Shown: positions 1 through 64,000 of the stretch, one piece after another | How positions within the stretch are numbered: the stretch's first letter is position 1 | How the letters are laid out: every line of letters begins with the position of its first letter | Assembly: GCA_021790235.1 (NCBI GenBank) | Contig: JAJYID010000001.1 | Location: 107,228-171,227 of the forward strand | Direction of reading: 5' to 3' | Length of the DNA: 64,000 nt | Source: a bacterium | GTDB lineage: Bacteria; Patescibacteriota; CPR2; UBA1875; JAJYID01 | Notes under the pieces: model-generated | The model's database searches: none | Told to the model about the DNA's origin: nothing | The model's input: the letters and a program-made list of their open reading frames with translations, nothing else | Translations under genes and position numbers: made by a program

Positions 1-316
1 CCTTCCGGAAATTAATTCCAATAATTTTGTCGTGCGGGGCCAAGCCGAGAGAATGGCGCTCAATATGCCTATTCAAGGCACAGCCGCCGATCTCATAAAG
101 CTTGCCATGATTGAAATTGCCGAGGTTTTGTCGCAGATTTCATCCGAAACCAAGATGCTGCTTCAAGTGCATGACGAGCTGGTTTTTGAAGTGCCGGAAG
201 CTGATCTTGAGAAGGTTACAGATTTCATTTGCAATAAAATGGATAATGTCATCAAGCTGTCTGTGCCGATTCAGGCAGTTGCCGAAACGGGCGTAAGCTG
301 GGCCGAGTGCAAATAA
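1..316 (+). CDS. polA: DNA polymerase I, C-terminal fragment (5' end lies outside the window)
   Basis: The frame is open from the window edge. Family-A polymerase motifs NMPIQGTAADLIK and QVHDELVFE are present near the C-terminus. Confidence 0.9.
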   Translation, partial: LPEINSNNFVVRGQAERMALNMPIQGTAADLIKLAMIEIAEVLSQISSETKMLLQVHDELVFEVPEADLEKVTDFICNKMDNVIKLSVPIQAVAETGVSWAECK

Positions 317-332
317 TACTTATCAAAAAAGA

Positions 333-972
333 ATGGAAAATCTAAACCAAAAACAAAAAATATTATTGAATGCCATACAGTCTTGGAAAAAACCGGGTGG
401 GAAGATTATTGTTGGCGTTGATGGTTACAGTGGTGCGGGAAAAACTACTTTAGTTCAAGGAATCGAAAGGGAAGATGCAGATATTTTGCCTGTTAACCGC
501 GATGATTTTGCTATTCCTCGCAAAGAATTTTGGGATAAATTTGGTAAAGCAAAAACCGAGCAGGAAAAGATCGATGTGGTTGTTGATGAGACAATTGATA
601 TAAATGAACTGAGTTCTTTCTTAAAAAAATTTCAAGAAGAAGACGGAATAATTGAATGGACTCTTCGTAACGATAAATCAGGGTTTAAAGATAACCTTAG
701 AAAGTTTAGCTTTTCAAAAAGCGTGTTAGTGGTAGAGGGAATCTTTCTGTTTCGGCATAATGGAGTGAAAAGCCTCTTTGACAAAAAAGTGTTTTTAGAG
801 ATTGATCAGGAAATGGCAGACGACAAGACGTAAAAGAGAAATGGATAAATGGGGAGATAATTATTTGCCAGATACACATCCCGATTCTGCGTTTAGACTT
901 ACCAAAATTGGTTTTAATCAATACTTAGAAAAATTTCATCCGGAAAAGCAAGCAGACTTGCTTATAAAATGA
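333..972 (+). pseudogene. P-loop uridine-kinase-like nucleoside/nucleotide kinase, apparently frameshifted (333..833 continues in the +1 frame to 972)
   Basis: Walker A motif GVDGYSGAGKTTL. The ORF stops at TAA 831-833 inside 'acgtaaaagag'. The next frame is open from 799 and reads ...KREMDKWGDNYLPDTHPDSAFRLTKIGFNQYLEKFHPEKQADLLIK* to 972, a plausible kinase C-terminus. Confidence 0.55.
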
Positions 973-1014
973 TTGATATTTGAACTAAAATTCGCTATAA
1001 TCACTTTTGCATTT

Positions 1015-1443
1015 ATGAGTAAAAAGACTTTATATAGAGCAGGCGAAAATAGAATCATTGGAGGGGTTTGCGCCGGAATAGCCGACTATTTTGATATTGA
1101 TCCGGCAGTTGTTAGGGTGATCTGGGTACTTTCCGCTTTTGCAGCGGGAGCGGGCATCTGGGCATATCTTGTCGCTTGGGCGGTAGTGCCGGAAAACCCT
1201 GAGTTAAAAAGAAAGGATCTAAAATTGAGCAGTAAAATCAAAATAAAAAAAGAAACAGAAAAAGTTACTGAGGATTTTAGGATCCATGGTCGGAACCCGA
1301 TTTTTGGTCTTTTACTTTTAATTATTGGTGCTATATTTCTGGCTAATAATTTTTTTCCTGAGCTTCGTCTAGATAAGTATTGGCCTATTATTCCTATTGC
1401 TCTTGGTTTTATTTTAATTTTTTCGAGCTATCAAAAGAAATGA
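1015..1443 (+). CDS. PspC domain-containing membrane protein
   Basis: The N-terminus LYRAGENRIIGGVCAGIADYFDIDPAVVRVIWVL is a classic PspC domain, followed by transmembrane segments. Start chosen at MSKKTLYR. Confidence 0.8.
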   Translation: MSKKTLYRAGENRIIGGVCAGIADYFDIDPAVVRVIWVLSAFAAGAGIWAYLVAWAVVPENPELKRKDLKLSSKIKIKKETEKVTEDFRIHGRNPIFGLLLLIIGAIFLANNFFPELRLDKYWPIIPIALGFILIFSSYQKK

Positions 1444-2375
1444 AAATAAAACCCTTCAAAGCGGCCCTCGGATTTTTAATACTTTTTCTAAGTATAGTTT
1501 TACTCTTTACCACTTCAGGCTTTGTTTCATGGAGCATATGGCTTTTTGTCTGGCAGTTTTGGCCGGTACTTTTTGTGGTGTTCGGTGCTGCTTTCATAAT
1601 GTATCGCTGGAAATTGAATATTTTTTTGGGTTCACTCATTTTTATAATAATTTTTGTGGCTTTAAGTACTAGTCTATGGATTACTTGGCAAGATCAGTAC
1701 TTTAATACTCAGAAGTTTGCCGAGAGAAACGGCAAAGATATAACAACGACTCGGATTTCAAACGAAATACCAAAGAATATGAACTTTACAGATGTAAAAA
1801 TTCGTTTTGGTGAATCGCGTCTAAATATTTTCTCGCTGCCGGACAGTGAAAGCGGATTTTTGTATGATGGGACTCATGTTTCTAACTTTTTCATCTTAGA
1901 CCAACATCTGGAAACCGTCGGAGAAAAAGCAAAACTAGATCTTAAAACGTCTCCTTTTATTAACAAGCTTTTTGGGCCTAAAAATATTAACGAAATGAAT
2001 ATTGGCTTTTCGCCTAAAATCGAGTATTCGTTTGATATCAGTACCGGTTCATCAAATATTAACCTAGACTTTTCTAAACTTAAGGTCAGAAACCTTAATA
2101 TGGATGCTGCCGCTTCTGATGTGGATATTCACTTTGGACCAAATGCAAACTCCAAGGTTGATATAAAGTCGGGTGCAAGTTCTATCAAACTGTTTTTGCC
2201 GCAAGATTTAGGTATAAAAATAGATTCAAAAACAGCCCTAACCTCAAAAAATTTTGCTGATTTTGATATGGTAAAAACCAATTCCGGTTGGCAAAGCCCC
2301 AATTGGAATAAATCGAAGAACAGAGTTGATATAAAGTTTGAATCAGGGATATCGAAAGTCGAGTTAGTAAAGTAA
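1440..2375 (+). CDS. Membrane protein with a beta-rich C-terminal domain (LiaF/DUF2154-like, putative)
   Basis: ATGA start/stop overlap with the PspC gene. There are three N-terminal hydrophobic helices, then a repetitive beta-strand-like region (NINLDFSKLKVRNLNMDAAASDVDIHFG...). Confidence 0.6.
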   Translation: MKIKPFKAALGFLILFLSIVLLFTTSGFVSWSIWLFVWQFWPVLFVVFGAAFIMYRWKLNIFLGSLIFIIIFVALSTSLWITWQDQYFNTQKFAERNGKDITTTRISNEIPKNMNFTDVKIRFGESRLNIFSLPDSESGFLYDGTHVSNFFILDQHLETVGEKAKLDLKTSPFINKLFGPKNINEMNIGFSPKIEYSFDISTGSSNINLDFSKLKVRNLNMDAAASDVDIHFGPNANSKVDIKSGASSIKLFLPQDLGIKIDSKTALTSKNFADFDMVKTNSGWQSPNWNKSKNRVDIKFESGISKVELVK

Positions 2376-2398
2376 GTTGACTCTGGTATAATAAGAAT

Positions 2399-3199
2399 AT
2401 GCGGAAAAATACGAAATCAAAAACGCTTAAATCATCTTTTTTATCTAAAGCAGATCTTCATATTCATTCTTTAAATGACGGTAAAGCTAATCCTGAGGAA
2501 ATTGTAGATTGGGTTCATGAGAATACTGACTTTGCAGTTATTGCCATTACAGATCATGATGATGTGGCGTCTGCTTATGAAGCAAAAAAAATCTCAAAGA
2601 AAAAGGGCTATAAATTTGATGTAGTAATCGGCGAAGAAGTTACAGCGCAAGAAGGTCATATTGTAGCTCTTTTTATCAAAAAAAGAGTCAAGCCCGGCAT
2701 GAGCGCACATGAAACTATCAACGAAATACACCGCCAGAGTGGATTGGCGATCGCTGCCCACCCATTATTTCAGACTAAAATGAGAAATCCCAAATATGGG
2801 CCAATGGATGGTGTTGGTTCTATCACCCTAATTAAAGAAGCTTTTGATGGAGTTGAAATATTAAATGGAACACCAACTTTTAGGAATATTAATTTAAAAG
2901 CCAAATATGTGAATGATACCTTATTGAAAAAAGCTGAAACCGGCTCAAGCGATGCTCATATAAAAGAAGCAATAGGCACTGCTTATACTTTATTTGGAGG
3001 GAAAACAGCTGAAGATTTAAAAAAGGCGATTATTAGAGGTGAGACACAAGCTTATCGCGAACGGTGGGAAATGGGATGGATTATAAGATATATGGTTTAC
3101 TATGTTCCGACAGTCTTTAGAAATATTTTTTGGGGGCTTAAACATGGTTTCTCTGCCAAAGAACCGAATATTGTTAAAGTACCAAAGGATTTTAAATAA
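2399..3199 (+). CDS. PHP domain metal-dependent phosphoesterase
   Basis: PHP motifs DLHIHS, ITDHD, AAHP and SDAH. An extended -10 (tggtataat) lies 6 nt upstream of the ATG. Confidence 0.8.
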   Translation: MRKNTKSKTLKSSFLSKADLHIHSLNDGKANPEEIVDWVHENTDFAVIAITDHDDVASAYEAKKISKKKGYKFDVVIGEEVTAQEGHIVALFIKKRVKPGMSAHETINEIHRQSGLAIAAHPLFQTKMRNPKYGPMDGVGSITLIKEAFDGVEILNGTPTFRNINLKAKYVNDTLLKKAETGSSDAHIKEAIGTAYTLFGGKTAEDLKKAIIRGETQAYRERWEMGWIIRYMVYYVPTVFRNIFWGLKHGFSAKEPNIVKVPKDFK

Positions 3200-3741
3200 T
3201 GAAAGTGCTTTTTATCCTTCCTCATTACGACTTTGATGATGATGAATACTTTGTGATCAAAGGTTTTTTGGAAGGTAAAGGCTTAAAAACCGAAACCGCT
3301 TCTACTCATATTTCAGAAGCGGAAGGGAGGTTTAGAAAGATTGTTAAACCGGATTTTGTGGTAGACGATGTACGGGCCAGGGATTATGACGCTTTTGTCT
3401 TTGTTGGAGGACCCGGCGCCAGTGAACTCTATCACAACGTCACTGTTACTAATCTCGTAAGCGATACTCTGGTCAGCAGAAAAGTTACGGCCTTGATTGG
3501 TGAAGCGGTACCCATACTGTATTATGCGAATGTTTTGAAAGGCCGGCAGGTCACAACTCTTGAGAATCTGAAAGAAGAGATTGAAGACGGCGGCGGATAT
3601 TATACCGGTACAAACATGGAGCAGGACGGAGATCTTATAACCGGCTTTGATGATCGGTCTACTGAAGCCGTGGCTGATGCCATTGTCCGCAGTCTGGCTT
3701 GGCAGAGGGATCGGATAGAACGCGAACATCTGGATAAGTGA
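3199..3741 (+). CDS. DJ-1/PfpI family (class I glutamine amidotransferase-like) protein
   Basis: DYDAFVFVGGPGA motif and matching length. The start overlaps the stop of the PHP gene. Confidence 0.7.
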   Translation: MKVLFILPHYDFDDDEYFVIKGFLEGKGLKTETASTHISEAEGRFRKIVKPDFVVDDVRARDYDAFVFVGGPGASELYHNVTVTNLVSDTLVSRKVTALIGEAVPILYYANVLKGRQVTTLENLKEEIEDGGGYYTGTNMEQDGDLITGFDDRSTEAVADAIVRSLAWQRDRIEREHLDK

Positions 3742-3817
3742 TATTGATTTATATATTCTTCTATACAAGAGTTTTTTAATTTTGCTACAATGGTAAGCCA
3801 ATAAGCAGGAGATATCT

Positions 3818-3946
3818 ATGCCTGAACTTCCCGAAGTTGGTACTCCTCACTGTCATTTCGTGCCCCGACACGGAAACCATAACAATAAGATTCCCGATCG
3901 GGTCGGGAATGACATAAAAGAAAATGCCAGAATTGCCAGAAGTTGA
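3818..3946 (+). other. 42-codon upstream ORF beginning with a second copy of the mutM start (MPELPEV), preceded by a strong SD (aggag)
   Basis: 'atgcctgaacttcccgaagttg' at 3818 versus 'atgccagaattgccagaagttg' at 3924. The uORF reads through the inserted repeat and stops at TGA 3944-3946, out of frame with mutM. Confidence 0.35.
3851..3914. repeat. Full-length miniature hairpin repeat element (64 bp) with TIR tgtcatt/aatgaca and two internal hairpins
   Basis: Sequence is tgtcatttcgtgccccgacacggaaacc...attcccgatcgggtcgggaatgaca. The stems are ttcgtg/cacggaa and attcccga/tcgggaat. Confidence 0.7.
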
Positions 3947-4808
3947 GACTGTCAAAAATGATTTAAAATCAAAAATTACCGGAACGAAAATAGTGTCGGT
4001 TAACGCTCTATGGCCTGGCATTGTCAAAGACACCCCATACAAGGTTTTTGTAAAACAGGTAGAGGGAGCTGAAATTATAAAGGTTAAAAGACGGGCTAAA
4101 AATCTGATTATTTCTCTTTCGAATGGCCTAAATTTGCTGGTTCATCTCAAGATGACCGGACACTTTTTGATTGCTGAATCCTCGGCTGAAATTTCTAAGG
4201 AAGGTAAATGGTTAAAAGCCAAGAATACAGATCTACTAAATGACCGGCAAAACCAATTTATTCGTATTATCTTTTATTTGGACAACGGCATGATTTTAGC
4301 GATGAGCGATATGAGAAAGTTCGCTTACATTAAACTTGTTGGTGATAAGGAGTTACAAACATTCCTTTCTTCTTATGGGCCAGAGCCGTTCAGTCCGGAG
4401 TTTACAGAGGAGAGACTAAAGAAAATTTTACGAGCAAAAAACATCGTTGTAAAAAAAGTTCTGATGGATCAGTCGAAAATTGCCGGTATTGGCAATATTT
4501 ATGCCGATGAAATTCTCTGGGCAGCGCGGGTTCATCCGCTATCAGTCTCTTATAAATTATCTGATCAAGATGTCAAAGCAATTTATCAAAATATCAAGAA
4601 AATATTAAAATTGGCCATAGAAAAACGCGGTACGTCAACCTCAGACTTTCGCGATACGAGCGGACGAAAGGGCACATTTGGTGATCTAAGAAATGTTTAT
4701 AGAAGGACTGATCTTCCTTGCCCTGAATGCGGTGGGTCGGTTAAAAAAATAACGGTAGGCGGTCGAGGCACTCATTTCTGTCCTGTTTGCCAAAAAGAGG
4801 TGAAATGA
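3924..4808 (+). CDS. mutM: Formamidopyrimidine-DNA glycosylase
   Basis: N-terminal MPELPEVETV (catalytic Pro2) and a C-terminal zinc finger CPECGG...HFCPVCQ. Confidence 0.9.
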   Translation: MPELPEVETVKNDLKSKITGTKIVSVNALWPGIVKDTPYKVFVKQVEGAEIIKVKRRAKNLIISLSNGLNLLVHLKMTGHFLIAESSAEISKEGKWLKAKNTDLLNDRQNQFIRIIFYLDNGMILAMSDMRKFAYIKLVGDKELQTFLSSYGPEPFSPEFTEERLKKILRAKNIVVKKVLMDQSKIAGIGNIYADEILWAARVHPLSVSYKLSDQDVKAIYQNIKKILKLAIEKRGTSTSDFRDTSGRKGTFGDLRNVYRRTDLPCPECGGSVKKITVGGRGTHFCPVCQKEVK

Positions 4809-5725
4809 TTTACTTTTTCTTCGGAGAAGACACTTACCGACTCAAGAAAACTATTGAAGCCTTTGCTGGCAAGTTCGGAGATGATTCGCTCATGAATGTT
4901 TCGGTTTTTGAGGATGATTATGATCTCAAAAAAATAAGTTCGGCTATGCTTTCACTGCCATTTCTAAGTAAGAAAAGGCTGGTGATAATGAAAAACATAT
5001 TCTCGGCGAAAAACTTAGATGCGAAGAAATTGGCTGAAATTTTAGATAGTGCACCGGATTCTACAGTTATGCTTTTTATCCAGGAGGGGCAGCCAGACAA
5101 GCGTTCTGTTCTCTTTAAGCGATTGATAAAAGAAAAATCCAAAGAACTCGGGTTTTTAAGCGGTGCTGAACTGGCTAAATGGATCAAGGCGGAAGTGCAA
5201 AAGGCGGGCGGTGAGATTGGGCCTAAAGAAGCGCTTCTTTTGGCCGAGTATTTTGGCGGAAATCTCTGGCAGCTGAAAAATGAGGTTTCCAAGCTAGTCG
5301 CTTATGACAAAAATATCAAGCTTGAAAATATCGAAAAGCTTTCAGTTTCTAATGTAAATGTCAAAATATTTGATCTCACTGATACGATTACGGCTGGTAA
5401 TAAAGAAAAATCGTTTAAAATCTTAAAGGACCTTCTCGACTCCGGAGAAAATGAGCTTTATATTCTTTCAATGATTCAGTGGCAGGTTCGCAATCTGGCT
5501 CTTGTTTATGGTTTTAAAAATGCAAGCGAGACGGAAATTGCAAAAAAAACAAAATTGAACCCGTTTATAGTCAGAAAATCACTGGTTGCAGCCAAAAAAA
5601 TCAGTTCAGATGGTACCATAAAAAATTATTATAGCCAAATCATTGAAGCTGAAAACGACATTAAAACCGGCGCCAAAGAGCCGGATGTGGCTCTGGAGCT
5701 TTTAGTAAATCAGTTAACAGATTAA
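4805..5725 (+). CDS. holA: DNA polymerase III subunit delta
   Basis: ATGA overlap with the mutM stop and an SD (aaagagg). The N-terminus MIYFFFGEDTYRLKK and the length are typical of HolA. Confidence 0.75.
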   Translation: MIYFFFGEDTYRLKKTIEAFAGKFGDDSLMNVSVFEDDYDLKKISSAMLSLPFLSKKRLVIMKNIFSAKNLDAKKLAEILDSAPDSTVMLFIQEGQPDKRSVLFKRLIKEKSKELGFLSGAELAKWIKAEVQKAGGEIGPKEALLLAEYFGGNLWQLKNEVSKLVAYDKNIKLENIEKLSVSNVNVKIFDLTDTITAGNKEKSFKILKDLLDSGENELYILSMIQWQVRNLALVYGFKNASETEIAKKTKLNPFIVRKSLVAAKKISSDGTIKNYYSQIIEAENDIKTGAKEPDVALELLVNQLTD

Positions 5726-5830
5726 ATAGGTTTGTGATATAATTTAATTAGATCGAGGAGGACGATCTTTTTTGTTCCCTAAGTTTTCTTTTAATCCATT
5801 TAACCAGACCCGGAAAGGAAGGGAAGGCAC

Positions 5831-6781
5831 ATGAACAGAGTATGTGAACTGCTTGGCATTGAGCACCCAATTCTTCAAGGCGGGATGACATGGGTAAGCG
5901 ATGCTCCGCTTGTCTCGGCAGTTTCAAATGCAGGAGGGCTTGGTATTATCGGAGCGGGAGCTATGCCGGTGGATCTTTTACGTTATGAAATCCGCAAAAC
6001 CAAGGGGCTGACGGATAAACCTTTCGGGGTTAATCTTGTTATGATCAATCCAGAGTTTGAGCCTCAGCTTGAAGTGATTCTCGAAGAGTTACCTGATGTT
6101 TTGACTCTTGGAGCCGTGACAAAAATAGATATCATTACTAAAATCAAGGCAAAGGGCATTAAGGTGATTCCAGTGTTATCGGCGGTGGCTATGGCAAAGC
6201 GCGCTGAGCAAGCAGGTGCTGCAGCTATTATTGCTGAAGGAAGTGAAGCTGGCGGTCATATCGGTGAGACTACCACTATGGTTTTAACCCCACTAGTTGC
6301 TGATGCTGTTGCAGTTCCGGTTATTGCGGCGGGAGGTATTGCTGATGGCCGTGGTATGGCGGCTGCTTTTATGCTGGGAGCTGAAGGTGTCCAGATGGGT
6401 ACGCGCTTTGTCTGCGCTGAGGAATGTACGGTGCATGAGGATGTCAAGGCGAAATTTGTGAGAGTTGGTGACAGAGCCACTAAAGTAACTTCACGAGCAA
6501 CCGGCTTCCCTGTCAGAGCCATCAAAAACAAGCTTGCTGTAACATACGAAGAACTTGAGAAAAAGTACCATCAAGGAGAGTGTTCTATCGAAGATATTGA
6601 GAATCTCGGTCTTGGCAAACTTCGGGAAGCCATGAGAGAAGGCAATGTTCGTGACGGTTCGCTTATGGCCGGCCAATGTGTTGCCATGGTATGTGAGATT
6701 CAGCCGGTTGAGGAGATTATTCGTGAAATACAAAAAGAATGTGAACAAGTGATCGATAACATGAACGGTTATCGGACTTAA
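5831..6781 (+). CDS. FabK/nitronate monooxygenase family FMN oxidoreductase (enoyl-ACP reductase II-like)
   Basis: IEHPILQGGMTWVSDAPLVSAVSNAGGLGIIGAG and a later GGIADGRG are typical of the NMO/FabK TIM barrel. Confidence 0.8.
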   Translation: MNRVCELLGIEHPILQGGMTWVSDAPLVSAVSNAGGLGIIGAGAMPVDLLRYEIRKTKGLTDKPFGVNLVMINPEFEPQLEVILEELPDVLTLGAVTKIDIITKIKAKGIKVIPVLSAVAMAKRAEQAGAAAIIAEGSEAGGHIGETTTMVLTPLVADAVAVPVIAAGGIADGRGMAAAFMLGAEGVQMGTRFVCAEECTVHEDVKAKFVRVGDRATKVTSRATGFPVRAIKNKLAVTYEELEKKYHQGECSIEDIENLGLGKLREAMREGNVRDGSLMAGQCVAMVCEIQPVEEIIREIQKECEQVIDNMNGYRT

Positions 6782-6804
6782 GCAGTAAATTCAACATAAA
6801 TAAA

Positions 6805-6846
6805 CAGGGCGGGAAGCCAGATGCTTCCCGCCCTGAAAATTTTTTA
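6805..6846. terminator. Bidirectional intrinsic terminator between the fabK-like gene and rpsT
   Basis: 13-bp perfect stem cagggcgggaagc/gcttcccgccctg (6805-6817 and 6823-6835), flanked by an A-run and a T-run. Confidence 0.85.
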
Positions 6847-6853
6847 AAACAAA

Positions 6854-7174
6854 TTATTTTTTCTTTGCTACAGGTTTTTTCTTAGCAGTTACTTTCTTTA
6901 CTGCTTTTACTTTTTTACCCCCTTTAACTAGTTTCACAAGCCGGGACTTTTTTCTGGTGGCGGTATTTTTATGAATAACATTCTTCTTTGCTGCTTTATC
7001 CAGTGACTTATAAACGGCAGAGATTTTTTCCTGCATTTCTTTCTCGCTTAAAACACCGATGCCTTTTTTAACCTCTTTAATCTTAGATTTGTAAGCATCT
7101 TTAATAGCCCGATTTCGGGCTGTTCTGATTCTGGTTTGGCGCATCTGTTTCTGCGCTGATTTAATGACTGGCAT
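6854..7174 (-). CDS. rpsT: 30S ribosomal protein S20
   Basis: MPVIKSAQKQMRQTRIRTARNRAIK is a typical S20 N-terminus. Confidence 0.92.
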   Translation of the reverse strand: MPVIKSAQKQMRQTRIRTARNRAIKDAYKSKIKEVKKGIGVLSEKEMQEKISAVYKSLDKAAKKNVIHKNTATRKKSRLVKLVKGGKKVKAVKKVTAKKKPVAKKK

Positions 7175-7277
7175 AATTCGTTCCGCTTAAATTAAAAATT
7201 GTTCGAACTTGCTTATTTTAGCAAAAATCTAATGGGTTGTAAAGGAAAACTTTAGTACAAACTTTAATACGAAAACA

Positions 7278-7306
7278 TTGACATTTACCTTTATATGAGG
7301 TACAAT
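7278..7306 (+). promoter_or_regulatory. Sigma70-like promoter (TTGACA-17-TACAAT) upstream of the DHH phosphoesterase gene
   Basis: ttgaca at 7278-7283, a 17-nt spacer, then tacaat at 7301-7306. Confidence 0.6.
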
Positions 7307-7350
7307 TTTCTATTACCGTTTAAAACGGAGGGCGGAGAGATTTAGATTAG

Positions 7351-8952
7351 ATGGAGCTTTCACCAAAGCAGCAAATAGTTGAACTAATCAAAAAGTCGCA
7401 GGATATATTGCTTCTTGGGCATGCAGGTCCGAGCGGAGATAGCATAGGTTCGCTTTTGGCATTATGGCGAGTTTTAAAAGATATTGGCAAAAATCCAAGT
7501 GTGGTTGTGAGTGATAAAATTCCAAGTGCTCTTGCATTTTTGCCTGAAATCTCGGAAATTAAGACGGAGCCGGAGGGTGCTAAAGACATTGTTCTTAAAG
7601 TCAAAATTAAAGATGCGGGTATAGAAAAGATTTCAACCCGAAGCGATGAAGAAACTCTAGACATTATTATCACACCGCAAAACGGCAAATTTGAAACGGA
7701 TGATGTGATAGTTGAGGCCGGCAAACCACAATATGACTGCATTATAGTTCTGGATACACCGGATGTAGAGAAAATTGATAAGGTTTATGATAAGCACACC
7801 GAGCTTTTCTTTGAAACTCCAGTTGTAAACATAGACCATCATGCCGGCAATGAGTATTTCGGTACGGTTAACTTGGTGGATCTCACAGCAGCTTCCACTG
7901 CGGAGATCTTGGTGGCTATTTTTGAAGCGCTGGGAAGGCCGAAACCGGATGAAGATACGGCTACTTTGCTTTTGGCCGGTATTACAGCTGATACTTCCAG
8001 TTTTAAAAATAATAATACTACTCCGAAAACCATGACTGTAGCTGCCCAGCTTCTGGCTGCAGGTGCGCGTCAACAGGACATTATTCAGAATTTCTATAAG
8101 ATGAAGAGTTTGAAAGCCCTAAAACTTTGGGGCAAAATTCTTTCAAATGTTGAAAAAGATACGGATTTTCGTATTGTCTGGTCAAAAATCAGTTATCAGG
8201 ATTTTTCCGGTGCGGACTCAACTCTGGACGAAGCGAAGGAAGTAATGGATAAAATGCTTATCAATACCCCAAATGTCGATGTGGTCACATTACTCATTGA
8301 AGCAGATAAAAATACAACAAATGTTTTTCTAAAGGGTGTAAAAGGAACAGATGTCTTGGAGGTTGCAGAGATTTTTCATGGACGGGGTACGGCTCGTGAT
8401 GTATCTTTTGAAATCAAAAACATGAGTTTGGCGCAGGCTGAAGAGAAAATACTAGGTGAAATAAGAAAAATCAGATCAAAAAAATTGGGACGGTCGATTA
8501 AAGAAACTGAAAAACCGGATAACCGAAAAACAAAAGAACAAGACGCTGAAAGGGTTGGAATAGAAAATGAAAGTATTGGAGGGAGAGGAAAAGAGCTGGA
8601 GAATATTTCAGAAATGCAAGGACCAATGCCAAGAACCTCCAAGGATAAACCGATGGTTGAAGAAAAGGCAGCCAAAGAATATCAGGAAGATCAGAGTGAT
8701 GCGATATCAAAGGCGATAGAATCACTTGAAGCGGCCGGCGAAAAAATTAGTGGTGAAGAAGAAAACCCAGAAAATACAGGGAGTTCGGTACCGGCTCAAA
8801 AAAAGCAGATCCAAAAGGATCCGGGTTCTCTCACACATGTATCTGAGGTTCTGAAAAAGTTTAATCTAAATGACAAAAAGAAACTTGAGGAGTTTAAAGC
8901 TAAGAACGAAAGCACCAGAGAGAATCTAAAGAGAGGAAACGGAGAAAGTTAA
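7351..8952 (+). CDS. DHH/DHHA1 phosphoesterase (NrnA-like nanoRNase/pAp phosphatase) with a long K/E-rich C-terminal tail
   Basis: GHAGPSGDSIGS, NIDHHAGN and GITADT motifs. Residues from about 345 to 533 are low-complexity and charged. Confidence 0.8.
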   Translation: MELSPKQQIVELIKKSQDILLLGHAGPSGDSIGSLLALWRVLKDIGKNPSVVVSDKIPSALAFLPEISEIKTEPEGAKDIVLKVKIKDAGIEKISTRSDEETLDIIITPQNGKFETDDVIVEAGKPQYDCIIVLDTPDVEKIDKVYDKHTELFFETPVVNIDHHAGNEYFGTVNLVDLTAASTAEILVAIFEALGRPKPDEDTATLLLAGITADTSSFKNNNTTPKTMTVAAQLLAAGARQQDIIQNFYKMKSLKALKLWGKILSNVEKDTDFRIVWSKISYQDFSGADSTLDEAKEVMDKMLINTPNVDVVTLLIEADKNTTNVFLKGVKGTDVLEVAEIFHGRGTARDVSFEIKNMSLAQAEEKILGEIRKIRSKKLGRSIKETEKPDNRKTKEQDAERVGIENESIGGRGKELENISEMQGPMPRTSKDKPMVEEKAAKEYQEDQSDAISKAIESLEAAGEKISGEEENPENTGSSVPAQKKQIQKDPGSLTHVSEVLKKFNLNDKKKLEEFKAKNESTRENLKRGNGES

Positions 8953-8958
8953 GTAATT

Positions 8959-9003
8959 TGTCATCCTGAGCCCGCCAGAGGTGGATAGACTCCTTGAAGG
9001 ATC
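8959..9003 (+). repeat. Hairpin repeat family unit
   Basis: Sequence tgtcatcctgagcccgccagaggtggatagactccttgaaggatc lies directly after the DHH gene stop. Confidence 0.55.
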
Positions 9004-9166
9004 TTTATCGTTGTGTTGCTCCGAGTTATTATCATTGATTTACTTTTTGAAAAAAGTAAAACAGAAACATCCGACTAGGGCGGCGACAAAGTGTCGAATT
9101 TTAATTCATTCAGGTTTGAAAAACCACAACTCCTTTAAGTCGGATCTAAAGAGGTATAATTAAATC

Positions 9167-9832
9167 ATGCAAAAAGAGGGGATTTATTTAATAGACAAGC
9201 CGGCCGAGTGGACGAGTTTCGATGTGGTGGCAAAAATGCGCAGGATTACAGGTGTAAAATCTGTCGGCCATGCCGGAACTCTTGACCCTTTTGCAACAGG
9301 GCTTCTAATCGTATTGGTTGGCAAAGAGTTTACAAAGCGACAGAATGAGTTCATGAAACTGGATAAAGAGTATAATGCAACCCTTAAGCTAGGTTTTGAG
9401 AGTACGACCGGTGACCCGGAAGGCGAAATTACGACAGTTGCCAAGGGACTGTCCCTTGGCAAGCCAGAAGTGGAGGAAGTGTTAAAGAGTTTTGTTGGTG
9501 GAATTGAACAAATACCCCCAGCGCACAGCGCGATTAAAATTAATGGAGAGCGCGCATACAAAAAAGCGCGGAAAGGCCAGGATTTTGAGATGCCGAAAAG
9601 AAGAATCACGATTTACTCCTTAGATTTAATTAGCTACAAGTATCCATTGGTAAAATTTCTTGTCAAATGCTCGAGTGGTACGTATATCCGAACCCTTGGG
9701 GAAGATATTGCGGGAAGTCTGGGGACGAAAGGCTATCTTACAGAACTTAGACGGGAGAAGATTGGCAAATATGATATTGTAAATTCGCGTAAAATTGATG
9801 AAATAGATAAAGCTAAATTAACTTTGCCTTGA
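9167..9832 (+). CDS. truB: tRNA pseudouridine(55) synthase
   Basis: GHAGTLDPFATGLLIVLVG catalytic motif. A tataat box lies 6 nt upstream of the ATG. Confidence 0.9.
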   Translation: MQKEGIYLIDKPAEWTSFDVVAKMRRITGVKSVGHAGTLDPFATGLLIVLVGKEFTKRQNEFMKLDKEYNATLKLGFESTTGDPEGEITTVAKGLSLGKPEVEEVLKSFVGGIEQIPPAHSAIKINGERAYKKARKGQDFEMPKRRITIYSLDLISYKYPLVKFLVKCSSGTYIRTLGEDIAGSLGTKGYLTELRREKIGKYDIVNSRKIDEIDKAKLTLP

Positions 9833-9886
9833 AATGAAAGCTGCTTTCGTGATAGAATAGGATAAATTAAGCAGCGAAAGGAACAT

Positions 9887-10156
9887 ATGGCTTTAAAGAA
9901 AAAAGAAAAGGAAGAGATTATTAAAGGCAGCGAAACTCATGAAGGCGATACCGGTTCTCCGGAAGTTCAGATTGCTATTTTTACCGAAAAGATTAAAAAA
10001 CTTACCGATCATTTGAAGGATCACAAGAAAGATAACCACTCTAGACGAGGACTTCTAAAGATGGTTTCCAAAAGACGAAAACTGCTTGATTATTTGATGA
10101 ATACGAACAAGAAGCGATATAATGAAGTGGTAAAAAAATTAGGATTAAGGAAATAA
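9887..10156 (+). CDS. rpsO: 30S ribosomal protein S15
   Basis: [51 protein letters not shown]. Confidence 0.95.
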
Positions 10157-10181
10157 TCCTAATTCAGTATTGAGCGTTGAA

Positions 10182-10208
10182 TGTCATTCTGAATTTGACC
10201 GAAGAATC
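10182..10208 (+). repeat. Hairpin repeat family unit in the rpsO-pnp intergenic region
   Basis: tgtcattctgaatttgaccgaagaatc. Confidence 0.6.
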
Positions 10209-10369
10209 TATATTCAATAAATCTGGCTTCCGAATCTAGCCCAAGTGACAAAAGAAGAACATTAATAAATTAAATTTTGAGAAACCGGAAATTTTAGCCG
10301 GGTAAGAAGAGTGGATTAACATCGGCTCCTTGAACTCGTTTGAAATCTCCATTTCTCAGAAAGGAAAAA

Positions 10370-12469
10370 ATGGAGAAAAAATCTCTAGGAAAAGTGTCTC
10401 ATGAGGTAAAATCAGGAGACAAAAGTTTTAAATTTGAAACAGGTAAATTGAACAAGTTTGCATCAGGCTCGTGTGTGGTTTCATCGGGCGATTCTATCGT
10501 AATGGCGACGGTTGTGGTCTCGGAAGGAGTTAAGGAAGGTATCGACTACTTCCCTCTTTCCGTGGACTTCCAGGATAAATGGTACGCTACCGGTAAAATC
10601 TCCGGTTCCAGATTTGTCAAGCGTGAAGGGCGAGGCTCTGAACTTGGTATTTTGCGTTCACGCATGATTGATCGGCCGATACGGCCGATGTTCCCGAAGG
10701 GCTACATGAATGAGGTACAGGTTATCGTTACTCCCCTTTCGCTTGATTTGGAAATAGATCCGGTTGTCTTGGGTATGAATGCAGCCTCAGTTTCTCTAAT
10801 GCTTACAGGCGCGCCTTTTGAAGGTCCAATAAGTGCGGCAAGGGTTGGCCGGATTGACGGAAAACTCAAATTAAACCCAAGCTACGAAGAAATGGAAAAA
10901 TCAGATTTTGATATCTTGGTCGCCGGTACGAAAGAAGCCATCACTATGATAGAGGGCGGTGGAGATCAAGTTTCTGAAGACATTGTGGCCGAAGCACTTG
11001 AGTTTGCCCACAAAGGTATGCAGCCATTGATCGAAGCGCAGGAGAAACTCATCAAAGAAATGAAAGTCGAAGAGCAAAAGTATGAACTGAATAAGCCTCA
11101 GGAAGGCGCCTATTTAGCCATCACTAAATATTTAGAAGACAAGCTTGGAGAAGCTATCCGTCATCAGGATAAAATGGCTCGAAACTTAATTATCAACGAA
11201 CTTGAGGATGTGGTCCATGAGCAGTTTAAGGAAGAGTTTGAAGAAGAGGAAATCTCTCTGGTGTTTGACAAGGTTATCAAGGAAGAAGTGAGAAAAGTTA
11301 TACTCGAAGAAGGCATTCGCCCGGATCATCGCAAAATGGATGAGGTTAGGGCGCTGTTTGCTGAAGTTGGGCTCTTGCCGAGAACTCACGGTTCAGGCCT
11401 TTTCACTCGTGGCGAAACTCAGATTCTTTCCATTACCACTCTCGCCTCTCCGTCTAAAGCGCAAATGATAGATTCGATGGATCAGGATTTCAACAAGCGT
11501 TATATTCACCATTATGTTGATACCGGCGCTTCATACGGTGATATCAAGCGTCTCGGGCCCGGCAGACGGGCCATCGGTCACGGCTTTTTGGCTGAAAAGG
11601 CTCTTGAACCGGTGCTGCCTAAAGAAACAGATTTTCCCTACACTATTCGCGTCGTTTCTGAAATTTTGTCCGAAAACGGTTCCTCATCAATGGGTTCAGT
11701 CTGCGGATCATCACTCGCTTTAATGGATGCCGGTGTGCCGATCAAAGCAGCCGTTGCCGGTGTTGCCATGGGTCTTATGACCGAGGGTGGCGATCTAAGC
11801 AAAAAATACGTTATCTTGACCGACATTCAAGGCGCGGAGGACTTTGCCGGCGATATGGACTTCAAGCTTGCCGGAACAAGAAGCGGTATGACCGCCATTC
11901 AAATGGATATCAAGGTCAAAGGCCTCACCCATGCGTTTTTGGTTGAGGTTATAAAGCGCGCCAAAGACGCCAGGCTTCAGATTTTAGACGCCATGGATAA
12001 AGCCATTTCCGAACCAAGGGGCGAACTCTCTGGTTACGCGCCGAGGCTGACCACATTGCATATCAACCCTGAAAAAATCCGCGATGTTATCGGAAAAGGC
12101 GGTGAAATGATTAATAAGATTATTGCCGAGTGCAATGTCGAGATTGATATCGATGACGACGGAAATGTGGTCATTGCTGCCGTAAACGGTGAAAACGCCC
12201 AGAAAGCGATCGATTGGATCAAGTCTATCACAGCCGAGCCGGAAATCGGCAAGGGTTACAAAGGCAAAGTGGTCAAAATCATGGATTTTGGCGCCTTTGT
12301 TGAGTTCATGCCGGGCAAAGAAGGCCTGGTTCACATTTCGCAGATTTCTGAGGAGAGAGTGAATAAAGTGACGGATGTTTTGAAAGAAGGTCAGGAAGTA
12401 GACGTCAAGCTCGTCGAAATCGATTCACAAGGACGCAACAACCTCTCCATGAAAGCAGTAAAAAAATAA
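10370..12469 (+). CDS. pnp: Polyribonucleotide nucleotidyltransferase (PNPase)
   Basis: Two RNase PH domains plus KH (IGKGGEMINKI) and S1 (GKVVKIMDFGAFVEF). Start chosen at MEKKSLGK after the SD (aaagga). Confidence 0.95.
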   Translation: MEKKSLGKVSHEVKSGDKSFKFETGKLNKFASGSCVVSSGDSIVMATVVVSEGVKEGIDYFPLSVDFQDKWYATGKISGSRFVKREGRGSELGILRSRMIDRPIRPMFPKGYMNEVQVIVTPLSLDLEIDPVVLGMNAASVSLMLTGAPFEGPISAARVGRIDGKLKLNPSYEEMEKSDFDILVAGTKEAITMIEGGGDQVSEDIVAEALEFAHKGMQPLIEAQEKLIKEMKVEEQKYELNKPQEGAYLAITKYLEDKLGEAIRHQDKMARNLIINELEDVVHEQFKEEFEEEEISLVFDKVIKEEVRKVILEEGIRPDHRKMDEVRALFAEVGLLPRTHGSGLFTRGETQILSITTLASPSKAQMIDSMDQDFNKRYIHHYVDTGASYGDIKRLGPGRRAIGHGFLAEKALEPVLPKETDFPYTIRVVSEILSENGSSSMGSVCGSSLALMDAGVPIKAAVAGVAMGLMTEGGDLSKKYVILTDIQGAEDFAGDMDFKLAGTRSGMTAIQMDIKVKGLTHAFLVEVIKRAKDARLQILDAMDKAISEPRGELSGYAPRLTTLHINPEKIRDVIGKGGEMINKIIAECNVEIDIDDDGNVVIAAVNGENAQKAIDWIKSITAEPEIGKGYKGKVVKIMDFGAFVEFMPGKEGLVHISQISEERVNKVTDVLKEGQEVDVKLVEIDSQGRNNLSMKAVKK

Positions 12470-12484
12470 AGTTCTAAATAAAAA

Positions 12485-12507
12485 AGGCCTCGAAAGAGGT
12501 CTTTTTT
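12485..12507 (+). terminator. Intrinsic terminator after pnp
   Basis: aggcctc-gaaa-gaggtct followed by tttttt. Confidence 0.75.
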
Positions 12508-12521
12508 GATATAATAGGTTT

Positions 12522-12989
12522 ATGGAGATAAGAAAAGCCAAACTTGAAGATCTGGATAACCTTAAAAAACTGACTTATGATTTTTTAAACAATGAAAAAG
12601 AAAACTTTGAAGATTCTTATGACCCTAGCTATGCTTTAACAGAGGCCTCGTCGAATTTTATAAAAGGCAGGATTGAGGCAGAAAAGGGCTTGGTTCTTGT
12701 TGCCGAAGATGAGGGCAAGCTCATAGGTTTTTTGATAGGATTTATAGGTAAAATACCTGATGCGCGCAAAACTATGAAACCGGCTGTTTTAGATGAGATT
12801 TTTATTGAAAAAGAATATCGTCGCCAAAAAATAGGGAGGGAAATGCTAGCTGAGTTTCAAAAGTGGGCCAAAAGGCAAGGAGCAAATAAACTGCGAGTTT
12901 CTGCATCCACTAAGAATAATGCAGCGCTCCAAGCCTATAAAAACTTTGGATTTTCTGATTTCACCCTAAAACTAGAGAAGGATATATGA
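12522..12989 (+). CDS. GNAT family N-acetyltransferase
   Basis: RRQKIGREMLAEFQKWAKRQGANKLRV is an acetyl-CoA-binding motif region. A tataat box lies 6 nt upstream of the ATG. Confidence 0.8.
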   Translation: MEIRKAKLEDLDNLKKLTYDFLNNEKENFEDSYDPSYALTEASSNFIKGRIEAEKGLVLVAEDEGKLIGFLIGFIGKIPDARKTMKPAVLDEIFIEKEYRRQKIGREMLAEFQKWAKRQGANKLRVSASTKNNAALQAYKNFGFSDFTLKLEKDI

Positions 12990-13471
12990 AGGTAGCAGTA
13001 TTTAGTGATGTGCATGACAACTTAGCGCGCTGGCGAGAAGCGGCGAAAATTATTGCCGAGGAAAACATCAAAATCGGATTTTGCTGCGGAGATATCGGTG
13101 ATTTAAACACAGTCGAGGAAATTGCCAAATCATTTGAAACACTTTATTTGGCTCTCGGAAACCTGGATTTTAAGATCAAGAACTCAACCGGCCTTTTCCC
13201 AAAAAATGTGGTTTTCGCTCCGGATTTCGGTGAAGTTGTGCTTGATGAGCGTAAAATTGCTTATGTTCACAACAATCGCACGGTGAAGCAACTGGCTGAA
13301 AGCGGCAGATATGACATTGTATTCTACGGCCACACCCATACGCCCTGGGAAGAAAAAACCGGAAATACTCTCATGATTAACCCCGGCGAAGTTGCCGGCC
13401 AGTTCGGCCGCGCCAGTTTCGCACTTTTTGATCTAAAAACAATGAAGCCTGAACTAAAAATCTTAAAATAA
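12986..13471 (+). CDS. YfcE/MJ0936-type metallophosphoesterase
   Basis: MKVAVFSDVHDN, GDIGD and YGHTHTPW motifs. Confidence 0.8.
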   Translation: MKVAVFSDVHDNLARWREAAKIIAEENIKIGFCCGDIGDLNTVEEIAKSFETLYLALGNLDFKIKNSTGLFPKNVVFAPDFGEVVLDERKIAYVHNNRTVKQLAESGRYDIVFYGHTHTPWEEKTGNTLMINPGEVAGQFGRASFALFDLKTMKPELKILK

Positions 13472-13593
13472 TCTCTAAGGATTCGTTGAAAAACTATCTC
13501 AAACTTTTGCTGTCGCACAAGTTTGAGAATTTGTGTGTGCTGATCTCTAACTACCCAGTCATATAATTATCTAACTTATGCTAAAATAAGTTT

Positions 13594-13914
13594 ATGGGAA
13601 ACACAGAACAATCTATGCAAATGAACCAAGAGGATGGATCATTTTTTCAAAGACCTCAACTAAGAGCTGTTGAAGGAAATATGGCTAGTCTGACCGAACA
13701 AGAAGAAAGAATTTCTAACATACTAGATGAACTCAAGGAGATTAATCCGGAGTATGCTGAAATAATGCGTAAATGCTATTTGGGCATCGCTGACTTAGTT
13801 CCAGAGTGTATAAAGGGTTATGCAGATGAGCTAAATCAAGAAGAGCAACAACATCTCAAGGAAGGAATACTGAAAAAAGCAGAAGAGATTTTGGCTGGAT
13901 CGAGGTATATTTAG
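13594..13914 (+). CDS. Hypothetical acidic protein (106 aa)
   Basis: ORF only, supported by an extended -10 (tgctaaaat) 6 nt upstream of the ATG. No recognisable domain. Confidence 0.4.
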   Translation: MGNTEQSMQMNQEDGSFFQRPQLRAVEGNMASLTEQEERISNILDELKEINPEYAEIMRKCYLGIADLVPECIKGYADELNQEEQQHLKEGILKKAEEILAGSRYI

Positions 13915-13958
13915 AATCATCTTGTGAGGGTCCAGTAGCATATCCCGACGCATCTTCA

Positions 13959-14087
13959 TCAATCTTTTATGGCTTTCTTTTTCCGGTGTTTATAAGCACG
14001 AACGGATTTGCTGGCGTGGCCGCTTTCAAACTGAGTTTTGAGTTCATCAACGTATTTAATAATAAACTCTTCACTTTTTGCTGTCAT
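13959..14087 (-). CDS. Hypothetical small basic protein (42 aa, MTAKSEEFIIKYVDELKTQFESGHASKSVRAYKHRKKKAIKD)
   Basis: My own translation of the minus strand. It is convergent with 13594..13914 and lies downstream of the left inverted-repeat unit. Confidence 0.25.
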   Translation of the reverse strand: MTAKSEEFIIKYVDELKTQFESGHASKSVRAYKHRKKKAIKD

Positions 14088-14203
14088 ATTAAGCATATTT
14101 TACTTCTATTTGGTGTTAAAGACAAGGTGGGCAGTTGTTGGTGGTTTTCTTTTTCTAGGGCTTTATAGATTGAATCTGAGACTAAGAGTATGAACGTATT
14201 AAC

Positions 14204-14279
14204 ATATAAATATTAGCGTAGTGATTTTTTAAAAATTAAGCACAAATTTAACAAAAAGTAGTGTCAGTAGGCTGACACT
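14204..14279 (-). repeat. Left copy of an approximately 78-bp inverted repeat (hairpin agtgtcag-tagg-ctgacact plus conserved 27-mer)
   Basis: The reverse complement of 14204-14230 (aaaaaatcactacgctaatatttatat) matches 20355-20381 at 25 of 27 positions. The hairpin at 14260-14279 matches 20302-20329. Confidence 0.65.
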
Positions 14280-14351
14280 CAATAATACCTTTTTATAATC
14301 TTAAGTTTCAGTACTTTGGTGTGTCAAATATATAATCACCAGAAATAATTA

Positions 14352-14380
14352 TTGACATTTGTCCTCTTATTTGCTATACT
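14352..14380 (+). promoter_or_regulatory. Sigma70-like promoter (TTGACA-17-TATACT) upstream of udg
   Basis: ttgaca at 14352-14357, a 17-nt spacer, then tatact at 14375-14380. Confidence 0.65.
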
Positions 14381-14414
14381 TGTGCCAACGTTTAGAAGTT
14401 CTCTAACCTAAAAG

Positions 14415-15104
14415 ATGCAAATAACTGAGGAAAATATTGCAAATGCTGAGGATTTGTCAGCGATCAATGAGCTCGTTTCAAAGTGTGAGTGTTGTGTCCT
14501 GCATGAGACAAAGACCAAGGATGTGCCGGGTGTCGGAAATGAGCATGCCGAGGTGATGTTTATCGGTGAAGCGCCCGGAAAAGATGAGGACTTGCAAGGC
14601 GAACCGTTTGTCGGTCGAGCTGGGCAGCTTCTAACGGGATTAATTCAAGGATTAGGTTGGGAGCGAAAAGATGCTTATATTGCAAATATTTTAAAACATC
14701 GGCCGCCGAACAACCGTGATCCCAAGCCGGAAGAGGCTGAAGCTTGCTGGCCGTATTTAAAGAGACAGATTCAACTAATCGATCCCAAACTAATCGTATT
14801 TTTAGGCCGACATGCCATGAACCGATTTTTTCCGACATTACAGATATCAAAGGTTCACGGAAATGCATTTCGAAAGGAGTTACATTTTGAAGGACTGGAT
14901 TCCCGCCTCCGCGGGAATGGCAAAGGAGGCCGAAAACAAGTATTTTTAGCCTTGTATCATCCGGCAGTAGCGCTGTATAACGGCTCAATGAAAGAAACAT
15001 TGCAAACCGATTTCAATAAAATTCCCAAGATACTCGCGAAAATTGACGAAGAAAATGACCTTCAAAATGACAAGAGGGAAAATAAGCAGACAAAATTATT
15101 TTGA
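14415..15104 (+). CDS. Uracil-DNA glycosylase, family 4, carrying an in-frame repeat-derived insertion
   Basis: [23 protein letters not shown] and YHPAVALYN motifs, with a Cys cluster CECCVLH near the N-terminus. Confidence 0.85.
14864..14922. repeat. Hairpin repeat family element inside the udg coding sequence
   Basis: tgcatttcgaaagg...ggattcccgcctccgcgggaatggca, with the perfect palindrome attcccgc/gcgggaat at 14899-14918. It encodes [19 protein letters not shown]. Confidence 0.55.
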
Positions 15105-15269
15105 TAATCATAGAGACTGGTTGTTGCTTGTCGTGGCTAATAGGTGCTAATTGTTTTAATGCAATTAGCAACCATAAGCTCCAATAAGTCACTTATAATT
15201 TAATACCAAATATTACTAACGAACTCTAATATCCGTATTTACGGAAGAAAAAGGAGGAAAATTAACAAA

Positions 15270-17072
15270 ATGAACGTGCAAACTAAACTTAAAAAACCGA
15301 AAAGAAAGATGCCGACAGCTCATGATATTGCCATAAAACAAAAAAATATCAAGACGACAAACGAGAGTGTCATACAAAGTTCTCACCAGACAACAACAGG
15401 AAAGGGAGTTTTGAAGATTATCCCTCTCGGCGGTGTTGGTGAGATTGGTAAAAACTTGACCGTCTATGAATACGATAATGACATTATCATCATCGATATG
15501 GGTTTTATATTCCCTGATAGCGATATGCTAGGAGTGGATTACCTTATTCCCGATGTTTCCTATTTACAAGATAAAAAGGATAAAATAAGAGGTGTTTTAA
15601 TCACTCATGGTCATGAAGACCATATTGGAGGTATTCCTTATATTATGCCTCAAATCAGCGCTCCGATTTATGCTCCAAAGCTGACTTGCGGACTGATTGA
15701 AGCAAAACTGGAAGAACACCCTCAGGCAAGAGGAGTAAAACTTAATGTAATTGATCCGGACAAGGACAAGATCAAGCTTGGCGCCTTTGAAATCGAATGG
15801 TTTCGCGTAGCGCACTCGATACCGGATGCTGTCGGAATTGTGCTAAAAACTCCGACCACGGGTCGAGTTATCTATACCGGAGATTTTCGTTTCGACCATT
15901 CCCCAGTGGATGGGCGGAAAACTGATATTGCCAAACTCTCCAAACTTGGTGATGAAGGTGTACTTGCCCTTCTTTCGGATAGTACAAATGCTGAGGTGCC
16001 GGGTTTCTCTATAAGTGAGAAAACCATTGCCGGCACATTTGACAGTATTTTTGAAAAAGCTGAAGGGCGTATTATTATCGCCTCATTTGCTTCTCAAATT
16101 AACAGAATCCAAATGGTAATAAATGCCACTCAGAAACATAATCGAAGAATTGCTTTTTCTGGTAGGAGCTTGCTTCGCAATATTGAAGTGGCTGTTCGTC
16201 TCGGATATCTCAAAATTCCGCAAGGCCTTGCTGTCAAAATTCAGGATATTGGCAACCTTCCGGCGAATCGGGTGGTAGTTATGAGTACCGGTTCACAAGG
16301 TGAAGCGATGTCGGCCTTGTCGAGAATGGCTAGAGGTGAACATAAACAGGTGAAGATTGGTAAAGGCGATACAGTGGTGTATTCATCCTCGCCCATTCCG
16401 GGTAATGAATCTGCAATCACTGCTGTCGTCGATGACCTTTTCAGGCGGGGTGCGGAAGTAGTCTTTGATGAGAAAAACGGTTCACGTACTCATGTGTCGG
16501 GTCATCCGGGGCAAGAGGAGTTAAAGCTGATGATGGAGCTGGTGCGTCCGAAATATCTGGTTCCTTGGCATGGTGAAGTTCATCATCTAGTTCATCACGC
16601 TCAGTTGGCGCAAGAGGTTGGTATTCCTAAAGAAAATACACCGATCCTTGATATTGGTGATGTTATGGAAGTGACGAATGACAGAGTGGTGAAAACTGAC
16701 AGGCGAGTCCAGAACGGGGTAGTGCTTGTCGATGGTCTCGGCATCGGCGATGTCGGTGAAATAGTCCTTCGTGATCGTAAAGTGATGGCAACTGAAGGTA
16801 TGTTTGTGGTCATATGTACGGTTGATAAAAAAACGGGCCGACTCTTAACTTCACCGGATATCATTTCCCGCGGATTCATTTACATGCGGGAAAACGAACA
16901 GTTGGTTAATAACGCTCGGAATGAAGTGAAGAAGATGATGGCTAGGCATGATGGCGAATCGCTGCCTGACTGGATGAAAATGAAACTAAAAATCCGCGAT
17001 CATGTCAGCAACTATCTCTATAGCCATACCAAAAGAAGCCCGATGGTTATCTCAGTGATAATAGAGGTGTAA
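15270..17072 (+). CDS. rnj: Ribonuclease J
   Basis: Metallo-beta-lactamase/beta-CASP enzyme with HGHEDHIGG. SD aaaggagg. Confidence 0.9.
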   Translation: MNVQTKLKKPKRKMPTAHDIAIKQKNIKTTNESVIQSSHQTTTGKGVLKIIPLGGVGEIGKNLTVYEYDNDIIIIDMGFIFPDSDMLGVDYLIPDVSYLQDKKDKIRGVLITHGHEDHIGGIPYIMPQISAPIYAPKLTCGLIEAKLEEHPQARGVKLNVIDPDKDKIKLGAFEIEWFRVAHSIPDAVGIVLKTPTTGRVIYTGDFRFDHSPVDGRKTDIAKLSKLGDEGVLALLSDSTNAEVPGFSISEKTIAGTFDSIFEKAEGRIIIASFASQINRIQMVINATQKHNRRIAFSGRSLLRNIEVAVRLGYLKIPQGLAVKIQDIGNLPANRVVVMSTGSQGEAMSALSRMARGEHKQVKIGKGDTVVYSSSPIPGNESAITAVVDDLFRRGAEVVFDEKNGSRTHVSGHPGQEELKLMMELVRPKYLVPWHGEVHHLVHHAQLAQEVGIPKENTPILDIGDVMEVTNDRVVKTDRRVQNGVVLVDGLGIGDVGEIVLRDRKVMATEGMFVVICTVDKKTGRLLTSPDIISRGFIYMRENEQLVNNARNEVKKMMARHDGESLPDWMKMKLKIRDHVSNYLYSHTKRSPMVISVIIEV

Positions 17073-17251
17073 ATTATTTTGTCGTTTTGATTTAATCAGA
17101 ACCCCCGATACAGCTGTTACGGTGATAATATCTTAGTTTTATTCATCTTGTTTTCGCTTTGTCTTCGATAGTCAGTAATATTCAAATGAAGACCAGAAGA
17201 TATAGGATTAAAGGGCTACAAAAGTTAATTTAAATCGGGTATAATGCGTCC

Positions 17252-19345
17252 ATGGCCAGGAAAAGAAAACCGGGTCGGCCCAAAGGATCGACCAGCAAGA
17301 AAAAGAAACAGATCGACACTCCGGAAATAAATCCCAAACTAGTCGGAGAAATAGTTGCTGTAGGACTTTTTATTTTAGCGGTAATCATTCTGGCGGGAGC
17401 TTTTAATTTTGGTGGTGCTTGGGCGATCAAAATTTTTTCTAATTTCAAAGTTGTTTTTGGTTTTGTTACTTATTTGGCACCTTTTATTTTGGTAGGAATA
17501 GGCTACTGCCTTTTCTTTCCGGAGAAGTTTCCGGTAACAAAAATTTCTCTCTCAGGTTTAGCTGCCATGATATTTTCTCTTTCCGGAATGTCTCAAATTC
17601 TTTTTAATACTTGGGGCCAGGCGGAAGGCGGCGGAATGCTCGGATCACTACTTGCTACACAGATTTTAAAAATATTTAACGCCCCTGTATCCTTCCTGAT
17701 TTTCATAGCAATTCTGATTATTGGATTTATGATGGCTACCGGTATAACTATTATGGATATTTTAGGATTGTTTAAAACAAGAAATGATGAAGAAGGTGGT
17801 AAAAAACCGAAGGAAAATATCAAAATTCATGAAGGTGTCGTTGTAAGTAAAGATGTCTTAAGCAAGATCAGAAAGCCAGAACCGCAAAAGGAGCCGGAAA
17901 TGATCATGACGGTAGGAGAAGATGAGGGATGGAAATTACCATCAATAGAACTCCTTGAAGATTCGGTAACTAAGGCCGATAGCGGAAATGTGAAACAAAA
18001 TGCTGCTGTAATCCAGGAAACTCTGAGTAAATTTAATATTGATGTGGTGATGCGCGACGTCAACGTCGGGCCTACAGTAACCCAATATACTTTAAAGCCA
18101 TCTGATGGTATTAAACTTTCAAAAATTACAAATCTTGATCGCGATCTTGCCTTAGCGCTGGCTGCTCATCCTATCAGAATTGAAGCGCCTATTCCCGGTA
18201 AATCTCTCGTCGGAGTAGAAATACCCAATAAAAAAACGGCGACAGTCCGGCTTAAAAATATTTTAACTAGCGAGACATTTAAAAACCGCAGATCAAAACT
18301 TTCTGCGGTACTCGGTCTGGATGTTTCTGGACATCCTCAGATCGCTGATATTACTAAAATGCCTCATTTGCTTATTGCCGGATCAACTGGTTCCGGAAAG
18401 TCGGTTTGTATCAATTCTCTTCTTTTAAGTCTTTTATACCAAAACTCTCCAAATCAGTTGAAGCTTATTTTGGTCGATCCGAAAAGAGTTGAACTCTCTC
18501 TATATAACGATTTACCTCATCTGCTCGCGCCGGTGATTGTGGATCCTGAAAAAACTGTATCTGCCCTTAAGTGGTCGGTAGTCGAAATGGAAAGGCGATA
18601 TCAATTGCTTCAAGCTGCCGGCAAAAGAAATATTTCTGATTACAATGCCATTAAGGGTAAAGAAGGTATGCCATTTATTGTGATTGTGATCGATGAATTA
18701 GCCGATATTATGGCGGTTGCTTCGAAAGAAGTGGAAGGTCTTATCTGTCGTTTAGCTCAAATGGCTAGAGCAGTTGGCATCCATCTGGTTTTGGCAACAC
18801 AAAGGCCGAGTGTCAATGTTATTACCGGACTTATTAAGGCAAATATTACGACTCGAATCGCTTTTTCAGTGGCATCGCTTGTTGACTCTAGAACTATTTT
18901 AGATCAGGCAGGAGCCGAGAAACTGCTCGGAAACGGCGATATGCTTTTTGTCAGCGCAGAGTTTTCAAAGCCTAAGAGAATTCAAGGAACATTTATTTCA
19001 GAGAAAGAAGTAAAAGCAGTTACTGACTTTGTTAAAAGTGAGGCATCTCCGGAATATAATAAGGAAGTGCTTGAACAGAAGGTCGGGGGAACAAAAAGCA
19101 GTGACTTTGACATTCCTGATGATGACCTTTTCCTTGACGCCGTTGACTGTGTAATTCGCTCAAACAAAGCATCGTCGTCGCTGCTTCAACGACGACTTCG
19201 CATTGGTTATGCCAGAGCGGCAAGACTTCTTGATCTGCTTGAAGAAAAAGGTGTAGTCGGACCGCCGGATGGCTCAAGGCCCAGGGATGTGCTAATAAGC
19301 GACATTTCTGAAATTATTGATGAGAAAGAGGAAGTTGAAAACTAA
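17252..19345 (+). CDS. ftsK: DNA translocase FtsK
   Basis: N-terminal transmembrane helices, Walker A LLIAGSTGSGKSV, and a C-terminal gamma domain (LLQRRLRIGYARAARLLDLLEEKGVVG). Confidence 0.92.
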   Translation: MARKRKPGRPKGSTSKKKKQIDTPEINPKLVGEIVAVGLFILAVIILAGAFNFGGAWAIKIFSNFKVVFGFVTYLAPFILVGIGYCLFFPEKFPVTKISLSGLAAMIFSLSGMSQILFNTWGQAEGGGMLGSLLATQILKIFNAPVSFLIFIAILIIGFMMATGITIMDILGLFKTRNDEEGGKKPKENIKIHEGVVVSKDVLSKIRKPEPQKEPEMIMTVGEDEGWKLPSIELLEDSVTKADSGNVKQNAAVIQETLSKFNIDVVMRDVNVGPTVTQYTLKPSDGIKLSKITNLDRDLALALAAHPIRIEAPIPGKSLVGVEIPNKKTATVRLKNILTSETFKNRRSKLSAVLGLDVSGHPQIADITKMPHLLIAGSTGSGKSVCINSLLLSLLYQNSPNQLKLILVDPKRVELSLYNDLPHLLAPVIVDPEKTVSALKWSVVEMERRYQLLQAAGKRNISDYNAIKGKEGMPFIVIVIDELADIMAVASKEVEGLICRLAQMARAVGIHLVLATQRPSVNVITGLIKANITTRIAFSVASLVDSRTILDQAGAEKLLGNGDMLFVSAEFSKPKRIQGTFISEKEVKAVTDFVKSEASPEYNKEVLEQKVGGTKSSDFDIPDDDLFLDAVDCVIRSNKASSSLLQRRLRIGYARAARLLDLLEEKGVVGPPDGSRPRDVLISDISEIIDEKEEVEN

Positions 19346-20307
19346 TGACACCGGCAAAATTTATTAGAACTACAATCTCAGAACGAGAGGTATTAGGAGA
19401 GAAACTAGCCAAAAAGAGAAATTCTCTTCATTTGGATCTCAAAGATGTCGAAAAGGCTACGAAAATTCCAGCCCGCCATGTCAAAAATATCGAGGAAGGC
19501 AACTTTACTAAACTGCCGCCAGACGTTTATACCAGAGGATTCGTAAGGACTTATGCTGCCTTTTTAGGCCTGAACGTCAAAAAAATTATCAACTCTTATG
19601 ATAAGGAAAGGGGACTTGAAAAAAAGCTGAAGATGAAGGATAAACCATCTCCTCAGCCAAAAACAACACTGAAAACTCCGCGAATGGTTCTAACCCCTAA
19701 AAAATTAATTGCTCTAGGGTCGTCTCTGGCGGTTTTGGCAATTCTTTTTTTCATTGGCTGGCAAATTAAAATCTTGTCGGCACCGCCGGTTCTAAATGTG
19801 ACTAGTCCGGCTGACAACTCAAATGTCAGTGAAGACTATATTTATGTGGCGGGTCAAACTGACCGGGATGCTGATCTCTACATTAATGATGTTAAAGTTG
19901 GTACTGACGATACCGGAACCTTCAAAGAAAGAGTGAGTTTACAAGATGGAGTGAATATTATTGAAATTAAGGCAAAGAATAAAATGGACAAGCAAACTGT
20001 TGTGGAACGTAAGATCTCAGCGACGTTGCCGCTTACGACTGCTACGGTTGATAGAACTATTTATCCTTTGGAAGTTAAGGTCGTTATCGGCCCTCATCCA
20101 GCAAATGTCGAAATAGTGCGCGATGGCGAAAAGCTTAATGTGTCCGGAGTGATGTTGGCCGGATCAACTCAAATCTTTTATGCTCAAAACAATATTGTGC
20201 TATCAACGAACAACGCCGGTAGTACGAAGGTGATTTTGAATGGCAAAGATTTAGGGCCGCTCGGTCAAGAAGGACAAACTATAAAGGACAAAAAGTTTTC
20301 GAAATAG
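19345..20307 (+). CDS. RodZ-like HTH/DUF4115 membrane protein
   Basis: An N-terminal HTH (...RGFVRTYAAFLGL), one transmembrane segment and a C-terminal beta domain. Confidence 0.7.
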   Translation: MTPAKFIRTTISEREVLGEKLAKKRNSLHLDLKDVEKATKIPARHVKNIEEGNFTKLPPDVYTRGFVRTYAAFLGLNVKKIINSYDKERGLEKKLKMKDKPSPQPKTTLKTPRMVLTPKKLIALGSSLAVLAILFFIGWQIKILSAPPVLNVTSPADNSNVSEDYIYVAGQTDRDADLYINDVKVGTDDTGTFKERVSLQDGVNIIEIKAKNKMDKQTVVERKISATLPLTTATVDRTIYPLEVKVVIGPHPANVEIVRDGEKLNVSGVMLAGSTQIFYAQNNIVLSTNNAGSTKVILNGKDLGPLGQEGQTIKDKKFSK

Positions 20308-20381
20308 TGTCAGCTTACTGACACTATTTTCGCCAATTTTAAACTTAAACCTTCAAAAAATCACTTCACTAATATTTATAT
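20302..20381 (+). repeat. Right copy of the inverted repeat; its hairpin doubles as the intrinsic terminator of the rodZ-like gene
   Basis: 12-bp stem aaatagtgtcag/ctgacactattt with loop ctta, overlapping stop codon 20305-20307. The conserved 27-mer lies at 20355-20381. Confidence 0.65.
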
Positions 20382-20623
20382 ATGAAAAGTAATTGTTTTT
20401 AACTACCACGATTATTGAATTAAACAAAAAAACTAATTCTTCCCTCTATTCTAATCCCACAAATCAGATATCCACGATATTCCCTAAACCCATCAGACTA
20501 TTTAAAAACAAAACTTTGCAGAACTTACCTCACCTTGAAGGTTCTATGGTATAATTTGATCATTCAAAACCTCTGGTTCTTGGTTCCTATTCAAAATTAA
20601 AATACTAAATTCAAGGAGACAAT

Positions 20624-21127
20624 ATGGCCAAAGATTTTTCATTTGATATTGAAAGCGACTTCGACATGATGGAGATGACAAATGCGCTCGACCAGACAAA
20701 AAGAGAGATTTCACAGCGTTATGATTTCAAAGGTACAGATTCTACCATTGATTTTGACGAAGAGAAAAAAGGATTGGTTCTCACAGGTGACTCGGATTAC
20801 AAGGTCGATGCCATGATGGATATTATCGAGTCCAAAATGGTAAAACGCGCTCTTTCGCTAAAAATTTTAGACAAATCAAGTCCGAAAGAATATGCCTCAG
20901 GCGATAGAATTCGCCAGAAAATTACCTTCAAAAAGGGTATGGATTCTGATAAGGCCAAAAGAATTTCCAAGATTATTAGAGACACTTACCCGCAAGCCAA
21001 AGCCCAGGTTCAGGGAGATACGATTCGCGTTTTCTCAGGTTCCAAGGACGACTTACAGGGGGTCATGCAACTACTGCGAAGCGACGAGTCGATAGACATC
21101 CCGCTTCAGTTTACAAATTACAGATAA
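20624..21127 (+). CDS. yajQ: YajQ family nucleotide-binding protein (UPF0234)
   Basis: SFDIESDFDMMEMTNALDQTKREISQRYDFKGT. SD aaggag, with an extended -10 (tggtataat) upstream. Confidence 0.85.
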   Translation: MAKDFSFDIESDFDMMEMTNALDQTKREISQRYDFKGTDSTIDFDEEKKGLVLTGDSDYKVDAMMDIIESKMVKRALSLKILDKSSPKEYASGDRIRQKITFKKGMDSDKAKRISKIIRDTYPQAKAQVQGDTIRVFSGSKDDLQGVMQLLRSDESIDIPLQFTNYR

Positions 21128-21136
21128 ATAAGAAAG

Positions 21137-21157
21137 CCCCCGAATGCGGGGGTTTTC
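21137..21157. terminator. Intrinsic terminator (cccccg-aatg-cggggg followed by tttt)
   Basis: A GC-rich stem followed by a T-run, lying between convergent genes. Confidence 0.75.
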
Positions 21158-21177
21158 TGTCGTTGGAGAAACGCCAT

Positions 21178-21588
21178 TTATTTAACTTTTAAGTGTACCT
21201 TGATCAGCTGGCCGGTTTGAATGGATCTGTTCAGAGCAAACTCAACCTCTTCTTTGGATACTTGTATATCGATAATGATATCTTTATCTGCAGTCTCGAC
21301 CTTTTTCTCGTAACACTCATCGATGGGCCGATTGAGTTTGGGGGTATATGTTTTTAAAGTTCTTAAAACAACTATTCCCCTCTTTTCCAGGTATCCTGCG
21401 TTAATACTGGAGTAAATCCGAGCTTTTACTTTGTCTTTTTCTACCTCATAGGGAGCAAGAGATAGAATCTCTTCGAGGTAATCAACCTCAGCTTTACCGC
21501 CATTTGTTTCGATTGCATGAATGACTTTGCCGGCGTCCGAAACCAGACATACAGGATTTATCTCCGCAATGTTTATTGCATCGGCCAT
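21178..21588 (-). CDS. Hypothetical protein (136 aa)
   Basis: ORF with SD ggaggg before MADAINIAE. No recognisable motif. Confidence 0.5.
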   Translation of the reverse strand: MADAINIAEINPVCLVSDAGKVIHAIETNGGKAEVDYLEEILSLAPYEVEKDKVKARIYSSINAGYLEKRGIVVLRTLKTYTPKLNRPIDECYEKKVETADKDIIIDIQVSKEEVEFALNRSIQTGQLIKVHLKVK

Positions 21589-21796
21589 TTTTACCCTCCG
21601 TTTTTTGGCTTCTCCAACATTGGTACGTCCTCCTTGGGAATAAAATCTTAGCACAACAATATTAGAGAGTCTTTAGGCAAGCGTACAAATAATGATCGGC
21701 TACTTACACATTGAAAAATTTTCTAACTTAGCATATAATCAAATATTCCGTTTGGAATGTTTTCTAAAATCCATTCAACAAAAAGAAGGGATAAAG

Positions 21797-22771
21797 ATGC
21801 ACCAGATAATAAAAGTAGGAGTTGATGCAGATGGAGGAGATAATGGCCCAAAGGTTGTCATTGAGGGAATAGAAATGACTATGGACCAGCTTCCTAATGT
21901 CAAAATAGTCGTCTTTTCAAAAGACGATCTTTCTGAGCTTACAGAGGAGTATCCAGGACGAGTCAATCAAGTTATGGCGAGAGATATAGTGACAATGTCA
22001 GATTCTCCGGTAACTGTTAGGAGCAAGCCAAGTTCATCGATCGTGATGGCATGTAAGAGCCAAGAAGTTGATGCAGTGCTTTCTATTGGAAACACCGGTG
22101 CGGCAATGTTTGCCGCCAGTACCATTATTAAGCGAATTAGGGGAGTTGATAGAGCAGCTTTGGCTACAGTTGTTCCAGGACTTAAACATTCAGTGCTTTT
22201 AGATGTTGGGGCAAACGTGGAATGTAAACCGTCTTATTTCCCGCAGTTTGCCGCGATGGGTGCCGCTTATGCCGAGATAGTACTCGGACGAAAGAACCCA
22301 ACCATTGGTCTTCTAAATATCGGTGAGGAAGAAGCTAAGGGTAATGAGTTTGTTAAAGAAGTATACAAACTCATGGAAAATATACCCTGTTTTGTTGGCA
22401 ATGTCCAAGGCGGGGATGTTCCAAGAGGGGCTACTGATGTAACAATCGCTGATGGTTTTCTTGGGAACGTAGAGTTGAAGGCGATGGAAGGTTCATCGGA
22501 AGCAGTTATAGAAATGATCCGTCGTGATACCGCATCCTCGCTCTTTGCTAAATTTTGTTATCTGCCGGTTGCTTGGCGGCTGAGAAGGCTTGGAAAAAGT
22601 ATCAGTCGTCAGCTCTATGGTGGGGCTCCGCTCCTTGGAGTTCGAAAGCCGTTCTTGATCGGCCATGGCAGTTCTACTTCTCTTGCCGTAGCGAATGGTA
22701 TCCGCATCGCTGCTGAATGTGTGCGGTATGATCTTCCCCGACAGATCGAAAAGAGGCTGCCTTCTTCCTGA
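21797..22771 (+). CDS. plsX: Phosphate acyltransferase PlsX
   Basis: KVGVDADGGDNGP N-terminus with PlsX-like length and conservation. Confidence 0.9.
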   Translation: MHQIIKVGVDADGGDNGPKVVIEGIEMTMDQLPNVKIVVFSKDDLSELTEEYPGRVNQVMARDIVTMSDSPVTVRSKPSSSIVMACKSQEVDAVLSIGNTGAAMFAASTIIKRIRGVDRAALATVVPGLKHSVLLDVGANVECKPSYFPQFAAMGAAYAEIVLGRKNPTIGLLNIGEEEAKGNEFVKEVYKLMENIPCFVGNVQGGDVPRGATDVTIADGFLGNVELKAMEGSSEAVIEMIRRDTASSLFAKFCYLPVAWRLRRLGKSISRQLYGGAPLLGVRKPFLIGHGSSTSLAVANGIRIAAECVRYDLPRQIEKRLPSS

Positions 22772-22790
22772 AGGCAGCCTCTTCCTTTTA
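22751..22790 (+). terminator. Intrinsic terminator overlapping the plsX stop
   Basis: 13-bp stem aagaggctgcctt/aaggcagcctctt followed by ccttttа-like T-rich sequence. Confidence 0.75.
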
Positions 22791-22842
22791 GCAATTTACT
22801 TTTAAATAAAAAACTCCCTTTTAGGGAAATTTTTTATTTCAG

Positions 22843-22911
22843 TTATCTTGCGATAATGCTGTAGGTAAAACCGAAAGCGAGTACCCACAAAACTATTGTG
22901 ATCATCAACAT
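22843..22911 (-). CDS. Possible 22-aa hydrophobic peptide (MLMITIVLWVLAFGFTYSIIAR)
   Basis: My own translation, with SD-like agagagg upstream. It lies downstream of the CDF transporter gene and before a bidirectional hairpin at 22808-22838. Confidence 0.2.
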   Translation of the reverse strand: MLMITIVLWVLAFGFTYSIIAR

Positions 22912-22961
22912 CCTCTCTTTTATGACGATGTGTTTAAGGGTACTCCTTAAGCTATTCAATG

Positions 22962-23951
22962 TCAAGGACTTTTTACACCCGGAAACTTAGCAATTTTTTC
23001 TTGTTCAACCTCAAGGTAAATTTCTTTCACGCCCGGGCAGATATTTCTAATTTCTGATTCCAGCTGATCAGTGAGCGCGCCTATCTTTTGCACGACTTGT
23101 TCTGTATAACTTTTGCGATCGGTTGACGGATTATTCTCTATATTTTCATAAATAAACTCTTCCTTGAACTCGACATCAGATACAACTACGATATGTTTAG
23201 GACCGAAAATAATAGTCCGAAGATCATGATATTTCTCAACTGCCGGATGATTTTGAAAAATTTCTTCTATTTTTTTATTGGTTGCAAGGTGTGACTGATC
23301 AGTCAAAAGATCTTTGTTTTTATGAGCCAAGAAAATTGCTACAAATCCAAGTAATATACCAATGGCAATAGATGCGAGACCGTCAAAAATCGAGGTATGC
23401 AAAAAATACGATAGCAGTATACCGATGGCAGCTATGGCAAGACCTGTCACTGCGGCAGAATCTTCGAAAAAAACAGTAATAATGGCGGTCTCAGAAGAAT
23501 TATCGAGGAATTTTATAAGTTTTGCTTTTCCTTTAGTTTTATGAAGAAACCGGTATGTTACTAGTAAAGTGTAACCTTCTATTAAAATCGATATCCCTAT
23601 CACAAGCAGCGGCCATTTAATGTCAACTATCGCTTCCGGGTTCAAGATAGCATGCATTCCCTTCTGAACGGATAACACACAGCCGACTATTAAAATACCG
23701 AATGCAGCGATCAGACTCCAAAAAAATCTTTCCTTGCCAAAACCAAACTGATGTTCTTTATCAGCCGGACGACCGGCTCTTTTGATGCCAAAAAGTAAAA
23801 AGAGCTGGTTGGCTGTATCGGCAATAGAGTGTAATCCTTCAGAAAACATCACTGCTGAACCGGATATTCCAGCCACAATAAATTTCAGAAGAGCCACCAA
23901 AAGATTACCCAAGAAAGCAAAGATTATTTGTTTTATGCTATGTTCTTCCAT
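22962..23951 (-). CDS. Cation diffusion facilitator family transporter
   Basis: SGSAVMFSEGLHSIADTANQ motif, six transmembrane helices and a cytoplasmic C-terminal domain. A tataat box lies 6 nt upstream of the ATG. Confidence 0.85.
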   Translation of the reverse strand: MEEHSIKQIIFAFLGNLLVALLKFIVAGISGSAVMFSEGLHSIADTANQLFLLFGIKRAGRPADKEHQFGFGKERFFWSLIAAFGILIVGCVLSVQKGMHAILNPEAIVDIKWPLLVIGISILIEGYTLLVTYRFLHKTKGKAKLIKFLDNSSETAIITVFFEDSAAVTGLAIAAIGILLSYFLHTSIFDGLASIAIGILLGFVAIFLAHKNKDLLTDQSHLATNKKIEEIFQNHPAVEKYHDLRTIIFGPKHIVVVSDVEFKEEFIYENIENNPSTDRKSYTEQVVQKIGALTDQLESEIRNICPGVKEIYLEVEQEKIAKFPGVKSP

Positions 23952-23988
23952 TTGTTTATTATAAATTTCTTTTGTGAGAAAAGGAATT

Positions 23989-24513
23989 TTATTTCAGTGA
24001 AACCGTCGCTTTGCTTCCGGATTTTACTCTACCGCCTTTTACTATTATTATATTTTTCTCAATTTTTATAATATCGCTTTCTGTGATCATAAGATCGCGC
24101 GATAGGATTTTTAAGAAAATATAGGAGGTTAAGTAGAGTCTTTCGAGCCGCATTGTTTTTAAGTTGATACTGTAGTCTCTGACACGTCCTAATCTTCTGC
24201 CGTCTTCATCAATAACATCTGCGCTTATTATATGAATATCTTTATCCAGTATTTCTTTCAACCTGATAATTTCATCTTTCTCTCCCAGGCTATTAATACT
24301 TTCAATCATTAAAAAAATTGTTCCTACACCCGAGACACTTGAAGAATTTACAAACATCTCCTCTTTTTTGCCGGGTATTTTAACAGAAATGCCGGCAACC
24401 TTACCAGTATCAGGGTCTATGATAAAATCATCTGCATGTCCAAGGACGGTTTGTTCTTTTTTAGTGATAACTAAAGATTTTTTTAGTTCTGAAACTAGTT
24501 TTTGCATGACCAA
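23989..24513 (-). CDS. PRC-barrel domain protein (two tandem domains, putative)
   Basis: The pattern GxxxDxxIDxxxGKV / DVIDEDGRRLGRVRD is repeated, resembling YlmC/PRC barrels. Confidence 0.5.
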   Translation of the reverse strand: MVMQKLVSELKKSLVITKKEQTVLGHADDFIIDPDTGKVAGISVKIPGKKEEMFVNSSSVSGVGTIFLMIESINSLGEKDEIIRLKEILDKDIHIISADVIDEDGRRLGRVRDYSINLKTMRLERLYLTSYIFLKILSRDLMITESDIIKIEKNIIIVKGGRVKSGSKATVSLK

Positions 24514-24515
24514 AG

Positions 24516-24544
24516 TTGACTTTTCATCCTTTTTTTAATATAAT
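24516..24544 (+). promoter_or_regulatory. Sigma70-like promoter (TTGACT-17-TATAAT) of the rpsF-ssb-rpsR operon
   Basis: ttgact at 24516-24521, a 17-nt spacer, then tataat at 24539-24544. Confidence 0.65.
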
Positions 24545-24635
24545 ATTTGTATATTAATATTAGTTTAAGTATTCTCTTTTTGCTTCGTTTATAAACGAAG
24601 CCCCTAGAATGGGTCCGAGGAAAGGAATTTTTTTA

Positions 24636-25106
24636 ATGAAAAAATACGAAATTACCTACATTATACACCCTGACTTAGAAGGAAGTACGTCAAAAGTTAT
24701 AGAAAAAATTAAAGGTACTATTGAAAAATCCGGTGGGAAAGTATTAAATGAGGAAAACTGGGGTAAAAAGCGGCTTGCTTACCCGATAAGCAAAAATCAG
24801 TTTGGTATTTATACCTTTTTAGTTATTGAGATAGAACCGGATAAGATTCGAGAGTTGAGCCGGCTTCTTAAACTATCTGAAGAAATCATTAGATCATTAG
24901 TTGTAAAGGTTGAAGAAAAAGAAAGTGTAGCAAAAACTGATATAAAAAAGGCTAAATTAGTAGAAAAATCTCAAAAAGAAACAAAAGAAAAGAAAACAAA
25001 AGAGACGAACAAAACAAAAGCCGAGAATGAAAAAGAAATCAAAGAAAGACAGAAAGAGCTCGACGCAAAATTACAAGAAATAATAGGACCGGATAAAGAG
25101 TCCTAA
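24636..25106 (+). CDS. rpsF: 30S ribosomal protein S6 with a K/E-rich C-terminal extension
   Basis: MKKYEITYIIHPDLEG...ENWGKKRLAYPI. Confidence 0.9.
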   Translation: MKKYEITYIIHPDLEGSTSKVIEKIKGTIEKSGGKVLNEENWGKKRLAYPISKNQFGIYTFLVIEIEPDKIRELSRLLKLSEEIIRSLVVKVEEKESVAKTDIKKAKLVEKSQKETKEKKTKETNKTKAENEKEIKERQKELDAKLQEIIGPDKES

Positions 25107-25120
25107 AAAGGAGAAAAGTC

Positions 25121-25603
25121 ATGCAAAATGTAAACTTGGCAATCATAATGGGTAACTTAACACGAGATCCGGAACTAAGGTATACGCCGAACGGTCAGCC
25201 GGTAACATCCTTTGGTGTAGCTACAAATCGTTCTTGGAAAGATGCCAATGGAGAGAAAAAAGATGAAGTAGAGTTTCATGAAGTAGTTGTCTGGGGAAAG
25301 TTGGCTGAACTTTGCAATCAGTATCTTACAAAAGGACGAAAAGTTCATGTAATGGGGCGATTGCAAACCAGGAGTTGGGAAGGCCAGGATGGCGCTAAAA
25401 GGCAGAAAACTGAAATTGTTGCCCAAGATATAGCATTTGTAGATTCCAGAAAAGATAGTGCTGATTTTACTACGGGAGAGCCGCAAGGAACAGCCGCAAA
25501 AAGTTCGCCAAAGAAATCAAAGCAGGATAAAGATACTGAATCCGTCTCTGATAAAGCTTCGACGGATGAAGAGGAGATAAATATCGATGACATACCATTC
25601 TAG
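25121..25603 (+). CDS. ssb: Single-stranded DNA-binding protein
   Basis: OB fold ([21 protein letters not shown]) and an acidic tail ending DDIPF. Confidence 0.92.
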
Positions 25604-25823
25604 AGACAATCAAATAAACTATGCTGGTAGAAAAGGATGCAGGTTTTGTATAGATAAAGATTTGAAGATTGATTATAAGGATACTAAAGGTCTTCAGAAA
25701 TTTATTTCAAGCTATGGCAAAATAGAATCCAGAAAAAGAACCGGCAATTGTGTGAAGCATCAGAGGAAAATAGCACTGGCAGTCAAACGGGCTAGGATTC
25801 TAGCTTTGCTTCCTTATAAATAA
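25587..25823 (+). CDS. rpsR: 30S ribosomal protein S18
   Basis: CRFC...IDYKD...[34 protein letters not shown]. Confidence 0.9.
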
Positions 25824-25832
25824 ATCTACGAA

Positions 25833-26393
25833 ATGTATGATATCAGCGATCTAAAAGTAGGCAGTGTTTTTGAACTTGAAGGAGAACCGTATATTATTTT
25901 AGAATCCCAGCATTCTAAAATGGGACGCGCCGGAGCGGTTCTCAGAACTAGGATCAAAGGTTTGGTTTCAGGTGTGACCGTAAGCAAGACTTTTCGTTCA
26001 AGCGATAAGTTTACGCCGGTAATCATTGAAAGAAAAAAATTTCAGTTTCTCTATTTTGAAGGCGAGGATTTCTTATTTATGGACCTCTCTACATATGAAC
26101 AGGTTACACTGGGTAAAACATTTGTCGGTTCAGCTAAGAACTATCTTCAGGAAGGTGAGAGTTATCAGTTAGAGATGTTTCAAGGAAAGCCTATTGCGAT
26201 AGACTTGCCTGTCAAAATGAATTTTGAAGTTATACAAGCTGAAAAAGGATTAAAAGGTGACACGGCCTCAAAGACCACCAAACCGGTTACTATTGAAACC
26301 GGGCTCAAGGTCAATGTGCCTCTTTTTATCAGCCAAGGTGACAGAATTGTAGTTGACACTCGAGATGGATCATACGTAGAAAGGGAAAAGTAA
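25833..26393 (+). CDS. efp: Elongation factor P
   Basis: DLKVGSVFELEGEPYIILESQHSKMGRAGAVLRTRIKGL. Confidence 0.92.
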   Translation: MYDISDLKVGSVFELEGEPYIILESQHSKMGRAGAVLRTRIKGLVSGVTVSKTFRSSDKFTPVIIERKKFQFLYFEGEDFLFMDLSTYEQVTLGKTFVGSAKNYLQEGESYQLEMFQGKPIAIDLPVKMNFEVIQAEKGLKGDTASKTTKPVTIETGLKVNVPLFISQGDRIVVDTRDGSYVEREK

Positions 26394-26398
26394 GAATA

Positions 26399-27211
26399 GT
26401 GAAGAAGAGAATCGATGTGCTTTTAACTGAAAAAGGGTTCGCTGAAAGCCGTGCTAAGGCGCAGGCTTTTTTGCTGTTAGGGCAAGTCTATGTTGATGCC
26501 AAAAAAGTTGATAAAGCTGGAACTTTGATTGAGGATAACGCTAGTCTTGAATTGAGGGAAAGATTTCCCTATGTTTCCAGAGGCGCTTTAAAAATTCAGA
26601 AGGCTTACGAGGAATTTGGACTGGATTTTAATGAAAAAGTTATTTGTGACATCGGTGCGTCAACCGGAGGATTTACGGACTTTGTGCTGCAACATGGTGC
26701 AAAGAAAGTGTATGCGATTGATGTTGGTTATGGGCAACTTGAGCAGAAATTACGTGAGAACAGTAGGGTGCATGTTATGGAAAGAACTAATTTCCGTGAG
26801 ATAGATTCATGGGACGATTTTTCTAAACGCGTCATCCTGGCCCGTCCAGGATCAAAAAAGTATAAAAACGAGTCAAATTTTGGTCAAACCAGAATGACAG
26901 TTGAGCGAATTAATTTCTTCGTTTGTGACGTTTCGTTTATTTCCCTCAAAAAAATAATTCCTCAGATTAAAAAAATTGTAGATTACCCGATTGAGTGTGT
27001 TTTGCTCATTAAACCGCAATTCGAAGTTGGCAAGGAAATCGCTGACAAAACCAAAGGCGTGATTAAAAACGAGGAAATTCAGAGGTCAGTGGTCGAAGAT
27101 ATTGCGGAGTTCAGCGAGGAGCAAAGGTTTCATGTTGAAGGCATTACCGATTCGCCGATTACTGGTGCCAAAGGGAATAAAGAATTTTTAATCTACTTAA
27201 GTTATAATTAA
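26399..27211 (+). CDS. tlyA: TlyA family rRNA 2'-O-methyltransferase, carrying an in-frame repeat-derived insertion
   Basis: An S4 domain followed by the SAM motif DIGASTGGFTD and then DVSFISL. Confidence 0.85.
   Translation: MKKRIDVLLTEKGFAESRAKAQAFLLLGQVYVDAKKVDKAGTLIEDNASLELRERFPYVSRGALKIQKAYEEFGLDFNEKVICDIGASTGGFTDFVLQHGAKKVYAIDVGYGQLEQKLRENSRVHVMERTNFREIDSWDDFSKRVILARPGSKKYKNESNFGQTRMTVERINFFVCDVSFISLKKIIPQIKKIVDYPIECVLLIKPQFEVGKEIADKTKGVIKNEEIQRSVVEDIAEFSEEQRFHVEGITDSPITGAKGNKEFLIYLSYN
26830..26900. repeat. Full-length hairpin repeat element inside the tlyA coding sequence
   Basis: cgtcatcctggcccgtccaggatc...ggtcaaaccagaatgacag. The TIR is gtcatcctgg/ccagaatgac (9 of 10). It encodes approximately SKRVILARPGSKKYKNESNFGQTRMTV. 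Confidence 0.6.
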
Positions 27212-27214
27212 TAA

Positions 27215-27564
27215 ATGGACTACGCAAAGAAAAACCAGAGGAACCAATATTTGCTCTAAAAGGAGTAGAAGGCTTTCAATTTGATCTAATAAATAAAGAT
27301 ATTGAGATTTACTACGAGGATTCAACGCTGGGTCACGATGACTTTGTGAAGGCAAAAAACTTCACACATTTCTATTATATATTGGAAGGCAGCGGTTTCT
27401 TTACGATTGATGGTAAAGAAGTTAATGTGGGAAAAGGAATGATTGTAGAAATTCCTGCAGGGATAGGTTTTGCCTTTAATGGGAAGATGAAATTGATTCT
27501 AATAGTTGATAAACCTTTTGATCCAGAGAATCTGGAAGTGACCCGAAAAAACTTAGATGTCTAG
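27215..27564 (+). pseudogene. Cupin domain protein, apparently frameshifted in the A-rich sequence aaagaaaaacc near its 5' end
   Basis: ATG 27215 opens MDYAKKNQRNQYLL*. The adjacent frame, open from 27208 with no start codon, reads ...KPEEPIFALKGVEGFQFDL...ILEGSGFFTIDGKEVNVGKGMIVEIPAG (cupin). Confidence 0.5.
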
Positions 27565-28649
27565 ACATTAAACTTAAAGACCATGACGTCGCCGTCTTGG
27601 ACGGTGTAATCTTTGCCTTCGAGTCTCACTTTACCGGCAGATTTGGCCCCGGTCCAACCCTTAAACTCAACTAGATCTTTCCAATTTATAGTTTCGGCTT
27701 TAATGAATCCCTTTTCAAAATCGGTATGAATGACGCCGGCGGCTTGTGGTGCTTTGTCACCTTTATGAATGGTCCAAGCTTTGATTTCCTTCTCGCCGGC
27801 GGTGAAGTAAGTTTCTAGACCAAGCAAGTCATAACCACTCTTAATTAACCGGTTCAGCCCGGCTTCAGTTTGGCCGAGTTCAGACAAATATTCCTTTTTT
27901 TCACTTAGCGAAAGTTCATTCAATTCAGATTCAATTTTCGCTGAAATGAGAACATAGTCGGAAGTTTTCACGACATATCCTTCAATTGTCTTTTCGAGTT
28001 CTGATTTATTCTGCAAATGTTCCTCGTCGATATTGAAAATATAAATGTGCGGCTTCAAAGTCAGGAGATTTAGGTCTTTAATTTTCTCCAGCTCTTTTTC
28101 GGTTAAGTTCAGCTCGCGCGCGGCTTTTCCTGTTTCTAGATCGGCCTGAATTTTCTGAACTAAGACAAGAGTGTCTTTCAGTTTCGGATCGCCTTTGATA
28201 TCCTTGGTTAGCTTAGCGGTTCTTTTGCCAATGGTTTCAAGATCTGCCAGAACTAGCTCCATTCTAATAGTTTCGATGTCGGAGGCCGGATCAACCTTGC
28301 CGGCAACGTGAGTGACATTTGTGTCGTCAAAAACCCGGACCACTTCAGCTATAGCATCGCACTCACGAATATTTGCCAGAAATTTATTCCCCAGGCCTTC
28401 TCCTTCTGCCGCTCCCTTCACAATGCCGGCAATATCGATAAATTCCATAATTGCGGGGACTATTTTCTGGGTTGGGATAACTTCGGCTAATTTTTGTAAC
28501 CTTTCATCAGGTACTTCCACAATTCCTATATTTGGATCGATAGTGCAAAATGGGTAATTCGAAGCCTCCGCCTGAACGCGAGTTAAGGCGTTAAAAAGAG
28601 TGCTTTTGCCGACATTTGGCAGGCCGACTATGCCGATAGATAAGCTCAT
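27561..28649 (-). CDS. ychF: Redox-regulated ATPase YchF
   Basis: MSLSIGIVGLPNVGKSTLFNALT with a C-terminal TGS-like domain. Confidence 0.95.
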   Translation of the reverse strand: MSLSIGIVGLPNVGKSTLFNALTRVQAEASNYPFCTIDPNIGIVEVPDERLQKLAEVIPTQKIVPAIMEFIDIAGIVKGAAEGEGLGNKFLANIRECDAIAEVVRVFDDTNVTHVAGKVDPASDIETIRMELVLADLETIGKRTAKLTKDIKGDPKLKDTLVLVQKIQADLETGKAARELNLTEKELEKIKDLNLLTLKPHIYIFNIDEEHLQNKSELEKTIEGYVVKTSDYVLISAKIESELNELSLSEKKEYLSELGQTEAGLNRLIKSGYDLLGLETYFTAGEKEIKAWTIHKGDKAPQAAGVIHTDFEKGFIKAETINWKDLVEFKGWTGAKSAGKVRLEGKDYTVQDGDVMVFKFNV

Positions 28650-28934
28650 AGTTTCCTTACATTAACTAATTAATTTTAGCACAAAAGCCGCGTTCTAGTA
28701 AGGCAAAACTAAAAAAAACTAAAAAAACTCTTGCTAAATTAATTCTTATGTGATATGATAACAAATCAACTTAGGGAAAAAGCTTATTGAACATCAAATA
28801 TAAAGAAAGAGGGGCAACTTAAGTTGATTCGTTCCTTATTATAAGAATAATCAAGAAGAGATCGGAGGAGACTTTTCTTGTAGTAGAGATATAGCTTTAT
28901 TCAGAGCCAGAAAACAAATCAAGAGAATGAAAGG

Positions 28935-30617
28935 GTGATAGCAGTGAAGAAACTATTCATAATAGTCATTGTCGCACTTGTTGTGGTGATGACACTGGCT
29001 GTCTTTGTCTCGCCGGCAATGGCGGCTTGTGACCTAAATGTCACAAGCTTCGGAATGTCAAGCAATTCAGGACAGGCGGGTGCGGCCTTCGATGTGTACG
29101 GAACATACACGGGAACGGCTGCCCCAACCGGCGACATCCTGTATGTGTTGCCGTCTGATCAGACGGATGTAATTGGGACGTTCAGTGCGACTGGAGGAAA
29201 TATCTCTGGCACAGCGACGATTCCATTAGATGCGACTGAGGGGGGACACCTAATTGACTATGTTCTACCCTTTAGTGATGCAACGTGTGGTGTGTATGGA
29301 CCAATACCTATTAGTACTTACACAGTTGTTGGCGGACCAGTGGCCAGAGATTATTACTGGACGTGGTATGACCAGCAGTCGCGGAATATGACTGACTGGG
29401 TTCTTATGGGCAATCCATCTACCACTAGTACCCTTAGTTTTAGTCTTAATATCGCTGGTAACGCTCAGATTGTTGGTGACCTTGGATATGGAGAAGGTAA
29501 GGTAGGACCACAAGAGACCTTAACTTCGACATATCCGGGAGTTATGGGCGGTCCGGTGAAAGTATCTTCATTAACTGGTGAGAAAGGTTTCGTAAGCCAA
29601 CGAGTACTGTTTGGTAACTCCTTTGAGGAGATACCAGGTATCGAAGAATCCCAGCTTTCTGGGCATTACTATTGGGCCTGGTACGACCAGCAATCTCCCG
29701 GCATGCTTAATTGGGTCCTAGTAGCCAACCCCAGTACCTCAGACGATGTCTACTATCAGATCAAGATTGCCGGCGACGTCAAGGATACCGGCAAGCTTGT
29801 CCCTGGGGATAAAGTTACACCAACCTTCCCGGGCGTCCTAGGCGGACCTGTCGAGGTTACTAGCTGTTCGGCAGCTTTTGACCAGTACGGGAATTGTTCG
29901 GGGACTAATCCCAAAGTCATCGCTTCCCAGCGGGTGCTGTCTAACTATGGTACTGCCTTCAATGAAGTACCTGGCATTCCGGCGAATGAACTTTCCGGAG
30001 ATTATCTCTGGACATGGTATGACAACCAAAGCCCAGGCGCTACTGATTGGGTCCTAGTAGCCAACCCCAGTACCTCAGACGATGTCTACTATCAGATCAA
30101 GATTGCCGGCGACGTCAAGGATACCGGCAAGCTTGTCCCTGGGGATAAAGTTACACCAACCTTCCCGGGCGTCCTAGGCGGACCTGTCGAGGTTACTAGC
30201 TGTTCGGCAGCTTTTGACCAGTACGGGAATTGTTCGGGGACTAATCCCAAAGTCATCGCTTCCCAGCGTAGTATCTGGGGTCCATCCTTTGAGGAGGTGC
30301 CGGGTATGTCGATCGGAAGCCTGTCTTGGGATTATGGTTGGACTTGGTATGACCAAAAGAGTCCTGGTTCTACTAACTGGATTTTGGTGGCCAATCCTGG
30401 TGATACACCTGTAGATTACCAGATTATAATTGGTGGTCAAGTCATGCCGACCAGTCTGGTGAATCCTGGGACGATCTCTGCTCATGGCAGGGTGACCCCC
30501 ACATTTCCAGGCGTGATGGGTGGCCCAGTTGAGATCGTAGCTGATGGTAAGGTGATTGCATCTCAACGAGTGCTCTGGAATGGATACTTTAATGAGGTAT
30601 TAGGGAGACAGTATTAA
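28935..30617 (+). CDS. Secreted protein with four ~105-112-aa modules of an unassigned repeat (W-x-W-Y-D...NPS...PGVxGGPV...ASQR)
   Basis: The signal peptide ends AMA. There is an N-terminal Ig-like region, then four modules starting YYWTWYDQQS, YYWAWYDQQS, YLWTWYDNQS and YGWTWYDQKS. Confidence 0.7.
   Translation: MIAVKKLFIIVIVALVVVMTLAVFVSPAMAACDLNVTSFGMSSNSGQAGAAFDVYGTYTGTAAPTGDILYVLPSDQTDVIGTFSATGGNISGTATIPLDATEGGHLIDYVLPFSDATCGVYGPIPISTYTVVGGPVARDYYWTWYDQQSRNMTDWVLMGNPSTTSTLSFSLNIAGNAQIVGDLGYGEGKVGPQETLTSTYPGVMGGPVKVSSLTGEKGFVSQRVLFGNSFEEIPGIEESQLSGHYYWAWYDQQSPGMLNWVLVANPSTSDDVYYQIKIAGDVKDTGKLVPGDKVTPTFPGVLGGPVEVTSCSAAFDQYGNCSGTNPKVIASQRVLSNYGTAFNEVPGIPANELSGDYLWTWYDNQSPGATDWVLVANPSTSDDVYYQIKIAGDVKDTGKLVPGDKVTPTFPGVLGGPVEVTSCSAAFDQYGNCSGTNPKVIASQRSIWGPSFEEVPGMSIGSLSWDYGWTWYDQKSPGSTNWILVANPGDTPVDYQIIIGGQVMPTSLVNPGTISAHGRVTPTFPGVMGGPVEIVADGKVIASQRVLWNGYFNEVLGRQY
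29710..30268 (+). repeat. Perfect 223-bp direct repeat (29710-29932 = 30046-30268, 336-bp period) inside the secreted-protein gene
   Basis: Base-by-base comparison of the two segments shows no mismatch. Confidence 0.9.
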
Positions 30618-30643
30618 ACTGACCTTAATACCTCTTCTCCTCC

Positions 30644-30685
30644 AACGGCCGCTTACCCGAAGGTAAGCGGCCGTTCGCTTTTTAT
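30644..30685 (+). terminator. Strong intrinsic terminator
   Basis: 14-bp stem aacggccgcttacc/ggtaagcggccgtt with loop cgaa, followed by cgcttttt. Confidence 0.85.
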
Positions 30686-30756
30686 CGAAAAAAAGCTTGA
30701 CACGATTTATTTAGAGAATGTTATACTTATGTTGATATAAATTTTTCGGAGGGTTT

Positions 30757-33144
30757 GTGTCCGAAACATATAACCAAGAAGATAGTAAAAAAGTACATAA
30801 AGCAAACAAGAAAAAACTTGTCACCATAGTTTTAGGTGTGGTTGTTTTGGCAGTTTTAACTTTTGGAGGAATGTATCTTGCCGGCACTTTTCGGGATCCT
30901 AACGTTTTGGCGACGGTAGGCGGCCAAAAGATTACAAAAGCCGACCTTAATGCGAGAATTTATGCAACCGATTTCGGCGGCACACCTCAAAATCCAACTG
31001 CTAAAATTGATCAAAAAAAGAAGAAGGATCTTTTAAATGAGCTTATCAATGACAAAATCGTTGCAATCGAAGCACCCAAGCTGGGAATAAGTGTTTCTGA
31101 TGCAGAAGTAAACAGCGAGGTTGTAAAAAGGGCGTCAAGTTATAGTAAACAAACCCAAGCTGAGCAAGCAATATCTAGAGAGATGGTCCGCGAGGCATTG
31201 TTTGATGAAAAATTAAAGGAAAAAGTACTTGGTGATAAAGAGGGATCCTATATACTTGTAAATTATAGTAAAAACTTTGAATCGAATATGTCGATCACTC
31301 CAGAACAAAAAGCAAAAGAAGATATCGGACGAGCTCAAAGGATACAAGATGATACTTCTTATGCCAAAAATCTCATAGATTCTATTTACGCAGATGTGAA
31401 ATCCGGCAAGATGACCTTTGAGCAAGGTATGAATAAAGCTAAAAATGATCCTCGTTTTGGAGTAGAAGGATATCAACCGAATACAGTTCTACAGAGTGAT
31501 AATTTTGATAAAAATGATTATTATCAGGGAACAAAAATTTTTTCCTTAGGTCAAAACGATGAGGTTAAATCTTATCTTGACAACATGAAACCTGGAGAAG
31601 TGAGTCAACCGATAGCTGTAAAAGTTGAAGTTATACAAGCTGGTGATACTGGAAAATCAGAAGCAAAAGATGGTATATGGCTTATAGTAAAGCTAAAAAA
31701 GAATGAAAATCAACTCGCTGATTCGTATGATGAGTGGTTGCAGGCTAAAAGAAAAGAATTAGATACTACCATTTTGGATAAAACGTTTGCCTCACTCAAA
31801 ACAGTATTAAGAGGGAAAACGGCAGATGCTCATTCTGGGGTAGGTATTACTCATGGATGTGCTAATACTGACCATTGGGGGATTAACACGGGTTCTTCCG
31901 GTAGTGATGCTGGATTAGTTGTTCATACAGTGTATTATGATGCAAGCGGGGGTGGTCCCTATGATTTTAATAAATCTGTGAATGTTTTCGGCAACAATGG
32001 TGGTGTAGTACATTACAACAGCTCTACATATACCAATGATCAAAATTTATCTGGTAAAGCATTTAATACCGGAGACCCATGGTTTTATACTGGCGGATCA
32101 TGCTCTAATACCGGTTATCTAGTTTTAGGTTGGGGGACTACTAGTGGGACAGGAGAAAATGGTCACTTTGGGAATACATGGGCACTAAATTGCCAATATA
32201 ATAATTTTGTAGTTAACTTTCAGTCCACTGACCAAGGACCGGGAAATTACGGTGGTTATTGGGATTCTACAAGTCAGGGTTTTGCTGCCACTAATGGATC
32301 GACAACAAGGCTGACATTTACTTGGCATGAAAATCCTGCTCCATATCATTCGCCAATTGGTTACCTTGACTCGGCAAGTTGTGACGCTAGTGGTAACCTA
32401 ACTGTTAAGGGCTGGACATGTGATCCAGACGATTATAGTGACCCAAATAGAGTTAGGCTGCATTATGATATTGGCTCTGGCCCTTACCCTGCGGATGATA
32501 ACAATTTGCCAAACACCATTACTTTTTCTCCGAGTGATGATACAACCTACCCTAACCTTATAATGCCAAATGTTTATCGACCAGATGTAGCAGCTTCGTG
32601 CGGTGGAAATGCGAATCATGGTTTTAATAAAACTATCCCTGCGCCAAGTGCTATAAGAGACGGTAATCCTCATTATATAACCGCCTTTGGTCTCGATTGG
32701 TTTCCTTGGTCGATAAACGGAACCGGTTTCATACAGCACACACCTTTACCACTATCAGTAATACAAAACTCAGTTTCATATCAGTATCAGGTAACATGTC
32801 CTTCTCTTGCAAGTACAATTTCTAACTCTTGTCCAACTCTTAAAGTTAATGGTGGGGATAGTGCCACGGTCCAGCAGGGTACACCGGTGACCCTAAGCTG
32901 GGGGGGTGGAAACAATGTTTCTAAGATTAATATTGAACAGCATCCTAATACAGGTACTCTTGCCAATATAAATGGTGTCACAGTTTCAGGCGGCAGTCTT
33001 CAGGTTATACCATCAGTGACCACTACTTATGATCTAGCTGTGACTTATAGCGATAATACTTCGGCTATTTGTCCGGGTAGTGGAATACCAGTAACAGTCA
33101 ATTCAAACCAGACAGGTTCTGAGTCGCCGGCGCCGCCTCATTAG
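30757..33144 (+). CDS. Membrane-anchored SurA/PpiD-like chaperone domain fused to a ~450-aa G/N/T/Y-rich extracellular domain
   Basis: GTG start after the SD ggaggg, then an N-terminal transmembrane segment. SurA_N-like LINDKIVAIEAPKLGISVSDAEVNSEV. The C-terminal region contains GWTCDPDD...RPDVAASCGG..HGF and an Ig-like end. Confidence 0.6.
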   Translation: MSETYNQEDSKKVHKANKKKLVTIVLGVVVLAVLTFGGMYLAGTFRDPNVLATVGGQKITKADLNARIYATDFGGTPQNPTAKIDQKKKKDLLNELINDKIVAIEAPKLGISVSDAEVNSEVVKRASSYSKQTQAEQAISREMVREALFDEKLKEKVLGDKEGSYILVNYSKNFESNMSITPEQKAKEDIGRAQRIQDDTSYAKNLIDSIYADVKSGKMTFEQGMNKAKNDPRFGVEGYQPNTVLQSDNFDKNDYYQGTKIFSLGQNDEVKSYLDNMKPGEVSQPIAVKVEVIQAGDTGKSEAKDGIWLIVKLKKNENQLADSYDEWLQAKRKELDTTILDKTFASLKTVLRGKTADAHSGVGITHGCANTDHWGINTGSSGSDAGLVVHTVYYDASGGGPYDFNKSVNVFGNNGGVVHYNSSTYTNDQNLSGKAFNTGDPWFYTGGSCSNTGYLVLGWGTTSGTGENGHFGNTWALNCQYNNFVVNFQSTDQGPGNYGGYWDSTSQGFAATNGSTTRLTFTWHENPAPYHSPIGYLDSASCDASGNLTVKGWTCDPDDYSDPNRVRLHYDIGSGPYPADDNNLPNTITFSPSDDTTYPNLIMPNVYRPDVAASCGGNANHGFNKTIPAPSAIRDGNPHYITAFGLDWFPWSINGTGFIQHTPLPLSVIQNSVSYQYQVTCPSLASTISNSCPTLKVNGGDSATVQQGTPVTLSWGGGNNVSKINIEQHPNTGTLANINGVTVSGGSLQVIPSVTTTYDLAVTYSDNTSAICPGSGIPVTVNSNQTGSESPAPPH

Positions 33145-33161
33145 AATAACTTCGAAATTCA

Positions 33162-33186
33162 ACAGCCCTTTGTAGGGCTGTTTTTA
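33162..33186 (+). terminator. Intrinsic terminator
   Basis: acagccct-ttgt-agggctgt followed by ttttt. Confidence 0.75.
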
Positions 33187-33214
33187 TTTGAAAGAATTTA
33201 CAAGACAAAAAATG

Positions 33215-33244
33215 TTGACACTTATAGTACTTATCCTGTTTAAT
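33215..33244 (+). promoter_or_regulatory. Candidate promoter of the pilus operon (TTGACA-18-TTTAAT)
   Basis: ttgaca at 33215-33220 and a weak -10 (tttaat) at 33239-33244. Confidence 0.4.
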
Positions 33245-33273
33245 GGGTTTAAGAATTATTACTTGGAGGGTTA

Positions 33274-34314
33274 ATGACATTTAGCCTAGACATTTTAAAA
33301 GAAAATACTGAATACTTTGGTTTGGATATTGGGACAACCGCTGTGAAAGCTGTACAGCTAAAGAAATCTTTTGGCAAAGAAGAACTAATCTCTTTTGGAA
33401 GTGCGCCTATTCCGGCAGGTATGAGCCAAAGCGACAGTGATCTAGATAAAAAGAAAATTGCAGAAATTATTAAAAAACTTGTTCATTCTATGCATTTAGT
33501 AACAAAAAATGTGATAGTGTCATTGCCGGGCAGCACCGTTTTTACAACAGTAATCAATATTCCTAAAATGCCAATTGGAGAACTGAAAAAAGCGATTATG
33601 TATCAAGCAGAACAGAATATTCCGCTTAAAATGGATGAGATAAAGATAGATTGGCAAATTATAGGTGATGTACCATCTAAAAATGAGCTGATGGTTATGA
33701 TTATAGCCGCCCCGAAAGCAAAGACACAGAAATTAGTAGATATTACAGAAGCAGCCGGCCTCGAGCTTTGCGCCGTAGAAACTAATTCTATCGCAGCAGC
33801 CAGATCGCTTCAAACAAATGAAAAAAATTATATGATCGTGGATGTCGGCACCTATATCACTGAAATCACAGTTGTGCAAAATGGAGTAGTAACTTTGACT
33901 CGCACAGTGCCGGTAGGCGGACAAGTCATTACAAGAGCGATAGCTCAAGGTTTGAGTATGGAAGAGGAACAGGCAGAGCAGTTTAAAATGAAGTTTGGTG
34001 TTTTGAAAGACAAAATGGAAGGGCAGATTTACAAAACTTCTAAGTCAATCTTAAATACTTTGCAAGAAGAGATTGGAAGGTCGATAAAATATTTTAACAA
34101 TCAGACTCATGAGAATATTCAGCTACTCAAATTGACTGGAGGCGGTTCTAGGACTTTGGGTATTCAGGACTTTCTAGCCGGAGCATTAGGTTTAAATGTT
34201 GTGTACGGAAATCCTTGGGCTCTCGTGGTTCATAAACCTGATGTCAATAATCAATTAGCCGGTAATGCTTTGGATTTTGCTGTAGCTACCGGACTTGCAA
34301 TGAGGGGGTTATAA
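33274..34314 (+). CDS. pilM: Type IV pilus assembly protein PilM (actin-like ATPase fold)
   Basis: GLDIGTTAVKAVQL N-terminus, later LTGGGS, consistent operon context, and SD ggaggg. Confidence 0.85.
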   Translation: MTFSLDILKENTEYFGLDIGTTAVKAVQLKKSFGKEELISFGSAPIPAGMSQSDSDLDKKKIAEIIKKLVHSMHLVTKNVIVSLPGSTVFTTVINIPKMPIGELKKAIMYQAEQNIPLKMDEIKIDWQIIGDVPSKNELMVMIIAAPKAKTQKLVDITEAAGLELCAVETNSIAAARSLQTNEKNYMIVDVGTYITEITVVQNGVVTLTRTVPVGGQVITRAIAQGLSMEEEQAEQFKMKFGVLKDKMEGQIYKTSKSILNTLQEEIGRSIKYFNNQTHENIQLLKLTGGGSRTLGIQDFLAGALGLNVVYGNPWALVVHKPDVNNQLAGNALDFAVATGLAMRGL

Positions 34315-34316
34315 AA

Positions 34317-34892
34317 ATGTCAAAGATTAACTTAGCACCGGATGTACGGCTCGAAAAACTGAAAACGAAAAGAATGAATTTTTATGTTACTATTGGCGCA
34401 ATTGTTGCAGTAGGTATTTTAGTTTTATTTATTTTGATTATTCAAGGTTATAGGTGGTCGCAAAGCTATAGTCTGAGTCAGACAAAGGAAAAAATAGCTA
34501 ATACCAAAGATGAACTCAAAAATTATAAGGATATTGAAGATATGGTGATAAATATTGAACAAGGTACAGCAGCGATAAATTCAATAGAAAAAAACCAGCC
34601 TAGGTGGTCTCGATTTATGCCTGTTTTAGAACAGGTTACCCCGAATGATGTGCGTTTTAGTGAACTTACTCAGAGCGGGAATAAATTCACGGCAAAGGCA
34701 GAGGGTAAATATGTGTATTCAATTGCCAGGCTGATCAACTCTTTGAATAGTTATCAATATAAAAATGATCAAAATGCTCAGACTGGCGTAAAACTTTTTA
34801 AAAATGTCAACGTTGATGGCTATTCCATAAATGATAAGAACCTGGTAGATTTTGACGTAACATTCGAAATAACAAATGGAGTTTTGTGGTGA
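34317..34892 (+). CDS. pilN: PilN-like pilus assembly protein
   Basis: INLAPD start, a single transmembrane segment and a coiled-coil, positioned after pilM. Confidence 0.7.
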   Translation: MSKINLAPDVRLEKLKTKRMNFYVTIGAIVAVGILVLFILIIQGYRWSQSYSLSQTKEKIANTKDELKNYKDIEDMVINIEQGTAAINSIEKNQPRWSRFMPVLEQVTPNDVRFSELTQSGNKFTAKAEGKYVYSIARLINSLNSYQYKNDQNAQTGVKLFKNVNVDGYSINDKNLVDFDVTFEITNGVLW

Positions 34893-35518
34893 ATAAAAAG
34901 TTCGAAAAATATTATTGGATAGCCGGTACTGTAGGCGTGACTTTGGTGGTATTTATTTTGGTTATTGTTTTCATCATTGTTCCTTCTTTTGAAAATATCA
35001 GTCAGGTTAGCAGTGATCTCAAGAATCAGAAAGCGAATTTAAATGTTTTAGAAAAAAAGCTTGCAACTCTTAAAGATCTTAAAGTCAAAGAAGATGAACT
35101 AAAGAAGCAATCTGGTATTGTATACAGAGCTATACCTACTAAACAAGAGGTTGGTGATAGTTTTATTCAACTTGATGGCTTGATTCATGAAGCAGGCGGC
35201 AGCAATCAAAAAGTTGCAGGTTCTAATGGCACTAATAATGCTTCAACATCATCCTCCACCTCATCGAGTTCTGAACAGATATCCTTGCCTCCCGGGGTTA
35301 AGACTCTCGTATATACTACAGATATTACTTTCCCCGCTTATCAAAATTTTAAAGATCTTCTTGTCAATTCGGAAGATGCGCTTAGATTTGTGCATCTTAG
35401 TGATTTTAAAATTACTGACGATCAGGGCTTTAAGGTTAGTTTATCTTATACTGCATATTATAGAGAGGAGAGTGATAATACTAATCAAGCAGGACAAGGG
35501 GAGGGTTTGCTTAAATGA
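34886..35518 (+). CDS. pilO: PilO-like pilus assembly protein
   Basis: A single transmembrane segment, a coiled-coil and a Ser-rich linker, positioned after pilN. Confidence 0.6.
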   Translation: MVNKKFEKYYWIAGTVGVTLVVFILVIVFIIVPSFENISQVSSDLKNQKANLNVLEKKLATLKDLKVKEDELKKQSGIVYRAIPTKQEVGDSFIQLDGLIHEAGGSNQKVAGSNGTNNASTSSSTSSSSEQISLPPGVKTLVYTTDITFPAYQNFKDLLVNSEDALRFVHLSDFKITDDQGFKVSLSYTAYYREESDNTNQAGQGEGLLK

Positions 35519-35754
35519 AAAAAACAGACATTGTCATTTTAGCAGTTTGCAGTCTTGTGATAGCCGGTGCAGTGTTTTTTATTGTAAAAAACTATTTGCC
35601 GAAATCTGCTACTAAATCTGTCCAAACAAAAGAAACTATGAACTTTAATGGTAATATAGACCAAAACACGATCAACCAAATAGAACAAAGGAAAAACTAT
35701 GGTGCTCCTCCTATGGATAACATAGGCAGAGACAATCCTTTTGGAGGACTTTAA
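35515..35754 (+). CDS. Small single-TM protein ending GRDNPFGGL (PilP-like RDPF-type motif, no beta domain)
   Basis: Translationally coupled to pilO (ATGA overlap). It has an N-terminal transmembrane segment and a C-terminal R-D-N-P-F motif. Confidence 0.45.
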   Translation: MKKTDIVILAVCSLVIAGAVFFIVKNYLPKSATKSVQTKETMNFNGNIDQNTINQIEQRKNYGAPPMDNIGRDNPFGGL

Positions 35755-35866
35755 AAAAAGGTTTGGGATTTGGAATATTGAATAGCTAAATAAGGCAATG
35801 GCAATAAGAATTGTAATCATTTGTCTAAATATCAATCTTAAGGTCCGATAGTATTACTCTAAAATT

Positions 35867-37642
35867 ATGGCAGTTGGTAACGATAATAAATTAGAAGATC
35901 TACTAGTCAAGCTGGGTTTGATTACACAAAAACAGCTTGATCTTGTTAAGGTTGAAAGCGCAGAATCAGGAAAACCGATTACAGAGATTCTAGGTAACAT
36001 GCCTGATATCTCAAAAGAAGCTTTGACAAAGGCGATAGCTGTGACTTTGGAGCTTCCTTATGTTGACCTTTCTGCAAAAAAAATTGATAAAAATATTCTT
36101 GATATCATCAATGGAGATCTAGCCGGAAAGTACAAACTTATTCCCTTTGGTAAGGTTGGCGATTTTCTAAATGTAGCTATGGTTGATCCTAACAATATCA
36201 TGGCCATCGAATATATTGAGAAAAAAACAGGTCTTAAGCTGAAGCCCTACCTTGCATCTCAAGAAAGCATTGAAAAAGCTTTAAAACAATATGACGATGA
36301 TTACTCAGTAGAAGTTCAGAATGTGATTGGAACCCTTGAAAAACCGCCAGAAATTAATCTTAAGGAAGATAAGGGAAAGCAAGGAGAAGCTGCCGTTATT
36401 ACCCAAGATGCTCCGATTACCAGAGCTTTAAACACTATCCTAGAATATGCAGCCAAATCCAGGGCTTCCGATGTTCATATTGAGCCAAGAGAGAAATTGA
36501 TAAAAGTTAGATATCGTATAGATGGTATTTTGTATAATACCATGACTCTGCCGAAACATATCCATCCTGCTCTCGTGTCCAGGATTAAGATACTCTCAAA
36601 CCTTAAAATCGATGAACATCGTATTCCTCAGGATGGGCGTTTTCAGCTAAATCAGGATGGACGAGAAATAGATCTTCGTATTTCTATTACCCCGATAGTT
36701 TATGGTGAAAAAGTGGTAATACGTCTTTTAGATAAATCTACAGGTATTATTACGCTTGATAATCTCGGGATAAAGGGACGAGCTTTTAGAATTATAGAGG
36801 AAGGGACTAAAAAACCTCATGGTATGATTTTGGCAACCGGTCCGACCGGGTCCGGTAAGTCCACCTCGCTGTATGCGATTTTGTCAGAGATTAATAAACC
36901 TAGTGTCAATATTATCACAGTTGAAGATCCAGTAGAATATAACATCGACGGTATTAACCAGATCCAGGTAAATAATGCCGTCGGACTGACTTTTTCTTCA
37001 GGTTTACGTTCAATCTTGCGTCAAGACCCCGATGTAATTATGGTTGGAGAGATACGCGACAAGGAAACAGCTGAACTAGCCGTTCAGTCGGCTCTGACGG
37101 GGCATACCGTCCTTTCTACCCTTCATACGAACTCTGCCGCCGGTGCTTTACCTCGTCTCTTAGAGATGGAAATCGAACCATTTTTAATCGCTTCCACCGT
37201 CAATACTGTTATAGCGCAGCGTCTGGTTCGTAAAATATGTGATCATTGCAAAGAAGAATATCAGGCGAGTCCAGCTTTAACTCAGGCAATTAAAAAGTCA
37301 CTAAAAGATGTCTTGCCGTCGAAGAAAGATCCCTCTTCAAAAACTAGAGAACTTGGTTTCGATAAATTACCGAATACTGAAAATGAGGTATTTACACTTT
37401 ATAAAGGTAAAGGTTGTGATCAGTGTAAAAATACAGGTTACTGGGGTAGGACAGGAGTTTATGAGATTTTTAGCATTAATGAAAAGATGGAGAATCTTAT
37501 CACGACAGAAGCTACTTCGAGCGATATTCAAGATCAGGCGATAAAAGATGGAATGATCACTATGCGTCAAGACGGTTTTTTAAAAGCTCTGGCAGGTATT
37601 ACCACATTGGAGGAGGTGGTAAGAACTACGACTGAAGACTAG
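35867..37642 (+). CDS. pilB: Type IV pilus assembly ATPase PilB (GspE family)
   Basis: T2SSE N-domain, Walker A GPTGSGKST, and a tetracysteine motif CDHC...CDQC. Confidence 0.92.
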   Translation: MAVGNDNKLEDLLVKLGLITQKQLDLVKVESAESGKPITEILGNMPDISKEALTKAIAVTLELPYVDLSAKKIDKNILDIINGDLAGKYKLIPFGKVGDFLNVAMVDPNNIMAIEYIEKKTGLKLKPYLASQESIEKALKQYDDDYSVEVQNVIGTLEKPPEINLKEDKGKQGEAAVITQDAPITRALNTILEYAAKSRASDVHIEPREKLIKVRYRIDGILYNTMTLPKHIHPALVSRIKILSNLKIDEHRIPQDGRFQLNQDGREIDLRISITPIVYGEKVVIRLLDKSTGIITLDNLGIKGRAFRIIEEGTKKPHGMILATGPTGSGKSTSLYAILSEINKPSVNIITVEDPVEYNIDGINQIQVNNAVGLTFSSGLRSILRQDPDVIMVGEIRDKETAELAVQSALTGHTVLSTLHTNSAAGALPRLLEMEIEPFLIASTVNTVIAQRLVRKICDHCKEEYQASPALTQAIKKSLKDVLPSKKDPSSKTRELGFDKLPNTENEVFTLYKGKGCDQCKNTGYWGRTGVYEIFSINEKMENLITTEATSSDIQDQAIKDGMITMRQDGFLKALAGITTLEEVVRTTTED

Positions 37643-37723
37643 AAATATTACTTTTTAATTATAAGTCTTTAAATTTTAAACTGATAGTATTAGAATAAGA
37701 ATTATAGAAGGAGGGCTGGGAAG

Positions 37724-38797
37724 ATGCCGGAAACAACTAAACTAAAAATTGAAAATTTTCTAGAAGAGGTTATAAAACGTGATGCCAGTGATCTTCATTT
37801 AACGGTTGGTGTACCTCCTATGCTCCGAGTAGATGGTTCGCTGCAACCTATTGAAGATGCCAAAGGGCTTACTGACAAAGATGTTAAAGAATTGACTTAT
37901 TCCATTTTAGATGATGTTCAAAAAGATATTTTAGAAAGGGATAAAGAAGTAGACTTTTCGTTCACATATGGGGATCTCGCCAGATTTAGGGCAAATGCTT
38001 ATCACCAAAAAGGTAACGTCGGTTTAGCACTTCGTCTCATTCCGGTTAATATCAGAAGTCTATCACAGCTAGGTATGCCTCAGATAGTTGAAAAATTTAC
38101 AGATTTTTCTCGCGGCTTGGTACTTGTAACCGGTCCGACCGGGTCCGGTAAATCCACTACCTTAGCAGCCATGATTGATAAAATCAACTCAGAACGCGCA
38201 TGCCATATCATTACAGTTGAGGATCCGATCGAATATACTCATTCGCATAAAAAATCTCTAGTTGAACAGCGAGAAGTGCATTATGATACTCGTTCATTTG
38301 CGGCTGCACTCCGCAGTGTTCTCCGTGAAGATCCGGATGTTGTTTTAATCGGTGAAATGAGAGATTTGGAGACTATTGCCGCGGCTATTACTATTGCCGA
38401 AACAGGTCATCTGGTCTTGGCTACTTTGCATACAAACAGCGCTGCCCAGTCAGTTGACAGGATTATTGACGTCTTTCCACCCCATCAGCAACAACAGATC
38501 AGAGTGCAGCTTTCTAATATTTTACAAAGTATAGTTTCTCAAAGATTAATTCCTGCTATCGGAGGTGGAAGATTGGCGGCTGCGGAGATTTTGGTAGTGA
38601 ATGCTGCGGTTAGAAATATCATTAGAGAACAGAAGACACATCAGATAGAAGCAGTGATTCAGACCGGTTCTTCAGAAGGTATGCAATCTATGGATAGAAC
38701 TCTGGCAAACTTGATTAAAACTGGACGTATTACTCTGGAAGAGGCAAAGGGCTATGCAATCGATATCAAAGAGCTTGAACGTCTCTTACATGGATAA
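37724..38797 (+). CDS. pilT: Type IV pilus retraction ATPase PilT
   Basis: ASDLHLTVG, GPTGSGKSTT, and HLVLATLHTNSA. Confidence 0.92.
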   Translation: MPETTKLKIENFLEEVIKRDASDLHLTVGVPPMLRVDGSLQPIEDAKGLTDKDVKELTYSILDDVQKDILERDKEVDFSFTYGDLARFRANAYHQKGNVGLALRLIPVNIRSLSQLGMPQIVEKFTDFSRGLVLVTGPTGSGKSTTLAAMIDKINSERACHIITVEDPIEYTHSHKKSLVEQREVHYDTRSFAAALRSVLREDPDVVLIGEMRDLETIAAAITIAETGHLVLATLHTNSAAQSVDRIIDVFPPHQQQQIRVQLSNILQSIVSQRLIPAIGGGRLAAAEILVVNAAVRNIIREQKTHQIEAVIQTGSSEGMQSMDRTLANLIKTGRITLEEAKGYAIDIKELERLLHG

Positions 38798-38842
38798 AAA
38801 TTAGCCGTAAAAACAATCCCTACAAACACTTAACGGAGTAAA

Positions 38843-40051
38843 ATGAAAGAATTTACATATAAAGCGAGAAATAAAGACGGGACGGCCACTCAAGGCATAG
38901 TAGAAGCGGAAACCGAGGTGGCAGCTTCAAATCTTCTGATTTCCAAAAACATTTTTCCGGTTGATATAAAAGAAGGTACCAAAACCTCCTTTGAAATACC
39001 TTTTTTAAAAAAGGTATCCAGAAAAGATAAAGTCTTCTTTCTGAGACAGTTGGCAACCATGACGGGTGCCGGTCTGCCTATAGCTCAAGCCCTTTCAACA
39101 CTATTGGCTCAAACCTCAAAGAAAAATGTTAAGAAAATGATTGAGCAAATGAGCCGTGACATTGAAGCCGGCGGTACGCTTTCTGCTGCTTTCGCCGCTT
39201 TTCCTGATGTGTTTAATAAAACCGATACCAATATGATAGCTTCGGGTGAAGCTAGTGGTAAAGTAGATGAGGTACTCTTGCACATGGCAAATCAGACAGA
39301 AAAGAGCTATCAAACTTTGAAAAAAATTAGAACCGTTTTTATTTACCCGGCCTTCCTAGCAGTCGTTGTGTCGGGTGTGGTGGGAATCTTAATAACATTT
39401 GTTTTGCCGCAAATGAAAAATCTCTACTCAGGGTTTGGAGCCAATCTGCCTTTGCCGACTAGAATTTTAATCGGGACTAGCGACTTTCTTGCCAAATATT
39501 TCATATTAGTGGTTATACTTGTCATTGCTATTTATATCTCACTTAGGATATATATTAAGACAAATGAAACAGGCAAGTATTTCTGGCACAGACTAAAGAC
39601 AAGTATACCGATAATCTCTAGCTTTATCCGTCTTTCTTATCTTTCTATTATTACGAGAACCTTGGCCAGCTTGGTGGCTTCAGGCGTACCTATTCTTGAT
39701 TCGCTGGATATAGTGTCAGAGGCTATGCAAAATGTCATATATCGCGATAGCTTAAAAACGGTTCGAGACAAGGTCAAACAAGGTAAGTCTTTATCTGCAG
39801 CTTTTAAGGAAGATGAGGTATTCCCAATATTGGTTTCCCAAATGATGGGAGTTGGTGAGCAAACGGGAGAGCTTGATAATATGCTTTCAAATATGGCAGA
39901 GTATTATGACAACGAGCTAGATAGCATGACCAAAAATCTGCAGTCTCTTCTGGAACCGGTTATGATAGTGATAATGGGAGGGATAGTCGGGACTATTATT
40001 ATTTGTATCTTGCTTCCGGTATATAGTCTTCAGAATTTTGTAGTCCACTAA
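38843..40051 (+). CDS. pilC: Type IV pilus platform protein PilC (GspF family)
   Basis: Two T2SSF repeats and three transmembrane regions. Confidence 0.9.
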   Translation: MKEFTYKARNKDGTATQGIVEAETEVAASNLLISKNIFPVDIKEGTKTSFEIPFLKKVSRKDKVFFLRQLATMTGAGLPIAQALSTLLAQTSKKNVKKMIEQMSRDIEAGGTLSAAFAAFPDVFNKTDTNMIASGEASGKVDEVLLHMANQTEKSYQTLKKIRTVFIYPAFLAVVVSGVVGILITFVLPQMKNLYSGFGANLPLPTRILIGTSDFLAKYFILVVILVIAIYISLRIYIKTNETGKYFWHRLKTSIPIISSFIRLSYLSIITRTLASLVASGVPILDSLDIVSEAMQNVIYRDSLKTVRDKVKQGKSLSAAFKEDEVFPILVSQMMGVGEQTGELDNMLSNMAEYYDNELDSMTKNLQSLLEPVMIVIMGGIVGTIIICILLPVYSLQNFVVH

Positions 40052-40150
40052 TTTGTTCATGCGATAGGCATAAATGAAATAATATAGTTGACACATCATA
40101 AGGACATTGGTTCAATATCAACATAAAAGAAAAAAGAAAGGAGGTGGAAT

Positions 40151-40591
40151 ATGAGAAATCTAAGAAAAAAGTTTACTCTGGGAGAAGCGAAGGGTTTTAC
40201 ACTTATTGAGTTAGTCGTAGTTATGGCTATTATCGCTGTTTTAGCGGTGCTGGTTATAGGTGCTATCACCATAGCCCGTCAAACTGCAATGGAGACTGCA
40301 GACAGATCAAACGTCAGAACATTGCAAACCTGTCTCGAAGCAGATTACACGAAATTTAAGGCTTATTGTGGTGCGACGGGTCAAACTGCATGTCCTACTT
40401 TGCCTACTACTGGTAGTGTAATGTTTACTGCTATGGCTGCTGATATAGGAAGTTGTAAACCAGCTACTGGGACTTCAGGTGATGGTGCCTCTGATGGAGT
40501 AACAGTGACTGCCTGGTCTAAGAATAGTTATACTATTCAAGCACTATCTCATGATAACTCAACTACTATAGATAGTCCTGTTTCTCCTTAG
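40151..40591 (+). CDS. Type IV pilin (paralog 1)
   Basis: Class III signal KG/FTLIELVVVMAIIAVLA. SD aaaggagg. Confidence 0.85.
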   Translation: MRNLRKKFTLGEAKGFTLIELVVVMAIIAVLAVLVIGAITIARQTAMETADRSNVRTLQTCLEADYTKFKAYCGATGQTACPTLPTTGSVMFTAMAADIGSCKPATGTSGDGASDGVTVTAWSKNSYTIQALSHDNSTTIDSPVSP

Positions 40592-40669
40592 ATAATTTGA
40601 TCGGGATATCTTTCATAACTAGCCATGGCGAGACGGCTCCTCATGGCTGTTATGGGAAATATTAAACAA

Positions 40670-41113
40670 ATGGAAGAGGGAGTGAAAAAGCTAAAAAAAA
40701 ATCAAGGTTTTACACTCATTGAGTTAGTCGTAGTTATGGCTATTATCGCTGTTTTAGCGGTGCTGGTTATAGGTGCTATCACGGTTGCTAGAAACACTGC
40801 TGCAGAAACTACAAATCGATCGAATGCTCGGACATTTCAAGCAGGTTTGGAAAAATATTTTTCTAATAATAAAAGTTATCCTGCCTACGTTGTTACCGGT
40901 GGTTTAGCCTCATTTGATACTTTGTACAACGATAATCTTAGAGATTTAGGCATTACGCATGCGGATTATCCCAGTGGCTGTGACACTACTGGTCAAGCAC
41001 ACGGTGGAGGCCAATATAGTTATAATTCTTCTACTGGTCAGTATACTCTTACGGTTTGGAACTATGATTGTACAAAAGTTTTATCCGGATCAAGCAATCA
41101 GTTTACCAACTAA
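40670..41113 (+). CDS. Type IV pilin (paralog 2)
   Basis: QG/FTLIELVVVMAIIAVLA. The ORF is open from 40625, but the start is chosen nearer the signal (MEEGVKKLKKNQG). Confidence 0.8.
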   Translation: MEEGVKKLKKNQGFTLIELVVVMAIIAVLAVLVIGAITVARNTAAETTNRSNARTFQAGLEKYFSNNKSYPAYVVTGGLASFDTLYNDNLRDLGITHADYPSGCDTTGQAHGGGQYSYNSSTGQYTLTVWNYDCTKVLSGSSNQFTN

Positions 41114-41127
41114 GATGATTAACAGTA

Positions 41128-41706
41128 ATGTTTTTGTATAAGAGAAAAAATATTTTCGGAAAATTAGAAGGTTTTACACTTATTGAGTTAGTCGTAGTTA
41201 TGGCTATTATTGCTCTTCTTGCCGCTTTAATCATAGGAGCCATCGCTATAACGCGCCAACAAGCCGATGTTACGAGGCTACGATCTGATGCTCATAATAT
41301 TCAGACAGCTTTAGAGGGATACTTTGCAAAGAACAGACATTTCCCTCCTGATTATCGAGTAGATGCCTACTCGCTTTATGCAGATACTTCTGCTTATTAT
41401 ACTGATGGCAAAACTTATGCAAACCAAGATGGAGCGCATCCTTTAAGTACTATGGGGGCATCATCTTGGCCCACTCCCCCGGCAAACAACGGCAGCAAGG
41501 GGCTGATATGTTACTCAGCCGGTCTCAACGCACAGGATTATTGGTTTTGGATCTTGACTCCGGGCGAGGTGCAAGCCGGTAAAGTGTGTATTGCCCCGAG
41601 TTGCACGAACTCTACTTGTGGATTTATAGCTGCAGATCCTGGCAGTAAGATTCATTGTCCGAATGGCACGACCTCGAGCGGTTGTTCATCTCAGTATTGG
41701 TATTAG
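41128..41706 (+). CDS. Type IV pilin (paralog 3, larger C-terminal domain with several Cys)
   Basis: EG/FTLIELVVVMAIIALLA. Confidence 0.8.
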   Translation: MFLYKRKNIFGKLEGFTLIELVVVMAIIALLAALIIGAIAITRQQADVTRLRSDAHNIQTALEGYFAKNRHFPPDYRVDAYSLYADTSAYYTDGKTYANQDGAHPLSTMGASSWPTPPANNGSKGLICYSAGLNAQDYWFWILTPGEVQAGKVCIAPSCTNSTCGFIAADPGSKIHCPNGTTSSGCSSQYWY

Positions 41707-41770
41707 AAAATTTGTTCTCTGTGTAAGACTGGAGGATAAGGCTGGGGACGGTTCTCTTTTTAAAGCAGAT

Positions 41771-41799
41771 TTGACGGAAACTTTCAAATTTTCTATAAT
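41771..41799 (+). promoter_or_regulatory. Sigma70-like promoter (TTGACG-17-TATAAT) of the transposase gene, 6 nt before the ATG (leaderless)
   Basis: ttgacg at 41771-41776, a 17-nt spacer, tataat at 41794-41799, and the ATG at 41806. Confidence 0.7.
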
Positions 41800-41805
41800 T
41801 TGTTT

Positions 41806-42489
41806 ATGCCCAGACAAGCTAGAATATTGCCACCGAACGGTTTTTATCATATCGTCTGCCGCGGAAACAACAAACAGAATATATTTCGGGATGATTCAGA
41901 TAAGGACAAATATCTTGAGTTGGCTTTAAGATACAAGGGAGAGCATCCCATGTCTCTATTCCATTATTGTTTAATGACTAATCATGTTCATTTGCTTCTT
42001 GAAACGAATGAACAAACTGATCTTTCAAACTTTATGAAAAGGCTTAATCTTGCCTATTTTCATCATTTTAAAAATAAATATGGTTATGTTGGCCATTTCT
42101 GGCAGGACAGATTCAAAAGCTTCTTAATCGAGCGGGATAACTATCTTTTGGTTTGTGGAAAGTATATCGAGCTGAACCCGGTAAGGGCTAAAATGGTGGC
42201 GAGACCTGAAGACTTTGAATACTCGAGTTATGGGTTTTATACTGATAACAAGAAGAGTGATATTTTAGAACACAACCCTCTGTTTTTTGAACTGAGCTCC
42301 AAGTCCAAGGATTGTTCTAGTCTGTACCGTGACTTTGTTGTGCCTCAAGAAGAGATAGAACAGAGGTTTAAGGGTCCCTTCTGGGGTAGTGAGAAATTTG
42401 TTACTAGAATGAGAAAGAGGCTTGACTATAAAAAGGCCGCTGTTCAAGCAGGTAGAAAGGTTAATTTTCGGAAAATCAAAGCGCAATAG
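41806..42489 (+). CDS. REP-associated tyrosine transposase-like / IS200-family Y1 (HUH) transposase
   Basis: FYHIVCRGNN, HUH motif TNHVHLLL, and the catalytic Tyr region YIELNPVRAKM. Confidence 0.8.
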   Translation: MPRQARILPPNGFYHIVCRGNNKQNIFRDDSDKDKYLELALRYKGEHPMSLFHYCLMTNHVHLLLETNEQTDLSNFMKRLNLAYFHHFKNKYGYVGHFWQDRFKSFLIERDNYLLVCGKYIELNPVRAKMVARPEDFEYSSYGFYTDNKKSDILEHNPLFFELSSKSKDCSSLYRDFVVPQEEIEQRFKGPFWGSEKFVTRMRKRLDYKKAAVQAGRKVNFRKIKAQ

Positions 42490-42555
42490 AGAACCGTCCC
42501 CTAAGTGGGGGATAATGTTCTTTTGTATTACTAGGTTGCTGAGTATAATATATTT

Positions 42556-43362
42556 ATGTTTATTTTCTTGATTTTGTTTTTTGTTTTTGGTCTGATCATT
42601 GGCAGTTTTTTGAATGTTCTGATATATAGATTAGAAAACAAAAAACGTAAAACTCTGTGGGGCAGGTCTTTTTGTCCTCATTGTGAGAAGCGAATTGAAT
42701 GGTATGATAATATTCCGGTTGTGTCCTTTCTGTTTTTGGGCGGCAAGTGCCGGCATTGCAAAAAGAAAATTTCCATTCAATACCCGCTGGTGGAGCTGAC
42801 AACAGGATTTTTGTTCGCACTGCTTTTTGTAATCCCGAACGGGGCAATGGCGGAGTTGGGGAATCCCTTTGCTTACATTAATTTAATCTTCTGGTTTTTC
42901 TTTGCCTCGTGTTTGATGGTTGTTTTTGTTTACGACTTAAAACATCAAATCATTCCGGACCAGGTAATTTATACTGCACTTATTACCGGCTTCCTCTATG
43001 TGTCAATGCAATTTGCTTTACTAGGAGACTTTAAATATTTAGCTGATCATCTGTCATCTGCATTGATTGCCGGAGGTTTTTTCTATATTTTAGCAGCCAT
43101 ATCAAACGGCAAATGGATGGGAGGAGGTGATATTAAACTGGTATCCTTCATGGGCTTAGTACTTGGATGGCAGGGTACTGTTATTTCTCTATATGTTGCT
43201 TTTGTTTTAGGTGCTATCATGGGCGTGATTTTGCTGATATCAAAGAAAAAAAAATTTGGTTCAAAGATCCCCTTTGGCCCTTTTCTAATCATAGGAAATT
43301 TTATAGGCCTTTTTTTTGGGGAGCAACTCATTAACTTTTATGTTAAAATGTTTTTAAGTTAA
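42556..43362 (+). CDS. pilD: Prepilin peptidase (A24 family) PilD
   Basis: Zinc-binding CPHC...CRHC, multiple transmembrane segments, and the catalytic region GGGDIKL. Confidence 0.9.
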   Translation: MFIFLILFFVFGLIIGSFLNVLIYRLENKKRKTLWGRSFCPHCEKRIEWYDNIPVVSFLFLGGKCRHCKKKISIQYPLVELTTGFLFALLFVIPNGAMAELGNPFAYINLIFWFFFASCLMVVFVYDLKHQIIPDQVIYTALITGFLYVSMQFALLGDFKYLADHLSSALIAGGFFYILAAISNGKWMGGGDIKLVSFMGLVLGWQGTVISLYVAFVLGAIMGVILLISKKKKFGSKIPFGPFLIIGNFIGLFFGEQLINFYVKMFLS

Positions 43363-43374
43363 CTGGATATTCTT

Positions 43375-44058
43375 ATGATGTGGAGGGTTAAAAATAATAA
43401 AGGATTTACACTGGTTGAGCTCATAGTGGTTATGTCAATAACCGGTATTTTGCTTGCGCTTATTTATGGCGGATATTCCAGTACCAGAAAAGGCCAGTAT
43501 GTTCAGTATATGGCGAATCTTACCCAGACTAATATCCGAAGCTCCTTTATAGATATTATCTCTACAAAAGTGGAAACAGCAGGTAACTGTAATGGTTTAT
43601 CGCCTGTGATAAAAGTTGTGGCAATAAAGTTAGGTTCATCTTCCACACCTATCACTGAGGTTCCTATTTGTAATGATAATAGTGGCGTACTGCAGGATCC
43701 GACTACGAATATTGAAACTATTGATCCGTCAGAGAGCTTAAATTTTCAGGAGAATTTAAGTATGGACTTTTGTACTCCTTATGCGACCAACTACTCTTGC
43801 ACTAATCCGACTAAAACAGGTTATCTTTATCTAATTTTTACAAGTCCATACGGAAAATATTACAGTTACTATAGTGGTTCAGATCAAATAACAGATTTAT
43901 GGACCTATCAAATTAGTAACTGGCAGCATAACGCAGATATGATTTATACGCCATCTAGTGACCCAAGTATAGGTTATATAACTCTTCATTTAACTGATGA
44001 TACCGGTAATACGTCAGAACTTAATATTACAGGTGTTGGTAATGTCGAAAAGCCATGA
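43375..44058 (+). CDS. Minor pilin / pseudopilin
   Basis: KG/FTLVELIVVMSITGILLA prepilin signal. Confidence 0.75.
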   Translation: MMWRVKNNKGFTLVELIVVMSITGILLALIYGGYSSTRKGQYVQYMANLTQTNIRSSFIDIISTKVETAGNCNGLSPVIKVVAIKLGSSSTPITEVPICNDNSGVLQDPTTNIETIDPSESLNFQENLSMDFCTPYATNYSCTNPTKTGYLYLIFTSPYGKYYSYYSGSDQITDLWTYQISNWQHNADMIYTPSSDPSIGYITLHLTDDTGNTSELNITGVGNVEKP

Positions 44059-44630
44059 GGATTTTAGATATGAGTTTCAAAATGATTAATAAAAAAGGAC
44101 AGAGTCTCGTTGAGGTCGTGGTAGCATGCGCTATTTTAGGTATTACTATGGCAGCGATTATGAGTATGGTAATCTCTTCAAAAAATCTTTTATATCAGTC
44201 CGAAGCACAGACTGAGGCTACAACTCTGGCTCAGGAAGGCATAGGTATAGTCCAGCATCAGCGTGATATCGGGTGCAGTTTTTCTAATATCACTACAAAT
44301 GGTGTGTTAAATGGTGCTAACGGTGGTTCAGACTTTGTGGTAAAAGGAGATCTGCTAAACGAGACCGGTGAGGATTTGGTTGCGGGTTCTATAACTTCTG
44401 CCACAAATATTGATGGTAATGGCAAAACCACTCAATTTGTCGGTTTTGAAAGGGGAATTGAAATCCAAGAATTAAGTGCCCTTGCGAGTAATCAAGTTGT
44501 GACAGGCTCGGGTTTTCAAGCGTCGGGTATCAATTATGACATCATAGATGATTATTACTACATTACTGTTACTGTGAATGGGCCGAATAATGCGAAATCG
44601 GAAATATCAACTATTATTTCAAAAAAGTAA
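44055..44630 (+). CDS. Minor pilin (PilV-like)
   Basis: KG/QSLVEVVVACAILGI prepilin-like signal. Confidence 0.6.
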   Translation: MRILDMSFKMINKKGQSLVEVVVACAILGITMAAIMSMVISSKNLLYQSEAQTEATTLAQEGIGIVQHQRDIGCSFSNITTNGVLNGANGGSDFVVKGDLLNETGEDLVAGSITSATNIDGNGKTTQFVGFERGIEIQELSALASNQVVTGSGFQASGINYDIIDDYYYITVTVNGPNNAKSEISTIISKK

Positions 44631-44633
44631 GAA

Positions 44634-45260
44634 ATGAAAAAGATTTTAAAAAATAAAAAAGGATTTACTTTGGTTGAACTTTTGGTAAGCATGGGGATTT
44701 TCGCTGTTGTTATAACAATGTGCGTCAGTTTCTTTATAGCAATGCAAAAGATGCAATCTGTCTATCGCGATCAAGCAAATTTGCAGCAGGAAGGAAGAAT
44801 TACTTCAAATATTTTTTCTATGCAGGTGAGTGATGCCGCAGTAGTTTATATTAATGATAAAAACAGTGATGGTAGTATTTGCAGTGATGCTGATGTGAAT
44901 AATAGGACTCAAAATAATGATTTTGAAGATTATATAGCGATAAAGAAAAATGTCAGTGACACAGAAGCGCTTGTCTTTGCCTGCCACGAGGACAATAGTA
45001 GTAATACACGATATTTAATGATGGGAACGCTCTCAGTTCCCGTCGGAACAGATCTCTCCCCGTTCACTATTAGTTCAGGTAATTTCGGGCAGCTTTCTTG
45101 GCTGTCTTCCAACCAAGTTACTATAGATGATTTTCAAGTGGCCAATAGTTCGACGACATATCCAAGAACTTTAAAATTCAATCTCAAAGTTAAAGGGTCT
45201 AGCGGGATTGCGCCGGAAATGCAGTTTCCCGGTTATCTGGTAATGAATAATGAACAATAA
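44634..45260 (+). CDS. Minor pilin (PilW-like)
   Basis: KG/FTLVELLVSMGIFAVV prepilin signal. Confidence 0.7.
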   Translation: MKKILKNKKGFTLVELLVSMGIFAVVITMCVSFFIAMQKMQSVYRDQANLQQEGRITSNIFSMQVSDAAVVYINDKNSDGSICSDADVNNRTQNNDFEDYIAIKKNVSDTEALVFACHEDNSSNTRYLMMGTLSVPVGTDLSPFTISSGNFGQLSWLSSNQVTIDDFQVANSSTTYPRTLKFNLKVKGSSGIAPEMQFPGYLVMNNEQ

Positions 45261-46206
45261 AAGGATCATAATGGAAAAGATACAAAACAAAAAAGGTAAT
45301 GCTCTCATCTGGACTGTGATGTTTATGGCGCTTTTTTTTCTCATAGCTAGCACAGTGGCAGTGATTACACTTGCAGACATCAGACAGGCTACTAATATAG
45401 ACAGCTCTACTGAGGCTTATTTAGTGGCTGAGGCAGGGATTGAGAGAGCTCGAAATTATGTATTAGCAGATCAATCCACAATCGGTTCCGGTTATATAGA
45501 TAGCAATACATATAAATTTGAGGTTGTGAAAGCAGTTGTGGGCAGCCAGTCTCCTTTTCTTACAGATCAAAATCGCATATGTGACAATACTACAGGTTCA
45601 ACAGATAAATATTGCTATTACAGTCAAGCCGTTGTAGGTAATGTTAAAAGAAAAATTATTGGTGAGCATAATAATATACCTCTAAGTCAAGGACAGTCCA
45701 CTAATTTTGATAGTAGCCTTATTCTCAATAATGATATAGGTATCCCAAGCATCGATTTTCAAAACTTAGGTTCGAGTTATCAAACATTTACTTATGTAAC
45801 AAATCTTGCAGATAATGATAGCGGTAATTCATATAATTTTGGTTTAGCTTCATCATCTACAAATGGGGTGGACATAGTTGTAGGTCCTGATCCGAACAAT
45901 ACTGGTAAACTGGAATTTTATTTAGCTGATATGCACTACAGTCATCTCGGCTCTAATATGATTAATAATATCACAGCCGGCAGTCTCCAAGTTACACTGG
46001 TTTACAGGAAAAGCGGTATAGCAACTCTTAAATTACAAAGTGATACTTCGTGTTTGGGTATCATCTCAGCGAGTGTGGCGCCAAACCTGAATCCGTACGA
46101 CGCCTTCTTTGTTCAGGGAACATATAATGCATCTTTTCCTTATGCTATATGGTTAAATGGAAAACAAGATATGCAGTTTAATACTGCTTTTTTGAGAGTA
46201 GAGTAA
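45250..46206 (+). CDS. PilX-like pilus tip/assembly protein
   Basis: KGNALIWTVMFMALFFLIASTVAVITLADIRQA is a PilX_N-type hydrophobic N-terminus. It is the last gene of the minor pilin set. Confidence 0.55.
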   Translation: MNNKRIIMEKIQNKKGNALIWTVMFMALFFLIASTVAVITLADIRQATNIDSSTEAYLVAEAGIERARNYVLADQSTIGSGYIDSNTYKFEVVKAVVGSQSPFLTDQNRICDNTTGSTDKYCYYSQAVVGNVKRKIIGEHNNIPLSQGQSTNFDSSLILNNDIGIPSIDFQNLGSSYQTFTYVTNLADNDSGNSYNFGLASSSTNGVDIVVGPDPNNTGKLEFYLADMHYSHLGSNMINNITAGSLQVTLVYRKSGIATLKLQSDTSCLGIISASVAPNLNPYDAFFVQGTYNASFPYAIWLNGKQDMQFNTAFLRVE

Positions 46207-46224
46207 ACTTAGGTCTTAACTAGT

Positions 46225-47169
46225 TCAGTTTTTCTTTCCGTGGAATTTTTTATGGATATCTTTTAGATGCTGGTTTGTAATATGGGTATAGATCTGGGTA
46301 GTTGTTATAGAAGAATGGCCGAGCATGGCCTGAACGCTGCGGATATCGGCACCGTTTATCAAAAGGTCGGTAGCAAAAGAATGCCTTAAAGAGTGAGGCG
46401 TCACTTCCTTTGTGATACCGGCTAGCCGAGCATATTTTGAAACAATCCTTTGAATACTTCTTGGAGTTAAGCGCATATATTCACCATCATCCAGGCCGTC
46501 TTTTGCGCCTGAAAAATGAATAAAAAGTGGTTTGGCATTATCGGTTCTTTTGGCAAGGTAGTTTTTTATTTTTCTTATGGCCGGATCCGAAAGAAAAACT
46601 ATCCTATCCTTGTCACCTTTACCGCGAACATTAAACTCTCCCCTTTCCAGGTTAATTTGTTCGCGGTTTAAGCCGGTGAGTTCACTTACTCTGAGCCCCG
46701 TAGAAAAAAGCGTTTCTAAAATCGCCGCATCCCTCAGAGTGGCTGCTTCTTTTTTTGAAGGGAATTTTTCTGGTGCCTTAAGGAGAGACTCGACCTCTTC
46801 AATACCTAAAAAATTTATTTGTTTTCGCTTCATTTCTCCGAGTTCTACTTTTTCTGCGGCCAAAGATTTGATGTCTCTTTTAGCCAGATATTTTAGGAAG
46901 GCACGAAGAGCAATAATATGATAAGTTTGGGTGATTTTAGCCAGATTGTCTCCGAGACCGGTAGTGAATCGGTTGAGATAGAGCCGATATTTTCTGACCA
47001 GATCACTTGTAATTTGTTCAGGTTTAAGTTCGCGGCTGCGCCCTTTTTCGGCAAAGTCAAGAAAACGTCCCAGATAGTGTTCGTAGTTTCTGATAGTCAG
47101 TTCTGAATGATTTTTTTCTATTTCTGAATACTCGAGGAAATCGCGGATAAGATCATTTACGCTAGCCAT
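46225..47169 (-). CDS. xerC: Tyrosine recombinase XerC/XerD family
   Basis: Catalytic motifs HSLRHSFAT and LGHSSITTTQIYTH. ATG 47169 is preferred over GTG 47187 because tacaat lies 6 nt upstream of it. Confidence 0.85.
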   Translation of the reverse strand: MASVNDLIRDFLEYSEIEKNHSELTIRNYEHYLGRFLDFAEKGRSRELKPEQITSDLVRKYRLYLNRFTTGLGDNLAKITQTYHIIALRAFLKYLAKRDIKSLAAEKVELGEMKRKQINFLGIEEVESLLKAPEKFPSKKEAATLRDAAILETLFSTGLRVSELTGLNREQINLERGEFNVRGKGDKDRIVFLSDPAIRKIKNYLAKRTDNAKPLFIHFSGAKDGLDDGEYMRLTPRSIQRIVSKYARLAGITKEVTPHSLRHSFATDLLINGADIRSVQAMLGHSSITTTQIYTHITNQHLKDIHKKFHGKKN

Positions 47170-47298
47170 ATTGGTATTGTACGACACAAAATTTTAAATT
47201 CAAAATGCAAACATTTTTTATTTCTGAGACCGGATTTTTTGTTAAGTATGTATTGCTAACATCTTGAACATTTTCAAAGATTCAAACATAATTTAATA

Positions 47299-48738
47299 AT
47301 GAAAGCTGTTTTTGCGGCGATAATCCTACTGTCTGTCGTACTTGGTATTTTGGTAGCTCCATATTTTAGCCTCTCGATGCTGAGTCTTTTTGCCCTTTTT
47401 AGTATTTTCTTTATACTAAGTTTGTCAGTTATCCCCAAAAGATGGCTTTGGCTCGCTATGATAGCGACCAGTTTTCTTTTCTTAGGTATATTTCGTTATA
47501 TCCAAGTGCAAAATGATATATATAACATTTCTTATCCCACAGGGCAGGATTTAGTAGTCAAGGGACAAGTGATGGAACCGCCGGAAGAAACTGATAAAGC
47601 GGTGAAAGCTGTACTCCAAGACGAGGCTAAGGGTGGGAAAATTCTACTGATCTTGAAACCTTTTACTAAAGTCAAATATGGAGAACGTTTATCAGTGAAC
47701 GGAAAAATTAGTGTGCCGGTTAAACAATATCAAAACTCTCTTTTAGTCAAAGGTATTGCATATGAGATGGCTTTTCCTCAGGTAAAACACATCGGTTCTG
47801 ACAGAATGAACATAACAATGAGGATCCAAAATAGCTTATATGCTTTAAGAGATAGTTTTGAAGACAGTATCAATAGGATTTTCCCGGAACCGGAAGCTTC
47901 ATTTTTAGCCGGACTGCTTTTGGGAGTTAAGAGGAACCTTCCTAGCTGGCTTATGCAAGACTTACAGGCGAGCGGCACTACCCACTTGATTGCTCTTTCG
48001 GGGTTTAATATTACTGTGATTATTGAGGCATTGAGGTTAATCTTCAGGCGCCGCAGCGCCAAGTTCGGTTTCTATATCCCCCTTCTTGCTATTTTTGCTT
48101 TTGTGGTTATGACCGGTTCATCGTCATCAGTAGTCAGGGCCGGGATTATGGGGTCAATGATGCTTCTCGCTTATCGGGTAGGGCGGCAATCTTCGGCTAC
48201 TATGGCAATAATTATTACAGCGGCCCTTATGGTTTTCGCTAATCCTTTTATCCTGCGTTACGATGCCGGTTTTCAGCTCTCATTTGTCGCATTTATCGGG
48301 ATTATCTACATTGCGCCTTTGGTAAGGGGAATTTTGCCGCTGAAACATCAGTTCATTAAAGAAATGCTGGCTATGACTTTGGGCGCGCAGATTATGGCCT
48401 ATCCTCTTATACTGCATTATTTTGGCACTTTATCGATAGTATCTTTTGCTGCAAATCTAGTAGTGCTGCCTTTTATACCTTTCGTTATGCTACTGGGTTT
48501 TTTAGCTGCACTTTTTGGCATGGTTTGGCAGAATTTAGGTTTTATCTTTTCCTTTACCGCCCTTTTTGCTTTAAAAGCAGTGATCAGCGTCATTCATTGC
48601 TTTGCAGTACTGCCTTATGCATCCTTTAGTGGCGTCGGATTTTCGGTTCTAAGTGTATTTATTTATTACATAATAGTTTTGGAACTGATTTTTATCTGCA
48701 AAAGATTGAAAACGAGGTGTCTTCATGCCGGATCGTAA
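47299..48738 (+). CDS. comEC: ComEC/Rec2 DNA internalisation channel (DUF4131 plus competence domain, no MBL domain)
   Basis: A polytopic membrane protein with an OB-like region (VVKGQVMEPPEE...) and the competence domain SGTTHLIALSGFNITV. Confidence 0.85.
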   Translation: MKAVFAAIILLSVVLGILVAPYFSLSMLSLFALFSIFFILSLSVIPKRWLWLAMIATSFLFLGIFRYIQVQNDIYNISYPTGQDLVVKGQVMEPPEETDKAVKAVLQDEAKGGKILLILKPFTKVKYGERLSVNGKISVPVKQYQNSLLVKGIAYEMAFPQVKHIGSDRMNITMRIQNSLYALRDSFEDSINRIFPEPEASFLAGLLLGVKRNLPSWLMQDLQASGTTHLIALSGFNITVIIEALRLIFRRRSAKFGFYIPLLAIFAFVVMTGSSSSVVRAGIMGSMMLLAYRVGRQSSATMAIIITAALMVFANPFILRYDAGFQLSFVAFIGIIYIAPLVRGILPLKHQFIKEMLAMTLGAQIMAYPLILHYFGTLSIVSFAANLVVLPFIPFVMLLGFLAALFGMVWQNLGFIFSFTALFALKAVISVIHCFAVLPYASFSGVGFSVLSVFIYYIIVLELIFICKRLKTRCLHAGS

Positions 48739-49591
48739 AGTAAAAAAAATTTTTCCGTTTATATCACTCCCGGTGCTTTTAATTTCCTTTTTGGCAATAT
48801 GGTATTTTGTATTTCTTCCTCCTGTTAGAGATTTAAAAATTGTTTTTTGTGATGTCGGTCAAGGAGACGGGACACTTTTAGAGTTTCCAGATGGAAAAAC
48901 CGCTCTTGTTGACAGTGGGCCAGATATAAAAATTCTAGAATGCTTAGGCAAGAATCTGCCCTTTTACAGAAGAAAGATTGATCTGGTTTTCTTGTCTCAT
49001 CCTGATGCCGATCACGTTGGAGGTTTGAATTACGTTCTAAACCATTACAAAGTGGGACGTATAATCGAAAGCGGGATTGGTAAGAATACTAAGGCATATC
49101 AATCTTTTGCAGATACGGTTAAGGCTCAGCAAATTCCCGAGATTATAGCTCTCCAAGGGACAGAGTTTGATATTACTTCTAAAACAAAGGCAAAGGTGCT
49201 GTTACCTGCCAGCGTCTCGGGAAGCACAAGTTTAAACAATATGTCTGAGATCTTACTTTTGACTTATATAAAAGAAGAGATACTTTTTACCGGTGATATG
49301 GAGAAGGAGGAAGCTACTCAGATGGCCAGTTTTTATCCCAAACTGCAAGCCAATCTAATCAAAATTCCTCATCATGGGTCAAAGTATTCTTTGGATGAGC
49401 GTTTTTATTATCAGTTAGCGCCCAAGTATGCCATTATTTCAGTCGGTGTAAAAAACAGATACGGCCACCCGCACAAAGAAGTACTGGACTTTCTAGGGAA
49501 AAGAGGCATAGAGATTTTCAGAACAGATCAGCTAGGCGATATCACTTTTGAAACAAATGGTGCAACGATGAAGTGGATAAAATCAAATTAA
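48725..49591 (+). CDS. ComEC C-terminal-type metallo-beta-lactamase domain protein (separate ORF with its own TM and SD)
   Basis: FCDVGQGDGTLLEFPDGKTALVDSGPD, LSHPDADHVGG and IPHHGS motifs. SD gaggtg lies 7 nt upstream. The ORF overlaps comEC by 14 nt. Confidence 0.8.
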   Translation: MPDRKVKKIFPFISLPVLLISFLAIWYFVFLPPVRDLKIVFCDVGQGDGTLLEFPDGKTALVDSGPDIKILECLGKNLPFYRRKIDLVFLSHPDADHVGGLNYVLNHYKVGRIIESGIGKNTKAYQSFADTVKAQQIPEIIALQGTEFDITSKTKAKVLLPASVSGSTSLNNMSEILLLTYIKEEILFTGDMEKEEATQMASFYPKLQANLIKIPHHGSKYSLDERFYYQLAPKYAIISVGVKNRYGHPHKEVLDFLGKRGIEIFRTDQLGDITFETNGATMKWIKSN

Positions 49592-49634
49592 GCAACTTGA
49601 GTAATATAAAACCGTGAATCTGAAAACCCTGCTT

Positions 49635-49687
49635 TGTCATCCTAAATCCGCTTTGTAAGGCTACTGAACGAGTAAACTCCGCGGATA
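49635..49687 (+). repeat. Hairpin repeat family unit (divergent)
   Basis: Sequence tgtcatcctaaatccgc...gcggata, with arms atccgc/gcggat. Confidence 0.45.
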
Positions 49688-49899
49688 GTGAAGTTATATT
49701 TCTTAAAAAGTTTAATTTAAGTATAAGGGAAAAGGACCTTTCTGTTTGCTTAGTACCGAAAGTCTTAGTCTTAAACACTGGATGTCAGTTGGAATGAAAA
49801 CACGAATAAATTGATGATTGTTTTCGGATTTACTGAAATAAAAGATTTTACTTTATTGAATACCTTGATTATAATTATAATGTTTAAAGGAGTTGTAAA

Positions 49900-50268
49900 A
49901 TGTCAAAAATTCTTATAGTTGATGATGACCCGGCAATAAGAGAACTCTATGAGGCTGGATTTAAACAAATAGGTTATGATGTACAGACTGCAATAAATGG
50001 TGAAGACGCTCTAACTAAGACTTTATCTTTCAAACCGGATCTTTTACTGCTCGATATTATGATGCCGGAAATTCATGGACTTCATGTTCTTGACATCATT
50101 AAAGCTACACCGGAAGCGAAAGATCTGAAAGTAATAGTATTTACGGCTTTATCAGATGATGAAGCTCAGAAAAAAGCTGAGGAATTTGGGGCAGATGGAT
50201 ACATCGTTAAATCACAAAAGACGATGGCAGAGGTAATCAACTACGTTCAGGAAGTGCTGAAGCGGTAA
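49900..50268 (+). CDS. Single-domain response regulator (CheY-like receiver)
   Basis: ILIVDDD, LLLLDIMMP, and a T/K pocket residue pattern. SD aaaggag. Confidence 0.85.
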   Translation: MSKILIVDDDPAIRELYEAGFKQIGYDVQTAINGEDALTKTLSFKPDLLLLDIMMPEIHGLHVLDIIKATPEAKDLKVIVFTALSDDEAQKKAEEFGADGYIVKSQKTMAEVINYVQEVLKR

Positions 50269-50411
50269 GACTTGTATTTTTAGAAAATTTAAGGTAAAAT
50301 AAACTTAATATGGTAACTGAAAGAACAGTATTCTTTGTTGGGCTAGGACTTCGGCCGAAAACGGTGAGAAGAGGTTGATTTTATTATAAAAGCAGTTTGA
50401 AAATGAGTCAG

Positions 50412-50439
50412 CCTTTCTGAAATCTCGGAAAGGTTTTTT
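50412..50439 (+). terminator. Candidate intrinsic terminator
   Basis: cctttc-(10 nt)-gaaagg followed by tttttt. Confidence 0.5.
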
Positions 50440-50446
50440 AGTCTAA

Positions 50447-50523
50447 CGGCCTATAGCGTAGTCTGGAATCGCACTTAGTCTCTGACTAAGAGATCGGAGG
50501 TTCAAATCCTTCTAGGCCGACCA
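50447..50523 (+). tRNA. tRNA-Arg (anticodon TCT), CCA encoded
   Basis: Manual cloverleaf fold: acceptor cggccta/taggccg, anticodon stem cttag/ctaag with loop tctctga, and T arm ggagg-ttcaaat-ccttc. Position 33 reads C rather than the usual U. Confidence 0.75.
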
Positions 50524-50662
50524 TGATATCATGGCGAAAAGCCTGGTATATAAAAGTCCCAGATTCTCCCTTTGATTGGTGTTACCGTGCTAACTCATCG
50601 AGATACTTATGGTGATCCTAAAGTATATCATGAAGTGTTAAGTTCAAAGGGAAAATCCAGGC

Positions 50663-50860
50663 ATGAACCTTGAAAACCAGACGGTGAAAAGAAACAGAAA
50701 GGAGCAATATCGTATGTCCGATGCGAATGAGCAGGTGCAGAGGATGAAAGCATCCGAGGAAGAAACGGGAATAGTTAAGAATCAACCCACAAAAAAGAAG
50801 CGGCATCCGATCAAGAGGAACCGCAAAAAATGTCCTTCCAGAAACTGTATCTGTTACTAG
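50663..50860 (+). CDS. Hypothetical highly basic small protein (65 aa)
   Basis: ORF only, with no clear SD. Confidence 0.25.
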   Translation: MNLENQTVKRNRKEQYRMSDANEQVQRMKASEEETGIVKNQPTKKKRHPIKRNRKKCPSRNCICY

Positions 50861-50875
50861 GTACGGAGGGTTGGT

Positions 50876-51058
50876 ATGGTAGAATGTTATGTGTATGACA
50901 TTGATCCGGAAGACGCAGAGCCTATTCTTTTTGAACTAGCTGACAAGATGGGAATATCGCCTGATGAGATATCGATTAATCGGGCCAAAAATACTCTACA
51001 CCTTCCTGACGTACTTTTGAGTCACGCACAAGAACATATGAATATCGTTCCTATGTAA
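50876..51058 (+). CDS. Hypothetical acidic small protein (60 aa)
   Basis: ORF with SD ggaggg 7 nt upstream. Confidence 0.4.
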   Translation: MVECYVYDIDPEDAEPILFELADKMGISPDEISINRAKNTLHLPDVLLSHAQEHMNIVPM

Positions 51059-51076
51059 GTTCTTTTCTATAAATCC

Positions 51077-51111
51077 GCCGGAGTACAGCCAAAGCACGGC
51101 TGTACTCCGGC
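51077..51111. terminator. Strong 14-bp hairpin (gccggagtacagcc/ggctgtactccggc)
   Basis: Perfect stem with a 7-nt loop. An A-run follows on the + strand, which is a T-run on the - strand. Confidence 0.5.
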
Positions 51112-51537
51112 AAAACTTTATAATAGTAGTGATTAATGAATCCGATTAAAAAAGTAAAAAAGACTATCGTTGTTCTTTTGGGTGTTAGTCTAGCTCTTTT
51201 AATAGCTATGGCTCTTGACCAAGATTTAGGGGAAAAGGTGTTTCTTCACCCGAGGTGACTATTACCGATAAAGGCGACGGATGTTTTGATTTTGAATATA
51301 TGAATGAAAATCTCTAAATATTTTGGCCGCAAGGGCTAAAAGGTACCAAACACTAAATAAGGCGCTAGATAATCGTTAGAGTTATGAGTCAAGAGCGCTT
51401 TTCCCTTTTCACTTTAAAAAACAGGCACCTTGTGCTAAAATTGAGAATAATTAATAAATTATTAGTTAATAGATTTGCTAAGTTCCATAGATTTTTCTGT
51501 TTTTTATTTCTGCGCTTCTTAGTACCGAAGGTGAATT

Positions 51538-52278
51538 ATGTCAGGTCATTCCAAGTGGGCTTCCATAAAACATAAAAAAGCGGCCACAGACGCCAAACGC
51601 GGTAAAGCTTTTACTGTGGCAGCGAACATGGTTACCATCGCCGCCAAAGAAGGTGGTGGCGATCCGACCATGAACTTTAAGCTTAGGCTTGCCATCGATA
51701 AGGCAAAGGCCGTAAATATGCCGTCAACTAATATTAATAGGGCCATAAAAAGAGGTACGGGCGAGGGTGGAGCCGGGCAGGTCGAGGAGCTAAAATACGA
51801 AGGTTACGGGCCGGAAGGGGTTGCTATTTTAGTTAGTACTGTAACTGATAATAAAAACAGAACTTCCTCCGACGTCCGTAGTACTTTGACTAAAAACGGC
51901 GGGAGAATGGCCGACGCCGGAAGCGTATCATGGGTTTTTGATCAGCAAGGACAGATAGTTGTTACAACTGATTCTGAGGAGGCGCAGCTTGTTGCTATAG
52001 ATGCAGGTGCAACTGATGTTGAGGTAGAGGATGGTAAACTGTTTATCTATAGTGATACTAGTACTATCAGCAATATTAAATCTGCTTTGGAAAGCGAGGG
52101 GATAAAGATTGAATCAACGGAAATTATTTATAAACCAAAAAATTATATCAAAGTTGAAGATGAGGGAAAAGCCACAAAGATTTTGAAATTAATTGATGCG
52201 CTTGAGAGTTTGGATGATGTGACGGAGGTTAATGCCAACTTTGATATATCGGAAGAAATTTTAGAAAAAATTAGTTAA
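51538..52278 (+). CDS. yebC: YebC/PmpR family transcriptional regulator
   Basis: MSGHSKWASIKHKKAATDAKRGKAF. Confidence 0.92.
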   Translation: MSGHSKWASIKHKKAATDAKRGKAFTVAANMVTIAAKEGGGDPTMNFKLRLAIDKAKAVNMPSTNINRAIKRGTGEGGAGQVEELKYEGYGPEGVAILVSTVTDNKNRTSSDVRSTLTKNGGRMADAGSVSWVFDQQGQIVVTTDSEEAQLVAIDAGATDVEVEDGKLFIYSDTSTISNIKSALESEGIKIESTEIIYKPKNYIKVEDEGKATKILKLIDALESLDDVTEVNANFDISEEILEKIS

Positions 52279-52316
52279 AGCTGATGTTATAATATTTCTT
52301 GTAACAGAAACCAGAA

Positions 52317-52730
52317 ATGTTAACTTCAACCCATAGTTTAGTCGGTGCTAGTGCCGGCAAGTATATCCCAAATCCGTTCTTAGCTTTTTTAGCCGGCGTG
52401 TTTTTGCACTTTGTTTTTGATAAAATACCTCATTTTTGGTCTCTCAATAAAAAGTTTGAGGGCTTAATGCTTGCACTTGATACAGTTGGCACAATTCTAA
52501 TTATTATTGTCCTGTTTTTTTCACATTTACCGAACAAATCCGGAATTGTTGGAGGAGCTTTGGGTGGGGCGGGTGTAGATTTATTTTTAGTTCTTGTTCC
52601 GGTTACCAACAAAAACAAGACTGCCAGGTGGCACTCTGCCAGGCAGACACACTTAAGGCAAGCTAGGTTCATCCTGAATGATTTGGTTATAGCTGTGGCA
52701 GCGATAATAATATTAATATTTTTTCCATGA
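52317..52730 (+). CDS. Hypothetical polytopic membrane protein (possibly YdjM/DUF457-like)
   Basis: Four hydrophobic segments and N-terminal THSLVG...H..FDKIPH. The family assignment is tentative. Confidence 0.45.
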   Translation: MLTSTHSLVGASAGKYIPNPFLAFLAGVFLHFVFDKIPHFWSLNKKFEGLMLALDTVGTILIIIVLFFSHLPNKSGIVGGALGGAGVDLFLVLVPVTNKNKTARWHSARQTHLRQARFILNDLVIAVAAIIILIFFP

Positions 52731-53206
52731 TTATTTTAGGTATAGATCCGGGTACGGCTACGACAGGCTATGGTGTCATAGAGAACAAAAATGGCAAAAT
52801 TACAGCTATTGGTTATGGCTGTATTTTAACCAAAGCCGGCCGAGGTTTGGGAGACAGGCTGGATGTTATCTTTAATGAATTAACTGAAATTATTAAGAAA
52901 TTTAAGCCGGAAATGGCGGCTGTCGAGGAGCTTTTCTTTGCTTCAAACGCTAAAACGGCTATTTCGGTCGGCCACGCCCGCGGTGTTATTTTACTCGCCT
53001 GTAAAAAGGCAAAAGTGCCGGTTTATGAGTACACGCCCCTGCAAGTCAAGCAGGCGGTTTGCGGTTATGGTCGAGGCGAAAAGCAACAGATTCAGAAAAT
53101 GGTTAAGACTCTCTTGAATTTAAAGGAAATCCCCAAACCGGATGATGCGGCAGACGGTCTGGCTATAGCTATTTGTCATGCAAACTCTCACAGAAACTTT
53201 GTTTAA
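52727..53206 (+). CDS. ruvC: Holliday junction resolvase RuvC
   Basis: ILGIDPGTATTGYGVIE and DAADGLAIAICH. Confidence 0.92.
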   Translation: MIILGIDPGTATTGYGVIENKNGKITAIGYGCILTKAGRGLGDRLDVIFNELTEIIKKFKPEMAAVEELFFASNAKTAISVGHARGVILLACKKAKVPVYEYTPLQVKQAVCGYGRGEKQQIQKMVKTLLNLKEIPKPDDAADGLAIAICHANSHRNFV

Positions 53207-53264
53207 AAAGAATTTCATTTAGCTTAAAAAAGCTCTAAAATTATATTAAATAATAGGAGGGTCT

Positions 53265-54245
53265 TTGAGCGAATATTCTCTAAAATCTGATATTAAATTT
53301 GACTCTGTTTGCAAAAAGGCAGGAGAGATGCTTTCATCTGCTTATCATAACGGTAAGATCTTTGCTTCACTGCCGAAGCCAGACGGATCTCTTTCAGAGT
53401 TTGAAATCTTAAGTGTTCTTGCTCTCGCTAAATCCTGCAGAAAAAAAATAATCAATCAATATATTGAGAGCGGTAAAATTTTCAATGTTACAACCTCCGG
53501 TATCTTGGCGTGGGTGATTATTAATATTTTTAACGATTTAAGTGATAATGAGAAAGGGAGGATTGAGAGGTATTTTACTAATGTGGAAGAATATTTTGAT
53601 AAGCGAACCGGTACTGATGGACTTTTGTCAGCAGGGCAGGCTGACAATTGGATAAAAAGTGTTAAAAGAAAGGGTTTTTTAATAGAGTTTCAAGCGTACT
53701 ATGCAAAAATCATTGATCTTCTGTTTTTGCTTACTGAGGATGATATGTACGAATTTAAGAAGAAGAGGCTGCTTAGAGCAGTTCGAAAAAACCTTGATGT
53801 AGCATTTGTGCTAGACAGAGAAGATTCACTTGAGGTTCGTTCTAATATCTTTATTGCAGCTTTCTTTGCTCCGGAACTTTTTAAGCGCGATGTATGGCAA
53901 GTAACCTTTGATACTTCGTTAAAAAAAGAGGAGCTGTGGCTTAGCTGGGGAGGACTTCGTATTTTAGGGCGATCGGACATTAACTACAATGATGCAAAAG
54001 ACGGTGAAAGTTGGTTCTTTGTAAATAATATGTCCGCGCTGGCTCTAGCCAGATCAGACAGAGTGAAATATCAAAAGTATATTGATATGGTTTTAAAGTC
54101 TTCCACTTGTAATATTATGTGGCAGGAACACTCTGGACGTCCATGTGAAGTTACACTTACTTCAAGCGGTCAAATCAAGGTTCAAGGTCTGTACGGTTTG
54201 TCGCTTGCGACATTTATTTACCTTTATATGTTTTTAAATAACTGA
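53265..54245 (+). CDS. Six-hairpin glycosidase-like protein (amylo-alpha-1,6-glucosidase/GDE C-terminal-like, tentative)
   Basis: TTG start after the SD aggaggg. The pattern NWIKSVKRKGFLIEFQAYYAKIIDLL ... RSNIFIAAFF ... GGLRILGRSD ... SWFFVNNM resembles the GDE_C signature order. Confidence 0.45.
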   Translation: MSEYSLKSDIKFDSVCKKAGEMLSSAYHNGKIFASLPKPDGSLSEFEILSVLALAKSCRKKIINQYIESGKIFNVTTSGILAWVIINIFNDLSDNEKGRIERYFTNVEEYFDKRTGTDGLLSAGQADNWIKSVKRKGFLIEFQAYYAKIIDLLFLLTEDDMYEFKKKRLLRAVRKNLDVAFVLDREDSLEVRSNIFIAAFFAPELFKRDVWQVTFDTSLKKEELWLSWGGLRILGRSDINYNDAKDGESWFFVNNMSALALARSDRVKYQKYIDMVLKSSTCNIMWQEHSGRPCEVTLTSSGQIKVQGLYGLSLATFIYLYMFLNN

Positions 54246-54320
54246 CTTGTATACTGGAATTTAACTTTGTCCATGTTGTATACTTTATACTGATTACACA
54301 ATACTAATGCGAAGAATTTT

Positions 54321-54887
54321 ATGATTGCGAGTTTGCGTGGAAAGGTAGTTCAAAAAAGAGCGGACAGCTTGGTGGTCGAAATGAACGGTATTGGCTATAA
54401 GGTTATTTGTCCTGTCTTGGTTTTAGACTCTGCCAGGGTTGGTGAGGAAATTTTTTTAAATACCTATACCCATGTACGGGAAGATATTCTGGCTTTATAC
54501 GGGTTTTTGACGGTCGATGACTTGGCTCTTTTCGAACTTTTAATAAGTGTGTCCGGAGTGGGGCCGAAAGCAGCCGTGAATATTTTATCGGCCGCGGATA
54601 GTGAAAAAATCAAAAGTGCTATTCGCAAACAAGATCCGGGTATTTTGTATTCAGTATCGGGAATCGGCAAAAAAACTGCCGAGAAAATCGTGGTTGAACT
54701 GAAAAATAAGCTTGGAGCCACGAATGATTTGTATGCGCCCTCATCTGAAACGGAGGATCTATACCAGGCACTCAGCGAGCTTGGTTTTAAACCGAGTGAA
54801 ATCAATGCGGCTATTTCCAGTTTGTCGGACGATCTTGATACCACGGAGGAAAAGCTCAAGTTTGCTTTGAAAGAAATACGAAAATGA
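54321..54887 (+). CDS. ruvA: Holliday junction DNA helicase RuvA
   Basis: MIASLRGKV..., and the HhH motifs [16 protein letters not shown] and [12 protein letters not shown]. Confidence 0.92.
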
Positions 54888-55957
54888 AGCTCCAGAATGA
54901 TAAAATACTAAATTCTAACAATATGAAAGAAGATAAAAATCACATTTTAGACTCCGAGGAGTTCGAAGGCGAGGAAACTTTTGAGGAAACGCTCAGACCG
55001 AATAAATTTAGCGAATATGTCGGCCAAAATCAGGTTAAAAGTAATCTGAAAATTACCATTGAAGCGGCCAAAAAGAGGAAAGAACCGATTGATCATGTCC
55101 TTCTTTATGGTCCGCCGGGGCTCGGCAAGACTACTCTTTCGGCTGTCATTGCAAATGAGATGGGTGTTTCAGTAAAAGCGACCAGTGGGCCGGCCATCGA
55201 ACGAGCCGGCGATCTGGCCTCCATTCTTACCAATTTGCAAGAAAATGATATCTTATTTATCGACGAGATTCACCGATTAAATACGGTAGTAGAGGAAATT
55301 CTTTATCCTGCCATGGAGGACTTTGTACTTGACATTATCATCGGCAAAGGCCCTTCGGCAAGATCTGTGCGCCTTGATTTACCGAGATTCACCATAATCG
55401 GTGCCACTACCAAGATGGGATCGCTTTCTTCGCCGCTCCGCGACCGCTTTGGCCTAGTTCACAGATTAGAATTTTATGAGCCGGCGGATATCGAGAAAAT
55501 CTTGAACCGATCTGCCAAAATATTAAAAATCAAAATTGACAAAAAGGGTGCCGAGGAAATTGCCAAAAGGTCGCGCAAAACGCCGCGCATTGCCAATCGA
55601 CTGCTAAAAAGAGTGAGAGATTTTGCCGAAGTGAAAGGAAAAGGTGAAATTACCAATGACATCGCCAAGCAGTCCTTGGAAATGCTGGAAGTTGACGAGT
55701 TGGGACTTGATAATACCGACCGGCATCTGCTCGAAACCATTATTCACAAGTTTGGGGGCGGTCCGGTGGGCTTAAATACTTTGGCAGCGGCTACGAATGA
55801 AGAAGTTGATACGATTGAGGAGGTTTACGAGCCATACTTGATCCAGCTCGGCTTTCTCGAACGCACTCCCCGAGGACGAAAAGCCACTTCACATGCCTAT
55901 AATCATCTTGGCGTGGTAAAGAAAGATAAGAAAAAAAACCAACAGAAGCTATTATAG
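54884..55957 (+). CDS. ruvB: Holliday junction DNA helicase RuvB
   Basis: [21 protein letters not shown], and FIDEIHRL. Confidence 0.95.
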
Positions 55958-56047
55958 TTGTGTTTGAAACCCAAGAATATTTACGTTAATTAAATTTAAA
56001 GCCTATTAGTTCACTAAACCAGTTTAGTGAACTGAAGAATAAAACCC

Positions 56048-56075
56048 TTTACAATGGGTAAATTTTTCTTATAAT
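56048..56075 (+). promoter_or_regulatory. Sigma70-like promoter (TTTACA-16-TATAAT)
   Basis: tttaca at 56048-56053 and tataat at 56070-56075, 11 nt before the ATG at 56087. Confidence 0.55.
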
Positions 56076-56086
56076 TTAAAGTACTT

Positions 56087-57355
56087 ATGCTTAGGAGGGT
56101 TGGGACAGTTTTGTTGTTATTTTGGGTATTTTTGATGCCGGTTTTTGCCGTTGCCCAAAATGGTCCGGACATCAAAACGACGGCTGTGACCGATTGCAGC
56201 GGTGTAGTAATTTCCGAATTTATTCCTAATCCTGTCGGGGTGGATTCTGATGGCGAATGGATTGAGCTTTACAATCAAACAAATAGCGAGGTAAATCTCA
56301 ATGGTTATTCTATTACCGACACAGAAGGCACAACTCATAAATATTCGATTTCAAATGCGACGATTGCTGCCGGTGGTTTTGCCGTCTTTGATCGTGAAAC
56401 TACCGGTATCACCCTAAATAATGACAAAGAGAGCCTGATTTTAACTAAACCGGAAGGCGCCAGCTGCCAGACGGATTTTGCCAAGGATACGGTCAATCCA
56501 AAAGAAGGCAACAGCTTTGCCTACGACTTTAATTCAAAATCTTGGAAATGGACCACCACGCCGACACCCGGTAGCACCAATGTCTTTACGGTGGACAATA
56601 TTGCTGTAAACCCAACAAATAGTGGCAATGATTCTGCTATGCCGTTACCGCAGAACAGCTGCGCCGGAATCATGATAACCGAGTTGATGCCGGCGCCGGC
56701 AGGTTCAGATAGCGAAAACGAATGGATAGAAATCTACAATTCAAACAGCGATACGATCGATCTAGGCGGGTGCGCGCTAACCGATAAGCTTAAGGTTGGC
56801 AGCACTACAAAATACACTTTTCCGGTCGGCACAATCATCAATTCAGGAGAATACAAGGTGCTGACAAGACCTGTAACCAAGATTTCCTTAAATAATGACA
56901 GCGATGGGGTGATGCTGCTTGCTTCTGACGGCACGGTGGTTTTTGATACCGGACTTTATAAAAATGCCAAGGAAAATATAGCTTACGCGTATAGCGATGG
57001 TCAATGGTTCTGGACTTCAACTCCGACGCCGGGTGTGCCAAACATTATCACTGAGCCAACACCGAAGGCAGCAAAGAAGCCAAAGAGTACAAAGGCTGCA
57101 TCAAAAAAGGCTGCTAAGTCAACGAGCAAAACTCAAGGTAATAGCGGTCAGGTTTTGGGCGATAGTACAGGTCCAAGTGGCAGCGATTCAAAGAAAATCA
57201 GCGACAAGGTGTTGGGCTATATTCTGGTTATTCTCGCCTGTCTCGCACCGCTTGGCTATCTTGTCTACCTAAAGAAAGATTGGATCCTCAAACAGTCAAT
57301 TGTCCAAAAAATTCTAAAAAAGCTTGAAAATATAAAGGAACTTTTTGTCCGCTAA
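56087..57355 (+). CDS. Surface-anchored protein with two lamin-tail (LTD) domains, a K-rich linker and a C-terminal TM anchor
   Basis: Signal peptide. The LTD signature occurs twice: VVISEFIPNPVGVDSDGEWIELYN and IMITELMPAPAGSDSENEWIEIYN. C-terminal hydrophobic helix ILVILACLAPLGYLVYL. Confidence 0.8.
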   Translation: MLRRVGTVLLLFWVFLMPVFAVAQNGPDIKTTAVTDCSGVVISEFIPNPVGVDSDGEWIELYNQTNSEVNLNGYSITDTEGTTHKYSISNATIAAGGFAVFDRETTGITLNNDKESLILTKPEGASCQTDFAKDTVNPKEGNSFAYDFNSKSWKWTTTPTPGSTNVFTVDNIAVNPTNSGNDSAMPLPQNSCAGIMITELMPAPAGSDSENEWIEIYNSNSDTIDLGGCALTDKLKVGSTTKYTFPVGTIINSGEYKVLTRPVTKISLNNDSDGVMLLASDGTVVFDTGLYKNAKENIAYAYSDGQWFWTSTPTPGVPNIITEPTPKAAKKPKSTKAASKKAAKSTSKTQGNSGQVLGDSTGPSGSDSKKISDKVLGYILVILACLAPLGYLVYLKKDWILKQSIVQKILKKLENIKELFVR

Positions 57356-57393
57356 ATACTCAATTGGAACGGAATTGTGATAAAATATTGAGT

Positions 57394-58500
57394 ATGAATG
57401 AACTAACGGAGTTTGATTTTTCTAAAGAAATCGACCAGAAAGCATTTCTTGGGATAAAAGAGGAATTTCCAGTAAAGGCAGGCGATATGGTTAAGAGTGC
57501 TGAGGCGCAAGCTTGGAAAGAACATCTTCTTAAATATGCCTTGGAAAATTATCAGGAGTATCTTTACCCAGATCCTAAAATTTCACCTAAGACTCAAGAA
57601 TCTCGTGATAATTTTGTTTTTGCAATGAAAAATTTTACAGAAAAGCAAAATCAGTTAATTTCTGACCATTATGAGCATGGTGTTAGCTCAGAAATGATAG
57701 ACGAAATTATGGAAAAACTAAATGTTAGAGACGATCAAGTACCTACAGATGAAGAAGAGCTTAATAAATTTATTACACGAATTGTGCTTAAAGATCTAAG
57801 CTATCAGGTTGCGTTTAATGAGAGAGAACACAAGAAAACAGCCTTTGAAGGTTTTGAGGATGATAAGGACTTCCGAGATGTAGAAGGAATTATAAAAAAA
57901 GCATTTTCCGGAAAACTTTTGTCTCGTTGTCTCACGTCGAGGGTTTCCTATAATCCCAATGAAGTGAATGTGGAGATTTCTGGAAATGACTTTTATCTTC
58001 CATTGGAAAAATACAAAGATTGGAAAGCTAAAATGCCTTCAGTCGCAGATTATAAATATAGGGGCGAATCCTTTAGTTCTTGGAACGCGGATCTTGATCA
58101 TAGAGTTTCTGATATTTATGCGTCTTATCCGATTTATATTTATAGTTTTGAAGGAGAAGATTTAGCTCACTATGAATATTTGAAGGGTTTGCCAGGAAAA
58201 GAGAAGATGAGGATTTATAAAATTGGCACGGTGTGCCATGAATTGGGGCATTCAATTTATGATTATTTAATGGGCAGAGAAAAAAGGAGTAAATGGGAAG
58301 AGTTAATAAATATGGTAGGATATTTAACTCATTACTCCAAAAATTATGCTTCTGGCGTGTGCAGTGAGAAACTGAACTATAAGGAGGAATTTGCTGAGGC
58401 GGTAAGATTAAAAACAACCAGACCTGATTATTTGAAGAAAAGCTTTCCAGATATCTTTGAATATTTGGACTCAGAATTTCCGGAGCTTAAAGCTATTTAA
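57394..58500 (+). CDS. Hypothetical HExxH zinc-metallopeptidase-like protein
   Basis: VCHELGHSIYD with a downstream EEFAEAVR (possible third ligand). taaaat lies 7 nt upstream of the ATG. Confidence 0.55.
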   Translation: MNELTEFDFSKEIDQKAFLGIKEEFPVKAGDMVKSAEAQAWKEHLLKYALENYQEYLYPDPKISPKTQESRDNFVFAMKNFTEKQNQLISDHYEHGVSSEMIDEIMEKLNVRDDQVPTDEEELNKFITRIVLKDLSYQVAFNEREHKKTAFEGFEDDKDFRDVEGIIKKAFSGKLLSRCLTSRVSYNPNEVNVEISGNDFYLPLEKYKDWKAKMPSVADYKYRGESFSSWNADLDHRVSDIYASYPIYIYSFEGEDLAHYEYLKGLPGKEKMRIYKIGTVCHELGHSIYDYLMGREKRSKWEELINMVGYLTHYSKNYASGVCSEKLNYKEEFAEAVRLKTTRPDYLKKSFPDIFEYLDSEFPELKAI

Positions 58501-58501
58501 C

Positions 58502-58954
58502 ATGAAAATATTATCTAAAAGCTCTAATGAAACGATTAAACTAGGTGAAGAAGTTGGCAAAAAGCTCTCCGGTGGAGAGATCTTTGCGCTTTACGGCGAT
58601 CTTGGCGGCGGGAAAACCCAGTTTACCAAAGGCATTGCTCTAGGCCTTGGCATCTCCGATCATATTCTTTCCCCGACATTCACCATTCGCCGCGAATATG
58701 AAGGTAAGAGACTGCATTTGCTGCATTACGATTTCTACCGATTTGAAGCTCCAGATCGGGAGCTAATTGAAAGTATGAAAGAAGGTATTGATCTTGATAA
58801 TGTGACGGCGATAGAATGGGCGGAGCGAGTGGAGAAACATTTGCCGAAAGACACGATTCAAGTCAGTTTTAAATACATTTCGGAAAACGAACGGGAAATA
58901 GAGATAGAAAATTATAATCCAGAACGTCATTCTGAGGAACGACGAATCTTATGA
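58502..58954 (+). CDS. tsaE: tRNA t6A biosynthesis ATPase TsaE
   Basis: GDLGGGKTQFTKG P-loop. The last approximately 10 codons (ERHSEERRIL) are encoded by a repeat unit. Confidence 0.85.
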   Translation: MKILSKSSNETIKLGEEVGKKLSGGEIFALYGDLGGGKTQFTKGIALGLGISDHILSPTFTIRREYEGKRLHLLHYDFYRFEAPDRELIESMKEGIDLDNVTAIEWAERVEKHLPKDTIQVSFKYISENEREIEIENYNPERHSEERRIL

Positions 58955-58993
58955 GATCTTTCCTTGTCCTTTCGGGAAGTCGTTCAAGATGAT
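58925..58993. repeat. Two inverted hairpin repeat units (58925-58948 on +, 58955-58993 on -)
   Basis: cgtcattctgaggaacgacgaatc on the + strand, and the reverse complement atcatcttgaacgacttcccgaaaggacaaggaaagatc. Confidence 0.65.
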
Positions 58994-59007
58994 AGAAAGA
59001 AAAGATT

Positions 59008-59289
59008 GTGTCATATTACGTCTACATTTTAGCAAATAGAAATAACAAAGTGCTTTATACGGGTATGACTAATAATCTCGAAAGAAGAATTTTCGAACAC
59101 AAAAATAAATTGATTAGGGGTTTTACCGAAAAATATAATTTGAATAAATTAGTATATTTTGAGGAATTTCCTACACCAAAAGAGGCCATAGAAAGTGAAA
59201 AAATGATTAAGGGATGGATTAGAAAAAAGAAAATTAAACTGATAGAATCAAAAAATATAAACTGGGATGATTTATCATTGTCATTCTGA
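59008..59289 (+). CDS. GIY-YIG nuclease family protein (UPF0213/YhbQ-like)
   Basis: YYVYILANRNNKVLYTGMTNNLERRIFEHK (GIY...YTG...R..EH), with a GTG start. Confidence 0.85.
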   Translation: MSYYVYILANRNNKVLYTGMTNNLERRIFEHKNKLIRGFTEKYNLNKLVYFEEFPTPKEAIESEKMIKGWIRKKKIKLIESKNINWDDLSLSF

Positions 59290-59411
59290 CGAAGGAAGAA
59301 TCTTTTTTGAGATCCTTCGTCGTTCCTCCTCAGGATGACAACTAAAGTATTAAGGATGACAATAATCAAAGACAATGTAACTAAGCCGGTCATTCTGAGG
59401 AACGAATAATC
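59279..59411. repeat. Cluster of hairpin repeat units (59279-59302 on +, 59311-59340 on -, 59388-59411 on +)
   Basis: tgtcattctgacgaaggaagaatc; the reverse complement tgtcatcctgaggaggaacgacgaaggatc; and ggtcattctgaggaacgaataatc. Confidence 0.7.
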
Positions 59412-59425
59412 TCATAAGAAAAATT

Positions 59426-59842
59426 ATGCAAAATACATTAGTCATAGACACATCGGATAAAGTTGCCAGATTTGGTTTGTTTTGTGATAACGAATTGGCA
59501 GACAGGCTGAGGTGGGAAGCGCATCGGGAGCTTTCCAAGACATTCTATACAAAACTCGATGAACTATTGGGCCACAACGGATTAAATTACCAGGATTTAA
59601 ATTCGATTATCGTTGTTTGCGGTCCCGGATCTTTCACTGGTCTGCGAATTAGCATCGTCATTGTAAATGCCTTTTCTTATGCTCTAAATATTGAAACAGC
59701 TGGTGTGGTTCAGGAAGAAAAAATGACTCTAAAAGAAATTTTTAACGCCGGTCAAAAAAAACTAAAAAAGAACCAAATTCTCGAACCTTTTTACGGCCGA
59801 AAACCAAATATTACCCAGAGAAAGAAGAAATTTCCGTCTTGA
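59426..59842 (+). CDS. tsaB: tRNA t6A biosynthesis protein TsaB (short form)
   Basis: LVIDTS... and VVCGPGSFTGLRISIVIVNAFSYAL. Confidence 0.8.
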   Translation: MQNTLVIDTSDKVARFGLFCDNELADRLRWEAHRELSKTFYTKLDELLGHNGLNYQDLNSIIVVCGPGSFTGLRISIVIVNAFSYALNIETAGVVQEEKMTLKEIFNAGQKKLKKNQILEPFYGRKPNITQRKKKFPS

Positions 59843-59954
59843 AAAATGGCTAAAATAGGAGTATAGTTGTGGCAGTAAATTAAAAAATTAAATTTACCGA
59901 TATAACTAAAAACTTTTATTTTCACCTAATTTGAAGAGAATGTTTAAGTAAAAA

Positions 59955-60202
59955 GATTCTCGTGGGATGTTTATCCGACCCTTGGCGGGCAGGAATGACA
60001 GGCTGGGTGGATATAAGCAAAAAACAAGGATTTCTAAATAAAGTATGACAGAAAATTGCTAGAAAATTTGGCTTTGGACAGGTATTTTTAGTTATTTCTC
60101 GGTACTCACATTGAGTCATCTTGAACGAAGTCGAGGGATCCCTTAAAATCAGGGAAAGGGGTTTCTCCGTTTGCCACTAGCATGGTGTTGGTCGAAATGA
60201 CA
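59955..60202. repeat. Nest of hairpin repeat units upstream of rny (59955-60000 on -, 60114-60140 on +, 60160-60202 on -)
   Basis: Reverse complement tgtcattcctgcccgccaagggtcggataaacatcccacgagaatc; agtcatcttgaacgaagtcgagggatc; and reverse complement tgtcatttcgaccaacaccatgctagtggcaaacggagaaacc. Confidence 0.65.
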
Positions 60203-60228
60203 AAGTGGGAAGAAAAAAGAGGTAGAAG

Positions 60229-61755
60229 ATGGAACCTATCACATTGGTTCTGATTTTAGCTGGGCTGGCAGCCGGCGGAGCCGGAGGATATTATGGCCGG
60301 AAAATGAAGTCTCAAGATGCGCTTGAGAAATCCCAGAAAGAAGCAGACAAAATAAAAAGTGAGGCGGCAAAAGAGGCCAAGGAAGAAGTTTTAAAGGCCA
60401 AAGAAGAAGCGCTGAAAATCAAAGAAGAGGCTAAAAAAGAAGAGAAGGAAAGGCGCGACCAGATCGTCGTAAGCGAAAAGAGAAACATTGATAAGGAAAA
60501 AGTTCTTGATGAACGTACGAAGAAGCTTGATGAGACTCGTGACAAAGTAGAAAAAGACAAAGAAGAAGTTGAAGGCATAAAAAATAATCTCCGCGACATC
60601 AGAAAGAAGCAAATGGCGGCGCTTGAAAAGATTTCCAAGCTTTCAACAGATAAGGCAAAAGAAAAACTGCTTGAAATTGTAGAGAGGGATTATAAACGGG
60701 ATGTGCTTGATCTTATTAAAAAAGTTGAGGCGGAGACAAAGGAAGAAGCAGACAAAAAAGCCCGGGAAATTCTCTCAACTGCCATTCAGCGTCTAGCAGG
60801 TGATATGACATCTGAGACGACTGTGACGGCAGTTCAACTGCCAAACGATGAAATGAAAGGCCGCATTATTGGTCGTGAAGGCCGAAACATTCAGGCTATC
60901 GAACGTGCTACCGGATGCGATATCATCGTTGATGACACGCCTGAGACGATCGTTATTTCCGGCTTTGATCCGGTGCGGCGCCACGTGGCCAAAAGAGCGC
61001 TTGAATCAATAATGAAGGATGGCAGAATTCATCCGACAAAAATTGAGGAAGCGGTGGCAAAGGCTCAAAAAGAAATTGATAAAGAAATCAAGGAAGCCGG
61101 CGAGCAAGCGGTGTACAAAACCGGTGTTGCAGGGCTACCATCTGATTTAGTGAAAGTCTTGGGACGGCTAAAATTTCGAACCTCTTATGGCCAGAATGTC
61201 TTGCAGCATTCCATGGAATGCTCATACTTGGCTGGTGCTCTTGCCAGTGAGCTTGGCGCAGATGTGAACTTAGCTAAAAAAGCTGCTTTGCTTCATGATA
61301 TTGGTAAAGCGGTTGATCAGGAGATAGAGGGTTCGCATGCAGCTATCGGTCGGGATATTGCCAAGAAGTTTGGGCTCGATGAGAAGATTATCAATGCTAT
61401 CGAAGCTCACCACGAGGAAACGGAATTTAAATCAGTCGAAGCGATTGTGGTTCAAGTTGCCGATATGATTTCCGGCGGAAGGCCGGGTGCACGGCGTGAC
61501 ACTATGGAAGCCTATATCAAAAGGCTTACCGAGCTTGAAAATATCGCCAATTCCTTTGATGGTGTTGAGAAATCATTTGCTATTCAGGCCGGACGCGAGG
61601 TTAGAGTATTGGTTTCGCCGGAGCAACTCGATGATCTAAAAAGCGAGAAATTAGCCAAAGAAATTGCCACAAAAATAGAAAAAGATCTAAAGTATCCCGG
61701 ACAGATAAAGGTTAATGTTATACGGGAAAAGAGAATTACGGAATATGCGAAATAA
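60229..61755 (+). CDS. rny: Ribonuclease Y
   Basis: N-terminal transmembrane segment, K/E coiled-coil, KH domain ([15 protein letters not shown]) and HD domain (LLHDIGKA). Confidence 0.95.
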
Positions 61756-61922
61756 CGTTGGAATCTGGAATTTTGAAACTAGAACAGGAATTGTGAATAT
61801 TAAATATGTGTACTGTCACGGATTGAAACAGCAATTATAACTCCTCCATTCTATATTCTTACTCTAAATACAAAATACTCAATTATTCTGCCTAGAATAT
61901 ATGAAATTAAGTTAAACTTTTT

Positions 61923-62729
61923 ATGGCAACTAAAGCAAAAAAAACAATTAGGATCCTTTTTATTGCTGATATTGTTGGGTGTGCTGGCCGTAAGACCGTT
62001 AATGAAATCCTTCCAAATCTCAAAAAAGGAGAAGGAATAGATTTCGTTGTGGCAAACGGCGAGAATATGACGACTGGTAATGGGATGACAAAAGGTACGA
62101 TGGAAGCAATACTTGAATCAGGGGTGAATTTTTTCACCGCTGGTAATCATATTTGGAAAAAACCTGAGTTTTTGGATGAACTTGAAAAAAAAGAAACGCC
62201 TGTTGTACGTCCGGCAAACTATCCCGAGGATTCACCCGGCAAAGGGTATAAAATATTGAAAACTGATTTTGGCCGGCTTTTGATAGTTAGTTTGCTAGGA
62301 CGAGAAGGTATAAACGCGCAAGTTGAGTCACCCTTTAAATCTATTGATGATATTTTAGAAGCGACAAAAGGGAAATATGATATTTCATTAGTTGATTTTC
62401 ATGCCGAGGTGACCAGTGAAAAAGTGGCTATGGGGTACTACCTTGATGGTAGGGTTAATGTTGTTGTGGGTACTCATACTCACGTTCCTACTGCAGATGC
62501 CAGAATTCTGCCAAAGGGTACCGCTTATATTAGCGATGCCGGAATGACGGGTATACAGGAGTCAGTTTTGGGTGTAAAAACTGACATAATTATTCGACTT
62601 TTTACAACCGGTATGCCTCAAAAGTTTGAGCAGGAGACAGAAGGGCCGAAAGTTTTCAATTCAGTTATGGTTGACATAAGTACTGATAGAAAAGTAAAAT
62701 CCATTGTTAGACTTGATAGATATATTTGA
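61923..62729 (+). CDS. ymdB: YmdB-type (TIGR00282) metallophosphoesterase
   Basis: ILFIADIVGCAGR, ANGENMTTGNG, and VDFHAEVTSEK. The rny-ymdB gene order is conserved. Confidence 0.85.
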   Translation: MATKAKKTIRILFIADIVGCAGRKTVNEILPNLKKGEGIDFVVANGENMTTGNGMTKGTMEAILESGVNFFTAGNHIWKKPEFLDELEKKETPVVRPANYPEDSPGKGYKILKTDFGRLLIVSLLGREGINAQVESPFKSIDDILEATKGKYDISLVDFHAEVTSEKVAMGYYLDGRVNVVVGTHTHVPTADARILPKGTAYISDAGMTGIQESVLGVKTDIIIRLFTTGMPQKFEQETEGPKVFNSVMVDISTDRKVKSIVRLDRYI

Positions 62730-62846
62730 AAGCTGTTGTAAGAACAAAGAATCTGTGCTATAAATCGTATTACTTTGATTAAAGATTATTAAAATAAATA
62801 ATTTAAATTTCCGGCGGAAACACCGCGGATAAAAATAGGAGAAAAA

Positions 62847-63119
62847 ATGACAAAACATGATTTAGTAGAAACTCTATCAAAGGAAACGGGATATTCTAAA
62901 AAGGAAGTTGAATCTTTTTTAAAAATTCTAACTACAACAATCACAAATAAGGTAAAAAACGGCGAGAAAGTGGCAGTTACAGGATTTGGGACATTTGATC
63001 TGGGTAAACGCGCTTCAAGAAGAGGCAGAAATCCTCAAACGGGTGATTACATCACCATCCCTGAGATGAAAATGCCAAGGTTTAGAGCCGGCAAAAACTT
63101 GAAAGAATCTGTTCGATAA
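62847..63119 (+). CDS. hup: HU family DNA-binding protein
   Basis: MTKHDLVETLSKETG...FGTFDLGKRASRRGRNPQTGDYITIPEMKMPRFRAGK. Confidence 0.92.
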   Translation: MTKHDLVETLSKETGYSKKEVESFLKILTTTITNKVKNGEKVAVTGFGTFDLGKRASRRGRNPQTGDYITIPEMKMPRFRAGKNLKESVR

Positions 63120-63137
63120 CATATTTATTTCAATGTA

Positions 63138-63161
63138 AGAGGCACTTTCAAAGTGTCTTTT
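63138..63161 (+). terminator. Intrinsic terminator after hup
   Basis: 10-bp stem agaggcactt/aagtgtcttt (two G-U pairs) running into a T-run. Confidence 0.6.
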
Positions 63162-63284
63162 ATATTGGGAGAAAAAGGTTTTTAGGGTATAATATCTGAG
63201 TAAATGACCAATGTCCAATTTTCAATGCTAATCAATGACTAATTTATTAATTTTCAAATTTAGAAATTGGGATTTGACTAGTCA

Positions 63285-64000
63285 TTAGATATTGTAAATT
63301 ATAAATTTCCGCGGGGTGTGGCGCAGTTGGCTAGCGCGCCTGCTTTGGGAGCAGGAGGCCGGAGGTTCGAGTCCTCTCACCCCGACCAGGTTTGACTTAT
63401 TCAAACCATCGCCTGAAAAGATTTCGTGGAAGAGATCGGTGTATTCCGGCTCTTTCATTTTCCTGCCCTTTTCACCAATGAATATTTTCTTGAAGAAAGA
63501 CTGGTTCATTAATCGCCGGTTGTCGCCTTCAGCCTTTAGATAAGCCTTGTGGCAATTTCCGGCAAGCTTGATTGCCATTTCCAGTAGCTCCTGGACGTTC
63601 TCGTGTTTTCCGTCGATCACTTTGAGCTGATCCTCGGCTAGTCCGATTTCATTGACAAGTCTTTCCTGTTCGCCTTTTAAGATATCGATTAGGATAGCTC
63701 CTGCCATATATGCTTCAACCAGTTTGTATCGCTTGTCATTCAGCTCCTCGATTTTTTTGATAAGCCGCTTTCTTTGGAGGATTGACGATGCCTGCTGATT
63801 GACGATTTCCTTTTCCATGATCTTCTTGAGTTTCGCAACGGTCTCAGGCGGCAGTTGAATATCCTTGTAGAGGTCCTCGATTTTCTTTTCCACCCAGTCG
63901 GCGTCCACATATTTCTGAGAGCAGCCGTTATGCTTTTTCTGCCCCAGGCAGTAGAAGTAGGGATATTTGCCCTTGGCCAGCAGGAAGGAGAGGCGGGAGC
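63285..64000 (-). CDS. Large serine recombinase, C-terminal part (5' end beyond the window); the ORF tail runs antisense through tRNA-Pro
   Basis: The frame is open to the window edge: ...GKYPYFYCLGQKKHNGCSQKYVDADWVEKKIEDLY (zinc-ribbon region) followed by a long coiled-coil. The last approximately 35 codons (VGVRGLEPP...) are the antisense of the tRNA. Confidence 0.75.
   Translation of the reverse strand, partial: SRLSFLLAKGKYPYFYCLGQKKHNGCSQKYVDADWVEKKIEDLYKDIQLPPETVAKLKKIMEKEIVNQQASSILQRKRLIKKIEELNDKRYKLVEAYMAGAILIDILKGEQERLVNEIGLAEDQLKVIDGKHENVQELLEMAIKLAGNCHKAYLKAEGDNRRLMNQSFFKKIFIGEKGRKMKEPEYTDLFHEIFSGDGLNKSNLVGVRGLEPPASCSQSRRASQLRHTPRKFIIYNI
63312..63388 (+). tRNA. tRNA-Pro (anticodon TGG), CCA encoded
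   Basis: Manual fold: acceptor cggggtg/caccccg, anticodon stem cctgc/gcagg with loop tttggga, and T arm ggagg-ttcgagt-cctct. Confidence 0.9.

Follow-up and report, generated by a model that had tools for sequence, protein, structure and literature searches.

The closest described system is that of Chenal et al. (2025, Nat Commun, PMC11893778), who characterised the nuclease Ssn, a single-domain GIY-YIG protein of about 94 residues. For the Neisseria and Wolbachia homologues, they showed that Ssn binds, with a fixed orientation, a hairpin that forms only in single-stranded DNA, and that the cut falls a few nucleotides upstream of it. The neisserial repeat, NTS (CGTCATTCCCGCGMAVGCGGGAATCYRG), is arranged as NTS-ssnA-NTS, SsnA has 94 amino acids with catalytic residues Y6, Y17, and E64, and the Ssn-related motifs (SRM) start with HGTCWY and end with RNCYNB (PMC11893778). 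In N. meningitidis, SsnA with NTS restricts incoming ssDNA in natural transformation, and 2% of NTS lie inside genes (PMC11893778). Di Nocera et al. (2013, BMC Genomics, PMC3733652) formally included Neisseria dRS3 and Rickettsia RPE-4 and RPE-6 among the CGTC-tagged REPs, in a survey of five phyla, without Patescibacteria, that found no dedicated enzyme.

The window (the whole 64,000-nucleotide stretch of DNA analysed here) comes from a Patescibacteria/WS5-like host and carries a repeat family that very probably belongs, judging from sequence comparison, to the Ssn-related motifs and the CGTC-tagged REPs, as kin of Neisseria NTS/dRS3 and Rickettsia RPE-4/6. Each unit consists of (C/T)GTC, a hairpin whose stem opens with ATYC and closes with GRAT, and then C, so that the head (C/T)GTCAT, the hairpin, and the final C are those of NTS/SRM, although the stems here contain more AT (TCTGA…, CCTGG…) and many of them are short. 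Like the CGTC-tagged REPs, the units are short palindromes with a (C)GTC tag at one end, mostly arranged as opposite-orientation dimers; most lie 3' of genes and some within them. In contrast to those REPs, the window heads are mostly TGTC and less often CGTC. The published SRM search pattern, used literally, gives no match in the window and matches only 4 of 80 homologous loci, so the case for membership is made by protein homology and by the head, tail, and hairpin architecture that the units share with the family.

A strict form of this architecture (GTCATTC..GAATC or GTCATCC..GGATC, 6-40 nt between) has nine matches in the window, representing eight distinct units. The first-pass annotation, which reported the units, had proposed a comparison with shuffled sequence, and the enrichment held: 200 dinucleotide-preserving shuffles gave a mean of 0.53 matches and a maximum of 3. 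The head by itself (GTCATYCTGA, at most one mismatch) occurs 16 times against 6.45 expected, and the variant pattern GTCATTTC..GAAAC 3 times against 0.11. The first pass had also proposed a covariance model of the listed copies; the model used here (R1) was instead trained only on 77 units that lie beside GIY-YIG genes of other phyla. Its inner stem is paired in 70 of the 77, with 28 changed on both sides, a covariation that selection of the units did not impose. The top eight R1 matches in the window are all units from the first-pass annotation. That annotation counted at least 14 units at nine loci; the loci and coordinates stand, but only about 12-13 units are credible. Five pieces are either degenerate or reduced to the head: 14864-14896, 26872-26898(-), 49636-49687, 58955-58993(-), and 59354-59360(-).

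The partner protein is encoded at 59008-59289(+) by an ssn gene with a GTG start and a 93-aa single-domain GIY-YIG product (Pfam GIY-YIG, E 3.9e-18). It matches a 94-aa ORF in the gonococcal chromosome (tblastn E 2e-19) that is surrounded by nine exact NTS copies and that we infer to be SsnA. The pairwise alignment has no gaps (46% identity over 89 aa, E 2e-29), and Y6, Y17, and E64 therefore coincide in the window protein, which also keeps 21 of 21 invariant family positions. It is a predicted Ssn-family single-strand nuclease. The first pass had listed the GIY-YIG nuclease as a candidate while calling the mobilising enzyme not evident; the right candidate was named, and a partner protein of this family was already known (PMC11893778).

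As in NTS-ssnA-NTS, oriented units lie on both sides of the gene, and the wide phyletic spread is likewise shared. The cassette (58925-59340, +) consists of a repeat pair, ssn, and a second repeat pair, and sits between tsaE and tsaB; this pair-gene-pair layout is also present in other phyla. On the left, the strict-pattern unit GTCATTCTGAGGAACGACGAATC (58926-58948, +; R1 58922-58952, E 0.05) encodes the last codons of tsaE, whose ORF ends just past it at 58954, and in relatives, too, a unit marks the 3' end of tsaE. Facing it is a degenerate unit (ATCATCTTGA…AAAGATC; 58955-58993, -; R1 58951-58997(-), E 0.07) whose fold is not significant. On the right, GTCATTCTGACGAAGGAAGAATC (59280-59302, +; R1 59276-59306, E 8.6e-6) contains the ssn stop codon, and relative L087 has the identical 23-mer at another locus. 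It faces GTCATCCTGAGGAGGAACGACGAAGGATC (59311-59339, -; R1 59307-59343(-), E 2.5e-5), with which it forms a single long hairpin (-25 kcal/mol, z -4.25). A near-canonical unit, GTCATTCTGAGGAACGAATAATC (59389-59411, +; R1 59385-59415, E 0.084), follows 14 nt ahead of the tsaB start.

The type flanking ssn is GTCATYCTGAG…CGAAGRATC, with a closing stem (ATTC/GAAT) of merely 4-5 bp; given such weak predicted hairpins, the substrates of this ssn copy may be defective. Strong canonical hairpins in ssDNA are limited to three units, 3889-3913(-), 14897-14922(-), and 26831-26853(+) (z -3.3 to -3.7). The best-folding units, with CCCG or CTGG stems, are unlike the type beside the window's sole ssn, and a cognate nuclease for them was not seen in the window.

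Elsewhere in the window, a pair lies upstream of fpg: its left half, GTCATTTCGTGCCCCGACACGGAAACC (3852-3878, +), follows the GAAAC variant pattern and folds weakly, and its right half, GTCATTCCCGACCCGATCGGGAATC (3889-3913, -), is a strict-pattern unit with an 8-bp stem (ssDNA z -3.44; R1 3885-3917(-), E 0.0039). Solo units stand 0-44 nt past stop codons on the coding strand. They include a strict-pattern long-loop unit (8960-9003, +; R1 8960-9007, E 0.22) 7 nt past the stop of a DHH-family gene, which aligns with long-loop units of relatives, and the strict-pattern unit GTCATTCTGAATTTGACCGAAGAATC (10183-10208, +; R1 10179-10212, E 4.4e-4) 26 nt past that of rpsO. A decayed long-loop unit (49636-49687, +), 44 nt past the stop of a metallo-beta-lactamase-fold gene, has an intact head and a lost tail; it is not significant alone and has GTAAACTCCGC in common with L088 4842-4888. 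Between tsaB and rny, a strict-pattern long-loop unit with a decayed closing stem (59955-59999, -) has positional counterparts in L088 and L089, with stems of 8-9 bp. The pair upstream of rny (60115-60201), which yields a match to the GAAAC variant pattern, joins a near-canonical unit (60115-60140, +; R1 E 1.2) to a long-loop variant (GTCATTTCGACC…GGAGAAAC; 60161-60201, -), and its counterpart is L088 4842-4970. Related genomes contain clear counterparts of the decayed long-loop units, and those of the rny-upstream units occupy orthologous positions.

Two loci lie in frame within genes. The UDG unit GCCATTCCCGCGGAGGCGGGAATC (14897-14922, -; one head mismatch, 8-bp stem, ssDNA z -3.27) is translated as 10 residues, in a loop that is shorter in solved UDGs, and its core is the same as NTS-like units in relatives. 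The paired element in tlyA (26831-26898, +) combines a unit with a 7-bp stem (26831-26853, +; z -3.68) and a decayed one (26872-26898, -), and forms an in-frame insert of about 25 aa (VILA…QTRMT); solved TlyA structures have nothing that corresponds to residues 139-171 of the window protein. The comparison with relatives suggested at first pass gave a result here: the insert is present in 8 and absent in 9; the DNA was aligned with filled sites, the empty-site junction being read by eye, and unit-coded inserts vary in presence at three tlyA sites among orthologues. For any single unit, neither a target-site duplication nor a precise empty/filled junction was found. The first-pass placement of copies after stops, in C-terminal codons (tsaE, the GIY-YIG gene), and inside genes was correct.

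Several window units being in frame within genes sets them apart from NTS, given the low in-gene share in N. meningitidis. Genes for replication and repair are prominent among those that house in-gene CGTC-tagged REPs; the window cases are fpg (upstream leader), UDG, and tlyA. Rickettsia RPEs, reportedly described by Ogata and colleagues in 2000, are likewise palindromic in-frame inserts in protein-coding genes that add a peptide segment and leave the ORF intact; the classical ones are longer, about 100-150 bp. Our link to them is the statement in PMC3733652 that RPE-4 and RPE-6 are CGTC REPs. Of the MITE/REP/RPE-like label given at first pass, the REP/RPE part agrees with that published superfamily. 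The paired elements do resemble MITEs and Neisseria intergenic mosaic elements in being 60-90 bp, bounded by inverted units, and clustered in intergenic DNA, but their "terminal repeats" are hairpin units in their own right, found singly as well, and no target-site duplication was seen at paired units when the flanks were read manually, so a strict MITE assignment is not supported.

The association between repeat and nuclease extends well beyond the window. Around 80 homologous GIY-YIG loci from many phyla (unit defined as GTCAY, a stem of at least 4 bp, and C) there are 442 units, against 26 in a reversed-sequence control; 153 lie within 250 nt upstream of the gene and 131 within 250 nt downstream, farther bins hold about 2-13 each, and 66 loci have units on both flanks. 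In the three closest syntenic relatives the LTD-tsaE-tsaB-rny order is conserved, but ssn is missing from the tsaE-tsaB interval. A truncated ssn lies at ruvB|LTD in one relative; in another, ssn is intact at both tlyA|ychF and recA|recX, and the two copies have different stem types. These differing sites suggest that the ssn cassette is mobile.

The explanation we propose is that the window's one intact ssn, flanked by repeat pairs in the characteristic Ssn layout, and the repeats make up a selfish element that would be moved or copied through single-stranded DNA. The analogy is with REP/BIME and RAYT (REPtrons) and IS200/IS605, in which a small nuclease encoded between repeats recognises ssDNA hairpins and intergenic DNA holds many dispersed non-autonomous copies, although Ssn has a GIY-YIG rather than an HUH/Y1 fold and the tag is GTC, not GTAG. 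The remaining units (solo after stops, facing pairs, the tlyA and UDG inserts) would be products of past spread, many now decaying; existing units appear to be preferred landing or recombination sites, and some stem subtypes probably pair with other Ssn paralogues beyond the window. We know of no demonstration of transposition or strand transfer by any Ssn.

A reading in which the repeats are now immobile and kept mainly for the host, as terminators or mRNA stabilisers or as a domesticated Ssn/NTS control of ssDNA, is improbable as a full account. It would fit the solo units on the coding strand just past stops, the long RNA hairpins of facing pairs (z -4.25 and -3.33), the position held across relatives by the rny-upstream and tsaE-end units, the limit that SsnA with NTS sets on meningococcal transformation, and the type IV pilus genes in the window's neighbourhood. 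However, a simple scan found no terminator-like T-runs after units, many units are decayed, a terminator would be harmful inside genes, and cassette positions vary between close relatives; moreover, such roles are compatible with the selfish-element explanation and do not exclude it.

The RAYT-like transposase, also a candidate at first pass, is very unlikely to mobilise the units as classical REPs. A Y1/HUH transposase-like ORF with HxH and YxxNP motifs is present (41800-42489), and REP/RAYT systems use hairpin repeats similarly, but a separate 17-nt inverted repeat, GGGGACGGTTCTCTTTT, borders this ORF on both sides; it has no relation to the GTCAT units, and none of those lies within several kb. 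RAYT-associated REPs are tagged GTAG rather than CGTC, and in the survey of Di Nocera et al. CGTC repeats flanked no RAYT (PMC3733652). The ORF with its GGGGACGGTTCTCTTTT flanks is the published TIRYT arrangement. Least credible is that short AT-rich palindromes share GTCAT by chance or composition: a generic scan for GTC followed by a stem (minimum 4-5 bp) and C rises little above background in the window (55 against 44, 19 against 12) and several listed pieces are individually not significant, but the roughly 17-fold enrichment of the specific architecture, unmatched in 200 shuffles, the independent choice of the same sites by R1, and motif clustering at 79 of the 80 homologous loci refute it for the core units.

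Both the repeat family and its partner protein are already described, and the first-pass view of the repeats as the main structure that the gene map does not explain overstated their novelty. What is new here is modest: a Patescibacteria/WS5-like host, a local motif outside the published pattern, in-frame units in tlyA and UDG, and a siting of the ssn cassette that differs among relatives. Ssn is 55-70% identical over at least 15 phyla, whereas RNase Y reaches only about 67% within Patescibacteria, which points to horizontal transfer.

The dispersed repeat units share one layout: a (C/T)GTCAT head, a stem starting ATYC, a loop, and a stem ending GRAT that is followed by C. The tag is YGTC, with CGTC at 26830 and 58925 and TGTC in most of the remaining units. 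Facing units form oppositely oriented dimers at 3852-3913, 26831-26898, 58926-58993, 59280-59339, and 60115-60201. Solo units lie 7 nt 3' of the stop codon of a DHH-family gene, 26 nt 3' of the rpsO stop, and 44 nt 3' of the stop of a metallo-beta-lactamase-fold gene. The unit at 58926-58948 encodes the final codons of tsaE, and the unit at 59280-59302 contains the stop codon of ssn, the GIY-YIG gene (59008-59289) between tsaE and tsaB. The first-pass annotation had placed copies after stop codons, as C-terminal codons of these two genes, and inside coding regions; all three placements hold in this host, a Patescibacteria organism near candidate division WS5.

Alongside selfish spread, a host function is possible, either as RNA structure after genes or, as in N. 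meningitidis, in controlling single-stranded DNA that enters the cell. Facing pairs do fold as long RNA hairpins, but no unit coincides with a terminator-like site in a terminator scan; an Rfam scan of the window returned two tRNAs only. When folded as single-stranded DNA, three units only form strong canonical hairpins, namely 3889-3913(-), 14897-14922(-), and 26831-26853(+) (z about -3.3 to -3.7), and the units adjoining the GIY-YIG gene have a closing stem of just 4-5 base pairs.

Comparable repeats have been described elsewhere. The Neisseria dRS3 repeat was redefined as the oriented element NTS, CGTCATTCCCGCGMAVGCGGGAATCYRG, and NTS was generalised to Ssn-related motifs, SRM (Chenal et al. 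2025, PMC11893778). The associated enzyme, SsnA, is a 94-residue single-domain GIY-YIG protein (CDD cd10448) that binds NTS/SRM hairpins as single-stranded DNA only and cuts a few nucleotides upstream; the mutants Y6A, Y17A, and E64A still bind but no longer cut, and the usual gene layout is NTS-ssnA-NTS (PMC11893778). The window units share with SRM and NTS the HGTCWY head, the hairpin, the C right after the palindrome, and a fixed orientation, and here too the gene is flanked on both sides, by units at 58926-58993 and 59280-59411 around 59008-59289. Similarly, the CGTC-tagged REPs, which include dRS3 and Rickettsia RPE-4 and RPE-6, are mostly oppositely oriented dimers, lie in some cases within genes (often those of replication or repair), and “lack a dedicated transposase” (Di Nocera et al. 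2013, PMC3733652). Their short palindromes, end tag, and facing dimers are also seen in the window. The earlier interpretation was right only in part. Both the repeat system and its GIY-YIG partner were already described. The window contributes a new host lineage, a variant motif that the published search pattern misses, clear in-frame inserts, and, from comparison with relatives, hints of mobility.

Judged from sequence, the partner enzyme of the repeats is the GIY-YIG protein, a putative Ssn nuclease. The first-pass annotation had listed this protein as a candidate, correctly, while stating that the mobilising enzyme was not evident, which is not supported given the described Ssn/hairpin system. 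The ORF at 59008-59289 has a GTG start and encodes 93 aa; the Pfam GIY-YIG domain spans residues 3-76, a domain search found no second domain, and homologues are 89-100 aa long. The public gene call for this gene (P0001) is 74 aa and begins at Met20 (window 59008-59066). Homologue alignment places the start of the full protein at GTG 59008 and so brings back the first catalytic tyrosines, which P0001 lacks.

A tblastn search with the window Ssn against a 7.3-Gb plasmid collection, which includes gonococcal chromosomes filed as plasmids, matched a gonococcal 94-aa ORF, MQPAVYILASQRNGTLYIGV… (E 2e-19); nine exact NTS copies lie around it, within 1.5 kb. From its length, residues, and NTS context, we infer that this ORF is the SsnA orthologue. 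Aligned pairwise, the two proteins are 46% identical over 89 residues with zero gaps (E 2e-29), so that Y6, Y17, and E64 carry identical numbers in both; taking the gonococcal ORF as the inferred SsnA, the match lies within the E < 1e-10 to Neisseria SsnA used in PMC11893778. These three residues are invariant across 32 homologues, and the window Ssn keeps all 21 invariant positions. A PDB sequence search returned UPF0213 proteins only, as weak matches (E 1.7e-6 and 4e-4) far below that to the gonococcal ORF (cd10456 is the UPF0213 model), and thus no Ssn structure. Similarly, an NCBIfam search gave only a sub-threshold match to a group I intron endonuclease.

The other enzyme to be considered for the GTCAT units is the product of a RAYT-like ORF at 41800-42489, a Y1/HUH transposase. 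This ORF is bounded by its own 17-nt inverted repeats, GGGGACGGTTCTCTTTT / AATAGAGAACCGTCCCC (window 41744-42501), which are unrelated to the GTCAT units, in agreement with the earlier remark that the RAYT flanks have a different sequence. No GTCAT units lie near it, and the units are tagged GTC, not GTAG as in RAYT-flanking REPs. Its inverted flanks resemble the TIRYT class (PMC3733652), not a REP-flanked RAYT. Among plus-strand genes, the window also holds a tyrosine recombinase at 46225-47187 (-), XerC/D-like or an integrase, with Phage_integrase and N-terminal SAM-like domains. In addition, 51-nt and 30-nt stretches recur identically 336 nt apart (29778-29864 and 30114-30200) within the ORF 28935-30617, which indicates that a segment of the encoded protein was recently duplicated in tandem.

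The pairing of gene and repeats extends well beyond this genome. Using homologue alignment, we fetched 80 loci (L003-L082) from one-genome-per-species contigs of Firmicutes, several proteobacterial classes, Cyanobacteria, Acidobacteriota, Bacteroidota, Chloroflexota, Saccharibacteria, and others, with Ssn homologues of 55-70% identity. Such high identity across phyla, set against ~67% for RNase Y within Patescibacteria, points to horizontal transfer of Ssn. Taking as a unit GTCAY followed by a closing stem of 4 bp or more and then C, we found 442 units in 378 kb, compared with 26 in the reversed-sequence control. Units were present in 79 of the 80 loci and flanked the gene on both sides in 66; the first 250 nt upstream held 153 and the first 250 nt downstream 131, whereas bins farther away held ~2-13 each. 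The commonest unit was GTCATYCTGAG…CGAAGRATC. When 77 gene-flanking units from other phyla were aligned, G, T, C, A … T, C proved invariant, and the inner stem, which lay outside the selection criteria, was paired in 70 units, 28 of them changed on both sides. The ssn-flanking consensus in other phyla (alignment A4) reads GTCATTCT-GA-GCGAAGC-GA-AGAATC and contains d(GCGAAGC), an exceptionally stable DNA mini-hairpin. Tandem G·A pairs possibly bracket it, and standard folding energies may therefore underrate the ssn-flanking units.

The published SRM pattern, HGTCWYN(0-2)YYVSBRHN(0-5)WNVSBRGN(0-2)RNCYNB (PMC11893778), taken literally, has 0 matches in the window, being too G+C-biased for these units, and only 6 in the 80 homologous loci, in 4 of them. 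As a control, it recognised the canonical NTS but missed the TGTCATTCCCGCGGAGGCGGGAATC unit, since it demands G+C-rich stems. The motif of this ssn subclade thus lies outside the published search pattern while the architecture is shared. SRM association has been reported for 71% of loci (PMC11893778); as a large and very widespread Ssn subclade, with the motif GTCATYCTGAG…CGAAGRATC, escapes the pattern, this figure is probably an underestimate.

Within the window, the head alone is moderately enriched (16 found, 6.45 expected), and a generic scan (GTC, any stem, then C) stays near background, so it is the conserved head and tail, together with the stem, that carry the signal; head- and tail-specific patterns were used instead. 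The full architecture, GTCATTC…GAATC or GTCATCC…GGATC at 6-40 nt spacing, gives 9 matches representing 8 distinct units, against a mean of 0.53 and a maximum of 3 in 200 dinucleotide-preserving shuffles. The variant GTCATTTC…GAAAC occurs 3 times (0.11 expected). The units of the first-pass annotation are present at its coordinates, and R1, a covariance model built from the 77 units of other phyla, ranks eight of them as its eight best matches in the window (E 8.6e-6 to 0.22). It should be noted that R1 is dominated by the CTGAG type and scores CCCG- or CTGG-stem units at noise level. Similarity by chance is excluded for the core units.

Several units are read in frame. The pair 26831-26898 lies in tlyA, where it is read as VILA…QTRMT; it corresponds to residues 139-171, a stretch absent from solved TlyA structures. 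Of 19 orthologues, 8 have this first insert and 9 lack it, and 2 more distant ones carry other inserts there. In other TlyA orthologues the unit-coded inserts are different ones, lying at a second site (CHSRPP…VIPAEAGI…DPRVKPEDD) or at the C-terminus (SCHSELDSESR), and the DNA of relatives confirms the TlyA inserts as GTCAT units. MAFFT left the empty sequence unanchored when filled and empty tlyA sites were compared, and the junction was therefore read by eye. Similarly, the unit at 14897-14922 is in frame as 10 residues of a family-4 UDG, within a loop longer than that of solved homologues. A further candidate insert, the perfect 8-bp palindrome at 36521-36546(-), was rejected: its PilB-like gene (591 aa) has a homologue of equal length in a relative.

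As for a MITE, inverted ends are present at the paired units, and inspection by eye found no target-site duplications or short direct repeats at the ends of pairs. The sole flanking duplication is a 22-nt repeat of the fpg start, 9-10 nt from a pair. Its first copy, ATGCCTGAACTTCCCGAAGTTG at 3820-3841, lies behind a strong AGGAG and is separated by an 82-nt insert with the repeat pair from the second, ATGCCAGAATTGCCAGAAGTTG (3924-3945), with which the real fpg ORF begins. These starts lie in different reading frames, and their five differences are all synonymous. In one relative (L091) the fpg start is uninterrupted; another (L090) has a different pair upstream without the duplication.

The gene order LTD-tsaE-tsaB-rny-ymdB-HU is kept in three relatives, with RNase Y 87-92% identical. 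All three lack ssn between tsaE and tsaB, although a single unit is present at the tsaE 3' end in each of them. In one relative (L088, 1933-2095) the ruvB|LTD junction holds a unit and a truncated ssn with residues 51-99; in another (L087, 2384-2431) it holds only a facing pair, whose + unit matches window 59280-59302 exactly. The two junctions resemble successive stages in the decay of a cassette, that is, ssn between two repeat pairs. The genome of L087 holds an intact ssn at tlyA|ychF, bounded by perfect inverted GTCATTCTGAACTTGATTCAGAATC units, and a second at recA|recX, preceded by GTCATTCCCGCGGAGGCGGGAATC; tblastn detected no second ssn, whole or as a remnant, anywhere in the window, including the 349-nt tlyA-ychF spacer. 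That stem types differ from one ssn paralogue to the next suggests that nucleases and hairpins form cognate pairs. For the long-loop units upstream of rny, relatives have counterparts at matching positions, and some copies must thus be old. A metagenome contig (L002) identical to the window stops at 59338, so that it lacks only the outermost base of the (-) unit 59311-59339; the assembly breaks here at the repeat.

These comparisons hint at mobility of the cassette and repeats rather than prove it. Tentatively, and with more doubt than confidence, we suggest that the cassette may be an autonomous single-stranded DNA mobile element built on a GIY-YIG nuclease, a counterpart of REP/RAYT and IS200/IS605 with a different fold, with the solo and paired units as non-autonomous derivatives of it. 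These would still be turning over in Patescibacteria, inserting at earlier units or displacing them and persisting in frame within essential and DNA-repair genes, and every Ssn paralogue would have a matching stem type of its own.

For annotation, a hypothetical GIY-YIG gene gains a specific name, ssn, and the repeats explain why this genome has unusual C-terminal tails, long intergenic gaps, and in-frame inserts. New Ssn/hairpin pairs are of practical interest as sequence-specific single-strand DNA cutters. In addition, the syntenic Patescibacteria offer natural filled and empty sites that bear on the mobility of Ssn cassettes and CGTC repeats.

What the first reader, a model, noticed from the sequence alone, without database searches (positions are those of the whole stretch)
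3818..3946. mutM start codon region is duplicated, with a complete repeat element between the two copies
'atgcctgaacttcccgaagttg' (3818) and 'atgccagaattgccagaagttg' (3924) both encode MPELPEV, the essential Fpg N-terminus with catalytic Pro2. Within those seven codons they differ only at three codons (cct/cca, ctt/ttg, ccc/cca), all synonymous. The 83 nt between them contains a full 64-bp hairpin element (3851-3914). The upstream copy has the strong SD (aggag, 6 nt spacing) while the real mutM ATG has a poor one (aaaag). The upstream copy opens a 42-codon ORF that reads through the element and stops at 3944-3946, 20 nt inside mutM and out of frame by 1. Three explanations are possible. The element may have inserted into the 5' end with the start later regenerated. 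The uORF may drive translational coupling or regulation of mutM. Or an excision or bypass event across the 106-nt direct-repeat interval may restore the ancestral start. All three are inference.
Basis: partly seen in the sequence, partly recalled or inferred. Interest (0 to 1): 0.6.

Follow-up and report, generated by a model that had tools for sequence, protein, structure and literature searches.

The report
Hairpin element insertion duplicated mutM's start
An 84-bp mobile hairpin pair, of the kind recognised by Ssn single-strand DNA nucleases, landed inside the first codons of the DNA-repair gene mutM, and the gene survived because its first 22 bases are repeated on the far side of the insert, giving a rare before-and-after view of how these widespread repeats move.

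Summary
ATGCCTGAACTTCCCGAAGTTG (3818-3839) and ATGCCAGAATTGCCAGAAGTTG (3924-3945) both encode MPELPEV and differ at four bases, all synonymous. A palindromic element lies between them. A relative (L001, MutM 85% identical) has the empty site: the same promoter/SD context, one start matching the upstream copy, and exactly 106 nt less. So the upstream copy is ancestral. The insert is a symmetric 84-nt unit (3840-3923) of two inverted hairpins plus the 22-nt repeat.

The hairpins belong to the published NTS/SRM class, the ssDNA targets of GIY-YIG Ssn nucleases (Chenal et al. 2025). An ssn-like gene flanked by such hairpins lies at 58926-59417. The right arm occurs exactly in more than 120 metagenome contigs. 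Among doublets with that arm, two more show the same pattern: a duplicated tsaE start and a duplicated uppS 3' end.

mutM must now start at 3924. The old start opens an out-of-frame 42-codon uORF. How the repeat arose (long target duplication or short import from another allele) is unresolved. Bypass, excision, assembly artefact and an element-borne gene end are unsupported. This is a new variant of a known kind and moderately interesting.

The parts
3762..3791 (+). Promoter-like site (TATACA-18-TACAAT) upstream of the ancestral start
   Evidence: The -10 region and the SD context are conserved in L001.
3807..3811 (+). Ancestral Shine-Dalgarno AGGAG, 6 nt before the upstream ATG
   Evidence: Sequence. 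The same 'gccaataagcaggaga' context directly precedes the single mutM start in L001.
3818..3839 (+). Upstream (ancestral) copy of the first 22 nt of mutM, now a relic
   Evidence: 21/22 identical to L001's only start, or 20/21 over the seven codons.
3818..3946 (+). 42-codon uORF opened by the relic start. It reads through the insert and stops 20 nt inside mutM, in the +1 frame.
   Evidence: The peptide has no relative among 5.8 billion proteins except itself.
3840..3923 (.). Inserted 84-nt unit: an 11-nt pyrimidine-rich flank, a forward hairpin, an 11-nt spacer, a reverse hairpin and a 10-nt purine-rich flank
   Evidence: Absent from L001. The symmetric layout follows. The left edge resembles 'acctctccGTCATT' of L088 and L082.
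3851..3877 (+). Left arm: a degenerate NTS/SRM-like hairpin, TGTCATTTCGTGCCCCGACACGGAAAC
   Evidence: The predicted ssDNA hairpin is weak (-3.2 kcal/mol, z -0.5, folded as 3851-3879).
3889..3913 (-). Right arm: NTS/SRM-like hairpin (minus strand GTCATTCCCGACCCGATCGGGAATC)
   Evidence: The exact 25-mer occurs in more than 120 metagenome contigs. The ssDNA hairpin is -7.6 kcal/mol, z -3.4, with 0 of 200 shuffles as stable.
3924..3945 (+). Downstream copy of the first 22 nt. It is the present mutM start, preceded by AAGAAA.
   Evidence: It is 17/21 identical to L001 over the seven codons, whereas codons 8-30 are 64/69 identical.
3924..4808 (+). mutM (fpg), intact, 294 aa, starting MPELPEV
58926..59417 (+). 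ssn-like unit between tsaE and tsaB: hairpin doublet, 93-aa single-domain GIY-YIG ORF (59008..59289), hairpin doublet, half hairpin
   Evidence: Pfam GIY-YIG E=3.9e-18. The flanking genes are TsaE and TsaB/D-like.
26831..26898 (+). Another hairpin doublet of the same class, translated in frame inside tlyA (…VILARPGSKKYKNESNFGQTRMT…)

Best explanation
An 84-bp gene-less pair of inverted hairpins inserted after nucleotide 22 of mutM in this lineage. The hairpins are of the NTS/SRM class, the single-stranded-DNA recognition sites of small GIY-YIG Ssn nucleases. The first 22 nt of the gene now flank the insert as a direct repeat.

Shown: (1) the upstream copy, with the old promoter and Shine-Dalgarno, is the ancestral start; (2) it now opens a 42-codon out-of-frame ORF; (3) the downstream copy rebuilds Met-Pro-Glu-Leu-Pro-Glu-Val in frame with the untouched rest of the gene.

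From established enzymology: Fpg uses the N-terminal proline, exposed after Met removal, as its catalytic nucleophile. Only initiation at 3924 can therefore give active enzyme, and the duplication is what made the insertion tolerable.

Inferred: the repeat derives from the target and arose during insertion, as an unusually long target duplication from repair of widely staggered breaks or from a double template switch. The downstream copy then changed at synonymous sites in its new context. A short-patch import of 'element plus start' from another mutM allele is the main alternative for this step.

Inferred: mutM is now translated from an SD-less, A-rich leader (AAGAAA-ATG), as are about half the genes here. 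Ribosomes on the uORF may help by melting the hairpins and terminating 20 nt past the new ATG.
For: - Empty site. L001 has the same upstream context, one start and exactly 106 nt less. L083 and L084-87 are also single-copy. None of 80 other mutM loci has two MPELPEV.
- Polarity. The upstream copy is 21/22 identical to L001. The downstream copy is 17/21 over the seven codons.
- Element identity. The arms have the GTCAT-box, palindrome and trailing C of NTS (CGTCATTCCCGCGMAVGCGGGAATCYRG).
- Distribution. The right arm is found exactly in more than 120 metagenome contigs, commonly paired with canonical NTS hairpins or next to GIY-YIG genes.
- Partner genes. L088 shows hairpin-GIY-YIG-hairpin right before mutM. 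The window has its own such unit.
- Recurrence. L106 has a 38-nt repeat of the tsaE start, L127 a 34-nt repeat of the uppS 3' end including the stop, and L186 a 19-nt repeat, all abutting the same kind of doublet. Three of 34 doublets exceed the null 99th percentile, against 0.3 expected.
- The repeated segment always matches the adjacent gene, so it comes from the target and is not carried by the element.
- mutM is intact and scores above the fpg equivalog cut-off.
- SD-less starts are normal in this genome.
- There is no plus-strand terminator in the insert.
Against: - No transposition chemistry is known for these elements. Ssn is only a nuclease, and mobility is only a hypothesis in the literature.
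- The insert's edges lie 11 nt and 10 nt outside the hairpins. Neisseria SsnA cuts about 3 nt outside them.
- Most doublets show no long flanking repeat.
- Simple neutral drift after a perfect duplication fits poorly, by a rough post-hoc estimate of about 1% rates. The relic copy is almost unchanged while the functional copy has four changes.
- The structural rationale for those changes is modest. Opening energy is 12.3 kcal/mol for a perfect duplicate against 9.3 for the actual copy, and the actual copy is only average among synonymous variants.
- Both arms fail the published strict SRM search pattern, the right arm at one stem position.
- Use of the 3924 start and any uORF coupling are untested.
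Confidence: 0.8

Rival explanations
1. Import from another allele. A relative carried the hairpin doublet just upstream of its own mutM start. Its DNA entered by natural transformation and was cut by Ssn at the outer edge of the doublet. It was then integrated with one homologous end (the start of mutM) and one illegitimate end 22 nt inside the resident gene. This would leave the resident start as a relic and the donor's start as the new one.
For: - Ssn cuts incoming ssDNA just upstream of the hairpin and affects integration.
- Hairpins or whole ssn units directly upstream of mutM exist in relatives (L082, L088).
- The window encodes type IV pilus genes (prepilin-like repeats D3 and ATPase repeat D5).
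- The two copies differ only synonymously in the window.
- In L127 the conserved QRRFGR-stop block differs only synonymously between the copies (sequences), as two once-functional orthologous ends would.
- The relic copy is essentially unchanged, as expected for a recent event.
Against: - Codons 8-30, immediately after the new start, are 93% identical to L001 and far closer to it than to any other lineage. Any imported tract would therefore be only about 100 nt, with a homologous anchor of about 20 nt or less.
- No allele with the doublet upstream of a single 'cca gaa ttg cca' start was found. The uORF peptide is unique, and 87 mutM loci were checked.
- The junction is 11 nt from the hairpin, not about 3 nt.
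Confidence: 0.3
2. The arrangement is a selected regulatory device. The uORF and hairpins control mutM translation, either by termination-reinitiation coupling or by hairpin occlusion of the start. Repair capacity, and hence mutation rate, would be tunable.
For: - The relic start keeps its promoter, SD and ATG.
- The uORF stop lies 20 nt downstream of the mutM ATG.
- The predicted mRNA structure pairs the two copies around the hairpins (MFE -40.4 kcal/mol, z -2.8).
- The relic is conserved: 21/22 to L001, 20/21 over the seven codons.
Against: - The arrangement is found in one strain only.
- In the parallel tsaE case the relic ORF ends inside the element, far from the new ATG.
- Conservation of the relic is equally explained by a recent insertion.
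- There are no expression data.
Confidence: 0.15
3. The ancestral start is still the functional one. The 106 nt would be removed either by ribosomal bypass from GTT (3836) to GTT (3942) or by precise DNA deletion between the 22-nt repeats.
For: - Matching codons and direct repeats flank a hairpin-forming segment.
- The relic copy still encodes MPELPEV.
Against: - There is no stop codon after the putative take-off codon and no hairpin at the take-off site.
- The 106-nt gap is about twice that of any known bypass (own knowledge of T4 gene 60 and yeast mitochondrial byps).
- The downstream copy has a complete ATG-Pro start of its own.
- The repeats are only 82% identical, which disfavours slippage.
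- All assemblies carry the filled allele.
Confidence: 0.03
4. Assembly artefact: two strain variants of the mutM start were stitched around a repeat.
For: The source is a metagenome-assembled genome.
Against: - The same sequence appears in an independent Logan assembly of SRR13170411 and in records from three sources.
- The insert has an orderly, symmetric structure.
- The same architecture is seen in unrelated contigs (L106, L127).
Confidence: 0.02

Closest known systems
NTS/SRM hairpin repeats and Ssn GIY-YIG ssDNA nucleases (Chenal et al. 2025, Nat Commun 16:2388, PMC11893778). NTS includes the Neisseria dRS3 repeat ATTCCC-N8-GGGAAT.
   Same: The arms have a GTCAT box, an ATTCCC…GGGAAT-type palindrome and a trailing C. 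They are predicted to form ssDNA hairpins. A roughly 94-aa single-domain GIY-YIG gene is flanked by such hairpins, both in the window and in L088. The repeats have a wide phylogenetic spread.
   Different: Here a gene-less inverted doublet is caught as a discrete 84-bp insertion, with an empty site in a relative and a 22-nt flanking repeat. The paper only hypothesises mobility and reports no target duplication. Both arms fail the paper's strict SRM search pattern, the right arm at one stem position. The host is a Patescibacteria-type genome, whereas the paper found most homologs in Pseudomonadati.
Neisserial intergenic mosaic elements (dRS3-flanked RS units)
   Same: Short units bounded by inverted dRS3-type hairpins, clustered near genes.
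   Different: NIMEs are described as intergenic arrays and recombination substrates. They are not described as single insertions inside a coding start with duplication of the gene end.
Rickettsia palindromic elements (own knowledge: Ogata et al. 2000)
   Same: Palindromic repeats are tolerated inside protein-coding genes and translated in frame. The tlyA and holA copies in this clade behave this way.
   Different: The mutM copy is not read as part of the protein. The gene is rescued by a duplicated start, because Fpg cannot tolerate any N-terminal extension.
REP/REPIN doublets with RAYT transposases, and IS200/IS605 (own knowledge; also compared in PMC11893778)
   Same: Inverted pairs of short hairpins, a small dedicated ssDNA-acting enzyme gene flanked by the same hairpins, and non-autonomous doublets far outnumbering the gene.
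   Different: The enzyme fold differs (GIY-YIG nuclease rather than HUH tyrosine transposase). Those systems insert without long target duplications.
Integrating elements that carry a substitute gene end, such as phage 21 and e14 in E. coli icd (own knowledge)
   Same: After insertion the target gene is completed by a second copy of its end that differs mostly at synonymous sites, and a relic copy is left on the other side.
   Different: In those systems the substitute end is part of a large element with an integrase and is always the same gene. Here the same hairpin type is flanked by repeats of three different genes (mutM, tsaE, uppS), so the repeat comes from the target.

Membership tests
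NTS/SRM (Ssn-related motif) hairpin repeats | Oriented motif: GTCAT(T/C) box, palindromic stem of ATTCCC…GGGAAT type, conserved C after the palindrome | tested here: met
   The right arm on the minus strand is TGTCATTCCCGA-CCCGA-TCGGGAATC. The left arm TGTCATTTCGTG-CCCCGA-CACGGAAAC is a degenerate version with a bulge.
NTS/SRM (Ssn-related motif) hairpin repeats | Match to the published degenerate SRM search pattern HGTCWYN(0-2)YYVSBRHN(0-5)WNVSBRGN(0-2)RNCYNB | tested here: not met
   There are 0 matches in the whole window. By hand, the right arm fails at one stem position (CCCGA where the pattern requires B). The pattern was derived manually from 29 genomes.
NTS/SRM (Ssn-related motif) hairpin repeats | Spatial association with a small single-domain GIY-YIG (ssn) gene, often flanking it on both sides | tested here: met
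   The window's 93-aa GIY-YIG ORF (59008..59289) is flanked by hairpin doublets. L088 has hairpin-GIY-YIG-hairpin. The exact right arm follows a GIY-YIG ORF in L119/L190.
NTS/SRM (Ssn-related motif) hairpin repeats | Forms a hairpin as single-stranded DNA | tested here: inconclusive
   The right arm gives -7.6 kcal/mol, z -3.4. The left arm gives -3.2 kcal/mol, z -0.5. These are predictions only.
NTS/SRM (Ssn-related motif) hairpin repeats | Bound as ssDNA and cleaved a few nt upstream by the cognate Ssn | not testable with these tools
   This needs purified protein and oligonucleotides. The Neisseria enzyme cuts about 3 nt upstream, whereas the insert edges are 10-11 nt out.
Ssn nuclease family (CDD cd10448) | Single GIY-YIG domain of about 94 aa with no extra DNA-binding domain | tested here: met
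   Pfam GIY-YIG covers residues 3-76 of 93, E=3.9e-18. The nearest solved structures are the UPF0213 proteins 1zg2 and 1ywl.
Ssn nuclease family (CDD cd10448) | Assignment to cd10448 / clade with Neisseria SsnA | not testable with these tools
Classical MITE / cut-and-paste transposon | Short target-site duplication of fixed length | tested here: not met
   The flanking repeats are 22, 38, about 34 and 19 nt, and all are imperfect. Most copies have none detectable.
Classical MITE / cut-and-paste transposon | Many near-identical copies in the host genome | tested here: not met
   There is no copy within 3 mismatches of either arm elsewhere in the 64-kb window. The rest of the genome was not available.
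Programmed translational bypass (T4 gene 60 type) | Matched take-off and landing codons, a stop codon right after take-off, a hairpin at the take-off site, and a gap of about 50 nt | tested here: not met
   The GTT/GTT codons match only because of the repeat. The next codons are GGT ACT CCT with no stop, the hairpin starts 13 nt downstream, and the gap is 106 nt.
Fpg/MutM | Full-length match to the fpg equivalog, with Pro directly after the initiator Met | tested here: met
   TIGR00577 scores 265.5 bits against a 203.3 cut-off. The ORF from 3924 begins MPELPEV, as do all relatives.
Element-borne substitute gene end (icd/e14 type) | The same gene fragment travels with the element to every insertion | tested here: not met
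   The same right arm is flanked by repeats of mutM, tsaE and uppS in different contigs. Bases beyond +2 after the arm are not conserved.

The most novel reading that the evidence does not exclude
Gene-less SRM/NTS hairpin doublets are true mobile elements whose insertion can create long (about 20-40 nt), variable and imperfect duplications of the target. This would let them colonise the extreme 5' or 3' ends of indispensable genes without killing them ('self-healing' insertions). It would be an insertion mode unlike any characterised transposon family, possibly driven by Ssn cleavage of ssDNA at replication forks or during transformation.
Probability: 0.35. Interest if true: 0.7.

Novelty: new variant of a known kind. 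Interest (0 to 1): 0.55.

Why it matters
Ssn nucleases and their hairpin repeats were described only in 2025. Whether the repeats move, and how, is an open question. This locus offers a clean filled-versus-empty pair for a gene-less hairpin doublet, with defined edges and a long flanking repeat. Two parallel cases at other genes give the question a concrete, testable shape: does the cognate Ssn cut at the insert's edges, and are fresh insertions born with perfect repeats?

The locus also shows how a gene with an absolute N-terminal requirement (Fpg's catalytic Pro2) can survive an insertion in its first codons.

It also has a practical side for annotation. These elements create spurious uORFs, false N-terminal extensions (P0013) and translated insertions in tlyA and holA of Patescibacteria genomes.

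Tried and rejected
- **Near-identical copies in the window:** none within 3 mismatches of either arm.
- **Rfam:** nothing at the gathering threshold and only noise at E≤10.
- **uORF peptide:** no homologue anywhere, so it is not a conserved small protein.
- **Published SRM regex:** 0 hits in the window. It is too strict for these variants.
- **mutM start as an insertion hotspot:** rejected. Five of 71 loci have a hairpin within -200..+30, against about 4.7 expected from the overall density.
- **'AAGAAAATG' as part of the element:** rejected. Only the two bases after the arm are conserved, as purines.
- **Long foreign tract downstream of the new start:** rejected by sliding identity.
- **Neutral drift after a perfect duplication:** disfavoured at about 1%, by rough post-hoc arithmetic rates and one search counts.
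- **Selection against RNA structure as the reason for the synonymous changes:** only weak support.
- **Long flanking repeats as a universal property of these elements:** not supported, although doublets show a slight general excess.
- **Precise boundaries at two other sites:** the holA hairpin in L001 and the tlyA doublet are too diverged for nucleotide-level empty-site analysis.

Full report
**1. The observation**

The window reads …gccaataagcAGGAGatatctATGCCTGAACTTCCCGAAGTTG (3818-3839). It continues with gtactcctcacTGTCATTTCGTGCCCCGACACGGAAACcataacaataaGATTCCCGATCGGGTCGGGAATGACataaaagaaa (3840-3923). Then comes ATGCCAGAATTGCCAGAAGTTGAGACT…, which opens a 294-codon ORF (3924..4808).

The two 22-mers differ at four bases, all synonymous. 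The upstream ATG opens a 42-codon ORF (3818..3946) in the +1 frame relative to mutM. The long ORF is a bona fide fpg: TIGR00577 scores 265.5 bits against a cut-off of 203.3. All its relatives begin MPELPEV.

An independent Logan assembly (L081, run SRR13170411) is identical across the region. Rfam finds nothing here.

**2. An empty site shows which copy is ancestral**

The closest relative in a one-genome-per-species collection is L001 (MAG DBS2-1.bin86, MutM 85% identical). It has the same upstream gene, the same 'gccaataagcaggaga' SD context and a single start, ATGCCTGAACTTCCGGAAGTTGAGACT. The pairwise alignment has one gap of exactly 106 nt.

Two more relatives are also single-copy: L083 (79%) and L084-87 (72%). 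None of 80 mutM loci from other species has two MPELPEV.

The upstream copy is 21/22 identical to L001. The downstream copy is 17/21 over the seven codons. The window lineage therefore gained 106 nt: an 84-nt foreign segment plus a second copy of the first 22 nt.

**3. What the inserted segment is**

The insert has no near-identical copy in the window. Several loci share its architecture of a GTCAT(T/C) box, a stem, GAATC, a spacer and a mirror image.

- Two such doublets bracket a 93-aa ORF (59008..59289) lying between tsaE and tsaB. The ORF is a single GIY-YIG domain.
- In relative L088 the same arrangement lies 17 nt before the mutM ATG: acctctccGTCATTCCCGCGCAGGCGGGAATC, a GIY-YIG ORF, then GATTCCCGCCTGCGCGGGAATGAC.
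- L082 has a solo hairpin with the same 'acctctccGTCATT' left edge. That hairpin had been mis-called as an N-terminal extension of MutM in P0013.

A text search for GTCATTCCCGCG led to Chenal et al. 2025 (PMC11893778). Their findings are as follows.

- The Neisseria NTS repeat is CGTCATTCCCGCGMAVGCGGGAATCYRG and contains dRS3.
- Its wider 'Ssn-related motifs' (SRM) are bound as single-stranded DNA by SsnA, a 94-aa single-domain GIY-YIG nuclease.
- SsnA cuts a few nucleotides upstream of the hairpin.
- SsnA cuts incoming transforming ssDNA and lowers its integration.

The window's right arm (minus strand TGTCATTCCCGACCCGATCGGGAATC) fits this description. The left arm is a degenerate version. 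Both arms fail the paper's strict hand-made search pattern, the right arm at one stem position, so I call them NTS/SRM-like.

**4. How widespread the arm is, and where the unit ends**

The contigs checked have GC contents from 41% to 51%.

Of 109 unique copies, 35 are '→ ←' doublets with a forward hairpin at most 45 nt upstream. That partner is often the canonical GTCATTCCCGCGAAAGCGGGAATC, with compensatory stem variants.

After the arm, position +1 is a purine in 95% of copies and position +2 in 81%. Beyond that there is only purine richness. Upstream of forward hairpins the flank is pyrimidine-rich.

The 84-nt insert is therefore a symmetric unit: an 11-nt Y-rich flank, a hairpin, an 11-nt spacer, an inverted hairpin and a 10-nt R-rich flank. 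The 'ATG…' that follows is not part of the element.

**5. The duplication recurs with this element type**

I aligned the left and right flanks of all copies.

| Locus | Repeat | What is duplicated |
|---|---|---|
| L106 | 38 nt, 4 differences | ATGAAAATACTCTCAAAAAGTTCAGGAGAAACGGTTGA / ATGAAAATATTATCAAAAAATTCAGGAGAAACAGTTGA. The right copy is the start of tsaE (Pfam TsaE), 6 nt (AAGAAA) after the arm. |
| L127 | about 34 nt | The last codons and stop of uppS (Prenyltransf). The upstream copy is the functional end. The conserved QRRFGR-stop block differs only synonymously between the copies. |
| L186 | 19 nt | Not at a recognised gene. |

Among 34 doublets with this arm, 3 exceed the 99th percentile of a shifted-flank null, against about 0.3 expected. 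The remainder are slightly shifted (Mann-Whitney p=0.01). Single arms are not shifted.

In a wider scan of 476 hairpin units, only the window, L106 and L127 have long repeats abutting both ends.

Long imperfect flanking repeats are thus a real but minority feature. The repeated segment always matches the adjacent gene, so it comes from the target and is not cargo of the element. mutM starts are not a hotspot: 5 of 71 loci have a hairpin nearby, against 4.7 expected.

**6. How the repeat arose (unresolved)**

Window and L001 differ at 48% of four-fold sites, so four synonymous changes are not remarkable in themselves. The 5' end of mutM, however, is unusually conserved between the two:

- Codons 8-30 are 64/69 identical, against a gene average of 79%.
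- Those codons are much closer to L001 than to any other lineage.
- The relic copy is 20/21 identical to L001.
- Only the new copy is off, at 17/21, and it is equally distant from all lineages.

Three readings remain.

(a) A perfect target duplication at insertion was followed by accelerated synonymous change of the new start in its new context, with no SD and hairpins upstream. A perfect duplicate would need 12.3 kcal/mol to open, which is in the top 8% of synonymous variants. The actual copy needs 9.3, which is merely average.

(b) A short patch (element plus start) was imported from another allele that had the doublet upstream of its ATG. This fits Ssn's known action on transforming ssDNA. 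It would require an anchor of about 20 nt or less, because the sequence downstream is native. No such donor allele was found.

(c) The insertion is old and the relic is under constraint.

Plain neutral drift after a perfect duplication fits poorly. A rough post-hoc calculation rates gives about 1%. I lean to (a), with (b) close behind.

The insert's edges (11 nt and 10 nt outside the hairpins here, and 9 and 6 or 10 and 8 nt in L106 and L127) are near the roughly 3-nt cut distance of the Neisseria enzyme but not at it.

**7. How mutM is expressed now (inference)**

Fpg's nucleophile is the N-terminal proline (established enzymology). Only the 3924 start can therefore yield active enzyme.

The promoter-like site (3762-3791) and the SD feed the relic ATG. 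The insert has no plus-strand terminator, so mutM is probably on the same transcript.

Its start lacks an SD, but so do about half of the window's genes. The same AAGAAA-ATG context precedes the duplicated tsaE start in L106.

Ribosomes on the uORF would unwind the hairpins and stop 20 nt past the ATG, so termination-reinitiation is possible. In L106 the relic ORF stops inside the element, so coupling is not a general requirement.

Bypass or excision to reuse the old start lacks every defining feature and has no supporting data.

**8. Verdict**

The finding is a genuine and well-defined insertion of a known but recently described repeat class, caught with its empty site. The gene-saving duplication of the target recurs at other genes. 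The element class is known. Its mobility, its discrete 84-bp unit and its long imperfect flanking repeats have not been reported in the literature I could search.

Noticed in passing
window 26831-26898 (inside tlyA, 26399..27211): A hairpin doublet of the same class is translated in frame as …VILARPGSKKYKNESNFGQTRMT…. The same insertion is present in the L001 genome's TlyA and several relatives but absent from others. Other clade members carry further translated doublets at two more sites (…CHSRPPSVIPAEAGI…DPRVKPEDD…, and C-terminal SCHSELDSES). TlyA lengths range from 237 to 343 aa.
   Followed up: partly
window 58926-59417: A 93-aa single-domain GIY-YIG (ssn-like) ORF flanked by hairpin doublets is inserted between tsaE and tsaB. 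A half hairpin ends about 12 nt before the tsaB ATG, in the context 'CATAAGAAAAATTATG'.
   Followed up: partly
L001 4680-4730 (holA) versus window 5590-5620: A reciprocal case. L001's holA carries an in-frame canonical NTS (cgctctctctGTCATTCCCGCGAAGGCGGGAATCCAG, read as LCHSREGGNPD) that the window lacks. The flanks are too diverged to define edges or any duplication.
   Followed up: partly
L082 522-638 (protein P0013): The database protein P0013 (333 aa) has a false 39-aa N-terminal extension (…SFPRPASPSLGGRRES…), which is a translated hairpin upstream of the true MPELPEV start. This is an annotation artefact that these repeats cause.
   Followed up: yes
L089-L208 (metagenome contigs): The 25-mer GATTCCCGATCGGGTCGGGAATGAC is conserved base for base in more than 120 contigs from many environments (GC 41-51% in the contigs checked), while its partner hairpin varies with compensatory stem changes and a frequent GAAA loop. 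This implies strong constraint and/or horizontal spread.
   Followed up: partly
window, many gene starts (e.g. 2399, 12522, 17252, 22962, 42556): Many genes start 5-9 nt after a TATAAT-like box with no SD, which suggests frequent leaderless or very short-leader mRNAs in this genome.
   Followed up: no
window 3924-4013 versus L001 3001-3090: The first 30 codons of mutM are about 90% identical at the nucleotide level between the window and L001, against 79% for the whole gene and about 48% difference at four-fold sites. The L001 start contains a perfect 14-nt palindrome, AACTTCCGGAAGTT. This suggests nucleotide-level constraint on the 5' end.
   Followed up: partly
window 35867-45260; repeats D2 (40193-41323), D3 (43393-44687), D5 (36816/38109): This looks like a type IV pilus/competence-like gene cluster, with paralogous ATPases and several prepilin-like genes sharing N-terminal 'KGFTLVEL' motifs. 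It is relevant because Ssn acts on transforming ssDNA. The gene identities were not checked.
   Followed up: no
window 29655-30268: A 278-nt direct repeat (92% identical, 336-nt spacing) lies inside the ORF 28935..30617, an internal protein repeat of unknown nature.
   Followed up: no
L133 (around the arm) and L092: Tandem arrays in which arm-type hairpins alternate with about 45-nt units (ATCTGTCATTCTGAAGATAATGCAAGAGTGACGCCTGTATAACAGA…), reminiscent of Neisseria NIME arrays.
   Followed up: no

Follow-up and report, generated by a model that had tools for sequence, protein, structure and literature searches.

The window (the whole stretch of DNA that was analysed, 64,000 nucleotides of a patescibacterial contig) contains a gene for a family-4 uracil-DNA glycosylase (UDG) that carries a short insertion. 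The features of this locus are as follows.

14415-15104, plus strand: family-4 uracil-DNA glycosylase gene, the host of the insertion (229-aa ORF)
14886-14927, plus strand: in-frame insertion of 42 nt, equal to 14 aa (F158-G171), in the beta-hairpin turn between strands 151-156 and 173-180
14890-14894, plus strand: AAGGA, left copy of a 5-nt direct repeat abutting the 28-mer (read from the sequence)
14895-14922, minus strand: 28-mer of the CGTC-1 REP / NTS / SRM type, TGCCATTCCCGCGGAGGCGGGAATCCAG, with the tag TGTC mutated to TGCC (by comparison with NTS)
14899-14918, no strand assigned: perfect palindrome (from the sequence) with 8-bp stems at 14899-14906 and 14911-14918 and a 4-nt loop at 14907-14910
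14923-14927, plus strand: AAGGA, right copy of the direct repeat (read from the sequence)

The host gene had been called a family-4 UDG in the initial annotation, and this is borne out by profile and structure comparisons. The ORF matches Pfam PF03167 at 8.6e-35, and its TIGR00758 score of 194.6 bits exceeds the cut-off of 125.3, placing it in family 4. The best PDB matches are 4zbx, 1vk2, and 1ui0 (4zbx at 9e-45), and Foldseek matched the structure model to 4zbx (TM 0.85), 1ui0, and 1l9g. Motif A (GEAPG, residues 51-55) and motif B (HPA, 182-184) are invariant among the 40 closest homologues, as are C24, C27, G51-G55, H182, and P183. When the protein is aligned with these homologues and with the PDB entries, it does not have the four cysteine ligands of the family-4 [4Fe-4S] cluster: C24, C27, and C111 are present, while the third ligand position, Cys in 4zbx, 1vk2, and 1ui0, is His95 in 40/40 clade members. 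The UDG gene lies next to a gene for RNase J, and this synteny shows that the UDG genes compared here are orthologues.

The insertion is short and derived. Empty-site orthologues read AFRK[DE]FN-GRKQVF and have a tight beta-turn of 2-4 residues where the window has the insert. Approximately 35 of the 40 closest homologues lack it, and it was not found in about 30 orthologues from other Patescibacteria and other lineages or in the solved structures. The initial annotation was thus right that a repeat-family element had been inserted in frame, and a homologous loop in unrelated lineages, which would have made it an ancestral feature, was looked for and not found. The extent of the insert had been overestimated. 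It was put at about 57-59 nt with a left border at tgcatttcg, but this sequence (N-A-F-R) is ancestral and is present in every empty-site orthologue. In the allele at locus L013 the ancestral EFN still precedes the insert, which sets the true border and gives 42 nt; an alternative alignment has 49 nt in place of 4 nt. The 19 residues that had been proposed do lie within the ORF, but their removal would delete beta-strand 151-156 of the AlphaFold2 (AF2) model. The spacing between the HG and HP motifs had been put at about 13-14 residues for family-4 UDGs; in the empty alleles of this clade it is 18.

In the AF2 model the insert links strands 151-156 and 173-180, and pLDDT falls below 50 for residues 161-170. 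It is predicted to form a disordered surface loop, modelled with low confidence, where the beta-hairpin turns. Judging from the family-4 fold rather than from measured distances, the hairpin tip probably points away from both catalytic motifs (GEAPG and HPA). The length of the loop varies from 14 to 41 residues.

The insert consists of the 28-mer with non-repeat flanks of 9 nt and 5 nt. The AAGGA pair may possibly be a target duplication or microhomology. Other filled alleles retain it only in a loose form, and it was rejected as evidence of transposition since it is not conserved in L001, L006, and L008. A target-site duplication of the MITE kind based on AAAGGAG (14873-79 and 14922-28) was also rejected, as it implies a 49-nt out-of-frame insertion. 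Precise loss by deletion between the AAGGA repeats predicts the sequence ELHFEGGRKQ. No such allele occurs among the 40 homologues or the 35 loci, and therefore the empty sites are considered ancestral. The filler does not appear to be part of a longer repeat unit, because a metagenome scan with GCGGGAATCYRGTYCTTCAAAAT found only one stretch, the same UDG locus. No structured-RNA match was found with Rfam in 13900-15300 at E values up to 1.

Comparison with published repeats identifies the insert's core as a CGTC-1/dRS3/NTS/SRM hairpin repeat. The palindrome, which re-reading of the sequence confirmed, is ATTCCCGC-CTCC-GCGGGAAT (the loop on the minus strand is GGAG), and its ssDNA fold has an energy of -8.9 kcal/mol. 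An 8-bp palindrome alone is unremarkable, with approximately one expected per 64 kb when the loop size is fixed. The 28-mer, in contrast, matches the NTS consensus CGTCATTCCCGCGMAVGCGGGAATCYRG of PMC11893778 at 25/28 positions, with mismatches at positions 1, 3, and 14, and none of 100 shuffled controls matched it. The authors of that consensus allowed 1 mismatch, and with three the window copy falls outside their definition. Related copies match at 26-27 of the 28 positions (one mismatch in L006, L008, and L011, two in L001 and L010), suggesting that the window copy is a slightly decayed member. One of its changes turns GTC into GCC at the three bases most important for SsnA cleavage. Because of this change the degenerate SRM pattern, HGTCWYN(0-2)YYVSBRHN(0-5)WNVSBRGN(0-2)RNCYNB, has no strict match in the window; in L001, L006, and L008 the UDG insert fits this pattern.

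Stem, loop, and tail are those of CGTC-1 repeats. The stem has 8 bp with A-T as the first two pairs and encloses a 4-nt loop (ATTCCCGC-GGAG-GCGGGAAT), and the minus strand continues GGGAAT-CCA-G, with the CCA tail. A CGTC-1 repeat has a terminal CGTC directly 5' of the stem, with TGTC or CCTC tolerated (PMC3733652). The tag is TGTC in L001, L006, L008, and L009, and TGCC, one base away, in the window. Read in frame -1, the repeat encodes LDSR[FLV]RGND and is free of stop codons in 24/24 NTS variants; since no variant contains a stop in this frame, the insert is translated.

The insert is a new example of a known phenomenon and of a known, widespread repeat family, not a new type of element. 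Di Nocera et al. (2013, BMC Genomics 14:522, PMC3733652) equated CGTC-1 REPs with Neisseria dRS3 and Rickettsia conorii RPE-6. They found in-frame copies encoding DSRLRGND, DSRFRGND, VIPAKAGI, and CHSRESGDP/CHSRESGNP-type peptides; R. conorii and Micavibrio are among the hosts, and many copies lie in genes for DNA synthesis or repair. The UDG copy shares with these its 8-bp stem starting with AT, its loop length, its CCA tail, and the same stem sequences, and it is likewise in frame and encodes a DSRLRGN[D/G]-type peptide. It differs in that the host belongs to the Patescibacteria, while the 2013 survey covered five other phyla, and family-4 UDG is absent from the host-gene list of that survey. 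Further differences are the TGCC tag, the 9+5 nt of non-repeat filler, and the nested or 21-nt tandem growth seen in sister genomes.

The same hairpins are known as NTS, or Ssn-related motifs (SRMs), and are bound as ssDNA and cut just upstream by Ssn proteins, small GIY-YIG nucleases (domain family cd10448; Chenal et al. 2025, Nat Commun 16:2388, PMC11893778). The likeness to NTS/SRM extends from the consensus match (25-27/28) and the fit of the relatives' copies to the SRM pattern to the SRM-GIY-YIG-SRM cassettes of sister genomes and the bracketing of UDG by SRMs in several of them. In N. meningitidis only 2% of NTS are intragenic, while here and at sister loci conserved housekeeping genes contain translated copies. 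Another difference is that the GIY-YIG gene in the window is flanked by a different repeat subtype, and the Patescibacteria Ssn proteins are candidates recognized from sequence. A literature search for later Ssn/SRM work found nothing beyond Chenal et al. 2025.

Comparison with Rickettsia palindromic elements, proposed in the initial annotation, proves to be closer than an analogy, since CGTC-1 is R. conorii RPE-6 and has in-frame DSRLRGND copies (PMC3733652). In both cases a selfish palindromic repeat is in frame and translated, lies in a surface region, and leaves the ORF intact. The UDG unit is 28 nt (14-aa insert), corresponding to the short RPE-6 class and not to RPE-1, and the host is a free-living or episymbiotic Candidate Phyla Radiation (CPR) bacterium, not an obligate intracellular alphaproteobacterium. 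Classic RPE-1 is approximately 100-150 bp long and encodes 30-50 residues. Rickettsia palindromic elements within protein-coding genes were reportedly described by Ogata et al. in Science in 2000 and in Genome Res in 2002. The repeat also resembles GTAG REP/BIME-RAYT systems and MITEs in being a short, GC-rich, multi-copy hairpin that is occasionally intragenic and in having a dedicated small nuclease gene flanked by inverted repeat copies. However, its tag is (T/C)GTC rather than GTAG, and the associated genes encode GIY-YIG proteins rather than IS200/IS605-type tyrosine transposases. The 28-nt unit is far too short for a MITE (70-300 bp, bounded by terminal inverted repeats of 15-30 bp and a duplicated target site), and it has neither terminal inverted repeats nor a consistent target duplication.

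Other members of the family are present in the window. After the strict SRM pattern gave no matches, a structural scan (GTC + ATTC + stem + GAAT) was used. The window has one CCCGC-type copy, one CCCGA-type copy, and several GTCATTC...GAATC variants, and the exact palindrome hairpin has no second copy within the 64 kb. The following features are related to the family.

3890-3913, minus strand: CCCGA-type family hairpin, GTCATTCCCGA-CCCGA-TCGGGAATC (structural scan)
58926-58956, plus strand: repeat GTCATTCTGAGGAACGACGAATC..., a weak hairpin upstream of the GIY-YIG gene
59008-59289, plus strand: 93-aa single-domain GIY-YIG protein, candidate Ssn-type nuclease (Pfam GIY-YIG, 3.9e-18)
59280-59339, no strand assigned: head-to-head pair of the same subtype as the 58926-58956 repeat, at the 3' end of the GIY-YIG gene
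59389-59419, plus strand: third copy of the GTCATTCTGAGGAACGA... repeat, upstream of a putative tsaB ORF

The CCCGA-type hairpin has an ssDNA fold z of -3.66 and lies 11 nt upstream of a Fpg/MutM-like gene (3924-4808), whose product starts MPELPEVETV. The GIY-YIG protein matches PDB UPF0213 entry 1zg2 at 1.7e-6 and is 53% identical to the GIY-YIG protein of L010, which is itself flanked by CCCGC-type SRMs. We take the ORFs on either side of the window gene to be tsaE (upstream, 165 aa) and tsaB. The putative tsaE takes its final residues and stop codon from the repeat at 58926-58956. The subtype flanking the GIY-YIG gene differs from the UDG hairpin and folds weakly. With no second exact hairpin in the window and a different subtype around this gene, the cognate nuclease here is only a candidate.

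The family is frequent at sister loci, where the structural scan found 3-8 hairpins per 8-20 kb compared to approximately 0.1-0.2 in shuffled sequences. The 28-mer occurs upstream of UDG in L001, in holA in L011 (which contains ...LCHSREGGNPDES...), and flanking the GIY-YIG gene in L010. The metallophosphoesterase of L006 has a 41-aa repeat-derived insert compared to its 161-aa orthologues. An SRM-GIY-YIG-SRM cassette lies between recA and recX in L006, L008, and L010 and is absent from L004. The cassette proteins are small (87-95 aa) and single-domain, and the L010 cassette arm differs from the UDG insert at 3/28 positions. SRM hairpins bracket UDG in L001, L006, L008, L009, and L011.

Comparison with sister genomes, which the initial annotation had recommended, identified six filled UDG alleles (the window, L001, L006, L008, L009, and L013) with a common insertion point, while most orthologues are empty. 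Five of them (all but L009) share the non-repeat filler TTTGAAGGA; in all five the filler reads TTTGAA[GA]GA and the 3' junction reads GKG-GRKQ. L009 differs from them at its left junction (CAT ATA GAT...), its AGA AAA codons resemble those of the empty alleles, and the deviating junction suggests that a second insertion event is possible. In L006 and L008 there are 21-nt tandem additions, and the insert has also grown by nested additions in sister genomes.

The filled alleles do not form a single clean clade: in neighbor-joining trees they were never monophyletic (bootstraps of 0/100 and 0/200). The grouping of the window with L008 has 95% bootstrap support in the 3' half of UDG and 0% in the 5' half, which shows from the aligned sequences that the gene is a mosaic with an intragenic breakpoint. 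For the adjacent RNase J, the window and L011 are 97.3% identical, compared to 79.4% for UDG, and between L006 and L008 nucleotide identity is 94.7% for RNase J and 85% for UDG. It appears that one insertion took place and then spread by recombination. Variable columns among the filled alleles are much more frequent at third codon positions (64/100) than at second positions (17/100), a pattern that indicates purifying selection. The filled protein probably stays functional, with the insert as a tolerated passenger.

The explanation that we consider very probable is that a CGTC-1-class repeat inserted in the UDG beta-turn, was tolerated there, had one origin, and spread by recombination. A CGTC-1 REP copy would have entered, on the antisense strand, the codons of the tight beta-turn that joins the last two core strands. 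Since the insertion is 42 nt long the reading frame was kept, and translation as ...LDSRLRGN[D/G]... would give a floppy loop at the hairpin tip. Most likely there was a single insertion in a sub-lineage, and homologous recombination would then have moved UDG segments between related genomes, with further growth in some lineages by nested or tandem additions. The repeat was presumably mobilized by an Ssn-type nuclease or a transposase through an ssDNA intermediate.

Several insertions of the repeat at the same codon, with beta-turn codons as a preferred target, could also produce this distribution. On the UDG tree the filled alleles are dispersed, each beside an empty allele, L009 has the junction and codons described above, and REPs occur at about the same site in recB of two Xanthomonas species (PMC3733652). 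But independent insertions would not reproduce the common filler and 3' junction of the other five alleles, and the breakpoint with its opposite bootstrap values in the two halves also counts against them, which makes this origin quite unlikely. It is scarcely credible that the loop is an ordinary lineage-specific or adaptive extension with a coincidental palindrome. Turn lengths do vary among UDGs, and Howlettbacteria L027 and L034 have slightly longer turns at the site; a chance palindrome of this size is expected in a window of this length. However, the consensus match that no shuffle attained, the 28-mer at unrelated sites in L001, L011, and L010, the documentation of DSRLRGND as a CGTC-1 translation, and the predicted disorder and variable length of the loop all speak against chance. 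An assembly artefact or a decaying pseudogene is similarly very improbable. The genomes are metagenome-assembled, and repeats can cause mis-assembly, but the identical UDG protein is recorded from two contigs, and independent assemblies of different samples and projects yielded the filled alleles, with the insert in frame at the same codon every time. The substitution pattern and the invariant catalytic motifs argue against a pseudogene.

The conservation of the stem raises the question of selection at the DNA level. The palindrome stems are invariant, synonymous positions included, in five diverged filled alleles (window, L001, L006, L008, and L009), and the only variable column is in the loop. 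Variable columns number 1/21 in the palindrome compared to 113/300 in the flanking coding sequence (Fisher p = 0.0015), and for third positions the values are 1/7 and 64/100 (p = 0.014). The hairpin might thus be a functional site rather than a neutral passenger, for example an Ssn binding or cleavage mark through which recombination or transformation at the UDG locus is controlled, comparable to the 'NTS-gene-NTS' logic in Neisseria. The bracketing of UDG by SRM hairpins in five sister loci, the mosaic UDG locus that diverges faster than neighbouring RNase J, and the modulation of transformation by SsnA in Neisseria (PMC11893778) are consistent with this. On the other hand, the stem could equally be conserved because the segment spread recently or was converted by other copies, and at the local divergence of approximately 25% the probability of such conservation is only 0.019. 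The window copy lacks the GTC needed for cleavage, many sister genomes thrive with an empty site, and the role of Ssn in these genomes is drawn by analogy. Selection on the hairpin is unlikely. A more specific proposal, which is doubtful, is that the action of Ssn-type nucleases on the UDG-locus hairpins in ssDNA, in the course of uptake, repair, or replication, keeps these hairpins intact at the DNA level. If this were true, the bracketed gene would be a hotspot for the exchange of alleles, the 21-nt tandem additions of L006 and L008 would arise from cutting and repair directly upstream of the hairpin, and nucleases would drive the growth and shuffling of protein surface loops in DNA-repair genes.

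The translated repeat in the UDG gene has consequences for both biology and annotation. It extends translated in-frame CGTC-1/NTS/SRM hairpins to the Candidate Phyla Radiation and adds a base-excision repair glycosylase as a new host gene. Three literatures, those on RPE-6, on dRS3/NTS/SRM, and on CGTC-1 REPs, are now linked as dealing with one element. Recurrent DSRLRGND / VIPAKAGI / HSREGGNP peptides in CPR proteins are explained, and annotators are warned that protein trees of repeat-bearing genes can be mosaic. The filled, empty, and expanded alleles in syntenic loci form a compact natural experiment, which can address how repeats enter genes, the reason that they are tolerated (the beta-turn and the open frames), and whether Ssn influences recombination around them.

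The insert in the family-4 uracil-DNA glycosylase (UDG) gene is real, its interpretation as a repeat insertion is correct, and it belongs to a described repeat family and a described phenomenon. The assignment of the host gene in the initial annotation is supported by Pfam PF03167 (8.6e-35), TIGR00758 (194.6 bits, cut-off 125.3), and the nearest solved relatives (4zbx, 1vk2/1l9g, and 1ui0).

14415-15104, + strand: family-4 UDG gene, 229 aa (ORF, profile and structure matches)
14886-14927, + strand: in-frame insert F158-G171, 42 nt / 14 aa (junction set by locus L013)

Comparison with empty orthologues shows where the insert begins and ends. The 40 closest UDG homologues, all from Patescibacteria, are 64-84% identical outside the insert. 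The empty-type site HG.AFRK[DE]... is found in 35 of the 40, and extra residues occur at precisely that site in the window protein and in homologues P0002, P0003, P0004, and P0007. DNA was retrieved for seven of these loci, which are orthologues because UDG is followed by RNase J in all seven. The empty site reads GCA TTY AGA AAA GAW TTY AAC GGN CGR AAR CAA, while the window has GCA TTT CGA AAG GAG TTA CAT TTT GAA GGA CTG GAT, continuing TCC CGC CTC CGC GGG AAT GGC AAA GGA GGC CGA AAA CAA. L013, a sixth allele with the insert ("filled") found in a genome scan, retains the ancestral EFN followed by FERMDS...GAGKG-GRKQ, and the window insert is therefore F158-G171. The initial annotation was right about an in-frame repeat insert, but its borders (14864-14922, 57-59 nt) were misplaced, and tgcatttcg, which it took as the left landmark, belongs to the ancestral gene.

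The insert is a derived feature. A homologous loop in unrelated lineages was sought and not found: across 35 loci surveyed in species-representative genomes, every other lineage (including Moraniibacteriota, Howlettbacteria, Saccharibacteria-labelled MAGs, and Oscillospiraceae) has only a 2-4-residue turn at this site, as do the solved family-4 structures.

The inserted residues are modelled as a loop between two beta-strands. The AlphaFold2 model (mean pLDDT 78.8, pTM 0.81) superposes on the family-4 UDGs of S. tokodaii, T. thermophilus, and T. maritima, the highest TM being 0.85. Its beta-hairpin consists of strands 151-156 (AFRKEL) and 173-180 (RKQVFLAL), joined by the insert, in which residues 161-170 have pLDDT values under 50; in empty orthologues a tight N-G turn connects the same strands. 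The catalytic His of motif B is at the opposite end of strand 173-180; judging from the fold, the loop probably points away from the active site. Motifs A (GEAPG) and B (HPA) are unchanged across filled and empty proteins in the 40-homologue alignment.

Two other features of these proteins were observed. At H95 (nt 14697-14699) all 40 clade members have KHRPP and solved family-4 UDGs have KCRPP; the site is the third of the four [4Fe-4S]-ligating cysteines in the solved enzymes, so the clade may use 3Cys-1His ligation or have a modified cluster. In homologues P0003, P0018, P0031, and P0093 the variable C-terminal tails contain further repeat-like peptides (TPTLRSGQAK, PDASAGAGEK, STGSGQVS, and PVRQAQGKLREGSTL), a hint that other repeat families may likewise be translated at the 3' end of the gene.

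A lone 8-bp palindrome within 64 kb is unremarkable. The window palindrome, located exactly where the initial annotation placed it, is non-random because it lies in a derived insertion and matches a repeat family.

14899-14918: perfect palindrome ATTCCCGC-CTCC-GCGGGAAT, one occurrence in the window
14895-14922, - strand: 28-mer TGCCATTCCCGCGGAGGCGGGAATCCAG, like the Neisseria Transformation Sequence (NTS) at 25/28 positions

Scanning the sister loci for GTCATTC gave a family of the form (Y)GTC-ATTC-stem-loop-stem-GAAT-CYAG, whose stems vary with compensation. There are 3-8 such hairpins per 8-20-kb sister locus, compared with 0.1-0.2 in shuffles. NTS, given as CGTCATTCCCGCGMAVGCGGGAATCYRG, includes dRS3 and falls within a wider class of Ssn-related motifs (SRM) (Chenal et al. 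2025, PMC11893778). In an NTS search allowing up to 3 mismatches, the 28-mer was the sole match in the window (0/100 shuffles). Among orthologous copies in the sister loci, those of L006 and L008 each match NTS at 27/28 positions and that of L001 at 26/28, and all three satisfy those authors' SRM pattern, which the window copy misses by one base (GTC to GCC). Earlier, Di Nocera et al. (2013, PMC3733652) classed the same elements as CGTC-1 REPs, with an AT-initial 8-bp stem, a 4-nt loop, and a CCA tail, and treated dRS3 of Neisseria and RPE-6 of Rickettsia conorii as equivalent to them. That study describes in-frame intragenic copies with peptides including DSRLRGND, DSRFRGND, VIPAKAGI, and CHSRESGDP. 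Many lie in genes for the synthesis or repair of DNA, among them uvrA/B/C, recB, dnaE, and polA-like genes; UDG is absent from its list. The window insert core translates to LDSRLRGNG. For the short RPE class, the likeness to Rickettsia palindromic elements first proposed therefore holds literally, given the equation of CGTC-1 with RPE-6 and the known in-frame DSRLRGND copies. A structured-RNA family search of the insert region gave no match.

Four of the six frames of the NTS consensus lack stops in all 24 variants, so selection need only filter frame and position. Frame -1, used in UDG, gives LDSR[FLV]RGND, and frame -3 has a TGA in every variant. In the flanking sequence of filled alleles, 64/100 third codon positions vary versus 17/100 second positions, and this bias indicates purifying selection on the filled protein.

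The filled alleles most likely go back to a single insertion that then spread by homologous recombination. They are never monophyletic, whether in a protein NJ tree built without the insert (0/100 bootstraps) or in nucleotide trees of either gene half (0/200). The window, L001, L006, L008, and L013 have a common insertion point and a common non-repeat filler, TTT GAA [GA]GA, which argues for a single origin. The gene is a mosaic with a breakpoint near codon 90-100. Window and L008 UDG are 64-73% identical in the first 150 nt and 88-96% identical in the region of the insert and 3' of it, and their sister grouping has 95% bootstrap support in the 3' half versus 0% in the 5' half. The UDG tree also conflicts with that of the adjoining RNase J (15270-17072): the window and L011, which has an empty UDG, share 97.3% aa identity in RNase J versus 79.4% in UDG, and L006 and L008 share 94.7% nt identity versus 85.1%. 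L009, with a left junction unlike the other filled alleles, may have arisen by deletion or through a second insertion event.

Some inserts have expanded. The L009 hairpin loop holds 34 nt of nested sequence, L013 has a bigger, imperfect hairpin, and in L006 and L008 the GTCATYC half-site is partially duplicated in tandem.

L006 10507-10549 and L008 870-891, - strand: tandem 21-nt GTCATYCNC half-site copies in UDG, directly upstream of the hairpin

These translate to GNDKREG/GDDKGGD/ENDPRT. Ssn enzymes are reported to cut on this side of the hairpin (PMC11893778), and the tandem copies imply that the loop grew stepwise on the reported cut side.

The stem is conserved at the DNA level. Five filled alleles have all 16 stem bases in common. 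When the window is compared with L001, L006, and L008, 1/21 palindrome columns vary versus 113/300 in flanking coding sequence (Fisher p = 0.0015), and 1/7 versus 64/100 at third positions (p = 0.014); if local divergence, which is lower (25%), is used instead, p = 0.019. Constraint at the DNA level, gene conversion, and recent spread would each be compatible with this, with none favoured.

In-frame copies recur in the clade, as shown by two other genes. A metallophosphoesterase in L006 (635-1243) has a 41-aa repeat-derived in-frame insert, GLDSRRSL...RDSSACCSAKSLGMTKEGGNDRGG, and its orthologues in the window, L004, and L011 are 161 aa without it. In L011 holA (758-785) an NTS copy is translated as LCHSREGGNPDES. 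Family hairpins also bracket UDG in several sister genomes, resembling the NTS-gene-NTS arrangement discussed for Neisseria.

GIY-YIG genes with flanking repeats are present in the window and in sister genomes.

59008-59289: single-domain GIY-YIG protein, 93 aa, between presumed tsaE and tsaB (Pfam 3.9e-18; PDB UPF0213 1zg2)
58926-59419: three to four GTCATTCTGAGGAACGACGAATC-type repeats around the GIY-YIG gene
L006 15538-15880, L008 5978-6320, L010 20184-20538: GIY-YIG gene with inverted hairpin repeats in the recA-recX gap
3890-3913, - strand: perfect hairpin GTCATTCCCGA-CCCGA-TCGGGAATC in the same repeat frame (ssDNA fold z = -3.66)

The window arrangement resembles an SRM-ssn-SRM cassette whose repeats differ in subtype from the UDG copy; the subtype is assigned tentatively because the repeats fold poorly into hairpins. 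The first copy encodes the final residues (ERHSEERRIL) and stop codon of the presumed tsaE. The L010 GIY-YIG protein gene is 53% identical to that of the window and is flanked by inverted CCCGC-type SRMs, one arm of which, ctagatccccgcctccgcgggaatgaca, differs from the UDG insert at 3/28 positions. In L004 (15455-17063) recA and recX abut with no cassette; the cassette therefore shows a presence/absence polymorphism, the pattern that a mobile unit should give. The hairpin at 3890-3913 lies 11 nt before the start of an Fpg/MutM-like gene (3924-4808, beginning MPELPEVETV), a second DNA glycosylase gene adjoining a repeat of this family.

Other repeats and gene clusters were noted in the window.

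14199-14279 and 20306-20386: inverted pair of ~80-nt segments, 77% overall identity, each with AGTGTCAG-N4-CTGACACT

Between these segments lies a block of four genes, with UDG and RNase J identified and the other two predicted by synteny with L011 to be FtsK and RodZ-like (HTH_25). The palindrome has two copies only in the window, against a chance expectation of 0.01, and none in 47 retrieved loci; the pair may be an operator or another repeat. Tandem repeats at 29349-30355 (four units of 315-336 nt, 77-92% identity) are presumably a repeated domain of a large protein. Two paralogous ATPase genes with a common Walker-type stretch and at least four genes starting with the prepilin-like motif KGFTL[VI]EL, at 36816-38157 and 40694-44687, together hint at a gene cluster for a type IV pilus or a competence-like system. 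Such a cluster would be in keeping with Ssn-type nucleases working where ssDNA is taken up.

An Ssn-type nuclease or another enzyme would mobilise the hairpin via ssDNA. Ssn, small single-domain GIY-YIG proteins, bind hairpins as ssDNA only and cut a few nt upstream; GTC has the most effect on SsnA cleavage, and the C after the palindrome matters most for binding (PMC11893778). The window copy has GCC in place of GTC and keeps this C, so given a cognate Ssn it may be bound but poorly cut. No dedicated transposase was found for these elements (PMC3733652) and an IS-like architecture was noted only (PMC11893778), with the mode of movement not demonstrated in either study. What is new here is the host phylum and host gene for this repeat, an allele set that spans filled, empty, and expanded forms and clearly shows intragenic recombination, and DNA-level stem conservation within a coding region.
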